Virus record (IMG/VR): IMGVR_UViG_3300045988_140792
Span: 1 to 62,696 of that record
Reading direction: 5' to 3' (one strand)
Origin: a virus
DNA length: 62,696 nucleotides
Shown here: positions 1 to 62,696 of the stretch, one piece after another
Numbering within the stretch: position 1 is the first letter of the stretch
How the letters are laid out: each line of letters starts with the position of its first letter
Program-made: the position numbers and the translations under genes
The notes under the pieces: generated by a model
Databases searched by the model: none
What the model saw: the letters and a program-made list of their open reading frames with translations, nothing else
What the model was told of the DNA's origin: nothing

Positions 1-75
1 ATCTTTCCCCTGAAACCCCTATAAAAGAAAACAAACAAAGAAAAGAGAAAGCCCACCCCCAAACACAAAAAAAAG
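1..75. repeat. Terminal direct repeat identical to 62622..62696 (circular closure, or terminal redundancy of the assembly)
   Basis: The 75 nt at the window start match the last 75 nt base for base. An ORF reads through the junction in frame. Confidence 0.95.
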
Positions 76-740
76 AAAAAGAAAAAAAGTCGGGGGATGC
101 TGAAACTCAATTCTCGGAAGTGTTAAGGCTCTTCAATCGCCTCTTCCTGGGCACGCAGGTCAAGCCAATCTCGAAGATGACTCCCGACCGCAAGAAGCTA
201 GTCGCCAAGTTTATCTCAGACTACTCCTTCGAGGATATTGAGCCGATGCTTCGCAAGGCTCTCAACTCAGACCTGCTCTCAGGGCGCAAGGATGGTGGCT
301 GCTATATCTCCTTCAACTGGCTCTTCAATCCAAAGAACTACGAGCCTCTGATGGAAGGCACATTCGACAACCCTACGATTGCAGCCTCAGCCAGAAAGAA
401 GCCTCAGCCTTCAAGTTCTACACCATCTTCTCCTCCACAGCCTCAACACGAGGAAACCAACGAGGAAATTGAAGCTCGTCTCAAAAGGAAGGAAGAACGC
501 AAGAAGGAATTGGAGAAAGAACAGGCAGAAGCCTTAAGGCAGAAGTATCTAGGCTGGATAGAAGCTGCCAAGAAGAACCCGGATGGTTCCATGGCACAGA
601 TGGTGAAAGATGCCTACAAGAATGGCACTTTAGCTAAACTGGGCATCGACTGGACACCACCTGTGGAAGAGGAAACGAAAAACCTTCTCGACTTGGACGA
701 TAAGACACAAAACTATCTCCAATCCATCCTCAGCGACTAA
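1..740 (+). CDS. C-terminal part of the wrap-around replication initiator gene. It has a K/E-rich linker and a conserved phage C-terminal domain of DnaD / replisome-organizer type.
   Basis: There is no stop in this phase from base 3 to the TAA at 738..740. The tracked ORF 120..740 is only its GTG-started tail. The segment LVAKFISDYSFEDIEPMLRKAL...ISFNWLFNPKNYEPLMEG resembles the conserved C-terminal domain of phage replication-organizer proteins. Confidence 0.55.
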   Translation, partial: LSPETPIKENKQRKEKAHPQTQKKEKEKKSGDAETQFSEVLRLFNRLFLGTQVKPISKMTPDRKKLVAKFISDYSFEDIEPMLRKALNSDLLSGRKDGGCYISFNWLFNPKNYEPLMEGTFDNPTIAASARKKPQPSSSTPSSPPQPQHEETNEEIEARLKRKEERKKELEKEQAEALRQKYLGWIEAAKKNPDGSMAQMVKDAYKNGTLAKLGIDWTPPVEEETKNLLDLDDKTQNYLQSILSD

Positions 741-774
741 GATACAAGTAACAAACAATTTAATTCATACAGTT

Positions 775-1347
775 ATGGACAAACAAGAATTAATAGACCG
801 TCTCAACGGCAATTATCCCGAGTACACGCAAAAGCCTCAGCACAAGAAGGTGCAGCGTGAAGGTCAGTTGCAGATAGCCTGTGTACGATGGTTTCGACTA
901 CAGTACCCAGCTTTCTCCACACTCCTCTTCCATCCCAAGAACGAGGCAGACGGTGCTACCAGTGGCAAGAAGCTAGCCATCAATGCAGCATCGGGCGTGG
1001 TCCCAGGCGTTCCCGACCTCATCCTTGCTCTCCCTTCCATGAAGGATGGCAAGACAGGCATCATCTACGAGAACCCAGAAGTTTACTTCGGCTTGGGCAT
1101 CGAATTGAAGTATGGCAAGACCAACAACCAGTCTGCCAACCAGAAACGCTTCCAGGGCTATTGGCAGTGCGCTGGCTACAAGTACGCCCTCTGTCGTTCC
1201 CTCGAAGACTTCATCGAAGTGGTCAAGGCTTACATGCAAGCAGCCGAAGCCAACGCCTTCGAGAAAGTTCGCTCCTATCACCTCATCAATGATGATACTG
1301 AGCACAACAAGCAAGTATTAAACAAAATCATTAAAAACAAGAAGTAA
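775..1347 (+). CDS. VRR-NUC family (PD-(D/E)xK) nuclease
   Basis: QIACVRWFRLQYP...GVPDLILALP...GLGIELKYGK...NQKRFQ fits the VRR-NUC D...ExK layout. Confidence 0.6.
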   Translation: MDKQELIDRLNGNYPEYTQKPQHKKVQREGQLQIACVRWFRLQYPAFSTLLFHPKNEADGATSGKKLAINAASGVVPGVPDLILALPSMKDGKTGIIYENPEVYFGLGIELKYGKTNNQSANQKRFQGYWQCAGYKYALCRSLEDFIEVVKAYMQAAEANAFEKVRSYHLINDDTEHNKQVLNKIIKNKK

Positions 1348-1348
1348 T

Positions 1349-1579
1349 ATGGAAATCGGATCTATCATCATCATGCTGTGCCTTGTAATGATGGCCAGCA
1401 CATTCATCTATCTAGTTTACCACCATGGCCATCGCTCCTGTAAGGGTTGCAAGTTCTTCCGTCCTACGGAAAACAGTAAGTATAGCGGAACATGCAACGG
1501 CTTCGGTCATCATCGCTTCCACTGGGAGTGCTGTGGAGAATGGAAACGTAAAGCAACCAACCAAGAGGATGAACTTTAA
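1349..1579 (+). CDS. Small membrane protein with a Cys/His-rich tail
   Basis: N-terminal hydrophobic helix followed by CKGCKFF...C...H..H.ECC. Tightly packed behind the upstream gene. Confidence 0.45.
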   Translation: MEIGSIIIMLCLVMMASTFIYLVYHHGHRSCKGCKFFRPTENSKYSGTCNGFGHHRFHWECCGEWKRKATNQEDEL

Positions 1580-1591
1580 AATCATGCATCT

Positions 1592-2149
1592 ATGGGCAAT
1601 TACATCAAACAAAGCCTGATGCAGCCAACACCATCAGTTGCTAATCAGGAGAAAATGAGGATGTGCAAGTTCTGTGTACATAGCCACATCAGCGACCTCG
1701 GCTACAACCATTGCAGGAAGTCAGATAGTGTTACGTATAATGGAGATTCGCCTACAGGCATCTGTAGCGCATTCAGAGATAGTCGGATTTGGAAACCGTA
1801 TTATTTCTCTGGTCTCATGTCTAGCTACAGGGGAAACATCTGTTGGGCAAGACCAGTGTATAACTCTCCCAAAAAGGGCAAGAGCCGTATTTTCAAATAC
1901 GAAGTCATCGACCCGATAGCCTCAACAATAGCAACCCTATTGCCAAAGGAGTTCGCCAAGGAATACATTCCAGCCACTCCTGGCTCCAAACCTCCACATA
2001 CGATGAAGGAGTATGAGAAATTTGACACTTATTGTTTCGGTGGCTACGACCCACAGCTAACCGAGAACCAAGAGGCAAGAAATTACAATGAAGCTCACTG
2101 GCAGGAAATCCTAGCCCAGGAAGCAATCGAAGAACAATTAAAAGGGTAA
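1592..2149 (+). CDS. Hypothetical protein
   Basis: 185-aa ORF, co-directional with its neighbours and followed by the conserved hairpin at 2153..2186. Confidence 0.55.
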   Translation: MGNYIKQSLMQPTPSVANQEKMRMCKFCVHSHISDLGYNHCRKSDSVTYNGDSPTGICSAFRDSRIWKPYYFSGLMSSYRGNICWARPVYNSPKKGKSRIFKYEVIDPIASTIATLLPKEFAKEYIPATPGSKPPHTMKEYEKFDTYCFGGYDPQLTENQEARNYNEAHWQEILAQEAIEEQLKG

Positions 2150-2152
2150 AAG

Positions 2153-2186
2153 CCCCCGTTCCCAGCGATTCTATCGCTGGTCCCTC
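2153..2186 (+). terminator. Conserved stem-loop element, copy A (CCAGCGAT-TCT-ATCGCTGG with conserved flanks)
   Basis: Perfect 8-bp stem at 2162..2169 / 2173..2180. One of three near-identical elements, each downstream of a plus-strand gene. Confidence 0.45.
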
Positions 2187-2219
2187 AAAAAGAATATTAA
2201 CAAAGAAAAAGTAATTATT

Positions 2220-2960
2220 ATGGAAACAGATTTTAAAATTACCGCCCCAGTCTTGGATATGAATGTTATCCAGAAGGCTGCACAAGATGCTGCTATGAAG
2301 GCAGCACTCGAAGAAGTTAAAGACTACTATCTCGGTTACAATTCACCTTACAGAAAGCAGTTGAAGGAATACATGGCGAAGAATGCGCCTTCCACTAGTC
2401 TCGAATTGCCTGAGTTCTCAGAGTTGTTGAGCAAATCCTTGACTGCCGAGATAGAGAATATCGTCAACAAGAAATGTGTCGAAAGCTTTGCGCAAGAACT
2501 TCGAAAAGGATTCACTCATCTTAAAGAAGAAGGTGATGGAACCATTTTGCTCACCAATTTGGCAGAAGACATGATGCAAAAAGTAGATTTGGAAGATGTT
2601 GATAGCAACAACAGCTTTGAACTTGAAGTATCTGACAACGATTTCTATGGTTGGAAGAAAGTACATATCAGTATCTGTGAAGATGGCGAAGAGACGGAAT
2701 ATAATTTCACTCTCTCGAAGATTGGTAGTGATGATACATACTGCATCTTAGGTTTGCCAACAAAGAATTCAGATGAAGAATACCATTTTGATACAATAAA
2801 TGTACTGAACAGAAAATGTACCATTTCATTCCCGATGTTCTCCGGTGTCAGTAACGACCACATCCTGCTTGTTTTAGCCAGATGCATTATGTTCGATGCT
2901 CGCATACGAATTGATAGAAATTACATCTTTAAGAAATCAAACGAATTTGAAGACGATTAA
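2220..2960 (+). CDS. Hypothetical protein (acidic)
   Basis: 246-aa ORF in the co-directional early block. Confidence 0.6.
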   Translation: METDFKITAPVLDMNVIQKAAQDAAMKAALEEVKDYYLGYNSPYRKQLKEYMAKNAPSTSLELPEFSELLSKSLTAEIENIVNKKCVESFAQELRKGFTHLKEEGDGTILLTNLAEDMMQKVDLEDVDSNNSFELEVSDNDFYGWKKVHISICEDGEETEYNFTLSKIGSDDTYCILGLPTKNSDEEYHFDTINVLNRKCTISFPMFSGVSNDHILLVLARCIMFDARIRIDRNYIFKKSNEFEDD

Positions 2961-2965
2961 AGCGT

Positions 2966-3322
2966 ATGACAAAGGAAGAATATGAAGAAATGCGTAACAC
3001 CATCGACTCCGTAGGCGAATACTACAATTCCATCGAAGAGCTAACCCAGGTCAGAGACCATGTAGAACAAGTAGAAGCATCAAACAACATTGCTATGCTC
3101 GATAGCCCAGTAAAGCTGGATATATCCCTCCATGGAGCATGCCGTGTTGCAAACGGGAACATCTGCCGTGTTGCAAACGAAGACATCACCAAGTATCTCG
3201 ATGCAGAAACAATCCTCTACATCAGAAATGCTATCCTCCGAAGATTAAATAGCCGTATCGCATTCTTCGAACATCAGATAGAAAACATTAATTACACCAA
3301 ACGTAAAACAAAGAAAAAGTAA
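2966..3322 (+). CDS. Hypothetical protein
   Basis: 118-aa ORF. Contains an internal near-duplicate (ACRVANGNICRVANEDI). Confidence 0.55.
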   Translation: MTKEEYEEMRNTIDSVGEYYNSIEELTQVRDHVEQVEASNNIAMLDSPVKLDISLHGACRVANGNICRVANEDITKYLDAETILYIRNAILRRLNSRIAFFEHQIENINYTKRKTKKK

Positions 3323-3570
3323 TGAAGATAAAATTAATCAAACCAACTAAGTGCGCTCAGGATGTTCACGAAACAACCAAATATCCACGCCCATGGTTCA
3401 AGCCGAAGCCAGAGCTTCCATCAGGTACGATTTTGGAGGTCTCTGATACATGGCAAAATTTCTATGGCAGCTATTACCGCTGTATACTGCCTAAAGAAAT
3501 GAAGGATAAAGGTTATACCCTTCCATGGTACGACATCCCTAAAGAGAATGCAGAAAAATGTAACAATTAA
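3322..3570 (+). CDS. Hypothetical protein
   Basis: 82-aa ORF whose start overlaps the upstream stop (TAATG). Confidence 0.5.
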   Translation: MKIKLIKPTKCAQDVHETTKYPRPWFKPKPELPSGTILEVSDTWQNFYGSYYRCILPKEMKDKGYTLPWYDIPKENAEKCNN

Positions 3571-3588
3571 ATTCAAATCATAACAATT

Positions 3589-4275
3589 ATGGCAATAGTA
3601 AATGTAGATTATTCAGAGTTCGAAACCTTGAAGAATCGAGTAAAGGAATTAGAAGAGACCGTAAAAGAGAAGGATAAGACCATCGCTTCCCTCAAAGACG
3701 GTTCCAGAGTTATCATCCGCAAGGAAGTGCAAATAGAATACGAGAGATTCAGTTACCCATTTCGTAGAATGCATGACTGTGCAACAGACCCTTTGTATTC
3801 ACAAGATGAGAAGCCAAGACGCACTGTTGAGACCTCCGAGTCTTACATTGGCTTTGAGGATGTGCGCTTGATGGTTGAGGAGCACATGAAGGATGAGGTG
3901 AAACGTAGCATCCAACAGCGAGACGAATCACGTGCAAATTACGAATCCTCTGTTCAGAGATACAATGAGAAAGAGAAAAAGTTGGCTTACAAGGAAAAGT
4001 CTCTCGATGACAAGTACGCCCAAAAGGAAGCTGCTCTCATTTCTGAATACAAGGAGAAGGGTAAAGCCCTTGAAGCAGACTATCTTGCCAAGGGCAAGGC
4101 ATACAAGCAGCAATTGGATGCAGACTACAATTATTACATAAAGAAAGCTGGTCGCTTGCTATCCATCAGTGATAGTGCAAAAGAAGCCCTCTCTCTCCTC
4201 AACGCCAATCGCTTCTTCAAGCCAAAGGGCGTAGAAAGCATTCTGGCAAATATAATTCAAAAGTGCGAAGGTTAG
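3589..4275 (+). CDS. Hypothetical coiled-coil protein
   Basis: 228-aa ORF, rich in K/E heptad-like sequence. Confidence 0.6.
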   Translation: MAIVNVDYSEFETLKNRVKELEETVKEKDKTIASLKDGSRVIIRKEVQIEYERFSYPFRRMHDCATDPLYSQDEKPRRTVETSESYIGFEDVRLMVEEHMKDEVKRSIQQRDESRANYESSVQRYNEKEKKLAYKEKSLDDKYAQKEAALISEYKEKGKALEADYLAKGKAYKQQLDADYNYYIKKAGRLLSISDSAKEALSLLNANRFFKPKGVESILANIIQKCEG

Positions 4276-4278
4276 CCA

Positions 4279-4509
4279 ATGGACAGAATACAAAACGAAA
4301 TCAGTAAGCTTCGCCATGAGCAGCATTTGAGTGAAAGACTGCAAGCTGCCCAACTTCGACAGATAAAGCGTGAGCACGATGGCCTCCACAAGTGGATAAC
4401 CATCACCCCACGCCTCAAACTCCTCTGCCGAATAGACGAGCAAGGCAACCTCCTCCCAAAGGAGCTAGACCGCATTAAGAAAGTTAAACAAACATTAGGT
4501 ATCAAATAA
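4279..4509 (+). CDS. Hypothetical protein
   Basis: 76-aa ORF, tightly packed. Confidence 0.45.
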   Translation: MDRIQNEISKLRHEQHLSERLQAAQLRQIKREHDGLHKWITITPRLKLLCRIDEQGNLLPKELDRIKKVKQTLGIK

Positions 4510-4528
4510 CATTTAAAAATTAATTATT

Positions 4529-4966
4529 ATGAACGCAGAAGCATTAAAGAAGTACATCGGTACAAAAGAGGTTATGGCTGCACCTATGGATGAAGCAACC
4601 GCAGTGGCTAAAGGTTTTGCTCGCAAGAACGAGGATAACCATGAATGGAGACCAGGTTTCCATGTTCGCTACAACAATCCGGATGGCAGTACCTACGATT
4701 CCTGGTCACCTGCTGATGTCTTCAACCAGTCTTACAAGGTTGCAGACGATTTCCATGACCGTCTCAACATTGAGCTCAACGATGTGACTGAGCGTTTTGT
4801 TAAGTTAGAAAAGTTCATGAACAAAGGGCTTACGGCTGTGTGTGAAAAGGTAGGCGATTATCAGGCATCTATTCTTGTAGCTCAGTATCATGCAATGAAG
4901 TTGTACAAAAGTTGCTTGGAAGAGCGCATCGAAGAGATTGAGAAACGTGAAGTGTGGAGAGGATAA
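4529..4966 (+). CDS. Hypothetical protein
   Basis: 145-aa ORF. Confidence 0.55.
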   Translation: MNAEALKKYIGTKEVMAAPMDEATAVAKGFARKNEDNHEWRPGFHVRYNNPDGSTYDSWSPADVFNQSYKVADDFHDRLNIELNDVTERFVKLEKFMNKGLTAVCEKVGDYQASILVAQYHAMKLYKSCLEERIEEIEKREVWRG

Positions 4967-4967
4967 C

Positions 4968-5558
4968 ATGAGTGAAGAATCAGCATTATCCTTTCGCAAG
5001 CTAGTTTCAGCTATGCGAACCACCGAAAAGGAGTATTGGGCACACCGAGATAAAAAAATGCTGCGCCAGTCCATCGAACTTGAAAAGCGTGTTGATGGCA
5101 TCATCATGAAGGCAGACGGAAATGATGTCCCTCAGAACGACAACGGCACATTCTTCCTTCTGGTGGCAGAACTTAGAGCCTCAACCATCCAATACTTCCA
5201 GGAGAAGAAGAAGGCACAGCCCGACAAGGAGCTGGTCAATACTCTCTTCAATACCATCAAGGAGAAAGAAGCCAAGCTAGATAAGATGCTCATCCGCCTC
5301 CAAGACGAACAGATAAAGAAAGATGGCTACAGCATCCACTACCAGGTGATGGAACGACTGCCAAGAGCACATCAAGCTCGCCCAGTCTTCAGTTCCATGG
5401 ATGAGCAACTTGCCAAGGTAGAGTTGGATGACCTCTACCGCCATCCCGACCCTCCTGGCACTATGTATTTCATGTGCAAGAAATACCTTGGCAAAGACGG
5501 CAAACCTCTATCAGAAGAAGAGGTAGACAAAATTATTAATAACAAATTAAATTCTTAA
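4968..5558 (+). CDS. Hypothetical protein
   Basis: The ORF is tracked from 4938. The ATG at 4968 (MSEESALSF) directly follows the upstream stop and is the more likely start. Confidence 0.55.
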   Translation: MSEESALSFRKLVSAMRTTEKEYWAHRDKKMLRQSIELEKRVDGIIMKADGNDVPQNDNGTFFLLVAELRASTIQYFQEKKKAQPDKELVNTLFNTIKEKEAKLDKMLIRLQDEQIKKDGYSIHYQVMERLPRAHQARPVFSSMDEQLAKVELDDLYRHPDPPGTMYFMCKKYLGKDGKPLSEEEVDKIINNKLNS

Positions 5559-5562
5559 GATT

Positions 5563-6153
5563 ATGAACAAGAAAGAAAACAAGCCTCAGGAAGAGGCTAA
5601 GACACAAGACAAGTCTCAGAACCAGCCAAAGGAGTCCTTCGTAGGCACAGGTAACGGTTCTTCCCTCCGTTCTCGTACAGGCACCTGGTTCGAGTGTAAG
5701 GTGCGCTATGAGAAGACCCAGGAGGATGGTAGCGAGAAACTGGTAAACGAGTTGTATGTTGTTGATGCCCTCTCCTTCACCGAGGCTGAAGCTAGCATCA
5801 TCGATAACATGTCCGTCTATGTCTCTGGCGAGTTCAAGGTTGCAAACATCAACCCAGCCAACTACAATGAGATTTTCTTCTCAGATGTTTTTGACGATTA
5901 TCTTTGGTTCAAGGCTCGTTTGGCTTTCATCACCATTGATGAAAAGAAGGGTAAGGAGAAGCGTACCTATGTCAACTACCTCATCCAAGCCAAGTGCATC
6001 GAGCGTGCCAAGCGTTATGTAGACGAGGTTATGGGCAAGACCATGATAGACTATGAGTTGAAGAGCCTCAGCGAGACCAAGATTTTTGATGTCTTCGAGC
6101 ATGAGCCTTCCACTGATAACAAGCAGAAAGAGAAGGACGGTAAAACCGAGTAA
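5563..6153 (+). CDS. Hypothetical protein (possibly a DUF4494-like phage/Bacteroidota family)
   Basis: 196-aa ORF. WFECKVRYEK...VVDALSFTEAEA...GEFKV resembles, from memory, a conserved Bacteroidota phage family. Not verified. Confidence 0.55.
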   Translation: MNKKENKPQEEAKTQDKSQNQPKESFVGTGNGSSLRSRTGTWFECKVRYEKTQEDGSEKLVNELYVVDALSFTEAEASIIDNMSVYVSGEFKVANINPANYNEIFFSDVFDDYLWFKARLAFITIDEKKGKEKRTYVNYLIQAKCIERAKRYVDEVMGKTMIDYELKSLSETKIFDVFEHEPSTDNKQKEKDGKTE

Positions 6154-6192
6154 TCACTGACAATTCTTGCGCAATTTGGTTCTCAACAAGCT

Positions 6193-6240
6193 AAGTTGCG
6201 CAAGTTATCACTTCTCTTCCGCACATTTCTCGTAACTTAG
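6193..6240 (+). promoter_or_regulatory. Late-type promoter: AAGTTGCGCAAGTTATCAC - N21 - TAACTTAG
   Basis: Same box and same 21-nt spacing as four minus-strand sites. A second TTGCGCAA core lies at 6176..6183. The gene start at 6277 is 36 nt downstream. Confidence 0.6.
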
Positions 6241-6276
6241 CCCCACATTATTAATATATATATAACAACATCATAT

Positions 6277-6612
6277 ATGAAAAAGTTGAAACGTTTCATC
6301 ATTTATCTCCGTCTCTGGTTCATCCGCAAGATGGGCTACACCCTCCCATCCCTCAGAGAAGCTACTAGCGTTGTGCCTGGAGAGTTCTACGACCTCTTCG
6401 GGCGCATAGTCCGGGCAGTACCCAACAAGGAATCCTCCACCCCACATGTTAAAGGCAACTTTGAGTATGAGGAAGTCCCAGAGCATTGCCTTAACTGCGA
6501 TTTGTTCAAAGAGCACATTCCTTGCTCCTTCAATCATCGTATGCCCAACGGCTGCGATATTTGCGACAATCATCATTTCGAAATCATCTGCATTAACAGA
6601 GGTAACATCTAA
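6277..6612 (+). CDS. Hypothetical protein (Cys/His-rich)
   Basis: 111-aa ORF, the first gene after the promoter at 6193..6240. Confidence 0.5.
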   Translation: MKKLKRFIIYLRLWFIRKMGYTLPSLREATSVVPGEFYDLFGRIVRAVPNKESSTPHVKGNFEYEEVPEHCLNCDLFKEHIPCSFNHRMPNGCDICDNHHFEIICINRGNI

Positions 6613-6618
6613 AGCATA

Positions 6619-7368
6619 ATGAATATGAAACAGCAGAAGTCAAATTACAAGCTCGACAAAAAAACTGGCCATCTTCTCGAAGTCCCTTCCAAGAAGCAAG
6701 TTCGTGAGCACGTAAAGAAGGTACGTGAGCAGACTAGCCAAGAGCCTCAGCAACCAATCACTGTGCATGAGACCCAAGCCGACAAGAATTTCAATAAGGT
6801 TCAGAAGGTTATCGACCGAATGCACGCCAAGGCGAAGCTCCCCGACTTCCTCCACATGGCACGCAAGAAGTTCCTTTCCACCGTCTGCGTTATCAACCAC
6901 CCAGGCAAGCAGCGTAGCCTCCTCCCCGACAAGAAAGGGCGTTATGTCATGCTCTGCCACCGTAAGATGGCAAAGGTCTTCACTGCCGATGTCTGCCTTC
7001 TTGTAAAGATTCAAAAGTCCACCATCGAGAAGCATGAATTGGCACCAGGTGGAGAAGAGATAACGGAGCATTGGCAAGATGGCAGCTGGAGCATCGTCCC
7101 ATGCAGAGTGGACAAAAGCAACTACACCACCATTCAGGAAGTCCGTCTTCGCCCATGGTTCTTTCTCCACCGCTATTGGTACGAGATAACCTTTGATGGC
7201 AGGGTAGAGCCAGCTATGATGCTGAATGATTACAACCTCAACCCTACCCTACGCAAGAAACATTTCTATGTCACCCGAGAATATGTAAAAGTACGTAACC
7301 AGGATGCCGAAAACGATTACTTCCGTTTCTGGCTCCACAAACCTACAGATTATGCAGAACGAAACTGA
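6619..7368 (+). CDS. Hypothetical protein
   Basis: 249-aa ORF. Confidence 0.6.
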   Translation: MNMKQQKSNYKLDKKTGHLLEVPSKKQVREHVKKVREQTSQEPQQPITVHETQADKNFNKVQKVIDRMHAKAKLPDFLHMARKKFLSTVCVINHPGKQRSLLPDKKGRYVMLCHRKMAKVFTADVCLLVKIQKSTIEKHELAPGGEEITEHWQDGSWSIVPCRVDKSNYTTIQEVRLRPWFFLHRYWYEITFDGRVEPAMMLNDYNLNPTLRKKHFYVTREYVKVRNQDAENDYFRFWLHKPTDYAERN

Positions 7369-7756
7369 TATATTTATCCTCAACCGTCCACGCCCTCAAA
7401 AGCGTGGACTCACCCTCAACAAGAATGGGCGCATCACCTTGCGTTCCTACCCTGTAAAGCTCTTGGGGCTACAGCGAGGCGACAAAATCGTATTCTTCTG
7501 TCTCGGCTCTCAGATGTATATCACCAAGTCCTCCTCGCTTCCTGATGCCATACCTCTCTATGGGCGCAAGGCACAACTTCATGGTTGCAGTGCTAGCACT
7601 GTCAAATGCCTCTTCCTCCACACCCTAGGCGTTCCACCTAACGCCCAAGAAATAGACTTGGTTGTCTCTGACCGTCTAGAGACCATCACCGTAGGCAACG
7701 ACACCCTACAGGCATTGGCTGTAGTCAATCGTGCAGACCCATCCCATTGCCGATAA
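7352..7756 (+). CDS. Hypothetical protein
   Basis: The ORF is tracked from 7304. The ATG at 7352 overlaps the upstream stop region and is the likelier start. Confidence 0.5.
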   Translation: MQNETDIFILNRPRPQKRGLTLNKNGRITLRSYPVKLLGLQRGDKIVFFCLGSQMYITKSSSLPDAIPLYGRKAQLHGCSASTVKCLFLHTLGVPPNAQEIDLVVSDRLETITVGNDTLQALAVVNRADPSHCR

Positions 7757-7793
7757 TTAAATATTAAACAATACACATTAAACATTAATAAAA

Positions 7794-10664
7794 ATGCAAC
7801 AATCAATCAGATACAAAGGTCTCAGCCTCACACCCGATGAAATGGCAGTAGAGAACGGTGCGCTATCCCTCTGTGGCAACCTAGAGCTGCACGATGGCGC
7901 ATTGCGCCCTGCCATCGTATCGGGCACACCTCTATCTCAGCCCCTCACCGTTAATGGTGAGGTGGCTAAGATATTGTATGTTCACGAAACAGGTAGTTAT
8001 CACCACCTCATAGCCATAGCCTCATCCTCCATTTATTGGTTCATGCAGGATGGCACGCTAGGCTCGTCCACCCCTATCAAGTCCTTCGACTACGAATCCA
8101 CCGTGCTTTCTATCGATTCCATCGGCAACACGCTCATCATTGTAGCTGCAGATGGGATTCACTATGCACTATGGGTGGATGGTGGCTATAAATATCTGCC
8201 ACAAAAGCCTCCATTCGTAGAAATCGCCTTTTCTATATCCGATGATTATCCAGAGAACTACAGTAATGGTGGAGTCGATGCAGAAGGAAGTGCAAATGGT
8301 TTTCTGGAAGCATTCCAGCAAACCACATACTCATGCAATGACGTTTTTGATAAGGTTAAAATATCGATGAATGAAATTTCTATCGGAAATGCTGAATGTC
8401 TCACAATTAAGGAAGACAAGCAATCGGACGTTACACAGAGCATCTATGCACTTGTCAATCGAACAAACAATCTTATTGCTCGTAAAGGTCGTTTTTATGC
8501 CAATTTCTTTGTAAGATATTGCTATAGAATGTTTGATGGTTCCATGATTATGCACTCATCGCCTGTATTCATCCCTGTACAGGTTCCAGATAGCTACATG
8601 GTGCTGTGTGCTAACGCATTTTCTTTAAATGTAACTGATGGTGTTATCAACACATCAGATGACTTTACCTTTCAACGCGAAGATGGAAAGAATAACACAT
8701 TCAAAGTACATATCACGAAGGCAGCATTTATTTATTATCCACGAAATGTAGATTTAAAATATACTATACTGGACGCAAAACGTGATGAACTTGAAGAATG
8801 GAAGGATGTCATCAAATCGGTAGATGTATTCATTACACCTCCTATTTCTAACGTTGACACATCTGAGAAAATTTCAAGTCTCAGAGTTGGACGAAAAAAT
8901 TATAAACTTGGGTATGGATTATTATCACTAACGTTTGTATCAAATAGCAACAAAATAGGAGACACTTCTGTGTATTTCCCATCACTTAGTGAAGATGCCT
9001 ATCGTAACAAATTAAAGAACACCTCTGCTTTCTACAAGGTCTGCTCGTTGAAACTATCAGATTTAGCAATTTGCTCAGCGAAGAAATTACCTGTTGACAA
9101 GAATGCAGTCTATCAGGTATCATTGCAGGAACAGATGAAGGATGATTATAAAACTCATAACTCGCTCTTCGCCCAAGGTGGTTATGTCTATAATCATCGT
9201 CTTAACCTGTATGGCATGAAAGAGACACTGTTTCAAGGATTCAATGGTAGTGTTATGCTACCTGGCCAATACATTCTTAAATACGATGATAGCACGGATA
9301 ACTTGAAGTATAGGTATAAAATCCAGAAAATTGTAGTTAGCCTCAACACCACTTCCGGAACGAAATATGTTGAAAGTAGCGACAGGTACTTCTCTCGTCA
9401 GGATATTGATGTCTTCATAATCAGCAATCTTGTCAAGTTCTATCCGGATTCCAGAGCTGATAAAATGGCTATCTTCTGCAAGGATTCTTCTGATAATGAC
9501 GTCATCTTCGTTTTCCCTCTTGAACAATGCGCTGAACTGAATGGAGCCATGCATATGGGAGATTTTACCGACAATTTCGAGCAATATAAGGTAGAGTCGT
9601 TTAATTATACGCTTGATGATGTAGTGGAACTGTCCAATAAGATTTACACCTCCGAGTCCGATAACGCCTTCTACTTCCCTCTGAACGGCATCAATACCGT
9701 GGGTATCGGCACCATCCTGGGCATAGCCTCAACCACAAGGGCACTCTCCCAAGGTCAGTTTGGTCAGTACCCTTTGATGGCTTTCTCCACCGATGGCATC
9801 TGGGCGATGGAAGTTTCTTCCCAAGGCACCTATAGCAGCATACACCCCATCAGTCGTGAGGTTTGCAGCAATCCGAAGTCCATCACTCAGCTAGACCAGT
9901 CCGTGCTCTTCGCCACCAATCGCTCCCTCAGTCGCATAGCTGAGTCACAAGTGGCTTCCATGTCCGATGTCTTGGATGGACCAGGCTTCAATATAGTGGG
10001 CAACCTTGGCAAGTTCCTCAACTTCTTCAATGATGCCGAAGGCGATGATGCCGCCACCAAGACCATCAAGGCACAGATGCGACAACTCATAGATCTCACC
10101 TCCTCGCCAATCGACTTCTTTCAGCGTTGCCAGGTTATCTACGATTACAAGAACTCTCGCATCTTCTGCCTAGATGTCAGCCAACTGTCCAAGGAAGCCT
10201 CAGCCGATACCGTAGCCCTCTGCTATTCCGTCAAGGATGAAGCCTGGAGCACCTTCCTCATCAAGAATGTGCTCACAGCCCTCAACTCCTACCCTCACCC
10301 ATACATTCAGTATCGAGACGGTAGCGTAATAGTTTTGGATAGCGGTTACGATTACGAGGATGATACCGAGTATCATGGCATCATAGTTACTCGTACCTTG
10401 AAGTTCGATGAGGAGAACGCTCCCGATGCCATCACAGGCTACATCCATTCCCTCACCTCTGGCACCGTGCCGGTCATGTGGCTGTATGGTAGCAACGATA
10501 ACCAAAATTGGCATTACCTAGGTCGCCTAGGTGGCATGAAGTCCAACTATATGTCCTCCCATAGCTATCGCTTCTTCCGCATAGCCCTCTATCTTAAGAT
10601 GAAGTCAATGAATCAGTACTTTGCCACTCGCCTCGAAGTTATCAGGCGTTTCAACAAGTTCTAG
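7794..10664 (+). CDS. Large (956 aa) virion/tail-associated protein candidate
   Basis: Long ORF behind a late-type promoter. The central part is AT-rich and mosaic. No enzymatic motif was recognised. Confidence 0.65.
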   Translation: MQQSIRYKGLSLTPDEMAVENGALSLCGNLELHDGALRPAIVSGTPLSQPLTVNGEVAKILYVHETGSYHHLIAIASSSIYWFMQDGTLGSSTPIKSFDYESTVLSIDSIGNTLIIVAADGIHYALWVDGGYKYLPQKPPFVEIAFSISDDYPENYSNGGVDAEGSANGFLEAFQQTTYSCNDVFDKVKISMNEISIGNAECLTIKEDKQSDVTQSIYALVNRTNNLIARKGRFYANFFVRYCYRMFDGSMIMHSSPVFIPVQVPDSYMVLCANAFSLNVTDGVINTSDDFTFQREDGKNNTFKVHITKAAFIYYPRNVDLKYTILDAKRDELEEWKDVIKSVDVFITPPISNVDTSEKISSLRVGRKNYKLGYGLLSLTFVSNSNKIGDTSVYFPSLSEDAYRNKLKNTSAFYKVCSLKLSDLAICSAKKLPVDKNAVYQVSLQEQMKDDYKTHNSLFAQGGYVYNHRLNLYGMKETLFQGFNGSVMLPGQYILKYDDSTDNLKYRYKIQKIVVSLNTTSGTKYVESSDRYFSRQDIDVFIISNLVKFYPDSRADKMAIFCKDSSDNDVIFVFPLEQCAELNGAMHMGDFTDNFEQYKVESFNYTLDDVVELSNKIYTSESDNAFYFPLNGINTVGIGTILGIASTTRALSQGQFGQYPLMAFSTDGIWAMEVSSQGTYSSIHPISREVCSNPKSITQLDQSVLFATNRSLSRIAESQVASMSDVLDGPGFNIVGNLGKFLNFFNDAEGDDAATKTIKAQMRQLIDLTSSPIDFFQRCQVIYDYKNSRIFCLDVSQLSKEASADTVALCYSVKDEAWSTFLIKNVLTALNSYPHPYIQYRDGSVIVLDSGYDYEDDTEYHGIIVTRTLKFDEENAPDAITGYIHSLTSGTVPVMWLYGSNDNQNWHYLGRLGGMKSNYMSSHSYRFFRIALYLKMKSMNQYFATRLEVIRRFNKF

Positions 10665-10672
10665 AAAAAAAC

Positions 10673-10719
10673 AGAGCCTTCGCTTTTTCAGGAATCCATC
10701 CCGATTTAGCGAAGGCTCT
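10673..10719. terminator. Bidirectional terminator between convergent genes
   Basis: 11-bp inverted repeat AGAGCCTTCGC ... GCGAAGGCTCT. On the minus strand it is followed by a T7 run (A-run 10664..10671 on the plus strand). Confidence 0.6.
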
Positions 10720-10756
10720 TTCCATAAACACCCAAAATAATGAAGAAAAAGAATAG

Positions 10757-10789
10757 CCACCGTTCCAGGCGATTCTATCGCCTGTCCCC
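10757..10789 (+). terminator. Conserved stem-loop element, copy B (CAGGCGAT-TCT-ATCGCCTG)
   Basis: Stem at 10766..10773 / 10777..10784. Flanks CCACCGTTC and TCCCC are shared with copies A and C. Confidence 0.45.
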
Positions 10790-10798
10790 AATAGCCTC

Positions 10799-11437
10799 TT
10801 ACGTGAAGCTAGGTCTTCTCAGCGTATAGTTATCCCGGCTCAGCAAGTCGCTCTTGATGTTGTTGTAGTCTGCCGTTGCGCTTTCGCCATACGTTCCTGC
10901 CTTGTCGGCAAACTGGTCCATCAGGAATTGGCTCATCACGTAGTCCACGATGTAGCGGTGGCAATGGCTCTTCAAGGCATCCGTCACAGCCACGTTCCAG
11001 TTCGGAATCTCCAGGTTCAGCGTCACCGTCTCATAGATGTTTTCCTCCCTGTCCTTACCAGCCTTGTTTACGGTAGCGGTGGTTTCGCTCTCCTCACCAT
11101 CAATGGTGGTAGTCACAACCTCCGTCCACGTACCGTTTTTGTTGTCAGTATAGGCATACTTTCTTGTGCCCTTCACCAGTCGCTCCAAGTTGTTGTTGTC
11201 CTCCACTCTACCAGTGGTCAGATAACGCTGAGCTGCCAGCTTGATGTTACCGATGGCTTCCGTCACGGCACGATTGATGATACTGCGAGTCTCGTCACTG
11301 TCTGGGCTTTCGATGTTGGCTCTGATGTCCTTCTGGGCTTCGTCCACCATTCCCTGGCTCACTACATAGCATCTTGCAAGCACATCATTACATACCTGCT
11401 CCATGCCAAGATTCAATGTAATCAATTTTCTATCCAT
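10799..11437 (-). CDS. Hypothetical structural-block protein
   Basis: 212-aa ORF at the end of the minus-strand late block. Confidence 0.6.
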   Translation of the reverse strand: MDRKLITLNLGMEQVCNDVLARCYVVSQGMVDEAQKDIRANIESPDSDETRSIINRAVTEAIGNIKLAAQRYLTTGRVEDNNNLERLVKGTRKYAYTDNKNGTWTEVVTTTIDGEESETTATVNKAGKDREENIYETVTLNLEIPNWNVAVTDALKSHCHRYIVDYVMSQFLMDQFADKAGTYGESATADYNNIKSDLLSRDNYTLRRPSFT

Positions 11438-11465
11438 AATTGCAATTATTTATATTGATGAAAAA

Positions 11466-12470
11466 TTATCTTAGTTCGTAAGGTGGTCTGCCTCCGCTCC
11501 AGTCCACATAGTCTTGGTGGAAATGCTGCGAAACAAAATCAGGATTTCGCTCAGAGCCTTTCAGTCCTCTCCGCTCATCCTTTACCTCGTCCTCATTTCG
11601 AGCCTCAGCATCCAATGTATTGCCATTCTTGACCGCTCCATCGGTACCTCTAGCCTCAGCGTTCAGAGCATTTTGAGTTTTGCCCTCATCATCCTCACCT
11701 CTCGCTATAGTACCAGGAGAAGCAACGTTCTTGCCTACATTGTCCGAAGTTCTGGTTTCAGCAGATTGGGCATTCATCTGTTTATCAGAATCATCCTCCA
11801 CTCTCATTGAAGTAGAAGAACGATTGCTGTCCTTTCCTGCTTCATCTTCTTTTCTCTCGGAAGCAGAAAAGGATGAAGCATTCTTTGCAACACCATCCAC
11901 AGCCCTTCTCTCTGTAGGCGAAAAATTGCTATTCTTTTCAACTCCATCCCCTACTCTAGCAACAGCATCCACAGCCGAAGAACCATCTTTCACGGTATCG
12001 TCAGCAGTTCTTTCAGCCTCAGCAAAGCTAAAGTCCTTCTTTAGCAAAACCTCCTTGATGGCTTCTAGGTCGCTCGCTCCCATGCTAGCATAGTCCGTAT
12101 GGTTCATGTCTGGGAAGTCACTCAGCCATCCGGCAAGGATAGCATGTACCAGATAGTTTTGTATTTGGTTGGTCAGCACACCGCTTAATCTAGGTGGCCA
12201 AGATGCCAAGGTTTTGATGGTGATTGTGAAATCATCAGCCAGTGCCTGTAGGTCAAACTGCTGTGTGGTCGAAGAAGAAAACCTAGCCAAGAAGTTCTCT
12301 AGGTCGGTTATTGCTTCCCTGTAGTAGATGTCCAACTTCGCCTCCTCGCCATCACTCGCCCAGACGGTCTGAAAGTCCACCTCTGGGTTATGCTGCGCAA
12401 TGGTGGCTGATAGTCCCTCTACCACGCCCATCACGCTCTTCTTCACTATTTTTATCGTTATTGTCTTCAT
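11466..12470 (-). CDS. Hypothetical protein with about 9 tandem 16-17-aa repeats in its C-terminal half
   Basis: Repeat consensus is [AE]R..D...K[ND]......[ES], for example ARVGDGVEKNSNFSPT / ERRAVDGVAKNASSFSAS / ARGTDGAVKNGNTLDAE. Confidence 0.65.
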   Translation of the reverse strand: MKTITIKIVKKSVMGVVEGLSATIAQHNPEVDFQTVWASDGEEAKLDIYYREAITDLENFLARFSSSTTQQFDLQALADDFTITIKTLASWPPRLSGVLTNQIQNYLVHAILAGWLSDFPDMNHTDYASMGASDLEAIKEVLLKKDFSFAEAERTADDTVKDGSSAVDAVARVGDGVEKNSNFSPTERRAVDGVAKNASSFSASERKEDEAGKDSNRSSTSMRVEDDSDKQMNAQSAETRTSDNVGKNVASPGTIARGEDDEGKTQNALNAEARGTDGAVKNGNTLDAEARNEDEVKDERRGLKGSERNPDFVSQHFHQDYVDWSGGRPPYELR

Positions 12471-12474
12471 ACGC

Positions 12475-13044
12475 TCATTTCTTTCTGTGCCATAGCCAAA
12501 TCAACAAACCAATCACTGCTACTACAAGGGTCCAAATCATCTTGGCGGTATACTTCCCCAGGGTGATATACTTTTGCTCTGTCTTGGTCAGTTCTCGGCT
12601 TAACACCTGTATGGAGTCCTGCTTTAACCGAATCAAGCTATCCTTCTGCACTATCAAGAATTGGTATTTATCCACCTCCTTGCTCATGGTGAAGATGGAA
12701 TCCTGTAGCTTCATCACCTCCTTAGTGTCCCTGTTGGTTACTGTAGAGTGCCAGCTTTCCGTTTTGATAGGCTTTCCGTTCTGGTCTACCGTGGTCGAAG
12801 TACTATCCTTTGTATGAGTTGTCTCCTTGGTCGAAGTCTCATGCTCCCGGTTACGGTATGTAGCCATCTGCTCGAAGGCAGATATAAACCGCTCCTGCCA
12901 ACTGGCATCCAAACCCTTGCTCACGGTGTTGTCTGTGATATAGTGCTCCTGCGTCACAGTCTTCGTCTTACAACTCGTCAGAAACAACATTGAGAAATAT
13001 GCTATCCAAACGAACAGATAGATAATTAAATGTTTCGATTTCAT
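12475..13044 (-). CDS. Unimolecular spanin (u-spanin) candidate
   Basis: N-terminal lipoprotein signal with lipobox LTSC (MKSKHLIIYLFVWIAYFSMLFLTSC) and a C-terminal transmembrane helix (MIWTLVVAVIGLLIWLW-HRKK). Lies immediately downstream of the endolysin. Confidence 0.55.
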   Translation of the reverse strand: MKSKHLIIYLFVWIAYFSMLFLTSCKTKTVTQEHYITDNTVSKGLDASWQERFISAFEQMATYRNREHETSTKETTHTKDSTSTTVDQNGKPIKTESWHSTVTNRDTKEVMKLQDSIFTMSKEVDKYQFLIVQKDSLIRLKQDSIQVLSRELTKTEQKYITLGKYTAKMIWTLVVAVIGLLIWLWHRKK

Positions 13045-13056
13045 AAGCTATTCTGT

Positions 13057-13602
13057 TTATAAGGCAACCATAGCCCTGGCAAGATACTTCTTTCTGCTAA
13101 CCAGTCCGTTTGTGCCTCCATTTATCTTTTTCGTAATTTTCAACACATTATCCGCATCAGCCAGTTCGTTCAGCCCATGCGCCTCCCAGAACCACATCGA
13201 TACGTCAACGCAAAGTTCCGGCTGTTCCAGCAACTCCGGATGCTCCAACACAGGCTGCATACTGTAGACCTGGAATATTGAGTAGTTACTTCGGCCGGTC
13301 AACTGGATGAAGCCTCTGCCCTTATACTTGGCACCATCGCCCTCATGCGTGTTGCCGAGCATCTTTCCAAGTGATCCCTTCTCATACTTCGTGAAATAAG
13401 AGTTCCTTCCTAGTTCATGGGTATAAAGAAGTTCACCGCTTTCATGCGCTATCTGGGCAAGGAAGTGCGCCCATCGTAATTTTGTATTGATGTGATACTT
13501 ATCTGCCAATTCGTTGAAATAAGGCAAATATTTATCTACCCTATTTTTCGCATTCGGCATAATCTTCAGTATCTGCTCCTTAGTTATTTCCTTCATTTCC
13601 AT
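13057..13602 (-). CDS. Endolysin, glycoside hydrolase family 19 (chitinase-like)
   Basis: RWAHFLAQIAHESGEL...YKGRGFIQLTGRSNY is the GH19-type lysin signature. The likely start is MEMKE at 13602; the tracked ORF extends to 13665. Confidence 0.8.
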   Translation of the reverse strand: MEMKEITKEQILKIMPNAKNRVDKYLPYFNELADKYHINTKLRWAHFLAQIAHESGELLYTHELGRNSYFTKYEKGSLGKMLGNTHEGDGAKYKGRGFIQLTGRSNYSIFQVYSMQPVLEHPELLEQPELCVDVSMWFWEAHGLNELADADNVLKITKKINGGTNGLVSRKKYLARAMVAL

Positions 13603-14071
13603 TTTCTTTATTGTTTTTATATTCTTGGTATTTCTTGAACATCGGAAACTTCTCCACAAATCCAAGTGTCAGCGCATAATAAACATAGTCCACAAGTTTA
13701 TACCAGGGCGTATCAGGCACTAGCATCCTCCTCAGATTCTTCAAGATGTTTGTAGTGAAGAAATAGGTCGCGGCTATGCACACCCACTTCACGCAAAACA
13801 GAGCCTCAGCATCCGAATGCAAGAAGTGACCGATGATAAACAGTGCAGCCACCGTCACGAAAAACACCGCACAGCAAACGAAGAACATGCCGAATTTCTT
13901 CCAGCTCCATTCCTCACCATTAAACACCGCTGCCACGATGCCAAACACAAGGTTCAGCCCGAACAATACCATCATGGCAATCATAAAATCTCTGATGGGT
14001 ACTAGCAGACTCAGAAAAGTCCATATCGTCCCAATTAAGTAACCTCGAATATCATTCATTTTCTTTTCCAT
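13580..14071 (-). CDS. Holin candidate (multi-pass membrane protein)
   Basis: 163 aa with 3-4 hydrophobic helices. Directly upstream of the endolysin and overlapping it. First gene after the promoter at 14104..14151. Confidence 0.65.
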   Translation of the reverse strand: MEKKMNDIRGYLIGTIWTFLSLLVPIRDFMIAMMVLFGLNLVFGIVAAVFNGEEWSWKKFGMFFVCCAVFFVTVAALFIIGHFLHSDAEALFCVKWVCIAATYFFTTNILKNLRRMLVPDTPWYKLVDYVYYALTLGFVEKFPMFKKYQEYKNNKENGNEGNN

Positions 14072-14103
14072 TTATCCGTCCCCACTCCGTTATGGAAACG
14101 ATG

Positions 14104-14151
14104 CAAATTTAAGCCATCATTCCCGATTCTCAGTGATAAGTTGCGCAACTT
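14104..14151 (-). promoter_or_regulatory. Late-type promoter (minus strand): AAGTTGCGCAACTTATCAC - N21 - TAAATTTG
   Basis: Palindrome at 14138..14151, -7 box at 14104..14111, gene start at 14071. Confidence 0.6.
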
Positions 14152-14296
14152 CATACGAAAAAAAGAGAACACAAGCCCTTTTTCCTTAGCCTGCATTCTC
14201 TTCTTCTGATAGTTTTCTTTTATATATCTCTAGGTGTTATGGAATCATTTCTAGAAGAGCAAATTGATTCTTCACTCTTCGTTCTTCACTCTTCAC

Positions 14297-14794
14297 TTAG
14301 TTAAAGTACCCCCAAGCCTTACAATGCCCATAAGGGTTATCATCGTCTCTCAGCCAGTTCACAGCCAAGTCCACCATTTTGTCCATCAGCTGCTCCTCGC
14401 TATCATCGGCAAACCATTTCTTCAACAGGTTGTAGTTGTCCGAATATACCATGTTCAGCACCACGGCAAAGTCCCATTGGTTGTAAGGGCGAATCTCGTC
14501 CTTCACCGTCTCATATATTTCCTGCGTCTTCGCCATGGTATAGTAAGGAGCACGATGCTCCACCTCCTTATCATCCTCAAAAACCATCTTCTTAATTTGA
14601 GCCTCAGCGAAGAAGTCATTGAAGTGTCCGTTGCCCACTACCCCATAGATTTCCTTATACAGCAGCAAGAGGTCTTCATCCGTTGCGTGCATAGCCACGA
14701 ATTTGCCGATTATCTTTGTCACCTGCACCATCTGCTCAGGTGTGGCATCGCTCTGATATTTTGTGATAAGTTCTACTAAGTTCATATCATTCAT
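14297..14794 (-). CDS. Hypothetical protein
   Basis: The likely start MNDMNLVE at 14794 overlaps the upstream stop (ATGAATGA). The tracked ORF extends to 14914. Confidence 0.6.
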   Translation of the reverse strand: MNDMNLVELITKYQSDATPEQMVQVTKIIGKFVAMHATDEDLLLLYKEIYGVVGNGHFNDFFAEAQIKKMVFEDDKEVEHRAPYYTMAKTQEIYETVKDEIRPYNQWDFAVVLNMVYSDNYNLLKKWFADDSEEQLMDKMVDLAVNWLRDDDNPYGHCKAWGYFN

Positions 14795-15278
14795 TCTTTT
14801 GTGATTTGACGAATTTGAAAATCTCATCCAGCTTGCTTTCCATCTGGTTGAGCCTTTCGTTTGTTTTCTGTTGGTCACGAAACGTTGTGTCCAATTCCGA
14901 GAGGAGATTATCACAGTCCTTTACGGTCTGCTCAAAATCAGGCATCTTTCTTAGGATGTCGTTAGCTTGGTTCTTCAATGCGTTCACCTCGTTAATGATG
15001 TTCTCCTTGCTACAGGAGATTACCAGGGTGTCGCTGTATGCTGTTTGCTCAGTATCTACCACCGAATAGATGGACTGCTTGCCATCCTCGGTTTGCACAT
15101 TCACCTTCACGTTCCTCGCCCCATAGTTCGGCATTCCCGGCATAGCAGCCATTACGTTCTGCTTGCCATTCTCAAAGTCAGGGCATGGATTGCTCGTCAC
15201 CTTGCCTTGCTTAAATTTTCTGCTGGCTCTATCAAATAGATAGATTGGAAATCCAGCCTTCAAGTCTCTGAATATCAT
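14787..15278 (-). CDS. Hypothetical protein (C-terminal coiled coil)
   Basis: 163-aa ORF in the late block. Confidence 0.6.
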   Translation of the reverse strand: MIFRDLKAGFPIYLFDRASRKFKQGKVTSNPCPDFENGKQNVMAAMPGMPNYGARNVKVNVQTEDGKQSIYSVVDTEQTAYSDTLVISCSKENIINEVNALKNQANDILRKMPDFEQTVKDCDNLLSELDTTFRDQQKTNERLNQMESKLDEIFKFVKSQKNE

Positions 15279-15355
15279 AATCGTATCTTTTTAAATGGAT
15301 AATGCGAGGGAAACGATGGCTAACAAACCATCCACCATTTCCCCCTATAATGATA

Positions 15356-15799
15356 CTAAGCAGTAGTCAATGCTACGGTTAGACTGTCAAATATGCTCAG
15401 GCCTCTAGCCTTTCCGCATACCACATCGTTTGCCTTTTGCGTTCTGCCTACGCTGGTGATGGTCACAGCCGTTGGTAGGGCTGTCTGCCCTTGGAAGGCT
15501 GCAATCCATTTTTCCGTGTAAATCAATGGCTGTGCTCTCATCACGTTTCTGCTGCCCACTACAGGCGAAATGATGCTGATAGTCGCCACGATAGGCACGA
15601 ATACCGTTGTACCGTTCAGGATAGGCTGCTCATAACTGTAGGTTATGCTAGCCTGTGGCTGCACGTTGCCGTTCACGCAATAAGGTCTGCAAAGCTTCTC
15701 ATTGTAAGTAGCTAAGACTGAAACTTGGTTGGCTACCAATGCTGTAGTAGCCAAGCCCACTGGAGAAATCTTGTTCATACCACTACGCTTCTGTTTCAT
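15356..15799 (-). CDS. Hypothetical structural protein
   Basis: 147-aa ORF with a beta-rich composition. Confidence 0.55.
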   Translation of the reverse strand: MKQKRSGMNKISPVGLATTALVANQVSVLATYNEKLCRPYCVNGNVQPQASITYSYEQPILNGTTVFVPIVATISIISPVVGSRNVMRAQPLIYTEKWIAAFQGQTALPTAVTITSVGRTQKANDVVCGKARGLSIFDSLTVALTTA

Positions 15800-15812
15800 T
15801 CTTTACTCTTTT

Positions 15813-16679
15813 TTACTGATAGCCACCTGCTACACCTGCGCCACATCCGCAACCGCCATTCATCAGATTGGCAAGGTAGATGTTCTGCTGCAACTGAGAG
15901 TTCTTAAACTTCAAGTCCTGAATCTCGTTTGCTTGCTCCTGGCTCCAATGACCGGTCAAGGTATCGATGATACGCTGGGTGTTGTTCTCACCTGCACGGA
16001 TGACGTCACACTTGTCTTGCTGCATCTGGAAACCGAGATTCGAAGCAGCTCTTTCTATACCTGTGTTGGTATAGTTAAAGCCCTGCTGCATCTGGTTAAC
16101 GATGTCCTTCTGACCAAGCTGGTTGTCGTAACCCATCTTGATGATGTTCTGCTGGGTCTGGCAGCAGCAATCCTTCAATGCTATGGTCATCTGCAAGTTA
16201 CCCTGCGAGATAGCGTTAATCACTCGCTCTGCCGAGAATCCTACCTGACCACCAAGCTGCTGGATGCCAGCCTGGATGCCACAGATAGAGTTCTGCAAGG
16301 CGTTGAAGTCACAGTTCAGATTGCTTGCCAACATCTTAAGGTCGTTACCATTACCCTGGATGGCACCCATCAGCAAGTTGCTGTTCTGGTTATCTGCCAT
16401 CTGGTTGCGCAAACTCTCGATTTGACCCTGAATCTCTGCACGCTGCACATCTGCGCCATTGTCACGGTTGTTCCAGTCTGCACCATACATATAGCGCATC
16501 ATGCCCATCATCATCATGTAGGCAAATGGATTGTTCCACATGTCGGCATCGTCACGGTCACGCATCATAGCCGCCATTGCCAAAGGATTGTTGTTGTCAC
16601 GATTTGCCATCGCTCCAAGCAAACCACCCATCATTGCATCGTTGCAACAAGAGGTAGTCTTAATTACTTCTTCTGCCAT
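15813..16679 (-). CDS. Q/N/M/G-rich protein with Cys clusters
   Basis: 288 aa with runs such as MMMMGMMRYMYG, CCCQTQQN and a C-terminal GGCGCGAGVAGGYQ. Confidence 0.6.
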   Translation of the reverse strand: MAEEVIKTTSCCNDAMMGGLLGAMANRDNNNPLAMAAMMRDRDDADMWNNPFAYMMMMGMMRYMYGADWNNRDNGADVQRAEIQGQIESLRNQMADNQNSNLLMGAIQGNGNDLKMLASNLNCDFNALQNSICGIQAGIQQLGGQVGFSAERVINAISQGNLQMTIALKDCCCQTQQNIIKMGYDNQLGQKDIVNQMQQGFNYTNTGIERAASNLGFQMQQDKCDVIRAGENNTQRIIDTLTGHWSQEQANEIQDLKFKNSQLQQNIYLANLMNGGCGCGAGVAGGYQ

Positions 16680-16910
16680 AATTCCTAAAGAAATAAAAGT
16701 TGTACATTCTGTTTATACTCACATGTAACCGATTACGTGTGCAAAGTTAAGGAAAATAGGCTAAAGCAAAAATAACTCTGTCACAAAAACTTTTATTCTA
16801 TGAATATCAGCGTGTTAACGTGACATAAACCCATATCAAAACCATCGTATGTATATTTTCGCAAGAATATTGCGTATAATTTAAGGCAAAAATTGTGTGT
16901 TTTAGAGCAT

Positions 16911-16945
16911 AAAAAAGAGAGAAGCAATCTCTCGCCTCTCTCCTT
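16911..16945 (-). terminator. Rho-independent terminator candidate
   Basis: On the minus strand: GAGAGA-TTGCT-TCTCTC followed by T6, just after the stop of 16948..17322. Confidence 0.5.
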
Positions 16946-16947
16946 TC

Positions 16948-17322
16948 CTACTTGTTTCTTTTCAGTCTTTTCTTGATAAACTCTCTAACGTCCCATTTTT
17001 TGAAGAAATGAGAATGGTCCCCAGCGTTCCCCACGCTTTCCAGCTCCCCATCAGCGATAGCCCTTCTTAGGGTAGATTCGCTGATATGCGCCTCCTTCTT
17101 CACCTGCCCGGCAGTCATATAAGGATTCAGCATGAATGGAATCTGTTCACAAAGATTGTCCAAATCATCATCGCTCATACCGCAAGCCGTAACCTTCTCC
17201 CCATTCTTCTGCTGCTCTGCAGCCTTGAAGCAAGCATCGCTCATCGCCTTCAACGCATTTCCCAGGGTCTCATAATTCAACAATTTTTTCATAATTCTCC
17301 AATTTTCTCCGTTATTCTCCAA
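16948..17322 (-). CDS. Helix-turn-helix DNA-binding protein (excisionase/MerR-like HTH at the C-terminus)
   Basis: MTAGQVKKEAHISESTLRRAIADGELESV fits an HTH_17-like pattern. Confidence 0.5.
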   Translation of the reverse strand: MENNGENWRIMKKLLNYETLGNALKAMSDACFKAAEQQKNGEKVTACGMSDDDLDNLCEQIPFMLNPYMTAGQVKKEAHISESTLRRAIADGELESVGNAGDHSHFFKKWDVREFIKKRLKRNK

Positions 17323-17358
17323 AAATCTCTATTATTCTCCTATTATCTCCAGCAATCT

Positions 17359-17865
17359 CTATGCGAAGAATTTTCTACCCATCTTCGTCTTATTGATAAT
17401 CATATCAGAAAAGCCATAGAGATAAAACATACCTGTTACAATCATAACAGTATAGCAAGAATCAACCATAGCATTGGTAGTGTACCAGCTCCACTCCACT
17501 ATATGTGCAGCATTAATGCCGAAGAAATAGAAGAAAGGAATACGATACCACCAGCACAAAAAGAAAAATCTACTAGCCAAAATTGTCACCATCGGAAGAA
17601 TATAAACCATAAAATAAATGAAGAGATAACATGGCAAATTTTCTTCGTGAGGAACAAACATTTCTTTGGGATGATGAGAAAAGTCCCAGATACCATAAGC
17701 GTGAAAGAACATAAGGCTTATGGGCATATACTTGCAGTACCACCGGAAGAACTTTAAGATTCTTCTGGAATATCTGTTGCCATGCTTCATAAGCATTCCC
17801 ATCAGTTCTGTAACATCTACGTCCTTTATCAACCGTTGGACTTCGGCTTCTTGTTCTTGTGTCAT
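17359..17865 (-). CDS. Multi-pass membrane protein
   Basis: 168 aa with 4-5 hydrophobic helices in an AT-rich setting. Confidence 0.5.
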   Translation of the reverse strand: MTQEQEAEVQRLIKDVDVTELMGMLMKHGNRYSRRILKFFRWYCKYMPISLMFFHAYGIWDFSHHPKEMFVPHEENLPCYLFIYFMVYILPMVTILASRFFFLCWWYRIPFFYFFGINAAHIVEWSWYTTNAMVDSCYTVMIVTGMFYLYGFSDMIINKTKMGRKFFA

Positions 17866-18041
17866 AGAAAAACCTCCTTTTGTCTATAGTTAATTGTTCA
17901 TATGTCCTTATAAAATTAAAATCTGTGGCAAAATTACAACTTTTTTGCTCAAACCAATTCATTTTGAGCAAAATTTTAAAGTTAAACTTTACTAAAGTAA
18001 CAATCTGTAAGCAACAATCGCAAATTCATCATATATAAAAT

Positions 18042-18071
18042 AAGGTGTAGCTCCATCAAGAGTTACACCTT
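18042..18071 (-). terminator. Hairpin downstream of the methyltransferase gene
   Basis: AAGGTGTA ... TACACCTT 8-bp stem followed by a T-rich tract on the minus strand. Confidence 0.45.
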
Positions 18072-18077
18072 ATTATA

Positions 18078-18680
18078 TTATATCCACTTGATGACTGTAT
18101 CACCATGAAAACCTTTCTTCCAAACAAACCAAGCATAGCTAACAGCACTGCCTCCTCCGTCCTTCATTCTCTGAAACTCTCCATTCTTGGCGCAAAGCAC
18201 TCTTCGTGAGAATTGCAGCACATACTGAGGAGGATGCTTGCTAAATAGCTCATCATACCTCTTTTGTCCTTCTAGAAAGGTAGTCTTCAAGAACATGATG
18301 CAAAGTCCATCATCAGGAAGAAGCTCCAAGCTGTGCTTAATGAAATCCAGGGCATACTTGTATGGCGGATTGGTGAGGATGCAAGTACAATCGTTCGGCA
18401 GTTCGGTAGTTTCCAAGAAATCTCTTACCTTCCCATAGCCTCTGTCCACAAGGTCGGTGGAGATTACTTCATGCCCGAAGTCCATCAGTCGGTCAGATAA
18501 GCACCCTGTACCACAAGCACACTCCCAAATCTTACGAGGAAGTTGTATAACTGTCACCAGTTTATCAATGGCGATAGGGTCAGTAGCGTAAAAGTCATTA
18601 CTCTCACGTTCTTTGTCCGTGTGGTTGGATGCTCCCAAAGTCACGAACATACTCTTTCTATTTCCTGTCCAATCCTTCAT
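18078..18680 (-). CDS. DNA methyltransferase with an NPPY motif (N6-adenine type, possibly N4-cytosine)
   Basis: SAM-binding loop ECACGTGCLS and catalytic ILTNPPYKY. Confidence 0.75.
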   Translation of the reverse strand: MKDWTGNRKSMFVTLGASNHTDKERESNDFYATDPIAIDKLVTVIQLPRKIWECACGTGCLSDRLMDFGHEVISTDLVDRGYGKVRDFLETTELPNDCTCILTNPPYKYALDFIKHSLELLPDDGLCIMFLKTTFLEGQKRYDELFSKHPPQYVLQFSRRVLCAKNGEFQRMKDGGGSAVSYAWFVWKKGFHGDTVIKWI

Positions 18681-18686
18681 AAGCTA

Positions 18687-19025
18687 CTATCCAAGTACTT
18701 CTTTGATTTTCTGCTCTACATACTCATCCGAAGCCATCTTGGCTATGCTCTCCTTGATGTCGATTGGAGGAATCTCAGTTCCAAACTCGTCCATCTTTGC
18801 ACTGCACATTGCCGTAACAATCTTAAGCCAAGAAGACTTCTCCAAAACTGCCAAGCCCTCCTTGTGAAGCTTAAAGGCTTTTCTTAACTCTCCGTTATCA
18901 CGGAAGTATCTCAACACTTCAACCAATGCACCGACAAAGCGTTTATCCTGCATCGGATTGTCTTTGATTTCCTCCAACTTATTCATTAGGAATAGCAAGG
19001 AGGCATGCAAATCTTCTTTTTCCAT
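18687..19025 (-). CDS. Hypothetical protein
   Basis: 112-aa ORF. Confidence 0.5.
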   Translation of the reverse strand: MEKEDLHASLLFLMNKLEEIKDNPMQDKRFVGALVEVLRYFRDNGELRKAFKLHKEGLAVLEKSSWLKIVTAMCSAKMDEFGTEIPPIDIKESIAKMASDEYVEQKIKEVLG

Positions 19026-19090
19026 ATTGCTTTATTTTTATGGCGAGGAGAAAAATCCCCTCGCCTTTTGTTGTTTCTAAAGTCAGCGAC

Positions 19091-22051
19091 TTAGAGTTCT
19101 TCTTGAACAGTAGTCCATTCTGGAGTAACTATAACATTTCCATTTGGCATAGTAAATGTATAGTAAACTCTTTCTGTACCATCTAATATTGTGTTACTTC
19201 TTCTTGTGGAAATAATTACATCACCACTTGCTTTTGATACAGACACATTATTAATAGCATATCCTTTTGAAGGATTGCATCTTATTGTAACGATACCATT
19301 TTCGACCCAAAGAATATTTGGTGTTTCAATAGTTCCTCCGCTCTTCTGATTGAGAGTAATATTATGAGTGTTCCCTGTAATTGCGTCTTCTCCAAATGAC
19401 TGTAAAAACCTATTGGCTATACTTAAATGTCCAACATCATTTGGATGAAGATAAGCATCTTTAATCGGATAATAGCTAGACTCCCTACCATAATAGTAAT
19501 CACCCTTTTTCCAAATTGTTGCTTTATTTACTTCTTTACTATATAAACCGACACAATCTGTATAATTGACACCATAAACATTTGAGCAAGCTTCTCTTAT
19601 AGCTTTTTCTGTATCCTTATATATCCAGCTACCTGTACAGAATATTCTTGCTTTTGGAGCAGCAGTTTTCAGATAGTTCAGCATTGCTTCCCAACTTTCT
19701 TTCATTGTGTCACCATATATAGCATTATCAGCTAAATATACACAGATAACATCATAATCATCTTGTACATTCCATTTAGACGCAAAATCGTAGTCTGGAG
19801 AATAATTTCTTTCAAATTCAATGCCTACTTTTATATCAACACTACAATTTAGTTTTGACTTAATAAATTCAGTCCATTGATGAGTATTAATACTAGGAGC
19901 CATTGCTCTATTTTCTCCATCGTCGAGATACCAGTTTACAGAAGGTGAATTTGTATACTTAACAAAACTATGTCCTATTACAAGCATCTTCTCTATCTTT
20001 GTTGACTGCAAAACAATACTTCCGTTTGAAACTTTTAATTTATATTTTTTATTCGTTACATCGTCTATGTAAATTTTATCATTTGCTATTTGCGACTGAA
20101 TGTTTACTATTTTTTTCTCTAAACTTTCAGTATTTTCTTTGTAAGAAAATATACTATTCACGTTAATATAGCTTAAATAAAAATAAGAGAAACCTCTATC
20201 TGTATAGGAAGACAATTCTGTATTCAAATCCGTTGTGTATTTAACAATTTTACTATCATCATAAGTATCATTAGATAAACCACACAAGACTTTACTTTCA
20301 GATAAATTGTGCATTTTAACAAAAAGCATTTCTCCTTCCTTGGCAACAATTTTGATGTTTTTTAAATCAAAATAAATTTTGCCAGATTCAACTCTTGAGA
20401 TAGGTGCCATAAAAGAAATTCTTGGCAAAAGCCAATTTCTTTGGTCTATTGTTCCTATAATAAACTCAAAAGACTCACCGATATGTTTAGATAATGCCTG
20501 ATAACACGAGATTGCAAATTCTTTTAAAACACAATCAGCATTAAATGGTATATCCAAACCTATATACATAGAATTTGAATTAACATAACTAGTGATTTTA
20601 CCATTCATTAATAATGAGGATAATTTGGCATCTATTGTTGAATTAATATTATTAAATTCTGTATATGAAGAAGACGTTGCTCCATACAAGACGTCAACAT
20701 CCATCTCCAAAGATGTAATTTCGTCAGTATAGCTCAAATACAAAGTCAGTGTATCAGTGTCTTTGTCTAAAATAACAGTATTTTCTCCATTATCATTTAA
20801 ACTCATTAATGGTGTGCTGGCATCATATATAGCTATATTGTGCTTTGCATCTTTAGAACCTTTCACGGAATAATTTGAAATTATAAATGTGATAGGCTGT
20901 CCAGCTTTATAGTCAAAAGGAAGTTCTATTTTTCTTGTTTCTTTTGAACTAATATGTGAAGCGAATCTGTAACCACCAATTAAATCAACTCTATTTTTTG
21001 TTGTAGCAGATGCCTGCGCATCTATTGATATACAAATATCTGCGCTAAATGATGTGACTGCTTCATTATAGGATAAAACTACAGTTATAAAATCCGTATC
21101 AGAAGGAATGATAATATTATCATGAGCGTCTTCTGGTTTTTTAGTATATAACTTTGTATTACTAGAGTCGAATATATTTAAGTTATACGCACTTCCATTT
21201 GTTTTCTCAACAGAAAAATTTGTGCATGCAAAAGATATTACATCACCCGATTTGAACTTTTTATTAATCTTGTATGTTTTATCAGAATAAGTTAAAGTAA
21301 ATCTTTCTGGGTATGTCAATTTACTGTTTGCATTTTCTATATGTTTTTCTATTTGTGTGGATACATTACTTAATTTTTCTTGTGTTTTTTGCAAATTATT
21401 GTAATCTTCTCCTAATTTTTCTATTTTTACATCTACAGATACAAATGTATTTTTATTATCCACTTTTTCTCCTATAAAAACATCAAAAGTTTCTATATCA
21501 TTGGTAAATTCATATATACTATATTTTGAATCTCCTTCCTTTAAATTGTTTACAACAAATTCATTTGCTAAACCTTTGCTAGAAACCGCAATAATAGGAG
21601 AGTCATCACCAGATTCTATCTTTATATTATCACAAGTTATTCTGATTCTGTCTCCTGCTCTAAATTTACCTTTTATATTAGTGGTTTTTCTATTATCACT
21701 AGACACTGTGAATACATCGACTAATTTAGATAAGTCGCTGACTTTGGAACCCACCTCATCAATGGCTTCCTGCACGTTTCCGGCCTCCAGTCCGCTGGTC
21801 TCGTTATTGTACACGACTTTTCTTGCGGCTGAAACGTTTCCAACCGCAATACAAAGCCACTTGTCCATGTTGATGTTCTCAACGGCACCGTCCGCTCCCA
21901 TCTGGGCAGGAGCGGAAGTATTGCCATCTATCTTGCTTTGATAGGTTGAGCCAAGCATGGTTACCTGGTTCAACCGCTGATAGGTAGTACCTTTTTGGTA
22001 CTCACCTTTCATGATTGGTATCTTACCGATATTTTGCTTTGTTGTTGCCAT
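19091..22051 (-). CDS. Tail fiber / receptor-binding protein with an SGNH (GDSL-like) esterase domain
   Basis: Fiber-like N-terminus; three ~100-aa tandem modules; SGNH-like blocks VIGHSF (~19970), LADNAIYG and LHPNDVGH (~19430); a C-terminal beta-repeat-like domain. Confidence 0.7.
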   Translation of the reverse strand: MATTKQNIGKIPIMKGEYQKGTTYQRLNQVTMLGSTYQSKIDGNTSAPAQMGADGAVENINMDKWLCIAVGNVSAARKVVYNNETSGLEAGNVQEAIDEVGSKVSDLSKLVDVFTVSSDNRKTTNIKGKFRAGDRIRITCDNIKIESGDDSPIIAVSSKGLANEFVVNNLKEGDSKYSIYEFTNDIETFDVFIGEKVDNKNTFVSVDVKIEKLGEDYNNLQKTQEKLSNVSTQIEKHIENANSKLTYPERFTLTYSDKTYKINKKFKSGDVISFACTNFSVEKTNGSAYNLNIFDSSNTKLYTKKPEDAHDNIIIPSDTDFITVVLSYNEAVTSFSADICISIDAQASATTKNRVDLIGGYRFASHISSKETRKIELPFDYKAGQPITFIISNYSVKGSKDAKHNIAIYDASTPLMSLNDNGENTVILDKDTDTLTLYLSYTDEITSLEMDVDVLYGATSSSYTEFNNINSTIDAKLSSLLMNGKITSYVNSNSMYIGLDIPFNADCVLKEFAISCYQALSKHIGESFEFIIGTIDQRNWLLPRISFMAPISRVESGKIYFDLKNIKIVAKEGEMLFVKMHNLSESKVLCGLSNDTYDDSKIVKYTTDLNTELSSYTDRGFSYFYLSYINVNSIFSYKENTESLEKKIVNIQSQIANDKIYIDDVTNKKYKLKVSNGSIVLQSTKIEKMLVIGHSFVKYTNSPSVNWYLDDGENRAMAPSINTHQWTEFIKSKLNCSVDIKVGIEFERNYSPDYDFASKWNVQDDYDVICVYLADNAIYGDTMKESWEAMLNYLKTAAPKARIFCTGSWIYKDTEKAIREACSNVYGVNYTDCVGLYSKEVNKATIWKKGDYYYGRESSYYPIKDAYLHPNDVGHLSIANRFLQSFGEDAITGNTHNITLNQKSGGTIETPNILWVENGIVTIRCNPSKGYAINNVSVSKASGDVIISTRRSNTILDGTERVYYTFTMPNGNVIVTPEWTTVQEEL

Positions 22052-22061
22052 ATAATTAATT

Positions 22062-22349
22062 TTATGAAATTTCTTGTTCTATGATTACGTTCCCATCCTC
22101 ATCCGTTTCCACCGACTTGATAGTCGTGTCTTGCCCTAGGATAGCATTCAGTTCACCTGTATCATCGTCAAACTCTATGGCTAGAAGATTTCTGTTCAGC
22201 TTTTTGTCGAGTTCATCGTTAATCTCCGACTGATATTTCTGCTTATCCTCATCAAAGATTTCATCGGCAACGGTGGTAACATGGTCTTTGGCAATGCTGT
22301 GTAGGGCATTGCCAATGTTTCCTTTTGCTATTTTTAATTTTTCAGCCAT
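22062..22349 (-). CDS. Hypothetical protein (acidic)
   Basis: 95-aa ORF between two fiber-like genes. Confidence 0.5.
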   Translation of the reverse strand: MAEKLKIAKGNIGNALHSIAKDHVTTVADEIFDEDKQKYQSEINDELDKKLNRNLLAIEFDDDTGELNAILGQDTTIKSVETDEDGNVIIEQEIS

Positions 22350-22364
22350 ATTTACTTATATTTT

Positions 22365-23603
22365 TTAGTTCGCTTGAACGTTCAAGGTCGTACCATTCAT
22401 GTAAACAGCACCACTCTTATACATGTAGTAGTCCTTACCATTGATAGTGACGGAAGAAATCTCCATCACGAAAGGAGCACCACCCATCGTGAAGTTGGTA
22501 AGTTTCGGAAGAGTCTTAGGCGCAAGGATGATGAAGTTAACATCGTCCTTTGCCGAAGTCTTTGCGTAAGTTCCACTAGCAGACAGACGAGGCGAAAGCT
22601 TATTGGCTGCAATAGCTATGTCCGTTTCCGTTGTACCGAAGCCGTAGTAGATAGGCAACACCATTGTCACTTTACTCGATGCCGACTTTACGAGGTCGCC
22701 ATGCTTTGCGGTGAGGATGATTTGCGTTTCTCCCTCCTTATTCACCTTGATAGTAACTGTATCTGCTTGCTTTACATCAATACTAACAAGAGAACCATCA
22801 ACAGACAGAGCCAATGCTGTAGGCGTGACTGGCGAACCTTTGCGCTTGATAGAGTAAGTAGCTTTGATGCTTTGCTCACTACCAGTATATTCTAGCAAAG
22901 GCTTGTCAAGGGATAAAGACACCTCTAGCGGAAAGACCGTATTTTGCAGCTCTGTAAGATTATCCGTAACAACCTTCTGGCTCATAACCTTATCTGTAGC
23001 CGTCCCTGTTTCCTGAACAACAGAAACTTTGTCAAACTTCTTGGCAAGTTCCGTGTTCATCGTTTCCTTATCAGCTTTCTTAGATAAAGCCTCATCCACA
23101 TCGGTCGTATTAGCCTTGCGATTGATGGCATCCGTAATCGCCTTCTGGCTCACAAGCATAGTTGTGCTAGCACCCAATTCCTGTGCAACGGAAATAAGAC
23201 TCTGCACAGTCCAAGATTTACCGTCCTCGGTCAGCAGCACATTGATGCCCTGGGCTACATCTTGATTTCCGAAGTTAGCATATTTTCCACCTTGCAGCGC
23301 AAAATAAAACACCTTTGCAGCCGTAGTATCAGGCACGGTATCAGCAGTAGCCACCCCCATATAGGTACTACCCTTGATGGTCTTGAAATGTTCGATGATA
23401 TTGGTGATAAGCTCATCCCAGTAGCTATCCCTCTGAGCGTTCACGCACCAAGTTCCTCTGTCCGCATTCCAGTAATGCGCCCAACCATCAATAGCCACAT
23501 AGTCACCTTCCACGCCTCCCGAAGGAAACTTTTGGTTCACCTCGTAGATACTACCAAACTCCCCCTTGTAGTGAGGACTCGTTTTGTCTATATCATTAGC
23601 CAT
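22365..23603 (-). CDS. Tail fiber/spike-like structural protein
   Basis: 412 aa, with a short coiled segment (NTTDVDEALSKKADKETMNTELAKKFDK) and a beta-rich C-terminus. Confidence 0.5.
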   Translation of the reverse strand: MANDIDKTSPHYKGEFGSIYEVNQKFPSGGVEGDYVAIDGWAHYWNADRGTWCVNAQRDSYWDELITNIIEHFKTIKGSTYMGVATADTVPDTTAAKVFYFALQGGKYANFGNQDVAQGINVLLTEDGKSWTVQSLISVAQELGASTTMLVSQKAITDAINRKANTTDVDEALSKKADKETMNTELAKKFDKVSVVQETGTATDKVMSQKVVTDNLTELQNTVFPLEVSLSLDKPLLEYTGSEQSIKATYSIKRKGSPVTPTALALSVDGSLVSIDVKQADTVTIKVNKEGETQIILTAKHGDLVKSASSKVTMVLPIYYGFGTTETDIAIAANKLSPRLSASGTYAKTSAKDDVNFIILAPKTLPKLTNFTMGGAPFVMEISSVTINGKDYYMYKSGAVYMNGTTLNVQAN

Positions 23604-23609
23604 ATCTTG

Positions 23610-24335
23610 TTATATTTGTGATAATTGGTTATACTTCTCGCCCAGGTCACTCTCCTTCTTACTTATCAAGAAGATGGAGATGGAACGATAAATGAGATAC
23701 TTCTTGCACTCGTCAGTCAAGGCTAGGATGATTTTCTGGCCTGTCACCGTTTTCCCATCCTTTTCAAGCACATCCTTCACCTTTTGGTAAGGAACGTAAG
23801 TGAACAGCTCCACTTCATGGTCATACACCTTATTGGTAGGCGTATCATGGTTAGCAGAATACCGTCCAGCTGTCCAGTACATCAGTACTCGCTTTCCTGT
23901 AGTAGGCGAAACGGTTATCATGCCCTTCGGCTTCTGCGGTGTCCCCCTAGTCCATCGAGAGGCTTGCATCTGAGCCTCCTTGCTTCCTGGGTCCATCAAT
24001 GCCACCAACGAAGAAGACCAACTTTTCAGCCTCAGCTCTACGAGCCTCAGCCAATCGTCTGGTATCACCAGGCTACCATGCCCATCGGTGTATTGCGTCT
24101 GAATGGCATCGTAATCTTGCTTACCGCTTTCATTCAGTGAAGCCACTACTCTTTGGGGCTGTAGCATCTGCGGTGGTGCTTGCAGCAATAGCTGCTGTGC
24201 TGCTGTCTCGATAGCTTGTTTCATTTCCTCGTCCGAATCATCGGCAAAGACATCATTCAGCTCATCGTGCTTCACCTCGTCCAGCGCAAGCCTCATTTCC
24301 TTTACAAGGTCACTCATAAGAACTTCCATAAGCAA
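23610..24335 (-). CDS. Hypothetical structural protein (head-tail joining region)
   Basis: 241-aa ORF. The call rests on its position between the capsid and fiber genes. Confidence 0.5.
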   Translation of the reverse strand: MLMEVLMSDLVKEMRLALDEVKHDELNDVFADDSDEEMKQAIETAAQQLLLQAPPQMLQPQRVVASLNESGKQDYDAIQTQYTDGHGSLVIPDDWLRLVELRLKSWSSSLVALMDPGSKEAQMQASRWTRGTPQKPKGMITVSPTTGKRVLMYWTAGRYSANHDTPTNKVYDHEVELFTYVPYQKVKDVLEKDGKTVTGQKIILALTDECKKYLIYRSISIFLISKKESDLGEKYNQLSQI

Positions 24336-24368
24336 GAAACCTATTAACTATAAATTATAAACTATAAA

Positions 24369-24821
24369 CTAAAACTCAATCACCATGCCAAGCTCCTTAG
24401 CCTTCTCCTTCACCTGCTCAGGTGATTTCAGTTTCCTTACATCCACCTTGAAGGACTTCTGGAGATAGTTCTTTGCCTTGGTGATATTCTCGAAGCGAAG
24501 GGCGTTATCGTCCATCAAGTCCATCGCCTTCCCTATTACCTCATCAAGAGCTTTCTTTGGCTCTGGTTCAGGTTCGCTCTCATCCTTGATGCGTCCAGCC
24601 TTGGTTAACGGATGCTTTCTGATGCAGTCAGCCACCTGTTTGTTGTCCGTGAGGTAAGAATAAGCACTGTTACTGCACCTCTCAAACTCCACGCTCTTCA
24701 CAAGTCCGCTAGGCAGAGTCACCACAAAGATGAGCATACTGTTTGCTACAAATCTATACATATCTTTTGTGTTTATGGGTGAAGGGATAGCGAAGCCTAG
24801 TCCGAGGGCTATTGTTCCCAT
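24369..24821 (-). CDS. Hypothetical structural protein
   Basis: 150-aa ORF immediately downstream of the capsid gene. Confidence 0.5.
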   Translation of the reverse strand: MGTIALGLGFAIPSPINTKDMYRFVANSMLIFVVTLPSGLVKSVEFERCSNSAYSYLTDNKQVADCIRKHPLTKAGRIKDESEPEPEPKKALDEVIGKAMDLMDDNALRFENITKAKNYLQKSFKVDVRKLKSPEQVKEKAKELGMVIEF

Positions 24822-24886
24822 CTAGAGCCTCAACTATCCCCGAGTTTTGATATATGTTAGAAAACTATCAGTTCCCTTTGCGATGT

Positions 24887-26455
24887 TTAAGCTGACTCCA
24901 AAATCTGCTCATCGGTCACACCGTCCTCTGTGAAGGTAGGGCGAGATACACGAGCATGGGCATCTGGGAATGTCAGAACCCAACAGCTATATTCCTCCAT
25001 TACCACACCTGCGGTGTTGCGAATCAGCAAGTCCTTGGCATTAAACTCTCTTCGTGTCCAAGTTCCGAATACATACTTGTCGAGATAACGAGCATCCAAG
25101 CAGAAGGCTCTACCATCCATGCCCCAACTGTTGAAGGCATCGTGGCGATAGATGAGAATCTTAGTTCCCATGCTCTCAAACTTCTCGAAGTCGAGCTTCC
25201 ATCCCTGGTAGTCCTTTTCCGTCTGCGTGATGATGCGCTTATTGCTACGAAGGTTAGCAAATGCCTGATAAATCAAGTTGTCCACGAAGAGCAACTTGGT
25301 ACGGCTAGAGTTACCTGCACCCTTCAACATGGATGCAATAAACTGGGTCAGCTCCTTCTCGCTAATCACATATTCATATACCTGCTTCTTCTCAACCTTT
25401 GTACCGCTAGAACCATCAGGAACGGTTACATCGTGTGTTACAGGAACTAGAGTGCCATCGGCTTGTCTAAACATCTTTGGCTCCCAGTGTCCAATCTGCA
25501 AATCCTTACCAGCTTCCCAGAAGATGCCACCCATGGTATAAACAAGACCTACATCCTTGCCACCATTCGACATAGAGCGATAGCCAAACAGTCCGCTCAG
25601 CTCCTGACCTTGGCGCATATCGTCCATAGCCATCTTCTCTTGGCGAGTGAAGTCCCACTGTACCTGTGTCTTGCTCATACGGTCGATAAGAGACTCCTCC
25701 ACCTGCATGATGAATCGCTGGCAATACTGGAAGCTCTTGTCTGGCATAGAGTAGTAGCTGCCAGTCTCTACCTCTTTTTCACCTGCGGCTCGTCCCAGTC
25801 GCATTACTACAGTGCCTACTGCAATATCCTCTGGAATGTCACGATTACCACGACTGGCGTTCTTCTTACCGTTCAGTGCATAGCAAGTTGGGTTGCCATC
25901 ATTATCAACATCAGTAACACGCAACTGCAAAGGAATCAAAGTACTTCGGTCTGTACCATTGTCCTGATAGCCTAGACTGCTATTAATCATCAGGATGTCA
26001 CCTACACCGAATACTGTAGGATTCTCCACCTTCAAGGTCACAGAGCCACCACTTGTGGTTTTAGCCAACTTCTCCGTCAGCTTGGTTTTGATTGGTCGCT
26101 GACCGATGGAATAATACTCGATGCGGTTGCTAGTCACAGGAGTCATACGTTTCGATGCTCGAAGAATCTGGTCGATTGGACAACTCTCCAGCTTCATTTC
26201 CACCACGGTAGGGTTCACATGAGCCACATAGTAGTCCCAGTTGCTCATCTTCTCCTGTTGCTCTTGGCTTCCACCCTGCCACTTTGGACCCGTGCCACCT
26301 ACGCCTGGACCATCCGTTGGACCTGTAGGACCACCGCCACCTTCACCTGCTGGAATATTAGGAGGAGTTTCTGCCATAGCATAAGAGCTGCCACCACTCA
26401 GAATCATGACGAAAATCGCCATCATGAATCCAAACCATTTCTTAAACTGTTTCAT
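24887..26455 (-). CDS. Major capsid protein candidate (HK97-fold type)
   Basis: 522-aa ORF directly after the scaffold-like gene, with a sequence style typical of phage major capsid families. An alternative start lies at 26248 (MSNWDYY). Confidence 0.65.
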   Translation of the reverse strand: MKQFKKWFGFMMAIFVMILSGGSSYAMAETPPNIPAGEGGGGPTGPTDGPGVGGTGPKWQGGSQEQQEKMSNWDYYVAHVNPTVVEMKLESCPIDQILRASKRMTPVTSNRIEYYSIGQRPIKTKLTEKLAKTTSGGSVTLKVENPTVFGVGDILMINSSLGYQDNGTDRSTLIPLQLRVTDVDNDGNPTCYALNGKKNASRGNRDIPEDIAVGTVVMRLGRAAGEKEVETGSYYSMPDKSFQYCQRFIMQVEESLIDRMSKTQVQWDFTRQEKMAMDDMRQGQELSGLFGYRSMSNGGKDVGLVYTMGGIFWEAGKDLQIGHWEPKMFRQADGTLVPVTHDVTVPDGSSGTKVEKKQVYEYVISEKELTQFIASMLKGAGNSSRTKLLFVDNLIYQAFANLRSNKRIITQTEKDYQGWKLDFEKFESMGTKILIYRHDAFNSWGMDGRAFCLDARYLDKYVFGTWTRREFNAKDLLIRNTAGVVMEEYSCWVLTFPDAHARVSRPTFTEDGVTDEQILESA

Positions 26456-26510
26456 AATCTACATTTTTTTAACTATTAATTATTAACTATAAATTCTTAA
26501 TTGATAAGAG

Positions 26511-27323
26511 CTACATTCCAACCATCTGGCTATACACCTGTTCGGTTCGGCTCTTCTCCTTTGGAAGAGAAGGAGCACCACCGCCACCATTGATGTTGAT
26601 GTTCCGCTTGCCACCCTGTCTTCCATCATGTAGCTGCTTCTGCTGGTCGATTTTCTCGTTCTTGCCACGCTTATAGCCTCTATCCTCGGCATCAGCCACA
26701 GCCTTGTCGAAGTCCTTGATTTGGAAGAGACGCAAGAAGTCTGCCTTCTTCAAGCCATACCGGGCAGCACGCCATACGAATCCATCATCATCGTGGTCTT
26801 CGCCATCATCGCTACGCTTATACATCCACTCTATCAAGTCCTTGATAGACTCGGGCTTAATCTTGGCTTCCTTCATGGCTGCATCAAGTTCCTTATCCTC
26901 TTGCTTCATGTTGGCTGCAAGAGTCTCCTTGCCCTTGGCTAGTTTCTCACTGGCTGCTAGCTTTTCCTTCTCGCTAGTCTTCAAGCGTTTCCTAGCCTCC
27001 TCGTCACCATTGATGGCTTCTATGTAGTCCTGTCCTAGCTCGTCTATCAAGTAGTCGATAAGGTTGAAGTCGCCACCATCGGCATTTTTCTTTGTAATGA
27101 GACCTGTCACCAGCCCAGGCGCATGAGGATTTTCTTTCAGCATATTGTTGAAGTCGTCCATCCTTTTCTTGCTTTGGTCGTACTGGTCGTAATCGGTCGC
27201 AATTTGGTTATAAACAGCCTCATCATCGTCCATATTCAGGTCGGGATAACGCTGAGCAAGACGCTCTCTGAAAGAATCTCGCTTTGATTTAACATTCTGA
27301 TTATCAATCGTTTCTTTTGCCAT
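26511..27323 (-). CDS. Scaffolding protein candidate
   Basis: 270 aa, acidic and coiled-coil. First gene after the promoter and just upstream of the capsid gene. Confidence 0.6.
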   Translation of the reverse strand: MAKETIDNQNVKSKRDSFRERLAQRYPDLNMDDDEAVYNQIATDYDQYDQSKKRMDDFNNMLKENPHAPGLVTGLITKKNADGGDFNLIDYLIDELGQDYIEAINGDEEARKRLKTSEKEKLAASEKLAKGKETLAANMKQEDKELDAAMKEAKIKPESIKDLIEWMYKRSDDGEDHDDDGFVWRAARYGLKKADFLRLFQIKDFDKAVADAEDRGYKRGKNEKIDQQKQLHDGRQGGKRNININGGGGAPSLPKEKSRTEQVYSQMVGM

Positions 27324-27349
27324 AAACGTTCATTTTTAATATTTGTGTG

Positions 27350-27397
27350 CTAAATTAAGCAAAATTTCGCATTACTTTGTGATAAGTTCTGCATCTT
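27350..27397 (-). promoter_or_regulatory. Late-type promoter with a degenerate left half: AAGATGCAGAACTTATCAC - N21 - TAATTTAG
   Basis: Same 21-nt spacing as the other sites. Gene start at 27323. Confidence 0.5.
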
Positions 27398-27417
27398 GAT
27401 GAATTAATTTTGTTGGC

Positions 27418-27852
27418 ATGAAACATCTAAATTCCATATCCGAAATTTACCTTAAAAGAGACCAGGAAATGTTTCTGCTCTTTCGTAAGGCCAAGAGGAT
27501 GGTAGAATATCCTACCACCATGGCTAAGATATGCGATTACATCGCCAAGATGCCAGCCTCTTGTTATTATCTCGCTGATAGCACAGCCTATCGGTATGTA
27601 TGCAAACGCATCAAGGGGGAAAAGCCTAAGTTCGGCAAATACCAAGCCATGAAGGAAAAGCTATTCGAAGCCTTCTATCAGGATTTCTTGCGCCTCCGTC
27701 AGATGGAACAATACAAGGAATACAACACCAAGCATCTTGTGTATGTGTGCCTAGACCTTCCTGCGCCCAACATGGGGATGGCACCTCGCTACATACAGAT
27801 GAAAATCAACAATTATTTCCGCAATAAGAAAACATCATTCATCACTCGATAA
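27418..27852 (+). CDS. Hypothetical protein
   Basis: 144-aa ORF, first gene of the plus-strand terminase block. Confidence 0.5.
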   Translation: MKHLNSISEIYLKRDQEMFLLFRKAKRMVEYPTTMAKICDYIAKMPASCYYLADSTAYRYVCKRIKGEKPKFGKYQAMKEKLFEAFYQDFLRLRQMEQYKEYNTKHLVYVCLDLPAPNMGMAPRYIQMKINNYFRNKKTSFITR

Positions 27853-27866
27853 AACTCTCATTCATT

Positions 27867-28346
27867 ATGCGTACATTATATATAACACTCCTCATCGTCC
27901 TCCTGATGGCTTTCATCATTCCGCTGCACGCCAATCTTGCTGTGTCGCCATCCTCGCCTCAATACTCCCATTTCGTTTACATGTTCGGTCATGCCAACTT
28001 CATCCATTGGGCTGTTAATGCCTGGTGCCTCCTTATGGTGCATCGTCAGTTTCGCATCCATCGTGTGCTGGCTTCGTGGCTTGCCTCCGTTGGTCTCTCC
28101 TTCCTTTATTATCCGTCCCTCCCAGTCTTGGGCGCATCGGTCATTATATCTTTCTTCATGGGCTTCACCGCTCCGTGGCTCTACAGGCGAAAACGCTTAG
28201 CCTTCTGGCAGATGCTCATCATCCTAGTGATTGGATGCCTCCTCCCTCACATAGCTGGCATCTATCACCTCATCCTCTTTGCCATCGGATTCATCTATGC
28301 CAAGGCAGAAGGATTCATTCGCAAATCTCAAAAACTCAACATTTAA
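27867..28346 (+). CDS. Rhomboid-like intramembrane serine protease candidate (minimal, 159 aa)
   Basis: Three rhomboid motifs occur in the correct order within hydrophobic helices: H42-x4-H47-x3-N51 (GHANFIHWAVN), GxSx (LGASVII, Ser91) and H128 in PHIAGIYHLILFAIG (compare GlpG AHIAGLAVG). Confidence 0.5.
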   Translation: MRTLYITLLIVLLMAFIIPLHANLAVSPSSPQYSHFVYMFGHANFIHWAVNAWCLLMVHRQFRIHRVLASWLASVGLSFLYYPSLPVLGASVIISFFMGFTAPWLYRRKRLAFWQMLIILVIGCLLPHIAGIYHLILFAIGFIYAKAEGFIRKSQKLNI

Positions 28347-28378
28347 CATTCAACACATAACATTATTATATATAACGG

Positions 28379-30568
28379 ATGCCAGTAGCAAAATCCACAT
28401 TAAAGGTACGACCTCAGCAGCAACTGTCCGAAGAGAAACTCAACGAGATTCTAGAGGAGAATAAGAGAAGGCTCACAAGCCTCCTCGCTACTTATCGTCC
28501 CATTACAGGAGAGAATGCCCCTGGTCTTCGCTTCGAGTGCGTCATCACAGATTTCCTGAATGGAAAGAAACTTTGGCTTCCTGTAGAGATGTTGAAGGAA
28601 AAGAAGTTCTGCGCCATCATCAAGTGCGGTTCTATCTCTGCCTTCTGCGAGAAGTACATGGCAGACCTGGATCAAGAAAAGGCTCGCGATGCAGTATTCC
28701 GCTATCTCATCCGTCTGCGCTGTAAGCACGATTTTTATTTCTTCGCCTATGCCTATGCCCGAATCAAGAATAAGGATGGTGGCGATGATATACCTTTCCT
28801 TCTCAACCATGCACAGATAGGTCTCACCAAGGATTTCGAACGGCAACGCCTTCATGGTGAGCTGCACAGTATTTTGATTATCCTCTTGAAGTGTCGCCAA
28901 TGGGGAGGTTCTACTGATACCGAGGTTTACATGTTCTGGATTCAGATGTTCTGGAAGACCAACTGGAATAGCAACATCATCGGTCACCAGTCTTCATCTG
29001 CTACCCAGGTGTTCGATATGTACGAGAAATTGGCGAATGCCATCCCTACATGGCTCTACTATGAGATTGGAGAGACTTTCAAGGAAGATTCTCGCAAACT
29101 CCGCACATCAAGCACTCAGAACAATATCAAGTACCTCATCCCTCGCTCCTGCAAGATACAGACTGGTTCGGCTCGTAACCCTGAGTCCTGCCGTTCTGCC
29201 GATGCAGCTATGGCTCACATCACCGAGGAAGCCTTTTTCCCTAACACTACAGAGTGGACTCCACAGAAGGTTGTCAATGCCGCAATCTCGCCTATCAATG
29301 TTACGAGACCTTACACCTTCATCGTGCGAGAGTCTACCCCTAACGGGCGTGAAAATGAGTTTCATGATGAATGGGTGCGTGCCAACTCTTTCGACAAGGA
29401 CGGCAATCGCCTTTCCATCTATACCCCTTACTTCGTTCCATGGTTCCACATCGAGAAGTATATCCTTCCTTTCAAGTCTGAGCAAGAAAAGATTGATTTC
29501 GTTCTTTGGCTCTACAAGAATCGTGAGGATGAGCAATATCATGGCTCTTACTTCTGGTGGCTTTGGGAAATCAAGGGTGCAACCCTCGAAGGCATCCATT
29601 GGTATGTGAATGAGTGCAAGAAGTACAGCGACTTGGATGGTATGCGCCAAGAGTACCCTTCCGATGACGTGGAAGCCTTCCTCTTCTCCGGCACTACCGT
29701 CTTCGACCCTTACAAGTTGAAGGAGATGGAAGAGGATTGCAAGGGCATCGAGCCTATCATGGTGGGCGACATCGAGGGAGATTCCTACGATGCTGCCGAC
29801 CCTGCTTGCATGAACAACATCCGTTTCGTAGAGCGTGCTGGTGGACCTCTCAAAGTTTGGGCTGGACCCGACAACTCCGAGATTGTCAAGCATCGTTACG
29901 TTGTAGCCTGCGATATTGGTGGTTCACATAAAACCTCCGACTTCTCCGACATCGTGGTGCTCGACCGCTACGATGAAATCTATGGTGGTGTTCCCGAGAT
30001 TGTAGCCGAATGGCATGGTCACTGCGATGCCGACCAACTCGCCATGCGTTGCGCCCAGATTGCTCATTTCTTTAATGATGCCTTCCTGGTTATCGAGAAC
30101 AATACCGCTTACTCTCGTATGAATAATACCGAGGGCAACCAGTCTGAGCTGTTCTTCCCTATTCTCATCCCTCTCTACCACAATCTATATAGTGCGTCAC
30201 AGTCCAAGTTGAAGAAGGTGAAGAACATTGAGACCAAATGGGGATTCAATACTAACAAGGCTACCAAGGTGGCAGTAGTGAAGACCATGGCACGCATCAT
30301 CCGAGACGGTGGCTATATGGAGCGAGAACTTGCAGCCATTGATGAATGCACCTACTTCCTCTACTACAAGCAGAACGACTGCTACGGTGCCATTGCAGGC
30401 AAGCACGATGACCGTGTTATGGCTAGAGCTATCGCCCTCTACGTGGAGAAGGATATGCCAGCACCTGAAATCGTTCCATTCCGTTCAAAGGCAGAGATAG
30501 AGCGTGAACGCCTCCGCAACCGCCCACCTGTAGTAGCCGAGCTGTCAGGCATAGGTGGTGGCAGCTAG
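28379..30568 (+). CDS. terL: Terminase large subunit
   Basis: 729 aa. ATPase region LKCRQWGGST. Nuclease-domain acidic motifs VVACDIGG...SDFSDIVVLD and GKHDDRVMA. Confidence 0.85.
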   Translation: MPVAKSTLKVRPQQQLSEEKLNEILEENKRRLTSLLATYRPITGENAPGLRFECVITDFLNGKKLWLPVEMLKEKKFCAIIKCGSISAFCEKYMADLDQEKARDAVFRYLIRLRCKHDFYFFAYAYARIKNKDGGDDIPFLLNHAQIGLTKDFERQRLHGELHSILIILLKCRQWGGSTDTEVYMFWIQMFWKTNWNSNIIGHQSSSATQVFDMYEKLANAIPTWLYYEIGETFKEDSRKLRTSSTQNNIKYLIPRSCKIQTGSARNPESCRSADAAMAHITEEAFFPNTTEWTPQKVVNAAISPINVTRPYTFIVRESTPNGRENEFHDEWVRANSFDKDGNRLSIYTPYFVPWFHIEKYILPFKSEQEKIDFVLWLYKNREDEQYHGSYFWWLWEIKGATLEGIHWYVNECKKYSDLDGMRQEYPSDDVEAFLFSGTTVFDPYKLKEMEEDCKGIEPIMVGDIEGDSYDAADPACMNNIRFVERAGGPLKVWAGPDNSEIVKHRYVVACDIGGSHKTSDFSDIVVLDRYDEIYGGVPEIVAEWHGHCDADQLAMRCAQIAHFFNDAFLVIENNTAYSRMNNTEGNQSELFFPILIPLYHNLYSASQSKLKKVKNIETKWGFNTNKATKVAVVKTMARIIRDGGYMERELAAIDECTYFLYYKQNDCYGAIAGKHDDRVMARAIALYVEKDMPAPEIVPFRSKAEIERERLRNRPPVVAELSGIGGGS

Positions 30569-30582
30569 CCCTCTCCCTGAGC

Positions 30583-30613
30583 CACCGTTCCAGGCGATTC
30601 CATCGCCTGTCCA
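30583..30613 (+). terminator. Conserved stem-loop element, copy C (CAGGCGAT-TCC-ATCGCCTG)
   Basis: Stem at 30591..30598 / 30602..30609, directly after the terL stop. Confidence 0.45.
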
Positions 30614-30644
30614 TATAAGTTAACAATTAAAAGTAAAAAGAAAA

Positions 30645-31112
30645 ATGAAAAAAGTTTATCAAAATCATCTTCGCAAGATGCTGATAGCCATCTACCAGCC
30701 AGTCATCACTCGTATCGAACTCTTCCGCTCCACTCGTATGTGGCAGAAGGGAGTGAAAGCCACCCTTGCTAAGTACAAGGAAGGTGGTGCGCCTCGCTTC
30801 TACATGCTCTACGACCAGTCTCACAAGGATTGGGCGATTATGACCTACGACCCCAACCGCAAGGGTATGCTCGCCTACCGTCGCCTAGTCCAGCTTGGCA
30901 AGTGGAAGGCAACACGCTACTTCAAGAACGTGAAAGACATCAAGGCTGCCTCCTACTACTACACCCCGTCAAAATGGGGAGCAATCGGCTGCGATGCCGA
31001 CAACAAGGTTAGAGCCAAGAAGTTGAAGCAGTGGCAAGACTATTACATGTATCGTGTTTCCGTCCCGATGGAAAAGCTACGCTCCTACAAGAAGAAATAT
31101 GGTATAGCTTAA
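30645..31112 (+). CDS. Hypothetical protein (basic)
   Basis: 155-aa ORF. Confidence 0.5.
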   Translation: MKKVYQNHLRKMLIAIYQPVITRIELFRSTRMWQKGVKATLAKYKEGGAPRFYMLYDQSHKDWAIMTYDPNRKGMLAYRRLVQLGKWKATRYFKNVKDIKAASYYYTPSKWGAIGCDADNKVRAKKLKQWQDYYMYRVSVPMEKLRSYKKKYGIA

Positions 31113-31127
31113 GCCCACACAAAACAA

Positions 31128-31170
31128 AAGGAAGAAAAAGCCATCACGGTCTCCTCTTCCTTATCTTTTT
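31128..31170 (+). terminator. Terminator candidate between convergent genes
   Basis: AAGGAAGA ... TCTTCCTT 8-bp stem followed by ATCTTTTT. Confidence 0.5.
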
Positions 31171-31246
31171 ACCTTTAAACTAAAACCTAAAAACAATCTA
31201 CTAACTAAAAACTTAAGAGTTTATTATGATTCTAAGAACTTTCTTT

Positions 31247-33304
31247 TTATGTGCCCGATGATGGCAAAGTTGCCAAGTCATTTACTCCATCGCTTGCATC
31301 TTTCAGGTGTGTTGCTGGCGTACCTGTCTGCTGTTGTCCAGCTCCTGCTGTAGGCATTTCGCCATTCGCTTGCTGCTGCGCTTGCATCGCCTGTAGCTTC
31401 TCTAGCTGTTCCTTGAAGTACTTCTTCATTCTGCTAGTACCAGGGAATTGTCCTACGGTCAGCATCGTATATGGGTCCATCTTACCACTAACCATCATCT
31501 GCCAAGCCATATCGTTATTAGCATTTCTGATAAGTGGGCTGTAAGCGTCCAAGTCGATGGAAACATCTAAATCCATATCCCTCATGGTCTCTGGATTGAA
31601 ATGTGTCTCGAAATCGTCCCCTGTCAGTTTCACGCTATCCGCTGAGGTACAAAACTCTTGTATGAGATACAGCTTCTTCTTGGCGATTCTCACCTTGAAG
31701 TTATTGAAGCTCTCCACGAAGTCCTGTATCGTGGTGGATGAACTTTCCCTTTCCAGTTGGTATTGCTTACCGCTAGTGTTGCGATGAACGCCTTGCAGAG
31801 CACCCTGCACGCCTGTACCCTCACTTGCCATGGTCTTGGCGAAGTTAACCATGAAGTCAACTCCTGCCGGAATACTCTTGTTGACCAAATTCTGCGGTGG
31901 CTTGCCTCCATTCTTGGAGTTCCATAAGATAAAGCCATCTGTTTTGGTATAGTTCACTTGCATTTCATCGATGCTTTGTTTCTCGCTCAGAGCATTCTCA
32001 TCCACAAGCATCGTACCCTTGGCACCATTCGCTACAATGAAGTTTATCATCATCATATAGTGGTTCAAGGTGCGTTGATTATTCTCGGCACGCATCGAAA
32101 AACTTCTTACCTCGCCATTCAGGCAAGGATATGCCACGAAGGTATATGGCATGATGGAAGTTCTGAAACCGTCTCTCAATACATAATAAGGCGATTCCCT
32201 AGCATCCAGCAGATAGCCATTCGGAGTTAGGTATCTTCTGTACCAATAGGTCTCAACCTCATCCTTCATTTCGATGGTCTTAAGCTCTGATGAGTCCACA
32301 TAATAGATAGGCTCACCGTTCTCATCGAGCACAGGCAGACCGTTCTCGTCCTTCATGATGTTGGCTTCCTCTAGCTTCCGCTTCTTCTCCTCGTAGAAAG
32401 CTCGTTGGTCAGGAGAGGCATATCCGCTAGTTCCTGCATCCCAGTCATGCACCCAGATGGCTGGTCTAGTCTCCTTCGTCCATATCTCCAATACCCGGTA
32501 CTTACCGATTACCGAAGAATGGGTGAAATCGTCTATCCCTGCATACTGCGCTTCACCATTCGGGTGATAAGTCTGTTCTGGAGCGAAATGATGCTGTGTC
32601 TGTAGATATATCTCGCTCAGTTTGTCCACCTCAGCCTTGCTTCCATCGGTGAAGGTGGCGATTATCTCTCGCCAAGTCAAATCGTGAGCCTCAGCGATAA
32701 ATTCTATGTCGCTCAGGTCATACTTGAAGAAAGGTGGCAACGCTATCTTAAAGATGTCCACCATGTAGTCAAATATACCATTCTTTCCGTCCTTCCTGCC
32801 ATAGTAGGTTTTCATGCCCACGAAGGCGAAGACACAGAAGGCATAAAACATTCTGGCATCTAGCTCCTGTCGGTCGTTCAAGTTGTCGTTCTGCCGAAGG
32901 TATTCATTGAAGAAATTGATATAGTCCTCCTCGTTGGGGTCTACGGCACTGCAAGAGGCTGTACTGCGCTGCTGGCGCACAAGTCCTACGAGAGAAAGCA
33001 GCTTGTCACCTATCACATCATATTCCAGTATAGGCATACCCTTCATTTCCATATACTGACGGATGCTTATCTTTCTGCCGTTCCACTCTATCAGTTCTTC
33101 CAGCTGTCTGCCCATCACGAAGTCCTGCGCTCGCTTCCACTTCTTTCTCAGCTCTGCGCCATCATAGAAGTATTGGCAAGCCCATTCTATCAGCCGAAGG
33201 TTGCTGTCCGTCTGGGCAAACCGCTCCCTGCTCACTCCCTCCAGGGAGTCAGGTCCAGGCTCGGCATAGTTCGAAATATCATTTATAACACGATTATCTG
33301 GCAT
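31247..33304 (-). CDS. Portal protein candidate
   Basis: 685 aa with its own late promoter, adjacent to the terminase block. Has a Q-rich C-terminal tail. The call rests mainly on size and position. Confidence 0.55.
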   Translation of the reverse strand: MPDNRVINDISNYAEPGPDSLEGVSRERFAQTDSNLRLIEWACQYFYDGAELRKKWKRAQDFVMGRQLEELIEWNGRKISIRQYMEMKGMPILEYDVIGDKLLSLVGLVRQQRSTASCSAVDPNEEDYINFFNEYLRQNDNLNDRQELDARMFYAFCVFAFVGMKTYYGRKDGKNGIFDYMVDIFKIALPPFFKYDLSDIEFIAEAHDLTWREIIATFTDGSKAEVDKLSEIYLQTQHHFAPEQTYHPNGEAQYAGIDDFTHSSVIGKYRVLEIWTKETRPAIWVHDWDAGTSGYASPDQRAFYEEKKRKLEEANIMKDENGLPVLDENGEPIYYVDSSELKTIEMKDEVETYWYRRYLTPNGYLLDARESPYYVLRDGFRTSIMPYTFVAYPCLNGEVRSFSMRAENNQRTLNHYMMMINFIVANGAKGTMLVDENALSEKQSIDEMQVNYTKTDGFILWNSKNGGKPPQNLVNKSIPAGVDFMVNFAKTMASEGTGVQGALQGVHRNTSGKQYQLERESSSTTIQDFVESFNNFKVRIAKKKLYLIQEFCTSADSVKLTGDDFETHFNPETMRDMDLDVSIDLDAYSPLIRNANNDMAWQMMVSGKMDPYTMLTVGQFPGTSRMKKYFKEQLEKLQAMQAQQQANGEMPTAGAGQQQTGTPATHLKDASDGVNDLATLPSSGT

Positions 33305-33321
33305 AATTCTTAATTTTTCGC

Positions 33322-33403
33322 CAAAAATACCGCCTTTTTCTCACTTCTTAGTGATAAGTTGCGCAACTTAACATTACTTTCTCATATTTTCCCCTTATTT
33401 TTG
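33322..33403. promoter_or_regulatory. Bidirectional late-type promoter pair centred on the perfect palindrome AAGTTGCGCAACTT (33356..33369)
   Basis: -7 boxes TATTTTTG lie exactly 26 nt from each palindrome edge: minus strand 33322..33329, plus strand 33396..33403. Confidence 0.6.
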
Positions 33404-33451
33404 TTCCGCAATTCTTTTAAATGTAGAATTTCTAATATATTAGATGATAGT

Positions 33452-33922
33452 ATGAGTAAATCAATCAATGTTCACGAAGCCTGCGTCATCACCAAGGATG
33501 ATAAAGGCAACCTCTCCCTGGTTGGCAAGGCGAAAGAAGCCCTCACCACCTTGAAGAAGAATAAGGTTTCCGTCTGCATTCTTCTCTGTGACAACAAGAA
33601 GGAGGATGTGGAGAAGTTTCTTAACGACAATAATGTACCATTCTCCTCTATCTACACCAAGGAAGAGACCGACAAGGATGGCAACACAAAGCATGTTGAC
33701 CCACCAAAGGCAGATGTCACCATCATGCCAAGCTCCAAGGTTATCACCCTTCGAGACGATTGGCAGTGGTGCTTGGATGATATTGCTCACCGTCTTTGGG
33801 GCGAAAAGAAGAAAGAAGCTCCAAAGAGTGAACAGCAGAGCATGGACGAAGCCATGAAGCGTTACATAGATTGGGCGAAGCCTAAGAAGGCAGAAGCCAA
33901 CGGACCCGCCCAGATAGGTTAG
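33452..33922 (+). CDS. Hypothetical protein
   Basis: The likely start MSKSINV at 33452 lies 48 nt after the plus-strand -7 box. The tracked ORF starts at 33359. Confidence 0.55.
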   Translation: MSKSINVHEACVITKDDKGNLSLVGKAKEALTTLKKNKVSVCILLCDNKKEDVEKFLNDNNVPFSSIYTKEETDKDGNTKHVDPPKADVTIMPSSKVITLRDDWQWCLDDIAHRLWGEKKKEAPKSEQQSMDEAMKRYIDWAKPKKAEANGPAQIG

Positions 33923-34001
33923 TCATCGCTCCAACATCTTCAAAATACGATTTTCATTTTTTATTAAAAATATATTTGGAATTTAGAATTTTACGACTAT
34001 C

Positions 34002-34036
34002 AAAAAGGGACTCGCTGTGAAGCAAGTCCCTTTTAT
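34002..34036. terminator. Bidirectional terminator
   Basis: AAAAA-GGGACT-(12 nt)-AGTCCC-TTTT between convergent genes. Confidence 0.6.
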
Positions 34037-34170
34037 TATATACCGGGCTACGAGTAAGCCCTCGTCACTTTTTTTATGCCGGGCTAAAAAGAAAAATCGA
34101 ACACAAAACCACATTGGCCAATCCTATTTCAAGGAAATATAGAACATTTTTCAGAATGGAGTGCGCCGGG

Positions 34171-37100
34171 CTACTCCATTCCGTTTAATGTTTCAATCAG
34201 CTCCTTTCTGGTCTTGCGAATCTCCACCATTTTGGCGGCATCGTTCTGACCGTCCATTTGCTTCTTAGCCTTATTCATCTTCCTTCTTGCAGCAGAGATA
34301 GCCTTTCTAGCTGCAAACAGTCGCTTGTTGGTCTTGCTGTTCTTGAAGGCATTAGCCTTCGCCTTGTCAACATCCTTCAAGCGTAGATACTCATCGTAGG
34401 TCTCCATCGTTCCGTTCCATACAGCCTGTATTCTCCAGTCCTCTGTCACATCCTCCGATTTCGCCTTCATCAAGTACTTGTTTTCAGCCTTTTCCATCTC
34501 CTTCAAATCATCCTCCCCATTCAGATAGCTCTGCACCATGTCCAGTGCCTCCTTCTGGGTGAATGCCTTATACTCGCTTTGAGAGAGGAATTTCTTCATC
34601 TTCTGGCGCATCTTCTTCTTTTCCGTGATACTCTTAGCCTCATCGAAGCGTTCGCTAGCCACCTGTAGAGAGGTAACACCGTCTTGCATTTCAGATGCCT
34701 CCAACGCCTTCACAGAAGAGATTGCAGCCTTCAACTGTTCTTCTGGGTCGATACCATTCTGTACACAAGCGTTGTAAGTCATGGCTAAACCTTGCTTATC
34801 CTCTGACATAATAAAGGTTTTGAAGTAATCCTGCGCCTTATATCTAGAGAATCCCTTGGAAGAAGGGAATACTAAATCAAGCATCTTAAACTCCTTATCC
34901 TTTTGAGTCGGAACTGCAAACGGCACATAGTAAGAAGCTAGTTTCGGAATCAAGCCAAGATTCTCGCCATACTTTCTCTGCATTTCCTTATCTGCATAAT
35001 CAGGCGACTTAAACCAATCGTTGGCATCTAATATACTTCTTAGCAGTGGACTTGCCTTTCCGTACATGCGCCTAACCATAGGGCCAGGAAACGCAAAGTT
35101 GTCTTTGGCATCAAAGAACAACTCAGGTATCTCTCTAAATTGCTTTCCATGACGGATATACATTTCTGTTCCATCAGCATAGCGACCCATAAAGATTTTG
35201 CTCTGTTGCCCTAGGCTATTGCCACGCATCAGGTAGTCATACCAGTGCATACCATCAGGATATGCTAATTCGTATGGTGACTTGTAGCTAGGATTTGTCT
35301 TACGTATCTCATCAGCCTTCTCCTTCTGCTTTTCTTCGTCCCATGCTCTCATTGCAGCATTAACCAGCTGTGACAAGCCTTCATATCCTATCATGAAGCC
35401 GACACCATAGCAAAGAAGGCCAGATTTTGAACGCGACAATCTCAAATAGTCTTCTTTGGTCATTTCACCTCTTCCAAGAACATGCTTGTAATATTCCCAG
35501 AAATTCTTGATGCTTGCTTCATTCCAGATTGAGCCATAGCCGAAGATAGACAATGCGTGTCTTGTTGTTGAGATAAGCCAGTCCTTTGAGAGGAATATGA
35601 AATCAAGAATCGTTTGCATCTTTTTGGAAATGCCAAGCACATCGAAGTGCTGACCTCCAAACATATCATTCACGAATTGACCATCTTCATCCAATGCCTT
35701 ATTCAACATATCTTCATCCCAATTCAATTTCTTGGCTCTTTCCATTGTACGCTCGGCACGTAGCTGATAAGTTGCCAGTTTCAAACCATCATGCAGATAG
35801 CTCCACAAGGCAACATCAAGACCCTTCTGTGACATCTTTAACAACTCCGTTGCAACCTCCAAAGGGAAAGTAACAGAAGAACCTGCCTTCATAGCTACAT
35901 TACCATCCACTAACTTGGAATGAAGTTTTGCCACATAAGAATGTACCTTCTCGTAGAGATTTTCAATATCTGCTGTTGCATAGTCAGAAGTAGAGCCAAA
36001 CTTTACCAAATGTTTTGCAGCCTCCTTAAATGCCTCTGGATTAGCAAAGGCTGGAAGTTGGTGAGTCTTAGCTGTGTCCGTAATCAGATACTTCATAAAG
36101 TAAGCCATAGCCTTTGCAGGTCCAAACTCAGCAGAGTTCTGAACAGCATACACCTCGGTTAATGCACCAGCATGGAAACCAGAAAAGCCTAACTCCAAAG
36201 TCTTTGCTATACTCATGGCATTCTTGACACCTTTCAGTACTTTTGGTATTTTAACAGTGCCAAATGCAGCATTAAACCAATCCTCGGCAGATTTGTTGAA
36301 TATCTTACCTTGGTTGTAAACCCAGACGGTATTAATGCCCGGAACAACGTAAGGAGTATATTTGTTCTCATCTACCATCATTTCTTTTGGCTGAATACTG
36401 GACAATAATGGCATGCTACTGATTATCTCACCATCCTTATTTCGCTCTATCACATTAATTCCACTCAATTCTTGAAGGAACGTCTTGTTTGCGAATGCCT
36501 CAATGTTACTTTGGCTGTAGTAAGCCAACAAGTCTGTTATGTCAGTTGTCTTAGGCACAAGTCCTGCATCAACACCTTCCATATAGGTACTTACCTTTCG
36601 AAGCTTTTCATTAGGACTCTTTGTGCGCTGTCTGCCTTCCACCAAATCTGCATAAGCCTTATCATCGCTTTTCTCCTTGTCCCATCGATGATTAACATAG
36701 TCTGCTGTATAGCCTATATCATCCCTTACGGTATGACTATCTTTCAACCAAGTGAATGTTTTATCATACCATTCTCTAATCTTACCAAGAAGAGACTGCA
36801 TTTCTTCACTCAGATTCTTATATTCGATACCTTTTGGCACAATTCGCTTCAAGACAACAGGAAGTACATGCTCGGCTAAGAAGTCCGTGCCATCAATAGG
36901 AACAAAACCTTCCTCACCATTATGATTTTCATTGATAGCTTTTGCCATCTTGCTAGCAACTTCCGTCATGGAAGGTACATCATCATAGACAATAGTTTCC
37001 TTACCATTCTTCTCTACCTTGTGGCTATTAGCAGCCAAATCTCGCAACTCTTCTGTAAACGGTTGAATAGCATCAACATCTTCTGCGGTTACATGAATAT

Positions 37101-40100
37101 GTCCATTCTCAAAAGCACCAACAGCATTCAACTCATTTGCAATATCACGCATTCTTCTAGGTGCCTCTATAATATAAGGTATAGCCTCAGCCATTCTCTT
37201 TGCCTGAGTCTTTGGAGTTTTGCCTGTAACTGTTTCTTTGACTACATCAGCAATAGCATCAGCCTTTCTTCCTAGATAGCTAGCATTAGCCATCTTGTTA
37301 AGTTCATGCTTTACGCTATTAATAAATATAGCATCGGTTGCAGATGCACTCTCTATATTCTTTCTACGATAGATAACAGCATCATGTACACTACGAGCTG
37401 CACCTTCCTTAGTTACATCGGTGCTAGTCACCTCTGCCAAGTCCTGCATCACTCGCTGCTCCAGTGCATCAGCCTTCGGATTGGTCTCTGCCGGATAAAT
37501 CTTACCCTCATACAAGTCTAGGTCGGCATCGTTCTGCTCGTTCAGTTCGTGTCTAGTCAGCCAGTCCTCATACTTCTGTCTAGCCTCGTCCTGCTTCTGC
37601 TTCTCGAAGGAGAACATATCAGGCATAGGATTTTCCGTGTCGCCCATGGCATCGTTCCACTTCTCCCACTCCTTATAGCGGTTCATAAAGGCATCATCGC
37701 TCTCACCTTCCTTGCGCTCTGGGCGAAGTGGCATTTCCTCGCCTCTCAGTCCATGGCTATCACGCCACTCCTTGTTAAGGCGTTCCCATTCCTTCTTGCC
37801 CTCGGCATCCTTGTCGAAGTCATAGAACATCGGTGGCTCTGGGTCTTCCTTATCCTCTCGGGCTTCCTTCCATCGCTTCCATTCCATCACTCGCTTCATG
37901 TATTGGATGGTACTCTCGCCCTTCTTCTGTCTCGGCTTGCCCTTGCCAGCACCATCAGCTAGCGCATCCTTGATTTCGGCATTGCTAGCCTGTGCCATCA
38001 TAGCCTCCTGCTTCTCCTTCGGCATATTGTCCCAAACGTGCAAAGCCTTACCTGCCTTCATCAGATAATATCTCAAATCCTTATCATTGAGCAAACCAGG
38101 AACACGGATGCCCAATTTCTTAAGCACCTTGATGAGATAATGCTTTATCTTAGTCCAAAGAGAAAAGTCCTCCGCTGTAGTTGGACCCTCCTCTGCAAGA
38201 TGGGCAATATACTCCTGCGTACCTACATTGATGCGGTCAGGATTGCTCCAACCTGGATCATACTTGTTGGCGAAGTCGAGAATCTTGCCCCTCGTCTTCT
38301 TATCTACAGACTTATATACGAAGTCCGCAAACTTTCTCACGCCCTGCTCACCACCAAGCAGCACTTCCATACCCTCATGTCCTATCTTCTCATGGAAGAC
38401 GGTTCTCTGAGCCTCATCGGCATCAGCACAGTTAGGCAGATAAACATGAACCGTGTGAGTAGTAGGGTCATACCATCCGGTAGCCCCATTCTTCACATCA
38501 CTCAGATAAGCATCCGGCACCTCATCTACAGAAGTATAAACCGTAGCCTCAGCACCACCCAGTTTGTTGGCAGTGTTCACTACCCGGTCGCTCACTTGTT
38601 TCTGCTTGTCTGCATCCCAGGTATTCTTAAAGATAGAGCTGCCAAGTCGTGCCAGTACATTTCTACCGGATAAGTCATCCTTATTCAGCAGAGGAGCAAT
38701 CACGCCCTTGGTCAACTGCACCGGAATACCATTGCCAATGATGGTATGCGCCAAAGATTCCGTCTTAGGCAACAGATAGTCATCGCCCAGTCCGGTAATC
38801 CTAGCCAATACCCTGCCATCAGCACGCAACACCTTTCCACCCGGCATGATGATTACGTCTCCGCTTTTAGTTCTCAACGTTGGCAGAATCTCATCACCAT
38901 AGGCATGAGGTATCTTTCCATCGGCATAGGCACTGCCCATTACATAAAGAGGCTTCTCCACCTTCTGCCAGTCGATTCCGTCAGCCTTCAGTCTGGCATC
39001 CATCCATGGTGCCACACCGTTTTTCTTCTCCGTCAGGGTAGGAAGAATATCCTCCACAGCCTCTAGCCATCCACCCTTGCGTGGTTGCTTCTTAGGCTTC
39101 TCCGGCAGTTCTCCGTCCTTCACGGCTCTAACAATCAGTCGCTCCCTGCTGGTATAACCACCAAAATCTGCGGCATTATAAACGTCAGCATCCCATTTGT
39201 AGCCGTTCTTATCCAGTGCCTGGGTGATAATCTTCATCGCCTCAGAGTCCTTGTAACCCTTCACGTTCTCGATAGTCACCACTCGCGGTTTCACGGCATC
39301 AATGAAGTCGGCAGTACTCTTGGCAGTCTCCTTGTCAAGCTCCACCTCGCCCCCATTGCTCTTAGCCTGAGAGTAGTTCTTGCATACAGGCGAAGCATGG
39401 AAATACTCCACCTCGCCATCAATATGCTTCACCAGTTCCTTAGGGTCCACGTCTCTCACGTCAGCCGTAACAATATGCTGTCCGAAGTTGTTGCGATACA
39501 CACCGCTTATCTTCCGGTCATACTCCACAGCCACCACTGGGTCGATGATGCCCTTCAATCCCTCTTCTACCAGTCCACCACCACTAAAGTAGGTGCCGGC
39601 CTTCATCAGCGAATCAGGATGCTTCTGCAACTTCTGCTCCAAGATAGGAGATTTCACGATACCCTTACTGCCCCATTCCTTGAAAGCGTCCTTGGTCATT
39701 TTCACGTCCACGAACTGAGCCTGAGGAAACTCCTTCTTCAACTCGTTCATCTGAGCCAGGAACTTCTCCTTAGTCTCAGGAGCCTGCTGGCCCGACTCAT
39801 CGGTAGTAATAGGCACACCCAGTTTAACCAACTCCCTCAACTGATTAGGAGTAACCACGTTCCAAGGAATAGCCAGCCCTGTACCATCCAGCTGCTCTGC
39901 GATACTCTCAGCAACCTCAGAATCAGGAACCACTCTCACCGCCTTTCTCCAGCGAGACAACATCACCGACCTCTGTCTATCCTTCGGCAACAAACCATTG
40001 ACGGAACCCGAATGCCAAGGCACAAGTCCCACGGCATCCTTTGCACCCTCAGCACGATAGCCACTGGTCTTCTCGCTCTCCGGAATCTCCCATTCCACAA

Positions 40101-43100
40101 CCTTGATATTACCTCTGGCATAAGCCCCGGTAAACTGGTCGTTCATCATCGAAGTAGAAGTATGCATATAAGGATTGTAGGCAGCACGCACTGGCCCTTC
40201 TCCTGCCCCAGGGGTCTTGTCGGTCTTCACAAGTTGGAACTTTCCACCCTTCACAAGGTCCGGTCTCTCATCAGCCCCCATCCAGGCACCAATCTCGGTA
40301 GCATCAGTACGCTTTCCGTCAATGATAGCAGCCATAGGCGAGTAGAGCTTACCATCCACCTCCTGCATTCCGCTATACATCCGGAAAGTCTTCTCCTTAT
40401 TCAGCCTCTCCAGTTCCTCCGGCTCAGTCACTCGATGGAATCGGATTTCATTATTGCTATTGATAGCCTCATTAAAGGCACGATTACGGTCACCTTCCTT
40501 CTCCTTATCATATTCGTAAATCTGCACACCAGCATTCTGCAAAGCCTGCTTTACCTCGTTACTAGCCGTTGTTGGAACCACAGCAGAAGAGAACTCATCA
40601 AAGCCTACAGGACGTTCAAACTTGGTTTCAAAGTACATGGCTGGGTGCTCTTCCTTGATTGCCTTAACCATTTCCTTCAAACGTTTTGTGTCCTCATCCG
40701 AGAAGTCCACATTATACTCCTTCTTCAAATATGCTTGTGGGTCGCTTGTCATTGCAGCCTCAGAGAGTCTTGCCAAACCATAATCATCAAAAGTACCAGT
40801 TGCATCAGGCTGGCACTTCATGCCAAGTTCAAAGAATACATTCGACCACTTTTCTCTGAAATCATCAAATTTCTCACGGTCAGAAGTCAACAACCCTTTC
40901 TTAGAGCGAATATCCTTTAATGTCCCATAAGAAGGCATCAGTTTTGCAGCAAAGTTCTGGAAAGATACCGATGTACCAGTTGCACCATTCCGACCTTGTT
41001 TCTTCATTATCTTGGAAACATTCTCCAAGGTGTTTGGCACATATCTACGATTGCCACTAGGAGTAAAACCATCAAAGATAACCTCCTTTATGCCATATTC
41101 CTTTTCCTTACCTTCCAGCCAAGTATTGAACTCATCTGTCAGGTTATTGGTCTTAATGTAGTCTTCAACCTCATTAAGCGTAGCATTCATGTCAACGCCA
41201 GTCTTACGATGGTCATACTCTACATCACGGACGAAGGTCTGCACAGCCTTAAAGTTGAAACCATATTCATCATACAGTTCAACATTCTCCTTGGCAATGG
41301 CATATCTCATTCCACCATTAGCACCAGCATCAACGATAGACTTGTTTCTTTTCAGCCAAGCCTTGGTCTTCTCCTCATACAAATCCTTATCGCCATCAAA
41401 CTTTGCTTCAATGTACATATCCAAGACCTTCTGGGCATCAGCCTTGCCGATACCATTGATATTGAAGTTTTCAGCAGTAATAGACTTCAACTCGTTATAT
41501 GCTTCATCACTAAACTTATGCTGCATCTTCTTCGGTTCAGGAGCCACACCCTTTTCGTGAAGGAACATATAAGCCATAGCAGAGTTTTCTTCTCCACCAT
41601 CCAGCCATCGGTCAAGTCCTCTTCTTACCTCGCTATACATATCGCTAGGAACAGAACTAACATCATTAGAAGCTTTTTCAGACCCCTTATTACTCATCTG
41701 CCTCTCTACTTGCGGATAGGTAGGAGTCCAAGCATCGCCCTGCCAAGTTCCTGCGTTCTTTCCAGTTTTCTTAGCCACCTTATCAGAAGGCAATATCAGG
41801 GAAATGTCACCATAGTCATCATGGTTCTGCTTACTAGTGTCAATGACTGCCACAGATGGATTGGCAAGACCACCCTGTTTGATAGCCTTCAATAGCTTCT
41901 CTTCTGATATATTATGCACTCCGGCAAGAGTTTTTGGGTCCTCCAATGAAAACTTTTTGCCGTTTTCCTTGGTAGTTTCAAAACCTTTTATTATCTTTGC
42001 AACCGTAATAGAGTTGTTGGAATTGCGGGGAGAGGTCATAGCTACGTCTCCACTTTGACCGTCCAGCAGCTCTATTTTTGTTGCTTCATAGCTATAGAGC
42101 TTTGTTTTTTCATGTGTTCTTACATTCTCTTTCAATGTAATCTTTACACCATATACCTTGCCACCGATATTCACTGCACCATAGCAACGATGAATCATAA
42201 CATCAGGATTGATACCAAAATCTTCACTACGGTCATTTCCTACCTTATTGCGGTCAACATGCTGGATAGCATCAATACTTTCACGAAGTACTGAAGGCAA
42301 AACCTTCAATACACTCATGTGTACATCTTTGTTTGCAGTCTTCTTAACCGCCTTTTCAGACAAATACTTACCAACAGCAGTGTTACTGATATTTATCTCA
42401 CCCTTACCACCAGTTTCCTCGTTATTGTAAGTTCTGACAATATTCTTCTTAGCCCATTCTCTTGCCTCTGCATAGTTCTTAAAACCATGCTTTGCCTCTG
42501 CATTCACAATATTTACAGGAGTATTTGCAATCTCTGGAGTCACCTCAACAGCATCTTTCTTAGCAAGGCGAGACTTCAAATTACGTGGGTCCACCCCATT
42601 CGCCAAGTCTCTCAGCACAAGATTACGAATATCCTCCAAGGTCATTTTCTTAATGTCCTCAGGCTTCCACTTCGTAAATGTATCAAGAGTCCAATACCAG
42701 AACTTCTTCAACCAATTCTTCAATCGGTTGATGATAGTAAGCTCTTTAGCGGTGTCTAACGGATTTTCCTTAATGGCATCCTTCGCCATCTGTTCCAGGA
42801 TGGCAGCACCATCCTCACCAGTCAGACGAGCAAAAGCCTCATCGCAAATCTCATCATCGCTCAGATGCTTATAGTTAGGGTCCTCCTTCAAGTCGGCAAA
42901 CAGCTGGGTCTGCATGATGAGTTTATCACCATGCTCAATAAGCTCCGGATTCATGTTCTTGGCAGCAGTGCGCCAAAGATGCTGATACTCATGGATAGGT
43001 GTATTAGGATTCAGATGCTCCTGATTCAGTACTATCTCCTTGCCATCAGTGTAGCCATAAACCACACCCTTGCCCTGCGCAAACTTAGTATTACCAACGA

Positions 43101-46100
43101 TATTGGCATTGTTCTCATCGAATATCACGTAGTTGTAATCGCCTTTCTCAGCACCGCCATAGATAGTGCCAGCAGGGTACTTGATTCCAACAAATCCAGC
43201 ATCACTCAACAACTTACTAGCCGCCTCTTTAGAACCAAGCATAGAAGAAAGCTCATCATACAAGTCTTGACCTCTTACCTTACCATCAACATGACTTGGA
43301 TAAATGGTATCAATAGGTTCCTTGCCAATTCTAACCAACTCTTTATTTACCTTATTCAAATGAGATTTTTTCAGTCTATTCTCCCAATCAATGTAATCTC
43401 CATTATCGTCAGGAATATCCACATCATAAAGATAAGCAATATTATCAGGAACAGCTATTTCTTCATTCTTTTTTGCAAGAATATTGCTAAGTTCCTTCAA
43501 ATCCTCATCATCAGGGAACATTTCTAGAGCAGAAGAGAGGTCTTTTCTCATAGCATCCAATCCCTTATCTACATCTTTATGTTTATAGATATATTGTCTT
43601 ACCATATCTTTGTTATTGGCAGACAAATCTGTCACAAATTCAAAACCGCCATTATCTTTCCTTATCTTGGCACGTCTTGTGTAGTCCTCAGCAATATCCT
43701 TAGAGTTGGTAACATAACCACCCCAACCAAATGCTTGCGAACCTTCTCCCTCACCCATGTGGCTGAAATCGAACTTGTCAAAACTAGCACCAGTACCATG
43801 ATAAGTACGCAAGAATCTCACTCCAGGCTGTACAATAGCCTTCAACTGTCTGTCCAAATCCTTATATTTCGCAAACAAGGAATCAAGTTTATCTTGATAT
43901 TTCTCATGAGCCTTATCATTCAATTTACTCCAAACATCATCAGGAATATCGTTTTCAGAAGCCAGTCCATGCTCATCCATGTACTCCTTCATCAACTGAA
44001 TCTGATAATTGTTACGTTCTTGTCCGGTTGAGTTATAAGCATCCTCTGTCTCCTTAATCTGCTTCTTTAACTCGTTCCTCTTATTATTCTGTGCATCAAC
44101 CTTATAAGGGTCAAACTCGCTAGGAACATCACCTTTTACGTTTTTCACCTGCTCCTCGAAAGGCTTATTGAGGTCAAAAGCCTTGTAGTTGCCGATTCTC
44201 CAAGCGTTGGTGTAGTACTTGCGCCACTGCTCCGCCAAGCTCTTCTTCTCGAAATACTCGGGCATCTGGTTAGGGTTATCCATGTTCACGATGGCATACT
44301 GCGCATACTTATCTGGGCGATGCTCAGTTGCCCAGTCGTATGCAGCCTTAGCAGCCTTCTTCTGCTCAGGTGTCTTGATGTTGAAACGAAGCTGTGGGTC
44401 GCTCATCAGCATAGAGATAGCAAGATTATCCTGCTCTTCTGCCACCTTCTCCATCTCCTCGTTGCTTATCACCCTTACAGGTATTCCAGCCTTCTTAAGC
44501 ATAGCAGAAACGGCATCAAAAGCCACCTTCTGCGCCTCCGTCATTTCCGAAGGCTTCACCTCCTTTATATCGCGATTAAAAGAAGCAAGTGGCACAATTT
44601 TATGCACACCAACAGCCGTTAAATAGCCCTGTGCGTTAAAGCGAGGATTCAACTCATAAGCACATACATTGTCCTTATCTACCCAAGAAACACCCTGGCG
44701 ATACTTCTTTGTACCAAACCATTTCTTTTCGCTTGGATAGAGTTTATCCCCATTGATGTTAGAAGAAAGCATAGTATATCCATACTCTGGCTTGTCTTCT
44801 CTATCTTGGTGGAAATTAAGCAAACGCTCTGCAAACTTCTGCATCTTAGGCTTATCTTCCTCCGAAGGATGCACATCATTCTCGTATGTATATTCCATAT
44901 CTGAAATAAAGTCCTGATGAGCACCTTTCTTAATCATTGCATAGTCCGCAAATGGCTTAGTCTTGCGGTCGGAAGACTCTAACCACTTATCGAAGGTAGT
45001 CTTAGGTACAGAAGTAACCTTACCAAGTCCCTTCCAGCCCTTGGAGTAGTTGGCAAGATAAGCCTCTGTAGCAGCCTCCTCAGAAGGATAGCCATACATC
45101 ACCTTATGCTCGTCAAACTCACCAGTCTCTGGGGTCACCTGGTCAACAACATAAACATTACCATCAAAAGTATCAAGGTCGGCACCATCATTAATGAACA
45201 TGTCGATATGGTCACCATCCACGCCAATCTTGCCCAAAATATAGCCATAGGTGTCGTGCATGGTCACGCTCCAAGGCTTGCCCTGCTCGTCCTTACCGCT
45301 ACGTGTTGCGCCCTTCGGTGTCTCTACAGTAAAGTCATAGCCACCGAAGGACAAATGTCCCTTCTTATAGTTACCTGCCTTCTTCTGAGCCTCAGAAGGG
45401 TTAGGCTCAGTCTCGGCAATGGCATTCTTTAAACGTTCTCCGAAGGATGCTTCTTGCGGTAGATGTGCGCCTCGAACAACTGAGCCTTCGCCAGGTTCCA
45501 TGCTGCCAGTCTCTTGTCGCCCTGTGCGTCCGCTATCAGTGCTCTCTCCAGTCTCGGACTGAGAAGATGCTTCTCTGCCACTAATTTCTTCGCCTTGGCG
45601 ATTTCCTTCATCAACTCCTCTCCGTGAAGAGTCGCTACCCAGGCCACCGCCTCCTCCATATCCTTCTTCATTGCTTCTGTCATCATAATCTGCTATTTCT
45701 GGTAAAATTGATTTAACATATTCTTTATACTCACGCTCACGTTCCTCAGCCTCCAGCATACGGTCGTATTCCATGCCTTCGATGGCGTTAAGTTCGCTTT
45801 CAGTTGGCAAAGATAATGCTTTATCTTGAATATACGAATTATATTCTTCGATTTCTGCCTGTCTTTCGATGATTTCACGCTCTTTCTGGGCTTCATACCA
45901 TTCTTCCTCTGCCGAAAGTTCCTCCTCTGCTGCAGCAATTCGGTTCATAAGTGCCACGTTACGCATATCCTTCACGTTGTCGTAGGACTTGAACATATCC
46001 AGCAAGGTGTTTCTCACATCTTGGTCGGTATATCCCATATCCTGCAAGTTTACAGGAAGGTCATTGAATACTCTCACGGCAAATTCATTAACCGACATAC

Positions 46101-49100
46101 CGGTTCCTTTCTTGGCAATAAGATAATTGAACTTATTAGAATCATACCGCTTGCCAATACCAAACTTGAAATTACTCTTGCCCAACTCATATTGAAGAGA
46201 TTCCGGATTCAAACTATGTGGACTCAAAGATTCAGATACAGCCTCTTCCAAAGTCTGAGGCGTTAAGTCCATAACATCAATAGAAGCATCCTTGTATATC
46301 TCTTTGATTGACCCAAGGTCATTCTTCTTCAACGCATCAGCCACAAGAACCTTGCGCTGCTCAGAAGGAGTCAATTCTTCCATCGCCTTGGCTCTCTCCT
46401 CCTTATTCTCTGCACTATATAGAGTATTGAGCAACTTATCCTGTGCCTTCAAATCCTTTGCCGATGCAGATAGATTAGCCTGTCTAGCCTCCAACTGCGC
46501 CTTGGTAGTGTTCAATTCTTTCAACTGGTCAGCCGAATAATCAATATCACCATTCATATATTGCTCCAGGGCTTCATTAATATCATCTATCTGTGGCTGC
46601 ACCTCATCGTTCTGAATATGATAGATGCGTTTACGCTCAGAGGCAATATAATTGCTAGCCTCATCCATGGTAGGATATTGCTTCTTCAATTCTTTATTGT
46701 CAAGCACAGCCACCTCACGCTCATCCGAAGGACTGCCAACACTATCATCCACACCTGCCTTCTCGATTTCAGCCTTGCGCTCATTCTTCAAGGTTCTAGC
46801 CTCCTCTGGAGTCATAACCTCCTTGCGGATAGCATTCCAGTTCTTATAACGAGTTTCAAGGTCGGCAATCTGCTCATTAACAAGTGCCAAGTCGTTCTCC
46901 ACCTTCTGAGCCTTCTCTGGGTCCAAGTCGGCATTGAGAGATAGCCAGTCCTCATATTCAGATGCAGCCTTTCTCTTGTTATCCAACTGTTCCTTGATGT
47001 CAGAACGGCTACCACTGATAAGATTCATCAGTTTACCATGGTCATTGCCAAATTGCTCCTGTAGATACTCAGCTGCCACCTTTGGCTCTGTGTCCTTAGA
47101 CGAATAATCTGGCTGTTTCATGCCCAAGCCAACGATACCTTCATTATATCGTTGCTTCTTGTCTGCCTCAGCCTTGGCTGCATCATCGTTGGCACGCTGT
47201 ACATCCTCGGCATCCAGCTCTGCACCAATAGAGGAATCGAGTGCGTTCTGTCGCCAAGAGTTAAACTCATCCTTGGTCAGGGCGATATTGTCCTTGCCAT
47301 CAGAAAGCACAATCTTGCCATCCTCGCTATATCCTGCAAAGGTCATTTGCATAGGTTCCTCACCTGCTTCCATGGCTACCTCCACGGTGTCGCTAGGCTT
47401 CAACCCACTGCCATCATACTGGGCAAAGAACTGCTGCTGTCTAGCATTCTTCTGCTCAGTAACCTGCTGATTGATGTAATCATCAAGAGGAATAGGCGTG
47501 CCCACTTCCTTGATTTCGGCACTAGAAACCTGCTTGATGGCAGGATTTCCATCCTCATCAGGCACAACCACAAAGCCCCCACCATACTCATTGGCTTTCT
47601 TCAAGAATACCTGCTGACCAGTAGTAAGGGTAGCTGGAACGATATTTCCGTCTTCCGTCTGATAAGTCCAAAGAAGCTCCTTCAAGGCATCACCATAGCC
47701 ATCATCAGCATGTTGCAGAGCATCATAAACGCCTTTCTTGGCATCCTGTGCCTCCACATACTTACGCACGGCATCCTGTTGTGCTGGAGTCATTGAGTTG
47801 GCACGCTGAGCCACAAACTGCTCCATGTCCTTGCCATCCTCATACGCCTTCACTACAACATTCATCTGTGCCTCATCATCACCAAAGGCACGCTTCAATC
47901 TAGCCTTCGACACATCATCGTTATGGTCAATCGCTTTCAAGCCCTCAGCATCCCCATTCTGGTAGGCATTCTGTCCCATCACATAGGCATCAGATTTGCT
48001 TTCATTGGAAGCGGTATTAGCATCAGAAGGGCTGGCACCGTTCTCCATCAAAGGTGTACCCTCCACATTTGTAGGCGTTTCACCCCCAACAGGAGGCGTT
48101 GGCGGTTCTGTTGGTGGAACATCAGAAGAAACAGAAGCATCTACAGGCTTTTCAGCTGTAGCCTCAGCATTCTGAGCCGAAGCACCACCTTCTTGTGTGG
48201 CACCAGGCAGTTCACGCTGTCCCTCAATCAAGTTTTGATTCATCTGTTCCTTTGCATCGTTCATTTCTCGTTTCAGCACGATGTCGTTATAGAGCTGCTT
48301 CTGGTATTCCTCCACAAGTTTCTGTTGTTCGGCTGTGCGAGACTTTCCATCACCCTCTAGAGCCTTGCGAAGCGTACCATGCTCCACACCTTGCGAATCC
48401 TCGAAGGTGCGCACATACTCCTTCATGATAGGGCTATTCTCGAAAGCACTATCATAGAAGTGGCGATAACTGTTCACCATCTGCTGCTCTTGCTCGGTCT
48501 GTTCCATGCCCTTCTGCTGTTTCTGCATGATGTCACCGATGGCACTGGCATTCTGATGAAGATAGATTGCAGCCTTATCCTCGTCATTCAGTTGCTCACC
48601 TGCGGCATACCTATCCCTAGCTTGCTCATATACAGTGTTCAGTCTGTCCTGCAAGGCATCGGTATGGTAAGCCTTTTCATACTCAGAAGTGATATTCAGC
48701 GACTTCTCGAAGTCTAGCTTCTTCTCTGCCTTCTGAGCCTCTTCAAGCGAAGAATACTCCTTGCGGTCGATGATGCCACCATCCTTATTCAAGGTTTCGA
48801 GATATACCTTGCCATCATTATCCATTGGCTGCACAATAATAGAGTCGATAACTGGCGAGAAGGAAGAAGGGCGTTTTCCTTCCACCACAGCCATCATCTT
48901 TGCCTTCAATACCTCTGGCACGCTCTTATCGTTCATTAGGTTCATGTACTTATCAGTGAGTTGCCCCATCATCTGCACACCTTCACCATCTGCACGATAA
49001 CCATTGATGCCCAACTTCTCGAAGGCATCACGCAAATCATCATAGCCGAATCTCTTCAACTCGGCAATATCTTGGTCGTTGAAGTCAAACTTGCGGTTAA

Positions 49101-51393
49101 ACTCCTTGGCATCCTTGAATCGGGCATACTTGCCCACCATACCAGGCAAACCGATGGAAGTAAGGTTAGCCATGCTCTCCAAGAAACTCTCAGCGGCATC
49201 TTTACCTGTAGGCTTGAAGTTCGGGTCGTGCGCCATGCGCTCCAGCATCTGCTGCCCGGTCATGATACCGGAATCCACTACCTTTCCACCAACATCAGCA
49301 AGAATATTGGTAGCCAAACCTCTACCCTTACCTATCATATTGGCAATAGTATTACCCTGCATAATGACACCTAAGGCACTCTGCTTACCTCCCTCTAATA
49401 AAGTATCAAGCGCAATCTTCCACCCAGAAGGATGGTAAATCTTGCCATTCTCATCAAACTGACCAGTGCGATATTTTTCATCAATAGGCTTCGAGATAAC
49501 AGACTGACCACCAAAGGTAACAGCACCATGCACAGCACCGTTCTTCAAAGCCACGTCCTTACTCTTGCCGATAAGCACCTTGGCAGCTCGCTCAGCCACC
49601 TTGCGCTCCATGCCCTTAGCCATCAGGTCACCTGCCAGTTTGCCCTCAGCCTTGGCAATCATGCTCTTGGTCAACTTGCCACCTGCTGCTCCCGGCAACC
49701 AATAACTCCAGGCATCCCCTGCAAAGGTCAACGCTCCACTGCCTACTCGCTCCCAGAAGCCAGGCTGATATTGTTGATTGGCAATATCCTCCAACCAGTT
49801 CTGATAGTCGGTCTGCATGATTTTGCGAGAAACCTTGCCGATGATGGTGTTCTCGATACCTGTCTTCAAGATGTAGTCTGCACTACCCCTTGGTATCATT
49901 CCCTTCACCTCTAGCTGGTCAAGCTCGTTCTTGATGGCTGCATTAATCATTGGCTTGAATTGCTTAGGGTCGCCACTTAGAACACCATTCATGCCATATC
50001 GCTGCATAACCTTGAAGGCTGCGTTGCTCATATCGTTCAAGAACTGAGGATTCTGGTATAACTTGCCAAACTTCTTCTGCAAATCACCCAAAACCTTCTG
50101 AGGGTCGCGAGTCTTGTTTGCCTCAGAGATTGCACCGATAGCAAAAGGAGAAGCCGAATCCACATACTTATACTGCTCGTTATACTTCGCCATCTGTGCA
50201 TTAGAAGCCGCCTCTGCGTCTTGAATAGCCTTGGCTACAGATGTGCTGGTATATTTGCTGATAACGTCAGAAAGTGCATCATTGATGTCTTGGTTCATCA
50301 GTCTGTCCTGTACATGCTCATCGTGAGAATAGAGGCGTGTGGCGAGGTCTTCCGCTGTTTTGCGGTAGTTCTCACCATACTTCTTCACAAGGCTCTCCAC
50401 CATGGCTGGCTTCACCATACCATTCACAAACTGGTCATAGCCATCCGTCCGAGTGATATAGTTACCGTTCTCATCCACTGCCACATTGTTCTGAATACCA
50501 AGTTGGGCAGCCATCTTCTTCAAGTTGTCCTGCACGGCATGCGAATACCAAGCCCCATCAATAGCTTGGTCGATATTCTCCACCGAATCATCTAGCTTAC
50601 TAACAAACTCATCAGTAGTTCGTTGAGCGAGGCGATTTGCTGCACGGTTCATGGCTCCCATAGCCATACTTTGTGCCTCCTCTTGATTCTGAGCTTGTCC
50701 GCTAGCCATCAAGTCATACATAGTTTCAGACAAAGCATCGCCCTTGCCTACATATTTATTATAGATAGCATCCACCTGCTGGACTGGAGCTGCACCTGTA
50801 ATTGCATCAACATCCTTCACAGTAGGCTTAGGTTGCTCGGTAGCTGGTGCTTTCTCTTGATTAGAATGCTGTACCTGCTGATTATTGTCTTGTGGCTGCT
50901 GCATATTATCACCAAGAAGCATATTGGTAATCATGCCACCCATTTTCTGCTCTCTGCCGATATTACCTGCATCCACCTTCGGCATCATGCCGAGTGCTTG
51001 CGAAATCAAGCTAGGCTTCTTTAGCTCACCTCGCTGATACTCATCATTCAGCTGTGCCAAGTCCTTGAAGTTGCCCGGCTTGTTGTCAGGAGAGTTGAAA
51101 GCATCAATCACCTCTTGCGGATATTGAGACTGCTTTTTCTCCTTAGAAGAAACACTCTGCCCACTACTCTGAGGAGTTGAAGGCTTTTGAGCAACAGGTG
51201 CCTTAGCAGAAAGATATGTCTCTAAAGATTTTTGGTCTTTAAAATTATCATATCCTGCTTCACTTAATGCATTATAAAGTGTAGCTACATTTTTGCTGTC
51301 AGAAACATAGTCTCTAAACTCCTGCTCTGTACCAACATCATCATAACCATCATCAATTAACGCTTGATGTAATTTCTTTATATTATCGTCCAT
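34171..51393 (-). CDS. Giant 5,740-aa multidomain (polyvalent-type) virion/ejection protein candidate
   Basis: A single uninterrupted ORF in the late block. It contains PPase-like, ART-like, zincin-like and complete C5-methyltransferase motif sets (see sub-features). Confidence 0.9.
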   Translation of the reverse strand: MDDNIKKLHQALIDDGYDDVGTEQEFRDYVSDSKNVATLYNALSEAGYDNFKDQKSLETYLSAKAPVAQKPSTPQSSGQSVSSKEKKQSQYPQEVIDAFNSPDNKPGNFKDLAQLNDEYQRGELKKPSLISQALGMMPKVDAGNIGREQKMGGMITNMLLGDNMQQPQDNNQQVQHSNQEKAPATEQPKPTVKDVDAITGAAPVQQVDAIYNKYVGKGDALSETMYDLMASGQAQNQEEAQSMAMGAMNRAANRLAQRTTDEFVSKLDDSVENIDQAIDGAWYSHAVQDNLKKMAAQLGIQNNVAVDENGNYITRTDGYDQFVNGMVKPAMVESLVKKYGENYRKTAEDLATRLYSHDEHVQDRLMNQDINDALSDVISKYTSTSVAKAIQDAEAASNAQMAKYNEQYKYVDSASPFAIGAISEANKTRDPQKVLGDLQKKFGKLYQNPQFLNDMSNAAFKVMQRYGMNGVLSGDPKQFKPMINAAIKNELDQLEVKGMIPRGSADYILKTGIENTIIGKVSRKIMQTDYQNWLEDIANQQYQPGFWERVGSGALTFAGDAWSYWLPGAAGGKLTKSMIAKAEGKLAGDLMAKGMERKVAERAAKVLIGKSKDVALKNGAVHGAVTFGGQSVISKPIDEKYRTGQFDENGKIYHPSGWKIALDTLLEGGKQSALGVIMQGNTIANMIGKGRGLATNILADVGGKVVDSGIMTGQQMLERMAHDPNFKPTGKDAAESFLESMANLTSIGLPGMVGKYARFKDAKEFNRKFDFNDQDIAELKRFGYDDLRDAFEKLGINGYRADGEGVQMMGQLTDKYMNLMNDKSVPEVLKAKMMAVVEGKRPSSFSPVIDSIIVQPMDNDGKVYLETLNKDGGIIDRKEYSSLEEAQKAEKKLDFEKSLNITSEYEKAYHTDALQDRLNTVYEQARDRYAAGEQLNDEDKAAIYLHQNASAIGDIMQKQQKGMEQTEQEQQMVNSYRHFYDSAFENSPIMKEYVRTFEDSQGVEHGTLRKALEGDGKSRTAEQQKLVEEYQKQLYNDIVLKREMNDAKEQMNQNLIEGQRELPGATQEGGASAQNAEATAEKPVDASVSSDVPPTEPPTPPVGGETPTNVEGTPLMENGASPSDANTASNESKSDAYVMGQNAYQNGDAEGLKAIDHNDDVSKARLKRAFGDDEAQMNVVVKAYEDGKDMEQFVAQRANSMTPAQQDAVRKYVEAQDAKKGVYDALQHADDGYGDALKELLWTYQTEDGNIVPATLTTGQQVFLKKANEYGGGFVVVPDEDGNPAIKQVSSAEIKEVGTPIPLDDYINQQVTEQKNARQQQFFAQYDGSGLKPSDTVEVAMEAGEEPMQMTFAGYSEDGKIVLSDGKDNIALTKDEFNSWRQNALDSSIGAELDAEDVQRANDDAAKAEADKKQRYNEGIVGLGMKQPDYSSKDTEPKVAAEYLQEQFGNDHGKLMNLISGSRSDIKEQLDNKRKAASEYEDWLSLNADLDPEKAQKVENDLALVNEQIADLETRYKNWNAIRKEVMTPEEARTLKNERKAEIEKAGVDDSVGSPSDEREVAVLDNKELKKQYPTMDEASNYIASERKRIYHIQNDEVQPQIDDINEALEQYMNGDIDYSADQLKELNTTKAQLEARQANLSASAKDLKAQDKLLNTLYSAENKEERAKAMEELTPSEQRKVLVADALKKNDLGSIKEIYKDASIDVMDLTPQTLEEAVSESLSPHSLNPESLQYELGKSNFKFGIGKRYDSNKFNYLIAKKGTGMSVNEFAVRVFNDLPVNLQDMGYTDQDVRNTLLDMFKSYDNVKDMRNVALMNRIAAAEEELSAEEEWYEAQKEREIIERQAEIEEYNSYIQDKALSLPTESELNAIEGMEYDRMLEAEEREREYKEYVKSILPEIADYDDRSNEEGYGGGGGLGSDSSRRGVDEGNRQGEEISGREASSQSETGESTDSGRTGRQETGSMEPGEGSVVRGAHLPQEASFGERLKNAIAETEPNPSEAQKKAGNYKKGHLSFGGYDFTVETPKGATRSGKDEQGKPWSVTMHDTYGYILGKIGVDGDHIDMFINDGADLDTFDGNVYVVDQVTPETGEFDEHKVMYGYPSEEAATEAYLANYSKGWKGLGKVTSVPKTTFDKWLESSDRKTKPFADYAMIKKGAHQDFISDMEYTYENDVHPSEEDKPKMQKFAERLLNFHQDREDKPEYGYTMLSSNINGDKLYPSEKKWFGTKKYRQGVSWVDKDNVCAYELNPRFNAQGYLTAVGVHKIVPLASFNRDIKEVKPSEMTEAQKVAFDAVSAMLKKAGIPVRVISNEEMEKVAEEQDNLAISMLMSDPQLRFNIKTPEQKKAAKAAYDWATEHRPDKYAQYAIVNMDNPNQMPEYFEKKSLAEQWRKYYTNAWRIGNYKAFDLNKPFEEQVKNVKGDVPSEFDPYKVDAQNNKRNELKKQIKETEDAYNSTGQERNNYQIQLMKEYMDEHGLASENDIPDDVWSKLNDKAHEKYQDKLDSLFAKYKDLDRQLKAIVQPGVRFLRTYHGTGASFDKFDFSHMGEGEGSQAFGWGGYVTNSKDIAEDYTRRAKIRKDNGGFEFVTDLSANNKDMVRQYIYKHKDVDKGLDAMRKDLSSALEMFPDDEDLKELSNILAKKNEEIAVPDNIAYLYDVDIPDDNGDYIDWENRLKKSHLNKVNKELVRIGKEPIDTIYPSHVDGKVRGQDLYDELSSMLGSKEAASKLLSDAGFVGIKYPAGTIYGGAEKGDYNYVIFDENNANIVGNTKFAQGKGVVYGYTDGKEIVLNQEHLNPNTPIHEYQHLWRTAAKNMNPELIEHGDKLIMQTQLFADLKEDPNYKHLSDDEICDEAFARLTGEDGAAILEQMAKDAIKENPLDTAKELTIINRLKNWLKKFWYWTLDTFTKWKPEDIKKMTLEDIRNLVLRDLANGVDPRNLKSRLAKKDAVEVTPEIANTPVNIVNAEAKHGFKNYAEAREWAKKNIVRTYNNEETGGKGEINISNTAVGKYLSEKAVKKTANKDVHMSVLKVLPSVLRESIDAIQHVDRNKVGNDRSEDFGINPDVMIHRCYGAVNIGGKVYGVKITLKENVRTHEKTKLYSYEATKIELLDGQSGDVAMTSPRNSNNSITVAKIIKGFETTKENGKKFSLEDPKTLAGVHNISEEKLLKAIKQGGLANPSVAVIDTSKQNHDDYGDISLILPSDKVAKKTGKNAGTWQGDAWTPTYPQVERQMSNKGSEKASNDVSSVPSDMYSEVRRGLDRWLDGGEENSAMAYMFLHEKGVAPEPKKMQHKFSDEAYNELKSITAENFNINGIGKADAQKVLDMYIEAKFDGDKDLYEEKTKAWLKRNKSIVDAGANGGMRYAIAKENVELYDEYGFNFKAVQTFVRDVEYDHRKTGVDMNATLNEVEDYIKTNNLTDEFNTWLEGKEKEYGIKEVIFDGFTPSGNRRYVPNTLENVSKIMKKQGRNGATGTSVSFQNFAAKLMPSYGTLKDIRSKKGLLTSDREKFDDFREKWSNVFFELGMKCQPDATGTFDDYGLARLSEAAMTSDPQAYLKKEYNVDFSDEDTKRLKEMVKAIKEEHPAMYFETKFERPVGFDEFSSAVVPTTASNEVKQALQNAGVQIYEYDKEKEGDRNRAFNEAINSNNEIRFHRVTEPEELERLNKEKTFRMYSGMQEVDGKLYSPMAAIIDGKRTDATEIGAWMGADERPDLVKGGKFQLVKTDKTPGAGEGPVRAAYNPYMHTSTSMMNDQFTGAYARGNIKVVEWEIPESEKTSGYRAEGAKDAVGLVPWHSGSVNGLLPKDRQRSVMLSRWRKAVRVVPDSEVAESIAEQLDGTGLAIPWNVVTPNQLRELVKLGVPITTDESGQQAPETKEKFLAQMNELKKEFPQAQFVDVKMTKDAFKEWGSKGIVKSPILEQKLQKHPDSLMKAGTYFSGGGLVEEGLKGIIDPVVAVEYDRKISGVYRNNFGQHIVTADVRDVDPKELVKHIDGEVEYFHASPVCKNYSQAKSNGGEVELDKETAKSTADFIDAVKPRVVTIENVKGYKDSEAMKIITQALDKNGYKWDADVYNAADFGGYTSRERLIVRAVKDGELPEKPKKQPRKGGWLEAVEDILPTLTEKKNGVAPWMDARLKADGIDWQKVEKPLYVMGSAYADGKIPHAYGDEILPTLRTKSGDVIIMPGGKVLRADGRVLARITGLGDDYLLPKTESLAHTIIGNGIPVQLTKGVIAPLLNKDDLSGRNVLARLGSSIFKNTWDADKQKQVSDRVVNTANKLGGAEATVYTSVDEVPDAYLSDVKNGATGWYDPTTHTVHVYLPNCADADEAQRTVFHEKIGHEGMEVLLGGEQGVRKFADFVYKSVDKKTRGKILDFANKYDPGWSNPDRINVGTQEYIAHLAEEGPTTAEDFSLWTKIKHYLIKVLKKLGIRVPGLLNDKDLRYYLMKAGKALHVWDNMPKEKQEAMMAQASNAEIKDALADGAGKGKPRQKKGESTIQYMKRVMEWKRWKEAREDKEDPEPPMFYDFDKDAEGKKEWERLNKEWRDSHGLRGEEMPLRPERKEGESDDAFMNRYKEWEKWNDAMGDTENPMPDMFSFEKQKQDEARQKYEDWLTRHELNEQNDADLDLYEGKIYPAETNPKADALEQRVMQDLAEVTSTDVTKEGAARSVHDAVIYRRKNIESASATDAIFINSVKHELNKMANASYLGRKADAIADVVKETVTGKTPKTQAKRMAEAIPYIIEAPRRMRDIANELNAVGAFENGHIHVTAEDVDAIQPFTEELRDLAANSHKVEKNGKETIVYDDVPSMTEVASKMAKAINENHNGEEGFVPIDGTDFLAEHVLPVVLKRIVPKGIEYKNLSEEMQSLLGKIREWYDKTFTWLKDSHTVRDDIGYTADYVNHRWDKEKSDDKAYADLVEGRQRTKSPNEKLRKVSTYMEGVDAGLVPKTTDITDLLAYYSQSNIEAFANKTFLQELSGINVIERNKDGEIISSMPLLSSIQPKEMMVDENKYTPYVVPGINTVWVYNQGKIFNKSAEDWFNAAFGTVKIPKVLKGVKNAMSIAKTLELGFSGFHAGALTEVYAVQNSAEFGPAKAMAYFMKYLITDTAKTHQLPAFANPEAFKEAAKHLVKFGSTSDYATADIENLYEKVHSYVAKLHSKLVDGNVAMKAGSSVTFPLEVATELLKMSQKGLDVALWSYLHDGLKLATYQLRAERTMERAKKLNWDEDMLNKALDEDGQFVNDMFGGQHFDVLGISKKMQTILDFIFLSKDWLISTTRHALSIFGYGSIWNEASIKNFWEYYKHVLGRGEMTKEDYLRLSRSKSGLLCYGVGFMIGYEGLSQLVNAAMRAWDEEKQKEKADEIRKTNPSYKSPYELAYPDGMHWYDYLMRGNSLGQQSKIFMGRYADGTEMYIRHGKQFREIPELFFDAKDNFAFPGPMVRRMYGKASPLLRSILDANDWFKSPDYADKEMQRKYGENLGLIPKLASYYVPFAVPTQKDKEFKMLDLVFPSSKGFSRYKAQDYFKTFIMSEDKQGLAMTYNACVQNGIDPEEQLKAAISSVKALEASEMQDGVTSLQVASERFDEAKSITEKKKMRQKMKKFLSQSEYKAFTQKEALDMVQSYLNGEDDLKEMEKAENKYLMKAKSEDVTEDWRIQAVWNGTMETYDEYLRLKDVDKAKANAFKNSKTNKRLFAARKAISAARRKMNKAKKQMDGQNDAAKMVEIRKTRKELIETLNGME
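38371..38394 (-). other. Second metallopeptidase-like motif HEKIGHEG (residue ~4334)
   Basis: The context GWYDPTTHTVHVYL...AQRTVFHEKIGHEGMEVLL looks like the peptidase modules seen in large phage/plasmid proteins. It is HExxxH rather than the canonical HExxH. Confidence 0.3.
38690..39600 (-). other. C5 cytosine DNA methyltransferase domain embedded in the giant protein (about residues 3932-4235)
   Basis: Motif I YFSGGG (39574..39588), motif IV SPVCKNYS, motif VI TIENVKG, motif VIII SRERLIVRA and motif X GNGIPVQL (~38728). Confidence 0.75.
42979..42993 (-). other. HExxH zincin motif (HEYQH, residue ~2801) in the giant protein
   Basis: NPNTPIHEYQHLW, immediately C-terminal to the ART-like segment. 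Confidence 0.4.
43110..43830 (-). other. ADP-ribosyltransferase-like segment, H-Y-E clade pattern (about residues 2522-2761)
   Basis: RTYHGTG (compare diphtheria toxin YHGT), GWGGYVT (G-x-Y-[FV]-[AT]) and GDYNYVIFD (compare PARP YNEYIVYD, but without the Glu). Confidence 0.35.
45030..45400 (-). other. Segment of the giant protein resembling family I inorganic pyrophosphatase (about residues 2006-2121)
   Basis: AGNYKKGH...TVETPKGATRSG...TYGYILGKIGVDGDHIDMFI resembles the PPase core (YGYI..T...DGDP.DV). Confidence 0.4.
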
Positions 51394-51394
51394 A

Positions 51395-52675
51395 TTATAA
51401 TTTTAAATGTTTACCTTTATTTGTTTTGCCATTATTTGATTTGCTACCAATGCCAATACCGAGGCTCTTAGGTGCAAGACCTTGTTCTTCAACATCATCA
51501 ACAAACATTCTTTGAAGACCTGCATCCCACTGCTTGCCATCTGTACCAATGCCATACTTTTGTTCATAAATAGAAGCAAGATTATTGCCTCCTTTCTTTT
51601 TCATGTAATTAAAGTATTTGATGAACCTTTTACCATATTCTGCTTGAGAATATTTTGGCGTTGTTCTAATCGTCTTATTAGTTGCAGCATTGTTTCTTGC
51701 TGTTGTCGAATTATTCACGGCAACATGAGAACGGCTATCAGCTGCCTTTGCAGCTGCTGCATCAGCTTGATTGTCAAGCAACTTACCTTTCTTGCCTCTC
51801 AGTTCGTCCTCTGTCTCCTTCTTTGAAACATTCAAGTCTGCACCTGTAGAATATTGTCTTGCAGATTGAGTCACTTCTTCGACCTTTACAGGAGTGAGGG
51901 CATCCGTCTGATTCTTCTGTGAAGCACGATAAGCAGCAAGGGCTTCATTAGCCTTGGCTGCTGCCTCTGCTTGCATCTGAGCTTGCTTATTGGCTCTATC
52001 CTTCCAGATATTCGCCATCATCTGGTCATATCCTTTCTGACGAAGGGCATCAGTGCCTTCCCTCAGCTTGCGTTGGCGTTCCGTCAAAGCCTGGGCTGAT
52101 TCCACTTTCTGCTCAGGTGCACCGATAGCTGTGCCGAAGAAGTTGCCGATATGTTGGAAGAGGTTGCCTAACTGTTCCCATTTGGCTTGCCTCTCGGCTT
52201 TCTTCTGCAAAGCAGCATTGGCTGCTACAGTCTTATCCACATCACCAAGAGATTGAAGCCATGGCATAAAAGAAGCCCAATCGCCATTGCCATTCTTCTC
52301 GAAGTCCCTCATGATGTCATAAGGCTTCATCTGCTGCAAGAGAGGATTCTGCTCTATATCGGCATAAGGTTTGCTCCAATCAATCGAAATACCTTGGTTT
52401 GGAGTTACCTCGGTTACTTCCTCGGTTGGTTGCTGAGTGAAGGATGGCTGATTACCAACCACCAATCCATTTGTATCTATTGGAGCTGTTGCAGTTGTAG
52501 AAGTAGCTTGTGCTGCTGCACTATCCCCACTTGGCTGTGTCGGTGTCTGCACAGAAGAAGAAGTTGCTGGCTCAGATGGTGCTGAGCGCCCATCATCATT
52601 GGATGGAAAATCGGTTATAGGTGTCACAGCCGTAGCTGGACGCTTTGGAGTTAAATCGTCACTCATAAATCCCAT
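51395..52675 (-). CDS. Hypothetical virion protein (low-complexity N-terminus, K/A/Q-rich centre)
   Basis: 426-aa ORF whose stop lies 1 nt before the start of the giant gene. Confidence 0.6.
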   Translation of the reverse strand: MGFMSDDLTPKRPATAVTPITDFPSNDDGRSAPSEPATSSSVQTPTQPSGDSAAAQATSTTATAPIDTNGLVVGNQPSFTQQPTEEVTEVTPNQGISIDWSKPYADIEQNPLLQQMKPYDIMRDFEKNGNGDWASFMPWLQSLGDVDKTVAANAALQKKAERQAKWEQLGNLFQHIGNFFGTAIGAPEQKVESAQALTERQRKLREGTDALRQKGYDQMMANIWKDRANKQAQMQAEAAAKANEALAAYRASQKNQTDALTPVKVEEVTQSARQYSTGADLNVSKKETEDELRGKKGKLLDNQADAAAAKAADSRSHVAVNNSTTARNNAATNKTIRTTPKYSQAEYGKRFIKYFNYMKKKGGNNLASIYEQKYGIGTDGKQWDAGLQRMFVDDVEEQGLAPKSLGIGIGSKSNNGKTNKGKHLKL

Positions 52676-52690
52676 ATCTACCTCCTTTCC

Positions 52691-53194
52691 TTACAACGGC
52701 AAACTACTTGCAGCACTAGCCAAACCACCAGCTGCACCTCGAATGGCTTGCGACTGAGCCAAACCCTTTTCCTTCTTGGCAGTAGCAATGTAGTTGGTCA
52801 TTTGGTCTATCTGAGAATCTGCGGTGTTCCATACATTCTCTTTCTGTTGGGCACCTTGCACAGCAGCTTGTTGCATCATGTTGCCCACTTGCTCATTGGC
52901 TGCTTGCTTACTCAGAGCCACAGCTTCATCACTACCACCACTCACGATGTTGGTATTCTTGGCTTTCTGCGTGGCATTATCCAGCACCTTCTGGGCGTTG
53001 GTCACTGCCACCTGGTTCTCGGCTGTCTGTGTCGGGTCCTGATAATAAAGATTATCTCGGTGGTCCTTCACCTGCTGCATACGATTCTCAAAGGTCTTGA
53101 TGTATTCGTTGTATGCAGCATTTTGTTTTTTGGCTGCTAGAGCACCACCTACAGCTGATACTCCTAAGCCAGCAATACTTCCTATAAGTCCCAT
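52691..53194 (-). CDS. Hypothetical protein with an N-terminal Gly-rich hydrophobic helix
   Basis: 167-aa ORF, first gene after the promoter at 53223..53270. Confidence 0.55.
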   Translation of the reverse strand: MGLIGSIAGLGVSAVGGALAAKKQNAAYNEYIKTFENRMQQVKDHRDNLYYQDPTQTAENQVAVTNAQKVLDNATQKAKNTNIVSGGSDEAVALSKQAANEQVGNMMQQAAVQGAQQKENVWNTADSQIDQMTNYIATAKKEKGLAQSQAIRGAAGGLASAASSLPL

Positions 53195-53222
53195 AAAATT
53201 CGAATTTAATGTTTAAACAGTG

Positions 53223-53304
53223 CTAAAGTAATGCGTTTTTCTCACCTATCTGTGATAAGTTGCGCAACTTGAACAACAAGTTTCGTTATTTTTCACTATA
53301 TTTG
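53223..53304. promoter_or_regulatory. Bidirectional late-type promoter pair centred on AAGTTGCGCAACTT (53257..53270)
   Basis: The minus-strand box TACTTTAG (53223..53230) and the plus-strand box TATATTTG (53297..53304) each lie 26 nt from a palindrome edge. Confidence 0.6.
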
Positions 53305-53343
53305 CACCCGAAAACTATCAGTAATCATTTAAATTCTTAGAAT

Positions 53344-53727
53344 ATGGCAACAAAGAAAGATAATAGCAATGAGCCGAAACCAAAGCGAAAGAAGACAGGT
53401 GGACGCAAGGCTGGCACGGCAAACAAGATAACGAAAACGGTACGTGAAAGCCTTAGCGATGCCATCACTGGCTATTTCAACGGCATCAATGAAAAAGGCT
53501 ACTCTCTCGCCAATGACCTCATGCAGATAGAAGAACCTGCCGGACGCTTGGCTATAGTAGCAAAGTTCCTCCCATACGTTGCTCCAAAGCTTCAATCCAT
53601 ATCATTCAACAATGATGAGCATCGAAGCCTGTCCGTGGAAGAGTCCTTCATGGAGCTGGAAGAGAAATTTGAGAAACAGGAGACCACCATCAACATCAAG
53701 AATCTTAAGATTGTTAATAATGGCTAA
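53344..53727 (+). CDS. Hypothetical protein with a basic N-terminus (possible DNA-binding or small-terminase-like role)
   Basis: KPKRKKTGGRKAGTANKITK N-terminus. Transcribed from the plus arm of the bidirectional promoter. Confidence 0.5.
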   Translation: MATKKDNSNEPKPKRKKTGGRKAGTANKITKTVRESLSDAITGYFNGINEKGYSLANDLMQIEEPAGRLAIVAKFLPYVAPKLQSISFNNDEHRSLSVEESFMELEEKFEKQETTINIKNLKIVNNG

Positions 53728-53850
53728 ATACGAAAAATGGGTAGCCCTCTCTAAAATTTCTGCTACTTTAGAGAAGACTACCCTATGGTATGAAATTGAC
53801 TGAATCCGTCAGATATTAAGTTTTATTGGCACAATTTTAAGATATATTAG

Positions 53851-55317
53851 CTACTTTTTGCCCCTCATGCGTTCAAAATACTTGGTTTGGTCTTTGGTGA
53901 TGTTCTTCACCTTTATCTGTATGGTGCAAGTGCTAGGCACGTTGTCGTTTATGTTGGCCATCAGTAGGTCAATAATCTCATCCGTGTTCTTGTAGCCCTT
54001 GCCATCTAAATGAGCCACCACCTCGCCCATGAAGTAGGCATCGGCACTGAGTTCAAATGTTTCCTCCACCTTTTCAAAAACAGGCGCATGATACTCCTGT
54101 ATTCGTCTGCTTGGGTCATTGGTAAAGAAAATCTTCTCCACCACCTTCTCGTTCAGTTCCCAGGCTCTGGAGAAGTCTGGCTTCACATATCCCATGGTAA
54201 TCTTATGAGTACTGATGTGATTCATCGCAAAACCTATCTCTTCATAATTGGCACCAATATCATTTTGAGCTATGGTAGCCCAAGTATGGCGAAAAGTATA
54301 AGGTGTTATCTTCAATTCACTATCCTTCAATGTATTCACACAGAATTTCTTTAGGAATAGGCACAAATTACCATCCATCGACCTGCTACACCCATAGCTT
54401 TTGTGAAAATTAAACAGATAAGGGTCTTCTTTATCTGAGAAATACTTCATCATGGTAGGTATGAGCATATCTGGTACTTTCATTTCTATATAAGCTTCAT
54501 CAGCTCTAACCGTTCGTGTCTTCTGTCGCTTGTAATGCAAAATACCATCGTAATAGTCAACCTTCTTCATTTCATACAGGTCAGCCACATTGATTCCGGC
54601 AAGACACAATACCATCTTGCACACATCCACAGCCAAGCATTCCGTCTTAGAAGAAGGAATCACAGAAAAAATCCTTCTGCAATCTTCCATCAAGATAGCA
54701 CGCTTTTTGGGAATAGCATGCTTATGATACTCCACTTTAGTCCAAGGATTCACCTTTATCCTTACGATGTCGTTGTCATAATCATTATATTTAGCCACAC
54801 CTGCCTTGAACATCTTTTTTAGGAACTGAGGATAGTAAGATTTCTTTGCCTTGGAATCCTTCATACTATCTATCCATCCTTGCACTAGTTTGGTGTTCAA
54901 TTCACTAAACATTACCTTCTCAGAACCACAATATCTTTCTATACTATTCAGGGTATTGCGATAATTTACAAGAGACTGAGGTTTCAATGTTTCAGACAAC
55001 TCATCAATATATTCTCTTGCAAAGTCTGAGAAACACACATCTGCATCGTTCTGTTCTAGATAGTCCCTAACCTGTTCAGCACTCCAAGAACGGATGTCTA
55101 GCTTATTAAGCTTGAACATCCATTCTTCAATAATTTGGTTCAGTGGATTTAGCACAAAAGAATCCTTCACATCATGAGAACCCTTCACGATGCCTTTCTG
55201 TCCCACCATCTTGTTCGTCTTAATATAAAGCGACCTACGATTATGAGTCATTCGAATGTACACTTGGTAAAAACCATCTGACCTCTGATGCTGAACAACA
55301 ATTTTAAATGTAGCCAT
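53851..55317 (-). CDS. int: Tyrosine recombinase (phage integrase), Bacteroidota type
   Basis: N-terminal arm-binding-like domain (MATFKIVVQHQRSDGFYQVYIRM). C-terminal catalytic residues in FRHTWAT and MNHISTHKITMGYV. Confidence 0.9.
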   Translation of the reverse strand: MATFKIVVQHQRSDGFYQVYIRMTHNRRSLYIKTNKMVGQKGIVKGSHDVKDSFVLNPLNQIIEEWMFKLNKLDIRSWSAEQVRDYLEQNDADVCFSDFAREYIDELSETLKPQSLVNYRNTLNSIERYCGSEKVMFSELNTKLVQGWIDSMKDSKAKKSYYPQFLKKMFKAGVAKYNDYDNDIVRIKVNPWTKVEYHKHAIPKKRAILMEDCRRIFSVIPSSKTECLAVDVCKMVLCLAGINVADLYEMKKVDYYDGILHYKRQKTRTVRADEAYIEMKVPDMLIPTMMKYFSDKEDPYLFNFHKSYGCSRSMDGNLCLFLKKFCVNTLKDSELKITPYTFRHTWATIAQNDIGANYEEIGFAMNHISTHKITMGYVKPDFSRAWELNEKVVEKIFFTNDPSRRIQEYHAPVFEKVEETFELSADAYFMGEVVAHLDGKGYKNTDEIIDLLMANINDNVPSTCTIQIKVKNITKDQTKYFERMRGKK

Positions 55318-55589
55318 AGTTATTTTATTTTCAAAGCTATTTCAAAACAAACGCTCTCATTTGTCACGTTTAACGTGTCAAACGTTTCTAAAACACTATA
55401 CTTCTGACTATCTAGAAATCAACCATTTACGCTAACTCCTCAAATATCAGATAATTACGAAAATATGATTTCTAATTTCCAAACCAGATTCATAATATAC
55501 TGTATTTACTAATGTTTTAGCGTTTCTCTCAAAACAATCTATAAACTTATTTTGGAATTTAAATTTACGAACAAACTTTATGTTCTTTA

Positions 55590-56144
55590 TTATCTCACAA
55601 TCTCAGGATGCTCTTCTAAGTACATATCACGCAAAGGAAGGCTAAGTACAGAACAAGCCTCATCCATTGTTACCTCATGTTCTTTGCCATCAGGCAAAGT
55701 TATGGTAGGATAATTGTAGAGGAAGCTCTTTATCTCTATGAAAGCATCGTTGTTCACATTCATAAGACAAGCCAAATAGCACAAGCCTTCAACATCGTAG
55801 GCAGTTTTTGGCTTGTTCTTGTCAACGTAAGCAAACAACAAAGCCTTGTTCTTTTCCAAAAACTCTTTTCCGTGCATATCATCAAATATCTTCTGGCCGG
55901 TTTCATTCAAGGCTCTAGGCGAATGCTTTCCAGAAAAGACCACCTCGAAGTCCTTAAACTTCGCCATAAGCAAAGTCTTAACTGAGTTCATATCTAACTT
56001 CAAGTCCTCCACATCTTTAGATAAATCATCTAGTTTCTTGTCATGTACATTCACACGCTGGATGAAACGTCCAAACCATACAAGCATTGATAACAAAGTT
56101 ACCAATCCTACCAAAATACTAATTACTATTCCAATATTCTCCAT
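55590..56144 (-). CDS. Hypothetical membrane-anchored protein (lysogeny-module accessory gene)
   Basis: 184 aa with an N-terminal transmembrane helix, in an AT-rich setting. Confidence 0.5.
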   Translation of the reverse strand: MENIGIVISILVGLVTLLSMLVWFGRFIQRVNVHDKKLDDLSKDVEDLKLDMNSVKTLLMAKFKDFEVVFSGKHSPRALNETGQKIFDDMHGKEFLEKNKALLFAYVDKNKPKTAYDVEGLCYLACLMNVNNDAFIEIKSFLYNYPTITLPDGKEHEVTMDEACSVLSLPLRDMYLEEHPEIVR

Positions 56145-56178
56145 ATATCAATCTCCTATTTTTTTGCAAATTTACGAA

Positions 56179-56661
56179 TTATTTTTCTTTTCCACACCAT
56201 CCACACAAAGTTTTTCCCTGGTCGATGGCATTTGATTCATCTGTTCTTGTTATCTTGCCTGTAGTTCTCTTAAGAGCTGGGCAATTTCTGTCCTTGTGGT
56301 ATCGCTTGGAACCAGGGCTATCTGATACATATACGTTGCCTTCTGCTGTTACCTCAGTTTGGAAGGCATCAGCCTCAGCATTATTAGAAGAGGAAGACAA
56401 CCTACCTATTGCAAAGCCAATCATCAAGAAACCTATGCAGAAGGTCACTAGACCAAAGCAAAAGAACTTCTTTGATAGTCTCATCTTTCTGTCTAAGTCC
56501 TTTTGTGAACCTTTGCCATTGGTGAAACTTTCACCTATTGTATTATACACAGGGCCATTATAGGCATACTTTTCAAAATCTTCTCTAGAAAACCCCATAT
56601 GATTACGTATTAAAATGCATTCTAATTGAATTTTATTTATTATGAAATCTAGAGAGTTCAT
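56179..56661 (-). CDS. Hypothetical membrane protein with a C-terminal Cys motif
   Basis: 160 aa with a central transmembrane helix and YHKDRNCPALK...CGWCG at the C-terminus. Alternative start at 56598. Confidence 0.5.
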   Translation of the reverse strand: MNSLDFIINKIQLECILIRNHMGFSREDFEKYAYNGPVYNTIGESFTNGKGSQKDLDRKMRLSKKFFCFGLVTFCIGFLMIGFAIGRLSSSSNNAEADAFQTEVTAEGNVYVSDSPGSKRYHKDRNCPALKRTTGKITRTDESNAIDQGKTLCGWCGKEK

Positions 56662-57115
56662 TGATGTCAGAAAAAGAAAGAAACACTAAATAAGGAAATA
56701 CTTTCATTCTTCGTTTCATCAAGAAATAGTTCTCAGTCATATAGAAAATTCTTTCCTCATCAACGCTAGCATTAGGAACATCTACGATTTGGCTCTTTTT
56801 ATATTTCAAAGCATCAAAGGCAACCATAGAAAGTTCATCGTATGCCTGTTTTGATTCTGACTCAGATTTCGCATAAGAACAAAGCATAAGTGTTGTTATT
56901 TTCTCTCCTTTAGCTAGTTCAAACTGCAAGTAATACTTAAGAATACCAAAATCCTGTATAGGATTCTGTATCTTGAAAGTTATATCACCTGATATTTGTC
57001 CCATATCTTTGGAATACGGAGATTCTAAAGCCTCTAATTTAGAAATTACATCTTTATACTCCATTCCTAAAGTAAAACCTAACACGGAAACATTATCCGA
57101 AAAATCAATGCTCAT
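56633..57115 (-). CDS. Hypothetical protein
   Basis: 160-aa ORF downstream of the repressor gene. Confidence 0.5.
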   Translation of the reverse strand: MSIDFSDNVSVLGFTLGMEYKDVISKLEALESPYSKDMGQISGDITFKIQNPIQDFGILKYYLQFELAKGEKITTLMLCSYAKSESESKQAYDELSMVAFDALKYKKSQIVDVPNASVDEERIFYMTENYFLMKRRMKVFPYLVFLSFSDINELSRFHNK

Positions 57116-57142
57116 AATTCTTTTTATTTAAATAAACCAACT

Positions 57143-57685
57143 TTAACCCACAGCCTTCTTAGCTGAAAGTCCTTGAAGTTCTCTAAGAAGTTTGTTCTCT
57201 GCTCTGAGAGCAATCAACTCTTCATAGACAGAAGAATCACTTGTAGCAACAGCCTCAGTATTAGAGGATGTACCATTAATTAATTCTACTGGCTTCACAT
57301 CCAGAGCCTCCGCCATTCTCTCAACCAGCCCAAGGGTCAAATCCTTTCCTTCCATTATAGCCTCTACCTCTGAGCGAGATATACCAAGCATAGAAGCAAG
57401 TTTTATTTCCCCTATGCCTTTTTCTTTTAAAATCGCTTTTAACTTTAAGATATTCAGCAATGAGGTTTTGGTTTCCTCTACAGGAGAAGAAAACAACTTA
57501 AAGAAATCATAATCAAGAGCATTACATATTTCAACCAACTTATCAGAGTCGATTGAAGATTTGGATAGGACACGATTGACATTTTGATTAGGAATGCCGA
57601 TTCTACGCCCAAATTCCGACTTAGTAATACCTAACTCATTGATTCTTTGCTCAATAGCTAGACCAACATTAATAATTCTGTTCAT
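57143..57685 (-). CDS. Repressor candidate with two XRE-type helix-turn-helix domains
   Basis: Two HTH units: LGITKSEFGRRIGIPNQNVNRVL and GIGEIKLASMLGISRSEVEAIMEG. Divergent from the early operon. Confidence 0.75.
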   Translation of the reverse strand: MNRIINVGLAIEQRINELGITKSEFGRRIGIPNQNVNRVLSKSSIDSDKLVEICNALDYDFFKLFSSPVEETKTSLLNILKLKAILKEKGIGEIKLASMLGISRSEVEAIMEGKDLTLGLVERMAEALDVKPVELINGTSSNTEAVATSDSSVYEELIALRAENKLLRELQGLSAKKAVG

Positions 57686-57688
57686 AAC

Positions 57689-57785
57689 ATCAATCCTTTT
57701 TAATTGTTAATATCAATCAATATAGCTTATTACTTCTTAAATAATCAATCACTTTTGATTATCTTCAAGCTAAAATGATTATCTT
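57689..57785. promoter_or_regulatory. Operator-like repeats in the switch region: 3x ATCAATC(A) and 2x TGATTATCTT
   Basis: ATCAATC at 57689, 57712 and 57744. TGATTATC at 57756 and 57776, the latter two overlapping the -33 and -7 elements of the early promoter. Confidence 0.5.
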
Positions 57786-57787
57786 TG
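57754..57787 (+). promoter_or_regulatory. Early promoter with a canonical Bacteroidota architecture: TTTG - N22 - TATCTTTG
   Basis: -33 TTTG at 57754..57757 and -7 TAnnTTTG at 57780..57787. The first early gene starts at 57840. Confidence 0.6.
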
Positions 57788-57839
57788 CACCGTAAAGTTA
57801 GTAAATAAATAAATAAATACCAAATAAAATTGAAGAAAA

Positions 57840-58244
57840 ATGAAGAAAGATAGCAAAAAATCTCACGATGCATCATTAAGGCTGTTCGTCTGTCCTTTTC
57901 ACACTGCGCTTACAGCAGGATGGGAAGACCATGAAGGAAACCTACATGACGGTCAACCTGTATGGCATGGAATGGCGGTTAGAATGGGTAGAGACGATGA
58001 GGAATACATCAATCTAGGCAGAGTCTGGCATAGCGTGAAAGAAGAACCAGAAGACAAAGACGGCATGATTATCCTGGTAGATTGCAACTTCGAGGAACCT
58101 ATATTATGTGACTTGGATGTTCTAGACGCATTCTGTGACAACGAGGAAACAATGTGGAAAGAGGCAACGGATAATTACCAAGAAGGCTTCTGGGCATACC
58201 TCAAAGATATTGTTCCTACCAAATTAAAGAAAGGAGGCAAATAA
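57840..58244 (+). CDS. Acidic early protein (first gene of the early operon)
   Basis: 134 aa, D/E-rich. Confidence 0.55.
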   Translation: MKKDSKKSHDASLRLFVCPFHTALTAGWEDHEGNLHDGQPVWHGMAVRMGRDDEEYINLGRVWHSVKEEPEDKDGMIILVDCNFEEPILCDLDVLDAFCDNEETMWKEATDNYQEGFWAYLKDIVPTKLKKGGK

Positions 58245-58549
58245 TGAAAAAGAACGAAAATGACAATTTAGTAGCTCACTTCCATTCTCTGTGTGAAGAG
58301 AAGAAGTTGAAGGATGAGATTGCCAAGCAGCAGAAGCGTCTCTGGCTCAGAACTAAGATTCATGAGATTATTGGAATGCCAGAAAAAAGCACCTTCGAGG
58401 AAATCTTTAATTGGATATACCAGGCATCTATCTACGAGTGGGAAGGCATGTTGTATTGCTACAAGTATGCAGCAAAATCAATAACCCATTGGGATAAATA
58501 CAATGAATCCTTGAAATATGCTAAGGAACTTTACTCAGTCCTCAAATAG
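58244..58549 (+). CDS. Hypothetical protein
   Basis: 101-aa ORF whose start overlaps the upstream stop. Confidence 0.5.
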   Translation: MKKNENDNLVAHFHSLCEEKKLKDEIAKQQKRLWLRTKIHEIIGMPEKSTFEEIFNWIYQASIYEWEGMLYCYKYAAKSITHWDKYNESLKYAKELYSVLK

Positions 58550-58568
58550 AAAGAAAAGAAACAAGACA

Positions 58569-59153
58569 ATGCAAAAGATAATGTTCAATGACCAGTACGG
58601 TCTCACCCAGGCTGTTCTGGAAGGTCGAAAGACCCAAACAAGAAGAATCGCATATCAAGAGCCTTTCAAGTATTACTTCAACTGCGGTTTCTGCACGGAA
58701 GGAAAAGACAAGGGCAAGCTCACCATCAACGATGGAAATGAGATTGTGGCGAAGTCACATTATAAATTAGGTGAAGTCTTGGCAGTCGCACAAAGATACG
58801 AGGACATACCAATGGAACCATCCATCAGGACAATACTATGCAAACATCCTGGATGGAATAACAAGATGTTCGTCACGGCAAAAACGATGCCACACCAAAT
58901 CAAGATTATCAACATCCGTGTACAGCACCTACAGGACATCAGCATCGATGACTGTATGGATGAAGGTATCGTCCTTAGCCACATTGAAGGCATTGACGAT
59001 GCTTATTCATACGATGCCACAAATGATAGCTTTAAGAAGAAATGGTGGTACAGAACTCCTATCGAAGCATACAAGATGCTCAGCTGTAAGCTCTACCTCC
59101 ATTGGGGCAACAATCCTCTCGTCTTCGTTTACGATTTCGAACTAGTTAAATAA
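58569..59153 (+). CDS. ASCH-domain-like protein
   Basis: MQKIMFNDQYGLTQAVLEGRKTQTRR fits the ASCH N-terminal pattern. The tracked ORF starts at 58518. Confidence 0.45.
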   Translation: MQKIMFNDQYGLTQAVLEGRKTQTRRIAYQEPFKYYFNCGFCTEGKDKGKLTINDGNEIVAKSHYKLGEVLAVAQRYEDIPMEPSIRTILCKHPGWNNKMFVTAKTMPHQIKIINIRVQHLQDISIDDCMDEGIVLSHIEGIDDAYSYDATNDSFKKKWWYRTPIEAYKMLSCKLYLHWGNNPLVFVYDFELVK

Positions 59154-59168
59154 TAATTCATCATCAAT

Positions 59169-59360
59169 ATGAAAGAAGAAACATTACCACTCAGACCTCA
59201 GATTAGGGAACTGGCGTTAGGTCAAGCCATCGACTTCCCTATCAAGAGAATGCTATCGGTCAAGAGTAGTTGCACTGACCTCGGTGCCATCTACAGCCGA
59301 AAGTTCAAGACCAAGCTCAACCGGGAGCAAGGAGTTATCACAGTTACAAGAATCAAATAA
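59169..59360 (+). CDS. Hypothetical protein
   Basis: 63-aa ORF. Confidence 0.4.
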   Translation: MKEETLPLRPQIRELALGQAIDFPIKRMLSVKSSCTDLGAIYSRKFKTKLNREQGVITVTRIK

Positions 59361-59372
59361 AACAAAATAGTC

Positions 59373-59672
59373 ATGAACCAAACAGTACAAATCCAGTTCG
59401 CTGACAAGATGGTCTCGTTCGACACATTCCTATCAGCCATACGCAATGTAGTCCAGGAAGAAATATCCAAGGCTGTAGGCAAGCGACCATTCATCACCCA
59501 AGCCAAGGCATTCGATACCTTCGGCAGACGCAATGTAGAGCGATGGGTGAAGGAAGGCAAGGTCAAGGTCTTCGGGCGTGGCAAGAACGGCAAGATTACC
59601 CGCTACGAATACCGACTGTCCGAGCTGGAAGCCTGTGCCTGTAAAGTTCAAGACTATCTACATCCCACATAG
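59373..59672 (+). CDS. Excisionase-like / HTH DNA-binding protein candidate
   Basis: ITQAKAFDTFGRRNVERWVKEGKVKVFG...ITRYEYRLSELE resembles the Xis/HTH_17 pattern. Lies directly upstream of the tRNA-like segment. Confidence 0.35.
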   Translation: MNQTVQIQFADKMVSFDTFLSAIRNVVQEEISKAVGKRPFITQAKAFDTFGRRNVERWVKEGKVKVFGRGKNGKITRYEYRLSELEACACKVQDYLHPT

Positions 59673-59983
59673 GTAATTTTACTTTTAGAGAATAGACATA
59701 AGCTAACATTGCAAACAAGAAAAGCTCGCTGTGAAGCGAAACTTATCGTTGAAACATTCAAAAGGTGTCTGGGCAAATATCCCTGCGAGAACAGTTCTTC
59801 ATCATTAAAAATCTGATAAGTACAAATCCTACTCAGGCACCTTTCTTTACACGGTCGGCATTGCAATCTTGCATGTAGCCTAGCCCATCGGGGGCAATGT
59901 TCATAACAAACAATTGATTGTTTAAATGCTTTTTTACTAGGTTCACCATGATTTCTGCGAAAAAGAACTAAGCAGATAGGCAC

Positions 59984-60011
59984 AAGGGTTCGACTCCCTA
60001 ACCGACCACCA
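59984..60011 (+). other. tRNA 3'-end-like segment (T-arm, acceptor 3' strand, discriminator and CCA); candidate attP core
   Basis: AAGGG-TTCGACT-CCCTA-ACCGACC-A-CCA has a canonical T-loop (TTCGAnT) with G53-C61. No matching 5' half lies within 80 nt. Confidence 0.5.
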
Positions 60012-60038
60012 TTACAAACAATATAAAACGATAAAGTT

Positions 60039-60257
60039 ATGAAAACAATTAAGATTATCTTCTGCATTGCCATCTGGCTAGTCCTTGGATGGCTTTGCAT
60101 CACGAAGCTCTCACAGGGCATCCACGATGAGAACCTGATTTCTCAGATGCCTCAGCGTACCTACGATGAGATAGTCGATACGCTCACCTCTCGCAATGGC
60201 TTCCAGCCTACCGAGCATCAGATAGTAACCTACTATTATGAGCGATTCAAGAAGTAA
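60039..60257 (+). CDS. Small membrane protein
   Basis: 72 aa with an N-terminal hydrophobic helix. Confidence 0.45.
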   Translation: MKTIKIIFCIAIWLVLGWLCITKLSQGIHDENLISQMPQRTYDEIVDTLTSRNGFQPTEHQIVTYYYERFKK

Positions 60258-60288
60258 GAAATGTGGTTTTCAAATAATATCAATCATC

Positions 60289-60723
60289 ATGGAGTCAGAA
60301 GAAGCAACGCTCAGAAGGCAAGCTCGCCAACGAGAATACTATCTTAAGCATCGTGAAAAGTTGCTCGCCTATTCTCGCAAATACATCAAGGAGCATCCCG
60401 AAAAGCAGAAGCTATATCGGGAAAATGCAGCCAAGAAACGAGCCAACGGCAAAGGATATTATCAGAGATACTATCTGCTCAACAAAGAGAAATTGCTGGA
60501 AAGTTCCAAGCGATGGCTACAGAATCACCCCGAAAAGGTGAAGGAGTACCAGCGCAGATACTACCAGAAGAAAAGAGAAGCAGCGAAGAAAGAGAAGAAG
60601 ATAATGCTGAATCCTGATATAGATAAGGCAAAGGCTCTCTTCCGTGACCCATCCAAGGCTGCTCATCTACAGTGGATCCTGGAGCACAACAGAAACAAAT
60701 TCAATCAATATGAATCACGCTAG
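60289..60723 (+). CDS. Hypothetical basic protein with internal repeats
   Basis: Repeated pattern YY.KH.EK...Y.R.Y...HPEK. The likely start MESEE is at 60289. Confidence 0.5.
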   Translation: MESEEATLRRQARQREYYLKHREKLLAYSRKYIKEHPEKQKLYRENAAKKRANGKGYYQRYYLLNKEKLLESSKRWLQNHPEKVKEYQRRYYQKKREAAKKEKKIMLNPDIDKAKALFRDPSKAAHLQWILEHNRNKFNQYESR

Positions 60724-61930
60724 TTTATTCAGCGGAATCGGTGGCGCAGAGGTCGCGGCATCCATGATGGGATGGCAGAACCTTTTCCATTGCGAGATAC
60801 AGGAGTTCCCTCGCAAGGTGCTCGACTACTGGTTTCCTAATTCAGAAAGTTATGAAGACATTACCAAAACAGACTTCACAAAGTGGCACGGCAAGGTCGA
60901 TGTTCTCACAGGAGGATTCCCCTGCCAACCTTTCTCCCTCGCTGGCAGAAGAAAGGGAGCGGACGATAACCGCTACCTCTGGCCACAGATGCTTCGAGCG
61001 ATACGGCAGATACACCCCACTTGGGTCGTTGGTGAAAACGTTGCTGGCATCAAGACGATGGTGGAGTCCTGCCAAGTCACTCAGATGGGACGCACAGACT
61101 ATCTTTTCGAAGAGAATCACCTATACCGAGAGGAAAGCCGATTCACCCTCGACAAAATCTGTGCAGACCTCGAAGCCGAAGGATATTCCGTCCAACCGAT
61201 TGTTATTCCAGCTTGTGCCATCGGAGCACCGCACAGAAGAGACCGAGTTTGGATTGTTGCCCACACCCAATGCGATGGACATAGCCCACAAGGACATGGA
61301 AATCAACGAGCGAGGGCGAAGAAATCCAAAGAAGGGCAAGACAGACCACAGCCTAGGTCTAGAAGACATGGCAGTGGCACAACTCCTTCCTACGCCCACG
61401 GCACTCGACAAAGGAGGAGGAAGAATAAACAAGAGCCTTTCACCGAATGCAGCAGAACGCCCAACCTTGGCACTCGCCGCTCGAAAAGGCTTGCTTCCCA
61501 CTCCTTGCAGCATAGAAGCCACGAAGTTCACCAAGACCATCAATCCCAATTCCCAGATGGGGCAAGGTCTAACAGCCTTGGCGGTCAATGGTCTTCTTCC
61601 CACTCCTACGGCAATGGAAGTAAAACACTCCAACCGGGTGAAGGGTCTGAAAGAACAGGGTGCAAAAGGGATGTACAGCCGAAAGAATGGAGCACTTCGC
61701 CCGAATGGACTGACCGACTTTCTCGACTTCAACAATCAGGTAGGTGGCGGAACTTCCCAACTCAATCCCCTGTTTGTAGAGGAAATGATGGGATTCCCTT
61801 TGATGTGGACAGCCTTACCATTTCTTTCCCCAAGTGGCGACAAGAATCCATAAAGGCTTACGGCAATGCCTGGGTGCCACAAGTGGCTTACGAGATATTC
61901 CGTGCCATCGAGGCAGAAGAAAACAAATAA
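60710..61930 (+). CDS. dcm: C5 cytosine DNA methyltransferase (the reading frame of the central third is uncertain)
   Basis: Motif I LFSGIGG, motif IV GGFPCQPFS, motif VI VGENV, motif VIII APHRRDRVWIVA and motif X KAYGNAWVPQV are in this frame. Motif-IX-like and TRD-like sequence is in the +1 frame (see findings). Confidence 0.8.
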   Translation: MNHASLFSGIGGAEVAASMMGWQNLFHCEIQEFPRKVLDYWFPNSESYEDITKTDFTKWHGKVDVLTGGFPCQPFSLAGRRKGADDNRYLWPQMLRAIRQIHPTWVVGENVAGIKTMVESCQVTQMGRTDYLFEENHLYREESRFTLDKICADLEAEGYSVQPIVIPACAIGAPHRRDRVWIVAHTQCDGHSPQGHGNQRARAKKSKEGQDRPQPRSRRHGSGTTPSYAHGTRQRRRKNKQEPFTECSRTPNLGTRRSKRLASHSLQHRSHEVHQDHQSQFPDGARSNSLGGQWSSSHSYGNGSKTLQPGEGSERTGCKRDVQPKEWSTSPEWTDRLSRLQQSGRWRNFPTQSPVCRGNDGIPFDVDSLTISFPKWRQESIKAYGNAWVPQVAYEIFRAIEAEENK

Positions 61931-61975
61931 ATGATAGAAATCGTAAATTCTACATTCCAAATAAAAGAAGAATAA

Positions 61976-62696
61976 ATGAAAACAGATGGCTACATATTTA
62001 CTCCAGAGCTGTTGCAGTGGCGTTACTTCCATCGTCCTGTGGTCGTTCAGGTGCTCATCCATGTGCTCCTCTCCTCCGCTCACAACGAGGCTTCCGCTGC
62101 AACCCTCTCCTATCGTGATTTGGCTCTACAGCTCCATACCACGGTCAAGACCATCCGTGTCGCCATCGATGTGCTCATAGCCGAGAAAATCATCACCAAG
62201 TGCTCTGCTCCAAGAGCCTCAACTAAACTCTACGTTAACAGTTCTCACCCCCTATCCCACTGCATCATACCGTGGCAAAGAGACCAAGGGGCACAGGTTA
62301 CGGCACACTTCGGGGCACAGATTGGGGCACAATCAAGGGCACAGATTCAATCTTCCGAAGTTCCTTTAAATAAAGGCGATTCCGAAGATTCTAAAACTAG
62401 CAATGGCACAGATAAGGGCACAATTAAGGGCACGAAGAGGGCACAATCTAGGGCACAGCCAAAACAAGGGGCACAGCCAAGGGCACAATCTAGGGCACAG
62501 ATTTCACACTTCGAAACCCCTTTAAATAAAGGTGATTCCGAAGATTTAGAGATAGTCAAGGGCACAGATAAGGACATAGCCAAGGGCACAGAAGTAAGAG
62601 AAAAGAAACAAATAAAAGAAAATCTTTCCCCTGAAACCCCTATAAAAGAAAACAAACAAAGAAAAGAGAAAGCCCACCCCCAAACACAAAAAAAAG
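61976..62696 (+). CDS. Replication initiator / replisome-organizer candidate, N-terminal part (the gene wraps around the junction and ends at 740)
   Basis: ATG at 61976. The frame stays open to the window end and continues in the same phase into 1..740 via the 75-bp overlap, giving about 461 aa in total. The N-terminus (MKTDGYIFTPELLQWRYF...TIRVAIDVLIAEKII) looks like a winged-helix DNA-binding domain. The middle part is encoded by 12-bp iterons (GAQx repeats). Confidence 0.6.
   Translation, partial: MKTDGYIFTPELLQWRYFHRPVVVQVLIHVLLSSAHNEASAATLSYRDLALQLHTTVKTIRVAIDVLIAEKIITKCSAPRASTKLYVNSSHPLSHCIIPWQRDQGAQVTAHFGAQIGAQSRAQIQSSEVPLNKGDSEDSKTSNGTDKGTIKGTKRAQSRAQPKQGAQPRAQSRAQISHFETPLNKGDSEDLEIVKGTDKDIAKGTEVREKKQIKENLSPETPIKENKQRKEKAHPQTQKK
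62288..62591. repeat. Iteron array. About 16 copies of a 12-bp unit with core GGGCACA lie in three clusters, separated by two copies of a ~30-bp element (CCTTTAAATAAAGGyGATTCCGAAGATT).
   Basis: Core starts are near 62288, 62302, 62312, 62324, 62337; then 62405, 62416, 62428, 62439, 62451, 62468, 62481, 62493; then 62560, 62572 (degenerate) and 62584. Spacing is mostly 11-12 bp. The spacer element occurs at about 62361..62390 and 62518..62547. Confidence 0.85.
62622..62696. repeat. Second copy of the 75-bp terminal overlap
   Basis: Identical to 1..75. Confidence 0.95.

Follow-up and report, generated by a model that had tools for sequence, protein, structure and literature searches.

The middle and late promoters of phage Mu, which are activated by Mor and C, have a −10-type element, an upstream element that is poor or missing, and an activator dyad that overlaps the −35 region and is centered at about −43.5. 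Several Mu late operons share the site, and the activator comes from the preceding temporal class. The late promoters of phages P2, 186, and P4 are controlled by the zinc-finger activators Ogr, B, and Delta, and in P2 the dyad, TGT-N12-ACA, is centered near −55. At the middle promoters of T4, a 9-bp asymmetric MotA box centered at −30 is used together with sigma appropriation by AsiA. Divergent promoters of enterobacteria may be served by CRP from one symmetric dimer site (TGTGA-N6-TCACA) that is equidistant from both. In the Bacteroidota the canonical primary-sigma promoter consists of a −33 element, TTTG, and a −7 element, TAnnTTTG. The −7 element carries most of the promoter strength, and in Bacteroides promoters it spans about −12 to −5. 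Gut Bacteroidota harbor abundant temperate phages, for which, to our knowledge, almost nothing is known of the timing of gene expression. No description of a late promoter or a late activator for temperate Bacteroidota phages was found in the literature.

Here a promoter-associated box is described from such a phage (IMG/VR record IMGVR_UViG_3300045988_140792), for which the whole 62,696-nucleotide stretch of DNA, hereafter the window, was analyzed. As read from the sequence, the genes behind the box, which are those for virion, lysis, and injected proteins, most likely form a set that a phage protein switches on together. It probably represents an activator-dependent promoter class for the host primary-sigma (sigma-A) RNA polymerase, the activator being a phage-encoded dimer.

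Genome Organization and Host

A 75-bp direct repeat at the ends of the window indicates a circular assembly of approximately 62.6 kb. No close GenBank phage was found at the DNA level, and the portal protein is 26–31% identical to those of three Bacteroides phages, BF1-TP2, BS-TP4, and BKO1-TP3. On sequence grounds the phage is temperate and its host is Segatella copri, the host being identified by the presence of the exact box in the chromosome NZ_CP146523.1 of S. copri G8 and in S. copri MAGs. An integrase is encoded at 53851–55317, and a CI-like protein with two HTH_3 domains at 57143–57685, divergent from the early operon. The latter runs rightward from 57840 across the circular junction to 6153 and includes a replication initiator that spans the junction (61976 to 740). 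Its last gene, at 5563–6153 and directly 5′ of the first of the promoters discussed below, encodes a DUF4494 protein. Virion genes include those for an SU10-type capsid protein and a P22-type portal, while the lysis genes encode a holin and a GH19 endolysin. A giant open reading frame was recognized by domain search as a 5740-aa polyvalent protein. One C5 methylase is encoded as a free-standing gene (60644–61930) and a second lies inside the giant protein.

Promoters Associated with the Box

The initial annotation had listed five 19-bp copies of the box AAGTTGCGCAAsTTATCAC, and this count holds. The sequence is exact at four sites, 6193–6211 on the plus strand and 14133–14151, 33351–33369, and 53252–53270 on the minus strand, and carries three mismatches at the fifth (27379–27397, minus strand). 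What has to be revised is the number of promoters. Two of the five sites are bidirectional, giving seven putative promoters in all. Each site stands at the head of an operon, before its first gene, and these operons encode virion, lysis, or injected proteins, the lateness of the first of these operons being an assumption.

The first promoter, P1, occupies 6193–6240 on the plus strand, where the box AAGTTGCGCAAGTTATCAC (6193–6211) is followed after a 21-nt spacer by the −7 box TAACTTAG (6233–6240), and heads the operon 6277–10664. Its orthologues in relatives retain both the box and the spacing. An auxiliary half-site, tcTTGCGCAAtttgg (6164–6178, plus strand), abuts the stop codon of the DUF4494 gene. 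Its TTGCGCAA core (6167–6174) lies 29 bp 5′ of the P1 core, so that, reckoned from the −7 box, the auxiliary site would be centered near −74.5. Among relatives the half-site occurs as the variants TTGCGCAT, ATGCGCAA, and TGGCGCAA at a distance of 28–29 bp, and it is missing in one sub-lineage.

P2 (14104–14151, minus strand) comprises the box at 14133–14151 and the −7 box TAAATTTG at 14104–14111, and heads the holin-endolysin operon, which begins with an ATG at 14071. All 22 unique orthologous P2 promoters show the 21-nt spacing. A terminator-like hairpin with a T-run (14158–14200, minus strand) ends 6 nt before the P2 box and closes the upstream operon of tail genes. A simple terminator scan did not list this hairpin; in the divergent relative L251, both arms of its stem are changed with pairing kept (GGGAACGCA...TGCGTTCCC). 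Since the hairpin lies directly 5′ of P2, P2 can be regarded as a separate transcription unit.

P3 (27350–27397, minus strand) is the degenerate member, with the box AAGATGCAGAACTTATCAC at 27379–27397 and the −7 box TAATTTAG at 27350–27357. It heads an operon with a scaffold-like gene and the capsid gene, starting at an ATG at 27323. At the equivalent place in two divergent relatives the core is intact (GAGTTGCGCAAAATATCAA), indicating that P3 is a genuine member that has decayed in the lineage of the window. Directly beyond P3 lies the one exception to the general pattern, the terminase operon (27418–31112), terminase being normally a late function. In this operon, whose mRNA may be leaderless, only 7 nt separate a conserved TAATTTTG from the distal end of the degenerate box, and the ATG follows after 5 nt.

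The remaining two sites are bidirectional. In the first (33322–33403) the palindrome at 33356–33369 is separated by 26 nt from a −7 box on either side: that of P4 at 33322–33329 on the minus strand, which faces the portal gene, and that of P4div at 33396–33403 on the plus strand, which faces an open reading frame at 33452–33922. Both −7 boxes read TATTTTTG. The second (53223–53304) has the same design around the palindrome at 53257–53270. The −7 box of P5 (TACTTTAG, 53223–53230, minus strand) serves the operon from 53194 to 34171, which includes the gene for the 5740-aa polyvalent protein, and that of P5div (TATATTTG, 53297–53304, plus strand) serves an open reading frame at 53344–53727.

Spacing and Core Promoter Elements

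The distance from the box to a TAnnTT(T/A)G element had been given as 21 nt, and it is exactly this at all five sites. The reported gap of 17–36 nt to the first gene was likewise reproduced, with 36, 32, 26, 17, and 28 nt between the −7 box and the first ATG at P1 through P5. Neither the box nor its phasing is readily attributed to chance. No match to the box arose in 100 dinucleotide-preserving shuffles, the chance expectation being 0, and from the intergenic frequency of the −7 motif the probability of five −7 boxes at a fixed offset is approximately 3e-13. When the window was scanned for the box tied to a downstream TAnnTT, seven sites had five or fewer mismatches and everything else had at least seven. 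On the ATCAC side of the palindrome the distance to the −7 box is also 26 nt (the 5 nt of ATCAC plus 21), so that at 33.3 and 53.2 kb a single palindrome sits midway between two divergent core promoters. For the two distal −7 boxes, both of which match TAnnTTTG, the chance probability of lying at 26 nt is approximately 1e-4.

The core elements themselves are those of the host lineage in one part and not in the other. A full match to TAnnTTTG, as proposed earlier, is found in two of the five original −7 boxes, the other three ending in TTAG. Across the seven putative promoters there are four TAnnTTTG and three TAnnTTAG elements, all of which fit TAnnTT(T/A)G. No TTTG is present 19–21 nt upstream of the −7 element, in agreement with the earlier proposal that the box replaces the −33 TTTG. 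The −33 position is taken up by ATCAC, the end of the box, on the primary side and by AACAT or GAACA on the divergent side. The box promoters thus differ from another promoter candidate in the same genome, of the canonical type, in which TTTG (57754–57757) is followed after 22 nt by TATCTTTG (57780–57787). This candidate (57754–57787, plus strand) faces the early operon from 57840 and overlaps repeats of the ATAATCAAT type.

The perfect 14-bp palindrome attributed to the box is present at three sites; at P1 the sequence is AAGTTGCGCAAGTT, in which 12 of 14 positions are symmetric, and at P3 it is degenerate. On the portal side, one sub-lineage has the 24-bp dyad GTGATAATTTGCGCAGATTATCAC, which is symmetric at 22 of 24 positions. 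From such comparisons the full putative operator is the 24-bp dyad GTGATAAnTTGCGCAAnTTATCAC, of which most sites retain the inner palindrome and the promoter-proximal outer arm only. This arm, TTATCAC, is the best-kept part of the operator, and the conserved core can be written as TTGCGCAAnnTATCA followed 23 nt later by TAnnTT. Judged from the position of the −7 box, the 19-bp box would lie at about −52 to −34 and the center of the palindrome at about −45.5.

It is highly improbable that the box is a repeat unconnected with transcription, whether one that folds into a hairpin or cruciform, one at which DNA is packaged or recombined, an iteron for replication, or a site methylated by a C5 methylase. 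The palindrome does have a GCGC center and the phage does encode C5 methylases, but GCGC occurs 86 times in the window and the box is therefore no special target of methylation. The single-strand folding energy of the box is no better than that of shuffled sequences (z from −1.0 to +0.2), iteron-like repeats are found in another place, the replication-initiator gene that spans the circular junction, and all copies of the box stand at the heads of operons and in phase with a −7 box.

Conservation Among Related Phages

The exact box was found in at least 119 IMG/VR stretches. A −7-type box starting with TA lies 21 nt downstream in all 118 of the listed stretches that could be read to that distance, while the spacers between the two take 32 forms. 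Over more than 100 relatives the box, the spacing, and the −7 box are thus constant and the sequence of the spacer drifts. To avoid selection by the box itself, orthologous promoters were gathered through homology of the downstream or neighboring proteins, which yielded approximately 18 unique sequences for P1, 22 for P2, 7 for P3, 23 for P4, and 26 for P4div. In every true orthologue of P1 to P5 and of both divergent promoters, TAnnTT lies exactly 21 nt 3′ of the box. The 80 loci selected by the portal protein represent 44 unique upstream sequences, in which there is hardly any change in the box or in either −7 box: the commonest base reaches 90% or more at nearly every position. The spacers and outer flanks are variable and contain indels. 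The two-sided arrangement of −7 boxes occurs at 64 of 101 palindromes from relatives, and another 36 with a promoter on the ATCAC side belong to the unidirectional P1 and P2 types. Even in the most divergent relatives, in which the candidate proteins discussed below are 55–60% identical, boxes are found as GAGTTGCGCAACTTATCAA, GATTTGCGCAACTTATCAG, GAGTTGCGCAAATTATCAC, and AAGTTGCGCAAATTATCGT. The −7 boxes of relatives include imperfect ones ending in TTTA.

Outside the viral sequences, a search of 185,579 species genomes for the exact box returned 15 matches, 13 of them inside relatives of the phage, mostly in Segatella copri. The remaining two, in Pontibacter and Ktedonobacterales, are accompanied neither by phage genes nor by a −7 box, and as many would be predicted by chance. 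As far as exact matches go, the box is specific to this phage family, and this restriction argues for a phage-encoded factor. Binding of a host transcription factor, through which the late genes would follow a host signal, is by the same evidence very unlikely, as the box heads no host gene in these genomes. The search was for exact matches, which leaves room for degenerate host sites, and the family scans described below, which identified no phage regulator, would also be in keeping with a host factor.

A Putative Activator-Dependent Promoter Class

The initial annotation had left two possibilities side by side, a promoter class that depends on an activator and one with an alternative specificity. 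The fixed geometry, the conservation, the missing −33 element, and the restriction to one phage family all lend support to a special class of this kind; the terminase operon stands outside the rule. The −7 motif downstream is the housekeeping one of the Bacteroidota, which makes the host holoenzyme with the primary sigma the likely polymerase. We infer transcription starts at the sites, their late timing, an activating and not a repressing role of the box, and which protein would bind it.

In the preferred mechanism each promoter would keep the −7 element and, with the −33 TTTG absent, would carry the dyad operator in its place. A phage protein, probably a dimer, would bind the operator approximately 45 bp upstream of the start, and the bound factor would recruit RNA polymerase to the weak core promoter or stabilize it there. 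The dyad nature of the site would let a single bound factor serve two divergent promoters, as would be the case at 33.3 and 53.2 kb. The putative regulon would comprise seven promoters: those of the 6277–10664 operon, the lysis operon, the scaffold, capsid, and tail operon, the portal gene, the operon of the polyvalent protein, and two small divergent genes. An activator is preferred on account of the strict distance despite drift of the spacer, the dyad common to divergent promoters, the imperfect −7 boxes, and the lack of a −33 element. Taken as a group, these four features would be expected of an activator that touches polymerase from one face of the helix and not of a repressor operator. 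The near-perfect 24-bp dyad, with a TTATCAC arm on both sides, would also fit a symmetric dimer.

The same features bear on two other ways of reading the box. In one of them, which is unlikely, a phage protein would remodel or replace region 4 of the host sigma factor, or would act as a sigma-like specificity subunit, and polymerase would read TTATCAC or TTGCGCAA as a substitute for the −33 element. The promoter-proximal TTATCA(C), next to the −33 position, is indeed the best conserved segment and survives at the degenerate P3, the spacing to the −7 box is exact, and the family-restricted candidates that were modeled have no DNA-binding fold recognizable by Foldseek. An oriented, −35-like element, however, would not account as well as a dimer for the dyad symmetry, for a palindrome common to divergent promoters, or for the 24-bp variant. 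TTATC ends 23 nt from the −7 box, 2–4 nt beyond the usual distance of TTTG, and no sigma-70 domain and no AsiA- or MotA-like protein was detected in any open reading frame.

The other, for which the chances appear smaller, is that the box is a repressor operator, through which structural and lysis promoters that would by themselves be constitutive are silenced during lysogeny or in early infection. Palindromes adjoining core promoters are typical of operators, and a fixed position could also suit a repressor. The phage is temperate, as its integrase and CI-like protein indicate, and given the strength of the −7 element a promoter without a −33 element could still fire. Yet operators usually overlap core elements and need no fixed helical phase, whereas the seven promoters here and those of the whole family keep the distance exactly, despite spacer drift. 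Several of the −7 boxes are imperfect (TTAG, or TTTA in relatives), as would be anticipated for promoters that need help. The immunity region, moreover, has repeats of another kind and no copy of the box: none was found between 57686 and 57839 at up to six mismatches, so that the box is unlike immunity operators of the CI/Cro type. An activator encoded by the phage itself accordingly remains the preferred reading in what follows.

Candidate Regulators

All open reading frames were scanned against Pfam, and many also against PHROGs and NCBIfam. No member of the sigma, Mor/C, Ogr/Delta, MotA/AsiA, RinA/ArpU, or similar families was found in these searches, and no protein of recognizable DNA-binding fold could be linked to the box, much as the initial annotation had noted in finding no regulator identifiable by motif. 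Three genes near P1, 4279–4509, 4968–5558, and 6277–6612, occur in every box-bearing relative, for 4279–4509 including all of the divergent ones. We infer these candidates solely from synteny and phyletic pattern. The factor would be made from the early rightward operon, with 4968–5558 and/or 4279–4509 as the best candidates.

The first candidate, 4279–4509 (plus strand), encodes a basic protein of 76 aa that is restricted to the family and syntenic with the box, having 76 homologues among 5.8 billion proteins. Its AlphaFold model (pLDDT 89) consists of a long helix, a β-hairpin, and a further helix, and Foldseek returned no PDB match at E ≤ 0.001 (best E 0.9). The second, 4968–5558 (plus strand), is the penultimate gene of the early operon and encodes a protein of 196 aa, also family-restricted, with only 81 homologues. 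It is modeled (pLDDT 91) as a four-helix bundle with a small β-β-α-β domain, for which neither PDB nor BFVD gave a match at E ≤ 0.001 (best E 0.16 and 0.03). The restricted distribution of both proteins parallels that of the box. It is possible, if doubtful, that a novel phage factor encoded by one or both of these genes replaces −33 recognition, either as an activator or as a device for sigma appropriation, with one dimer firing two divergent promoters. An alternative candidate is 6277–6612 (plus strand), a 111-aa protein with a CxxC...C...H...C motif conserved among eight aligned orthologues, for which no family match and no match in the phage collection was obtained. As this is the first gene behind P1, its product could act by positive feedback.

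Several other proteins were considered and set aside. The DUF4494 protein was rejected as the lead activator on four grounds. It belongs to a very large family (2562 clusters at 50% identity), in many unrelated phages it is followed by another gene and not by a promoter, its nearly invariant residues are mostly acidic, and the Bacteroides phage BF1-TP2 has a copy but lacks a comparable box regulon. No paper mentioning DUF4494 was found in the literature. The CI-like protein is not an obvious ligand of the box, since the repeats of the immunity region are of the different, ATAATCAAT type; a sub-threshold HTH_Crp_2 hit was recorded in this protein. An HTH_17 protein (16948–17322) lies in a low-GC island with an inverted repeat and a promoter of its own, which makes local regulation its more likely role. 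L251, which bears the box, lacks the protein with a crAss001_48 domain (4529–4966). Covariation between the box and the candidate proteins did not discriminate among them, the core of the box being unchanged down to 55–60% protein identity. An attempt to generalize the pattern as TTATC-N23-TAnnTTTG to BF1-TP2 gave only two matches.

Significance

Systems of this kind are well known; new here are the host lineage, a site that would be used in both directions, and the lack of a recognizable activator. The motif provides a testable regulon of seven promoters, a cultured lysogen (Segatella copri G8, which carries a relative), and three candidate proteins. Should the factor be confirmed, it would offer an orthogonal, phage-controlled pair of promoter and activator for the limited genetic toolbox of Prevotella and Segatella, and it would demonstrate activation of the −7/−33 polymerase from the −45 position. 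If the factor is novel in the sense considered above, this would be the first late-gene switch described for a temperate Bacteroidota phage, and the finding would gain weight if a candidate of unmatched fold proved to be that factor. An ordinary activator would yield an annotation rule for the phage family and little more.

Comparison with Known Systems

Relative to the canonical promoter of the Bacteroidota, the box promoters have the −7 element at all seven positions and lack TTTG 19–21 nt upstream of it. They differ from promoters read by phage sigma factors, as no open reading frame contains a Sigma70 domain and the downstream element is the housekeeping −7 motif. The T4 middle promoters likewise keep the housekeeping downstream element and exchange the upstream element for a phage box at a fixed distance. 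In the present phage, however, that box is a dyad of 19–24 bp at about −52 to −34 that could work in two directions, no homologue of MotA or AsiA is encoded, and the fold searches with the two candidate models returned neither protein. The placement of one symmetric site between two divergent cores, equidistant from both, recalls CRP. The half-sites here are instead GTGA-N16-TCAC, the searches revealed no host sites, and no connection was seen between the box and any protein of the Crp family.

Several late operons with a common dyad 5′ of a weak promoter are also found in the P2 Ogr system, in which a small phage protein is the activator, and the phage has a small protein with a Cys/His motif, 6277–6612. 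No family similar in sequence to this protein was detected, and its role as an activator is only a guess. With the Mor/C promoters of Mu the box promoters have in common a weak core and a dyad shared by several operons at a fixed upstream position, the center here being at about −45.5 by the reckoning from the −7 box. If made from the early operon, the putative activator would likewise come from the preceding temporal class. Unlike Mu, the phage encodes no protein of the Mor/C family and would employ the −7/−33 sigma-A polymerase of the Bacteroidota, two of its sites are bidirectional, and the sequence of the site is unrelated. With the defining proteins absent, the phage is not a member of the Mu Mor/C or P2 Ogr families. 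By analogy, the box system would nonetheless appear to work in the manner closest to that of the Mor/C promoters of Mu and the Ogr promoters of P2.

Genome Ends and Early Region

The termini of the window carry a 75-bp direct repeat (1-75 and 62622-62696), and the window is therefore a circular assembly. At the circular junction, an ORF of 461 amino acids reads through from 61976 to 740. The C-terminal part of its product matches replication-initiator families (O-like/DnaD-like), while the middle of the ORF contains repeats at both the peptide and the DNA level, which could be origin iterons.

The immunity region, which separates the CI-like gene from the early operon, contains repeated ATCAATCA and ATAATCAAT...TTGATTAT elements (57700-57790) that overlap with the TTTG at -33 in the candidate early promoter. 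Presumed to act as operators for a repressor, these repeats have no relation to the late box, the conserved element of the proposed late promoters. An early protein of 99 amino acids (59373-59672, plus strand) may be an excisionase; by eye, its C-terminal stretch (ITQAKAFDTFGRRNVERWVKEGKVKVF...) resembles a winged helix of the excisionase/AlpA type, and none of the family models run on this protein reached threshold. The early-region gene at 5563-6153 (plus strand) encodes a DUF4494 protein with an internal tandem repeat. This phage-associated family is very large, comprising 2562 clusters at 50% identity, and the acidic residues E76, E103, D126, E127, E132, and D163 are almost invariant in it. 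Searches by sequence found no solved structure for DUF4494, and no paper naming the family was found in the literature.

Accessory Genes and Sequence Composition

A region of low GC content (0.38-0.41) at 16700-18000 has the appearance of a self-regulated moron. This island includes two minus-strand ORFs, one membrane-like (17359-17865) and one with a weak HTH_17/excisionase-like match (16948-17322), both preceded by their own minus-strand -7 box at 17929-17936 and by an inverted repeat (TTTTGCTCAAA at 17943-17953 and TTTGAGCAAAA at 17963-17973). The operon behind P5, one of the proposed late promoters, includes an ORF for a polyvalent protein of 5740 amino acids (34171-51393, minus strand) with InPase, ART-PolyVal, LPD3, PBECR5, and C5 DNA-methylase domains, of which PBECR5 is a barnase/EndoU-like nuclease. 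The polyvalent protein is probably an injected counter-defence protein. Several 4-bp palindromes are strongly avoided across the whole window, namely GATC (6 observed versus 233 expected), CGCG (8 versus 143), and GGCC (22 versus 143); the depletion of GCGC is only mild (86 versus 143).

Candidate Divergent Promoter Regions

The -7 box of the terminase operon, TAATTTTG (27405-27412, plus strand), ends 5 nt upstream of the operon's ATG (27418) and is just 7 nt from the P3 box, the degenerate late-box copy of the proposed scaffold-like/capsid operon promoter. This layout of -7 box, ATG, and degenerate P3 box is kept in relatives, and the terminase-operon mRNA may be leaderless.

In the distant relative Bacteroides phage BF1-TP2 (PQ571263.1), the equivalent divergent intergenic region (about 60996-61060) contains two predicted divergent promoters that overlap, and in each the -7 box is preceded, 19 nt upstream, by GATTTTTAT(C/T)GTTA; this element has no further copy in the BF1-TP2 genome. 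The BF1-TP2 design is symmetric, yet it differs from the late-box arrangement of the window.

Follow-up and report, generated by a model that had tools for sequence, protein, structure and literature searches.

Segatella copri, a gut bacterium, is host to a temperate phage of short-tailed (podovirus-like) type that carries a single giant gene. The gene product is a member of an already described class, the phage-type polyvalent proteins, and probably enters the cell with the DNA. What is newly seen is the layout of this protein, in which a conserved N-arm and a conserved C-arm flank a swappable cargo cassette. We give a probability of roughly 60% to the full reading, namely that the giant is a phage-type polyvalent protein of arm/cargo/arm organization that is packaged near the portal, ejected with the DNA, and active in the recipient cell.

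The window analyzed was the whole 62,696-nt stretch; because its ends overlap by 75 bp, it represents a circularly closed genome of 62,621 bp. The giant ORF has an ATG start, 5,740 codons, and one terminal stop, and the window contains no N, which confirms the uninterrupted minus-strand ORF of the original prediction. The coding share, put at 27%, is 27.5% of the circular genome after removal of the end overlap. The ORF is real. Its size and coding share had been considered unusual, but both are typical within this phage clade, as seen in 37 database clusters of giants (4,000–7,483 aa), Bacteroides phages, and S. copri assemblies. Domains were sought with Pfam (at curated or gathering cutoffs), PHROG, NCBIfam, and PADLOC (Table 1). 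The positions proposed earlier for the InPase, the HEYQH motif (42979..42993 exactly), the C5-methylase, and the HEKIGH motif proved accurate; as a list of modules the proposal held for the InPase, the methylase, and the zincin motifs, but had overlooked LPD3 and PBECR5, both of them Pfam families.

Table 1. Features of the giant protein, its operon, and neighboring genes
Feature	Residues or length	Coordinates	Strand	Remarks
Giant ORF	5,740 aa	34171..51393	(-)	645 kDa, pI 5.3
N-terminal tag	1-66	51196..51393	(-)	tandem ~25-aa repeat LYxxLxxxGYDxGTxxEF
Conserved N-arm	~67-1990	45424..51195	(-)	acidic, partly low-complexity or helical
InPase (PF18823)	2001-2139	44977..45393	(-)	DGDHIDMF at residue 2059
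Variable segment	2140-2504	43882..44976	(-)	without recognisable domain; common to only 1-3 of 37 giants
ART-like module (assignment not secure)	~2505-2770	43084..43881	(-)	YHGTG (H2532), FGWGGY (Y2560), NYVIFDE
Zincin-like peptidase 1	~2771-2957	42523..43083	(-)	HEYQH at residues 2801-2805; downstream E2852
LPD3 (PF18798)	2975-3093	42115..42471	(-)	Pfam E 9.5e-13, 48.8 bits vs cutoff 27
PBECR5 predicted RNase domain (PF18814)	3150-3335	41389..41946	(-)	Pfam E 3.8e-20
Unannotated cargo segment	3336-3930	39604..41388	(-)	in 12-17 of 37 giants
C5 cytosine DNA methyltransferase	3936-4232	38698..39588	(-)	PF00145 E 1.4e-27
Zincin-like peptidase 2 region	~4252-4542	37768..38640	(-)	HEKIGH at residues 4334-4339 (38377..38394); start of C-arm
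C-terminal module	~4587-5740	34174..37635	(-)	core 4860-5740; motif GRYADGTEMYIRHGKQFREIPE at residues 5403-5424
167-aa ORF	167 aa	52691..53194	(-)	operon gene 1; hydrophobic Gly/Ala-rich N-terminal segment
426-aa ORF	426 aa	51395..52675	(-)	operon gene 2; N-terminus Ser/Thr/Pro/Ala-rich, then Gln/Ala/Lys-rich
Promoter- or operator-associated motif GTTGCGCAACTTATCAC		53252..53268	(-)	heads the three-gene operon
P22-like portal gene		31247..33304	(-)	PF16510 E 2.9e-34; phrog_156; next structural gene downstream of the giant
Separate C5 methylase gene		60644..61930		

Homologous single ORFs of 5,203–5,916 codons occur in four independent S. copri assemblies, one of which is a finished chromosome, and an intact relative is present in the finished genome of the S. 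copri isolate strain G8. The original prediction had named stop codons or frameshifts in independent assemblies as evidence against a single gene. For the most part this objection does not hold: these four assemblies and three isolated Bacteroides phages have single giant ORFs. The gene is broken in two lineages: in L004/L005 by a 1-nt deletion mapping to residue ~2304, within the variable segment, and in L006/L007 by a single in-frame TAG in L006, aligned to a Tyr codon. Stop-codon recoding was considered for this TAG and rejected, a plain nonsense change being the simpler explanation for a lone TAG opposite Tyr. The protein thus need not always be made as one chain, given that these lineages get by with a broken gene. 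Across the 37 giants the arm/cargo/arm pattern holds, with cargo exchanged among relatives, and both arms are under purifying selection (dN/dS well below 1). At the nucleotide level, megablast of the giant gene against GenBank phages gave no match and that of its flanks a single 150-bp methylase match; tblastn of the N-terminal 2,000 residues against the same phages found nothing at E 1e-5. A literature search found no earlier description of the giant gene in Segatella or Prevotella phages.

The N-terminal tag is one of two alternative forms in the family; one relative (P0078) is 82% identical over residues 87–2957, yet has the other form. The N-arm that follows ends in a Gly/Ser/Glu-rich linker (residues ~1900–1990) and, counted with the InPase, spans residues ~67–2150. 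It has at least 77 relatives at 55–91% identity, is present in 15–26 of the 37 giants, and shows a dN/dS of 0.24; residues ~67–1990 had no Pfam, PHROG-function, or NCBIfam match. The match to InPase, a family-I pyrophosphatase-like domain, by contrast, covers the full profile (1–135 of 135; E 4e-51, 172.8 bits against a cutoff of 26.8) and has the acidic metal-binding motif (DGDHIDMF); the domain occurs in 25 of the 37 giants. A solved portal structure (PDB 9b41_L) has an InPase domain fused to it, and among the PHROG labels given to families that contain InPase are 'virion structural' and 'minor head protein'. In a sequence search of the giant against PDB, this InPase-portal match and methylases were the only hits; NCBIfam and PADLOC gave methylase matches only.

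Within the cargo, the assignment of residues ~2505–2770 as ART-like is not secure. The original prediction of an H-Y-E-type ADP-ribosyltransferase-like segment has in its favor a partial match to PF18760 and motifs conserved in homologues, but the match (26.3 bits, profile positions 7–46 of 140 only) lies below the Pfam cutoff of 31.2, and the family is H-Y-D: ART-PolyVal (PF18760; Tox-ART-HYD2 clade) carries its H, Y, and D on strands 1, 2, and 5, respectively. The structure model places both H2532 and Y2560 on strands; the acidic residue that follows NYVIF is not fixed. A model of this module together with zincin 1 weakly resembled diphtheria toxin and RES toxins in fold (E about 0.75 to 3.5). 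Its best PDB match was chain 9k3a_B of the cyanophage A4 pre-ejectosome, with a probability of 0.91 and a TM-score of only 0.19, and the corresponding sequence profile found nothing among PDB sequences. Zincin 1 is separable from the ART-like module and occurs in 23 of the 37 giants; its homologues keep NPNTPxHEYxHLW and the downstream E, and its model (pLDDT 86–94) has the expected zincin core of three strands leading to the HEXXH helix and then the E helix. Neither zincin matches Pfam MPTase-PolyVal.

LPD3 is present in one of the 37 giants. PBECR5 matches profile positions 10–212 of 239 (73.2 bits against a cutoff of 25). The segment that follows it (residues 3336–3930) had no family match; up to residue 3692 it is common to gp68 of Bacteroides phage BF1-TP2. 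The C5 methyltransferase covers nearly its whole profile (7–319 of 324; 97.4 bits against a cutoff of 22), matches M.HhaI (277 residues aligned) and M.HaeIII, and has motifs I, IV, VI, VIII, and X (FSGGGL, SPVCK with Cys4004, ENV, SRERL, and GNGIP), motif IV reading P-V-C instead of P-C. It is found in 0–1 of the 37 giants, but also in the close relatives L004, L006, L008, and L009.

The conserved C-arm (residues ~4250–5740) opens with the second zincin-like region. Its HEKIGH is an HEXXXH variant, conserved in homologues, of a kind described for polyvalent proteins (PMC5512222). The three Bacteroides-phage giants in GenBank all share this region (profile E 1e-65 to 1e-70), which occurs in 21–24 of the 37 giants. 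The C-terminal module has 515 representative clusters, in which it always forms the extreme C-terminus of proteins of 1,000–7,500 aa; its dN/dS of 0.065 is the lowest of the parts measured, the late cargo plus C-arm (residues 3642–5474) giving 0.16. In its minimal form (L015) it stands alone as a 1,167-aa protein, directly preceded by a 59%-identical homologue of the 167-aa protein. The model of the C-terminal module (pLDDT 77) had no fold match in PDB (best E 0.57) but matches the C-termini of polyvalent proteins in BFVD at E 7e-14 ('large polyvalent protein' viral entries). One BFVD structural neighbor is labeled LPD38; LPD38 or another Pfam family was nevertheless rejected for the C-terminal ~880 residues, as 0 of 40 members match at E ≤ 0.01. 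The hydrophobic stretches reported earlier for this region are not of transmembrane grade, no 19-residue window exceeding a Kyte-Doolittle mean of 1.5; this end of the protein looks soluble and forms a conserved helical module. In the three GenBank Bacteroides-phage giants the C-terminal ~900 residues do not match the module's profile, so that it cannot be a clade-wide packaging element.

As originally proposed, the giant is the third gene of an operon, after the 167-aa and 426-aa ORFs, the latter ending at 51395, 1 nt before the giant's ATG. The 167-aa protein reaches a 19-residue Kyte-Doolittle maximum of 1.8 at residues 3–21 and has homologues in phages BKO1-TP3 and BF1-TP2; the 426-aa protein had no family match, and relatives carry ORFs of 419–465 aa in its slot. 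The motif heading the operon falls within the proposed late promoter (53223..53270) and recurs at 33351 (upstream of the portal gene), 14133, 6195, and 27379, with exact copies at 33351 and 14133; the genome has seven matches against 0.14 expected. The gene order is integrase, 167-aa ORF, 426-aa ORF, giant, P22-like portal, and SU10-like capsid, and the synteny around the giant is kept in isolated Bacteroides phages and S. copri prophages. The genome also encodes a terminase-like ORF, a repressor, and, besides the separate C5 methylase, another methylase-like ORF. No tape-measure, sheath, or tube gene was found in it, nor any other candidate for a large internal or ejection protein. A giant beside virion genes in a portal-terminase phage is the setting that characterizes the polyvalent class.

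The class is further characterized by 2–15 distinct, mostly enzymatic conflict-type domains per polypeptide, and by a zincin-like MPTase hub domain made up of an HEXXH or HEXXXH helix, a Glu helix downstream of it, and a three-stranded sheet (PMC5512222). In the giant, InPase, LPD3, PBECR5, and DNA_methylase exceed their Pfam cutoffs and are accompanied by two zincin motifs and the ART-like segment. These four domains, the conserved zincin motifs, and the location among virion genes bear out the polyvalent-protein reading first proposed from the sequence. From the genomic context we infer that the giant is packaged and ejected. This reading is favored by the InPase domain in a solved portal, the PHROG virion labels, the synteny, the shared promoter motif, the A4 pre-ejectosome fold match, the matches to BFVD C-termini, and the lack of another internal-protein candidate in the genome; the like order of the phage N4 cassette and the co-ejection of the P1 Dar proteins point the same way. 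On the other side of the ledger for the full reading are the lack of N4 homology, of a solved ejection-protein match for the C-terminal module, and of a high A4 TM-score, as well as the below-threshold ART match, zincins without an MPTase-PolyVal match, tolerance of split genes, and the missing C-terminal module profile match in the GenBank Bacteroides-phage giants.

The proposed mechanism assigns a role to each of three parts: an N-arm of ~2,100 residues ending in the InPase, a cargo of ~2,100, and a C-arm of ~1,500. The giant would be produced late, alongside both small proteins of its operon. Its entry into the capsid, close to the portal, would depend on its conserved parts, the C-terminal module being the likeliest. 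It might then leave through the tail loosely folded, its domains strung out as in N4 vRNAP, with the 167-aa and 426-aa proteins forming an envelope-spanning channel. Inside the cell the zincin domains could process the chain into individual enzymes; the C5 methylase could shield the incoming DNA from restriction, and the ART-like, RNase-like, and pyrophosphatase modules may inactivate proteins, RNAs, or nucleotide signals of the host ahead of phage gene expression. A more tentative extension, which we hold to be possible but somewhat less than an even bet, is that the 167-aa protein and the ~1,150-aa C-terminal module beside the portal are the constant core of the family and form an unrecognized type of ejection apparatus in short-tailed phages of Bacteroidota. 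The giant would be its largest subunit, an expandable carrier in which arm-to-arm recombination swaps cassettes and the dimorphic 65-aa tag addresses a partner. If so, the sizes of 1,000–7,500 aa would represent one machine with different payloads.

Other explanations were weighed against packaged delivery of active enzymes. The giant might instead be an essential structural ejection protein whose arms form or anchor a DNA conduit, the enzymes being accessory passengers or aids to envelope penetration and DNA entry rather than anti-defence factors. What stays constant in the family is indeed the C-terminal module, with the 167-aa partner by the portal, as in the minimal L015 form, and this module is the most constrained part (dN/dS 0.065), whereas cargo is variable and dispensable across the 37 giants; the operon also parallels those of T7 and N4, and the short-tailed genome offers no other ejection-protein candidates. 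We nonetheless think this unlikely. The giant is without transmembrane-grade segments and, by Pfam and PHROG, without a lytic transglycosylase or other wall-degrading domain; beyond the weak A4 match it has no fold or sequence similarity to known ejection proteins, and the targets of its cargo (DNA methylase, RNase-like, ART-like) are cytoplasmic.

Still less likely, in our estimation, is a late, unpackaged multi-enzyme that acts in the cytoplasm of the producing cell, for instance by methylating progeny DNA ahead of packaging, shutting off the host, or keeping out competitors. Expression alongside the structural genes late in the cycle does not by itself establish packaging, replicating DNA could be a substrate of the methylase, and some prophages tolerate a split gene; but the phage already has the separate C5 methylase and the methylase-like ORF for that task, ~3,600 residues of non-enzymatic arms under purifying selection would be hard to explain, and the conserved portal-adjacent position and the fusion of InPase to a portal in a solved virion favor packaging, as does the association of the polyvalent family with virion genes (PMC5512222). 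As for the single ORF being a chimeric-assembly artefact or a decaying fused pseudogene, the frameshift in L004/L005 and the nonsense codon in L006/L007 are what such a history might leave behind, yet 5,740 stop-free codons, collinearity in four S. copri assemblies, three isolated phages, and 37 clusters, low dN/dS along both arms, and a circularly closed genome make it highly improbable.

Packaged delivery, the reading we prefer, can be approached experimentally: because strain G8 and cultured phages of Bacteroides carry intact relatives, packaging, ejection, and cleavage of the 645-kDa chain are directly testable. To our knowledge, the case for polyvalent-protein delivery consists mainly of sequence and context analysis plus a few exemplars (P1 Dar, N4 vRNAP, and T4 Alt), and we know of no experimental test of such giants. 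The genome is that of a complete, apparently active temperate phage of S. copri, a prevalent human gut bacterium. Its ~3,600 residues of conserved, selected sequence without a family model are targets for structure determination, the arm/cargo/arm map separates deletable cargo from arms to keep, and the swappable cargo provides an inventory of candidate enzymes for countering defences in gut Bacteroidota.

Among known systems, T7 gp16 is a podovirus internal (ejection) protein with an enzymatic domain, and cyanophage A4 gp28 is an ejection protein with a lytic transglycosylase and a metallopeptidase. Both exemplify large capsid-internal proteins stacked on the portal and bearing hydrolytic domains; the giant is four to five times larger, lacks a transglycosylase domain, and has cytoplasm-directed cargo. 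P1 is a myovirus whose DarB joins a helicase module to an N6-adenine methylase and depends on DarA and Hdf; neither of the two domains was found in the giant by Pfam, PHROG, NCBIfam, or PADLOC. The giant's match to phrog_10089 ('DarB-like') joins residues ~1405–2361 to profile positions 595–1178 of 4,647, the N-arm/InPase stretch only, and 'DarB-like' was rejected as its family since the defining domains are absent. Functionally, DarB (~2,000 aa) is a methylase-containing internal head protein that is packaged with helpers and shields DNA from restriction, and the Dar proteins (DarB with DarA, Hdf, DdrA, DdrB, and Ulx) are packaged and co-ejected (PMC12810830).

The N4 cassette comprises gp52 (150 aa), gp51 (644 aa), and gp50, the vRNAP (3,500 aa), which has an N-terminal helical injection region, a central catalytic part, and a C-terminal zincin (MPTase) region for encapsidation, and which leaves last through the short tail as beads on a string (PMC13434306; PMC5512222). 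The small, medium, giant order is alike in the present operon (167, 426, and 5,740 aa), but the giant has no RNA polymerase domain by Pfam, portal and capsid types differ, and N4 is lytic whereas the present phage is temperate. Homology to N4 gp50–gp52 was rejected, as the N-arm, C-arm, and C-terminal-module profiles and the 167-aa and 426-aa proteins score at most about 4 bits; the likeness to N4 is kept as an analogy only.

The closest counterparts are giants of isolated Bacteroides temperate phages (Gut Microbes 2025, PMC12694917): BKO1-TP3 gp55 (5,553 aa, GenBank PQ571269, annotated 'DarB-like antirestriction'), BS-TP4 gp3 (5,391 aa, PQ571277), and BF1-TP2 gp68 (3,633 aa, PQ571263). In keyword searches, that article turned up neither DarB nor anti-restriction nor polyvalent proteins. 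These giants have a like synteny (small ORF, ORF of ~370–440 aa, giant, portal) and, like the present one, the InPase, the zincin-2 region, and the N-terminal tag; their N-arms are similar at the profile level. Sequence identity is limited to a few modules, and cargo sets differ.

The polyvalent proteins of Iyer, Burroughs, Anand, de Souza, and Aravind (J Bacteriol 2017; PMC5512222) likewise string many unrelated effector domains together beside portal and terminase genes, and packaging, co-injection, and proteolytic release were predicted for them. Keyword searches of that article did not find an arm/cargo/arm layout, a dimorphic tag, or a constant small partner gene. The giant differs from these proteins in its N-arm (~2,000 aa) and ~1,150-aa C-terminal module, which have no Pfam or LPD model, and in carrying a C5 rather than an N6-adenine methylase. 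Common to both are the signature families: InPase, LPD3, and PBECR5, which were defined from polyvalent proteins, together with candidate zincin MPTases including the HEXXXH variant, an ART-PolyVal-like segment, and a DNA methylase.

The 5,740-aa ORF of the window (the giant) encodes a predicted protein of 645 kDa and pI 5.3. Its domain families, its position and the literature support the reading as a phage-type polyvalent protein sensu Iyer et al. 2017, in line with the essentials of the original prediction. Scanning overlapping 1,500-aa tiles against Pfam bore out the proposed family-I-pyrophosphatase-like core (InPase) and the C5-methyltransferase, which has motifs I, IV (catalytic Cys), VI, VIII and X and is alignable with M.HhaI. 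The position claimed for the HEYQH motif (zincin-1) was exact. The second peptidase-like motif, HEKIGH (zincin-2), is an HEXXXH variant, as described for polyvalent-protein metallopeptidases by Iyer et al. (PMC5512222), and both zincin motifs are conserved in alignments of homologous segments.

The proposed ADP-ribosyltransferase (ART) fared less well: the ART-like motifs (Y/W)HG(S/T)G, FG(W/Y)GxY and NYVIF are conserved in homologous segments, but the Pfam match is partial and below cutoff, and the family has an H-Y-D signature, not H-Y-E. In the AlphaFold model built for aa 2505-2960 (pLDDT 71), three strands, the HEYQH helix and then a helix with E2852 form a zincin core, and H2532 and Y2560 lie on strands. 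The model's top PDB match was a cyanophage A4 pre-ejectosome chain (probability 0.91, low TM-score), followed by diphtheria toxin and RES toxins with weak scores. The zincin-1 assignment is probable; the ART assignment is unproven. The two parts occur separately in other proteins and are thus independent modules. The 'hydrophobic stretches' ascribed to the C-terminal region are not transmembrane segments, since no 19-residue window reaches membrane-helix hydrophobicity.

Coordinates of features in the window (nt or giant residues) and in related loci
Feature	Position	Strand	Details
Giant ORF	34171..51393	-	ATG start, 5,740 codons, one terminal stop, 0 ambiguous bases
N-terminal tag	51196..51393 (aa 1-66)	-
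InPase, PF18823	aa 2001-2139		E 4e-51, full profile length
ART-PolyVal, PF18760	aa 2528-2573		partial, 26.3 bits (cutoff 31.2)
LPD3, PF18798	aa 2975-3093		E 1e-12
PBECR5, PF18814	aa 3150-3335		E 4e-20
DNA_methylase, PF00145	aa 3936-4232		E 1e-27
GTTGCGCAACTTATCAC	53252..53268	-	within predicted 'late promoter'
GTTGCGCAACTTATCAC, exact copy	33351..33367	-	upstream of portal gene
GTTGCGCAACTTATCAC, exact copy	14133..14149	-
GTTGCGCAACTTATCAC, near-copy	6195..6211	+
GTTGCGCAACTTATCAC, near-copy	27379..27395	-
Terminator-like element	~34000..34180		hairpin + T-rich, after giant's stop
Small ORF	33359..33922	+	between giant and portal, no family match
P22-like portal	31247..33304		downstream of giant
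SU10-like major capsid protein	24887..26455		downstream of giant
Terminase-like ORF			downstream of giant
Tyrosine integrase	53851..55317		upstream of giant
HTH repressor-like ORF			upstream of giant
Stand-alone C5 methylase	60644..61930	+	428 aa, phrog_363, E 4e-71
200-aa ORF	18078..18680	-	phrog_799 'DNA methyltransferase'
986-aa ORF	19091..22051	-	31% G+C island (about 45% elsewhere)
Deletion site, L004	16840..16880
Deletion site, L005	11470..11515
Break sites, L006/L007	15448 and 20395..20397
Minimal locus, L015	9453..15772
'Tail spike protein', L001	26207..28234		BF1-TP2 (PQ571263)
'Tail spike protein', L002	24971..25599		BKO1-TP3 (PQ571269)
'Tail spike protein', L003	20340..21993		BS-TP4 (PQ571277)

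Conservation was mapped as the giant's residues matched in each of 37 database giants. An N-arm (aa ~400-2150) was matched in 15-26 of the 37 (InPase in 25) and a C-arm (aa ~4250-5740) in 20-37, with a variable centre (aa ~2200-4240) between them: aa 2200-2500 were found in 1-3 giants, LPD3 in 1, the methylase in 0-1 and zincin-1 in 23. Relatives with 85-91% identical N-arms carry differing Pfam domains past InPase (ART-PolyVal, LPD23, PBECR5, PF18810, PF18819 or DNA_methylase), so the centre, flanked by two recombination-competent arms, is a cargo cassette open to exchange. The first ~65 aa were compared in the window, the proteins P0078-P0166, BKO1-TP3 gp55 and BS-TP4 gp3, and take two alternative conserved forms: a tandem 'LYxxLxxxGYDxGTxxEF' repeat, seen in the window and some 18 other proteins, and 'MPxxKxxYxLxVDGK...ATxRM' (about 16 proteins). 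Over aa 87-2957 P0078 and the window are 82% identical, but P0078 has the other form, so this tag is exchanged among closely related giants; it may serve as an address or to bind a partner.

The frame is uninterrupted, as predicted, and the homologous gene is a single open frame in four independent Segatella (Prevotella) copri assemblies (5,203, 5,705, 5,916 and, for the finished chromosome of strain G8, 5,215 codons). In three cultured Bacteroides phages the corresponding ORFs, of 5,553, 5,391 and 3,633 aa, show the same synteny. Searching exhaustively with the giant's C-terminal 1,200 aa retrieved 515 representative clusters; of the best 150, 37 are 4,000-7,483 aa long. In two pairs of related prophage loci, however, the gene is broken. 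Loci L004 and L005, from two separate samples, share an identical 1-nt deletion (GGAATA to GGATA, aa ~2304), past which homology is picked up without a break in the other frame; a GTG lies 5 nt past the new stop. L006 and L007, which resemble the intact L011 gene, have a TAG where a Tyr codon is aligned, and an ATGA-overlapped frame change. Against relatives, the N-arm has a dN/dS of 0.24, aa 3642-5474 one of 0.16 and the C-terminal module one of 0.065. We read the single giant ORF as the normal state and the breaks as lineage-specific lesions; the broken versions probably sit in decaying prophages.

The C-terminal module (last ~880-1,150 aa) is always at the extreme C-terminus, in proteins of about 1,000 to 7,483 aa, and has near-invariant motifs such as GRYxDGTExYxRxGKQFRExPE. 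Its predicted fold is mainly helical (pLDDT 77), with no counterpart in a fold search of the PDB, and Pfam models matched none of 40 members. It matches C-terminal pieces of many viral entries (E down to 7e-14) named 'large polyvalent protein associated domain-containing protein'. The minimal locus, in the prophage L015, encodes a 181-aa protein (59% identical to the window's 167-aa protein), a 1,167-aa protein corresponding to the giant's aa 4587-5739 only, and a P22-like portal. Neither the 426-aa gene nor, on that side, an integrase is present, and the locus could have arisen by deletion or be naturally short. The GenBank Bacteroides-phage giants have zincin-2 and parts of the N-arm in common with the window, but not this module.

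The giant is third in its operon, as proposed, after ORFs of 167 aa (hydrophobic, Gly/Ala-rich N-terminus) and 426 aa, the latter with its stop at 51395, 1 base before the giant's ATG. The predicted 'late promoter' contains the 17-mer GTTGCGCAACTTATCAC, which has 7 matches versus 0.14 expected (0 of 100 shuffles reach 7) and is thus a genuine phage promoter/operator element. GTTGCGCAACTTATCAC is partly palindromic, lies upstream of several operons and is followed by GTGAGAAAAA at two sites; the portal copy precedes a Bacteroidetes-type -7 element (TAnnTTTG). The motif links the giant's operon to the structural genes, and a late regulator or sigma-like factor of the phage probably binds it. The slot between giant and portal looks like a moron insertion site; in L006 it is occupied by a 158-aa ORF, in BF1-TP2 by several regulatory genes.

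The window ends in an exact 75-bp terminal duplication (1..75 = 62622..62696), consistent with a complete, circularly assembled genome of 62,621 bp, 27.5% of which is the giant gene. Between the capsid and lysis genes lie only ORFs of 150, 241, 412, 95 and 986 aa, none with a tape-measure, sheath or tail-tube family match, which together with the portal, capsid, integrase and repressor genes points to a short-tailed temperate phage. The 986-aa ORF, downstream of a tail-fibre-like ORF and with a weak C-terminal InlB B-repeat-like match, probably encodes a receptor-binding protein acquired recently. Relatives are integrated in S. copri genomes, and the host is therefore taken to be S. copri. The two further methyltransferase genes besides the giant's domain suggest that methylating progeny DNA and incoming DNA are separate tasks.

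Short-tailed phages need ejection proteins, and the giant's operon is the only candidate for these in the window. A virion location is further supported, indirectly, by an InPase domain fused to a portal in the solved structure 9b41_L, by InPase-containing PHROG families labelled 'virion structural' or 'minor head protein', and by the metallopeptidase carried by a cyanophage A4 ejection protein. The giant would be packaged and co-injected, and its domains released by zincins, as Iyer et al. 2017 (PMC5512222) predict for phage-type polyvalent proteins. Worth carrying forward are the arm/cargo/arm organisation and the strongly constrained C-terminal module, without a family model, with its small partner gene; the latter two together are possibly a distinct ejection apparatus with variable payloads.

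Equivalents of the giant are already in GenBank. Each of the three Bacteroides phage records labels one ORF, next to the portal or close to it, 'tail spike protein'; the ORF's own structure-alignment note names terminase in two of them (BF1-TP2, BS-TP4), and the label is likely a mis-annotation. The domains that define P1 DarB, an N6-adenine methylase and a helicase, are absent from the window giant, so the GenBank label 'DarB-like' is loose. DarB itself (~2,000 aa, methylase-bearing) is packaged, co-ejected and protects DNA (PMC12810830). Profile searches of the window proteins gave no homology to N4 proteins, which makes N4 an analogy, not a matter of membership. The order of N4 gp52 (150 aa), gp51 (644 aa) and gp50 (3,500 aa) is mirrored by the window's 167-, 426- and 5,740-aa genes; the two smaller N4 proteins make up the envelope channel, and gp50 leaves last, as beads on a string (PMC13434306). 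The giant's layout of N-arm, cargo and zincin-bearing C-arm is likewise similar to that of gp50, for which PMC5512222 describes a region for injection at the N-terminus, cargo in the centre and, at the C-terminus, an encapsidation region that contains a zincin.
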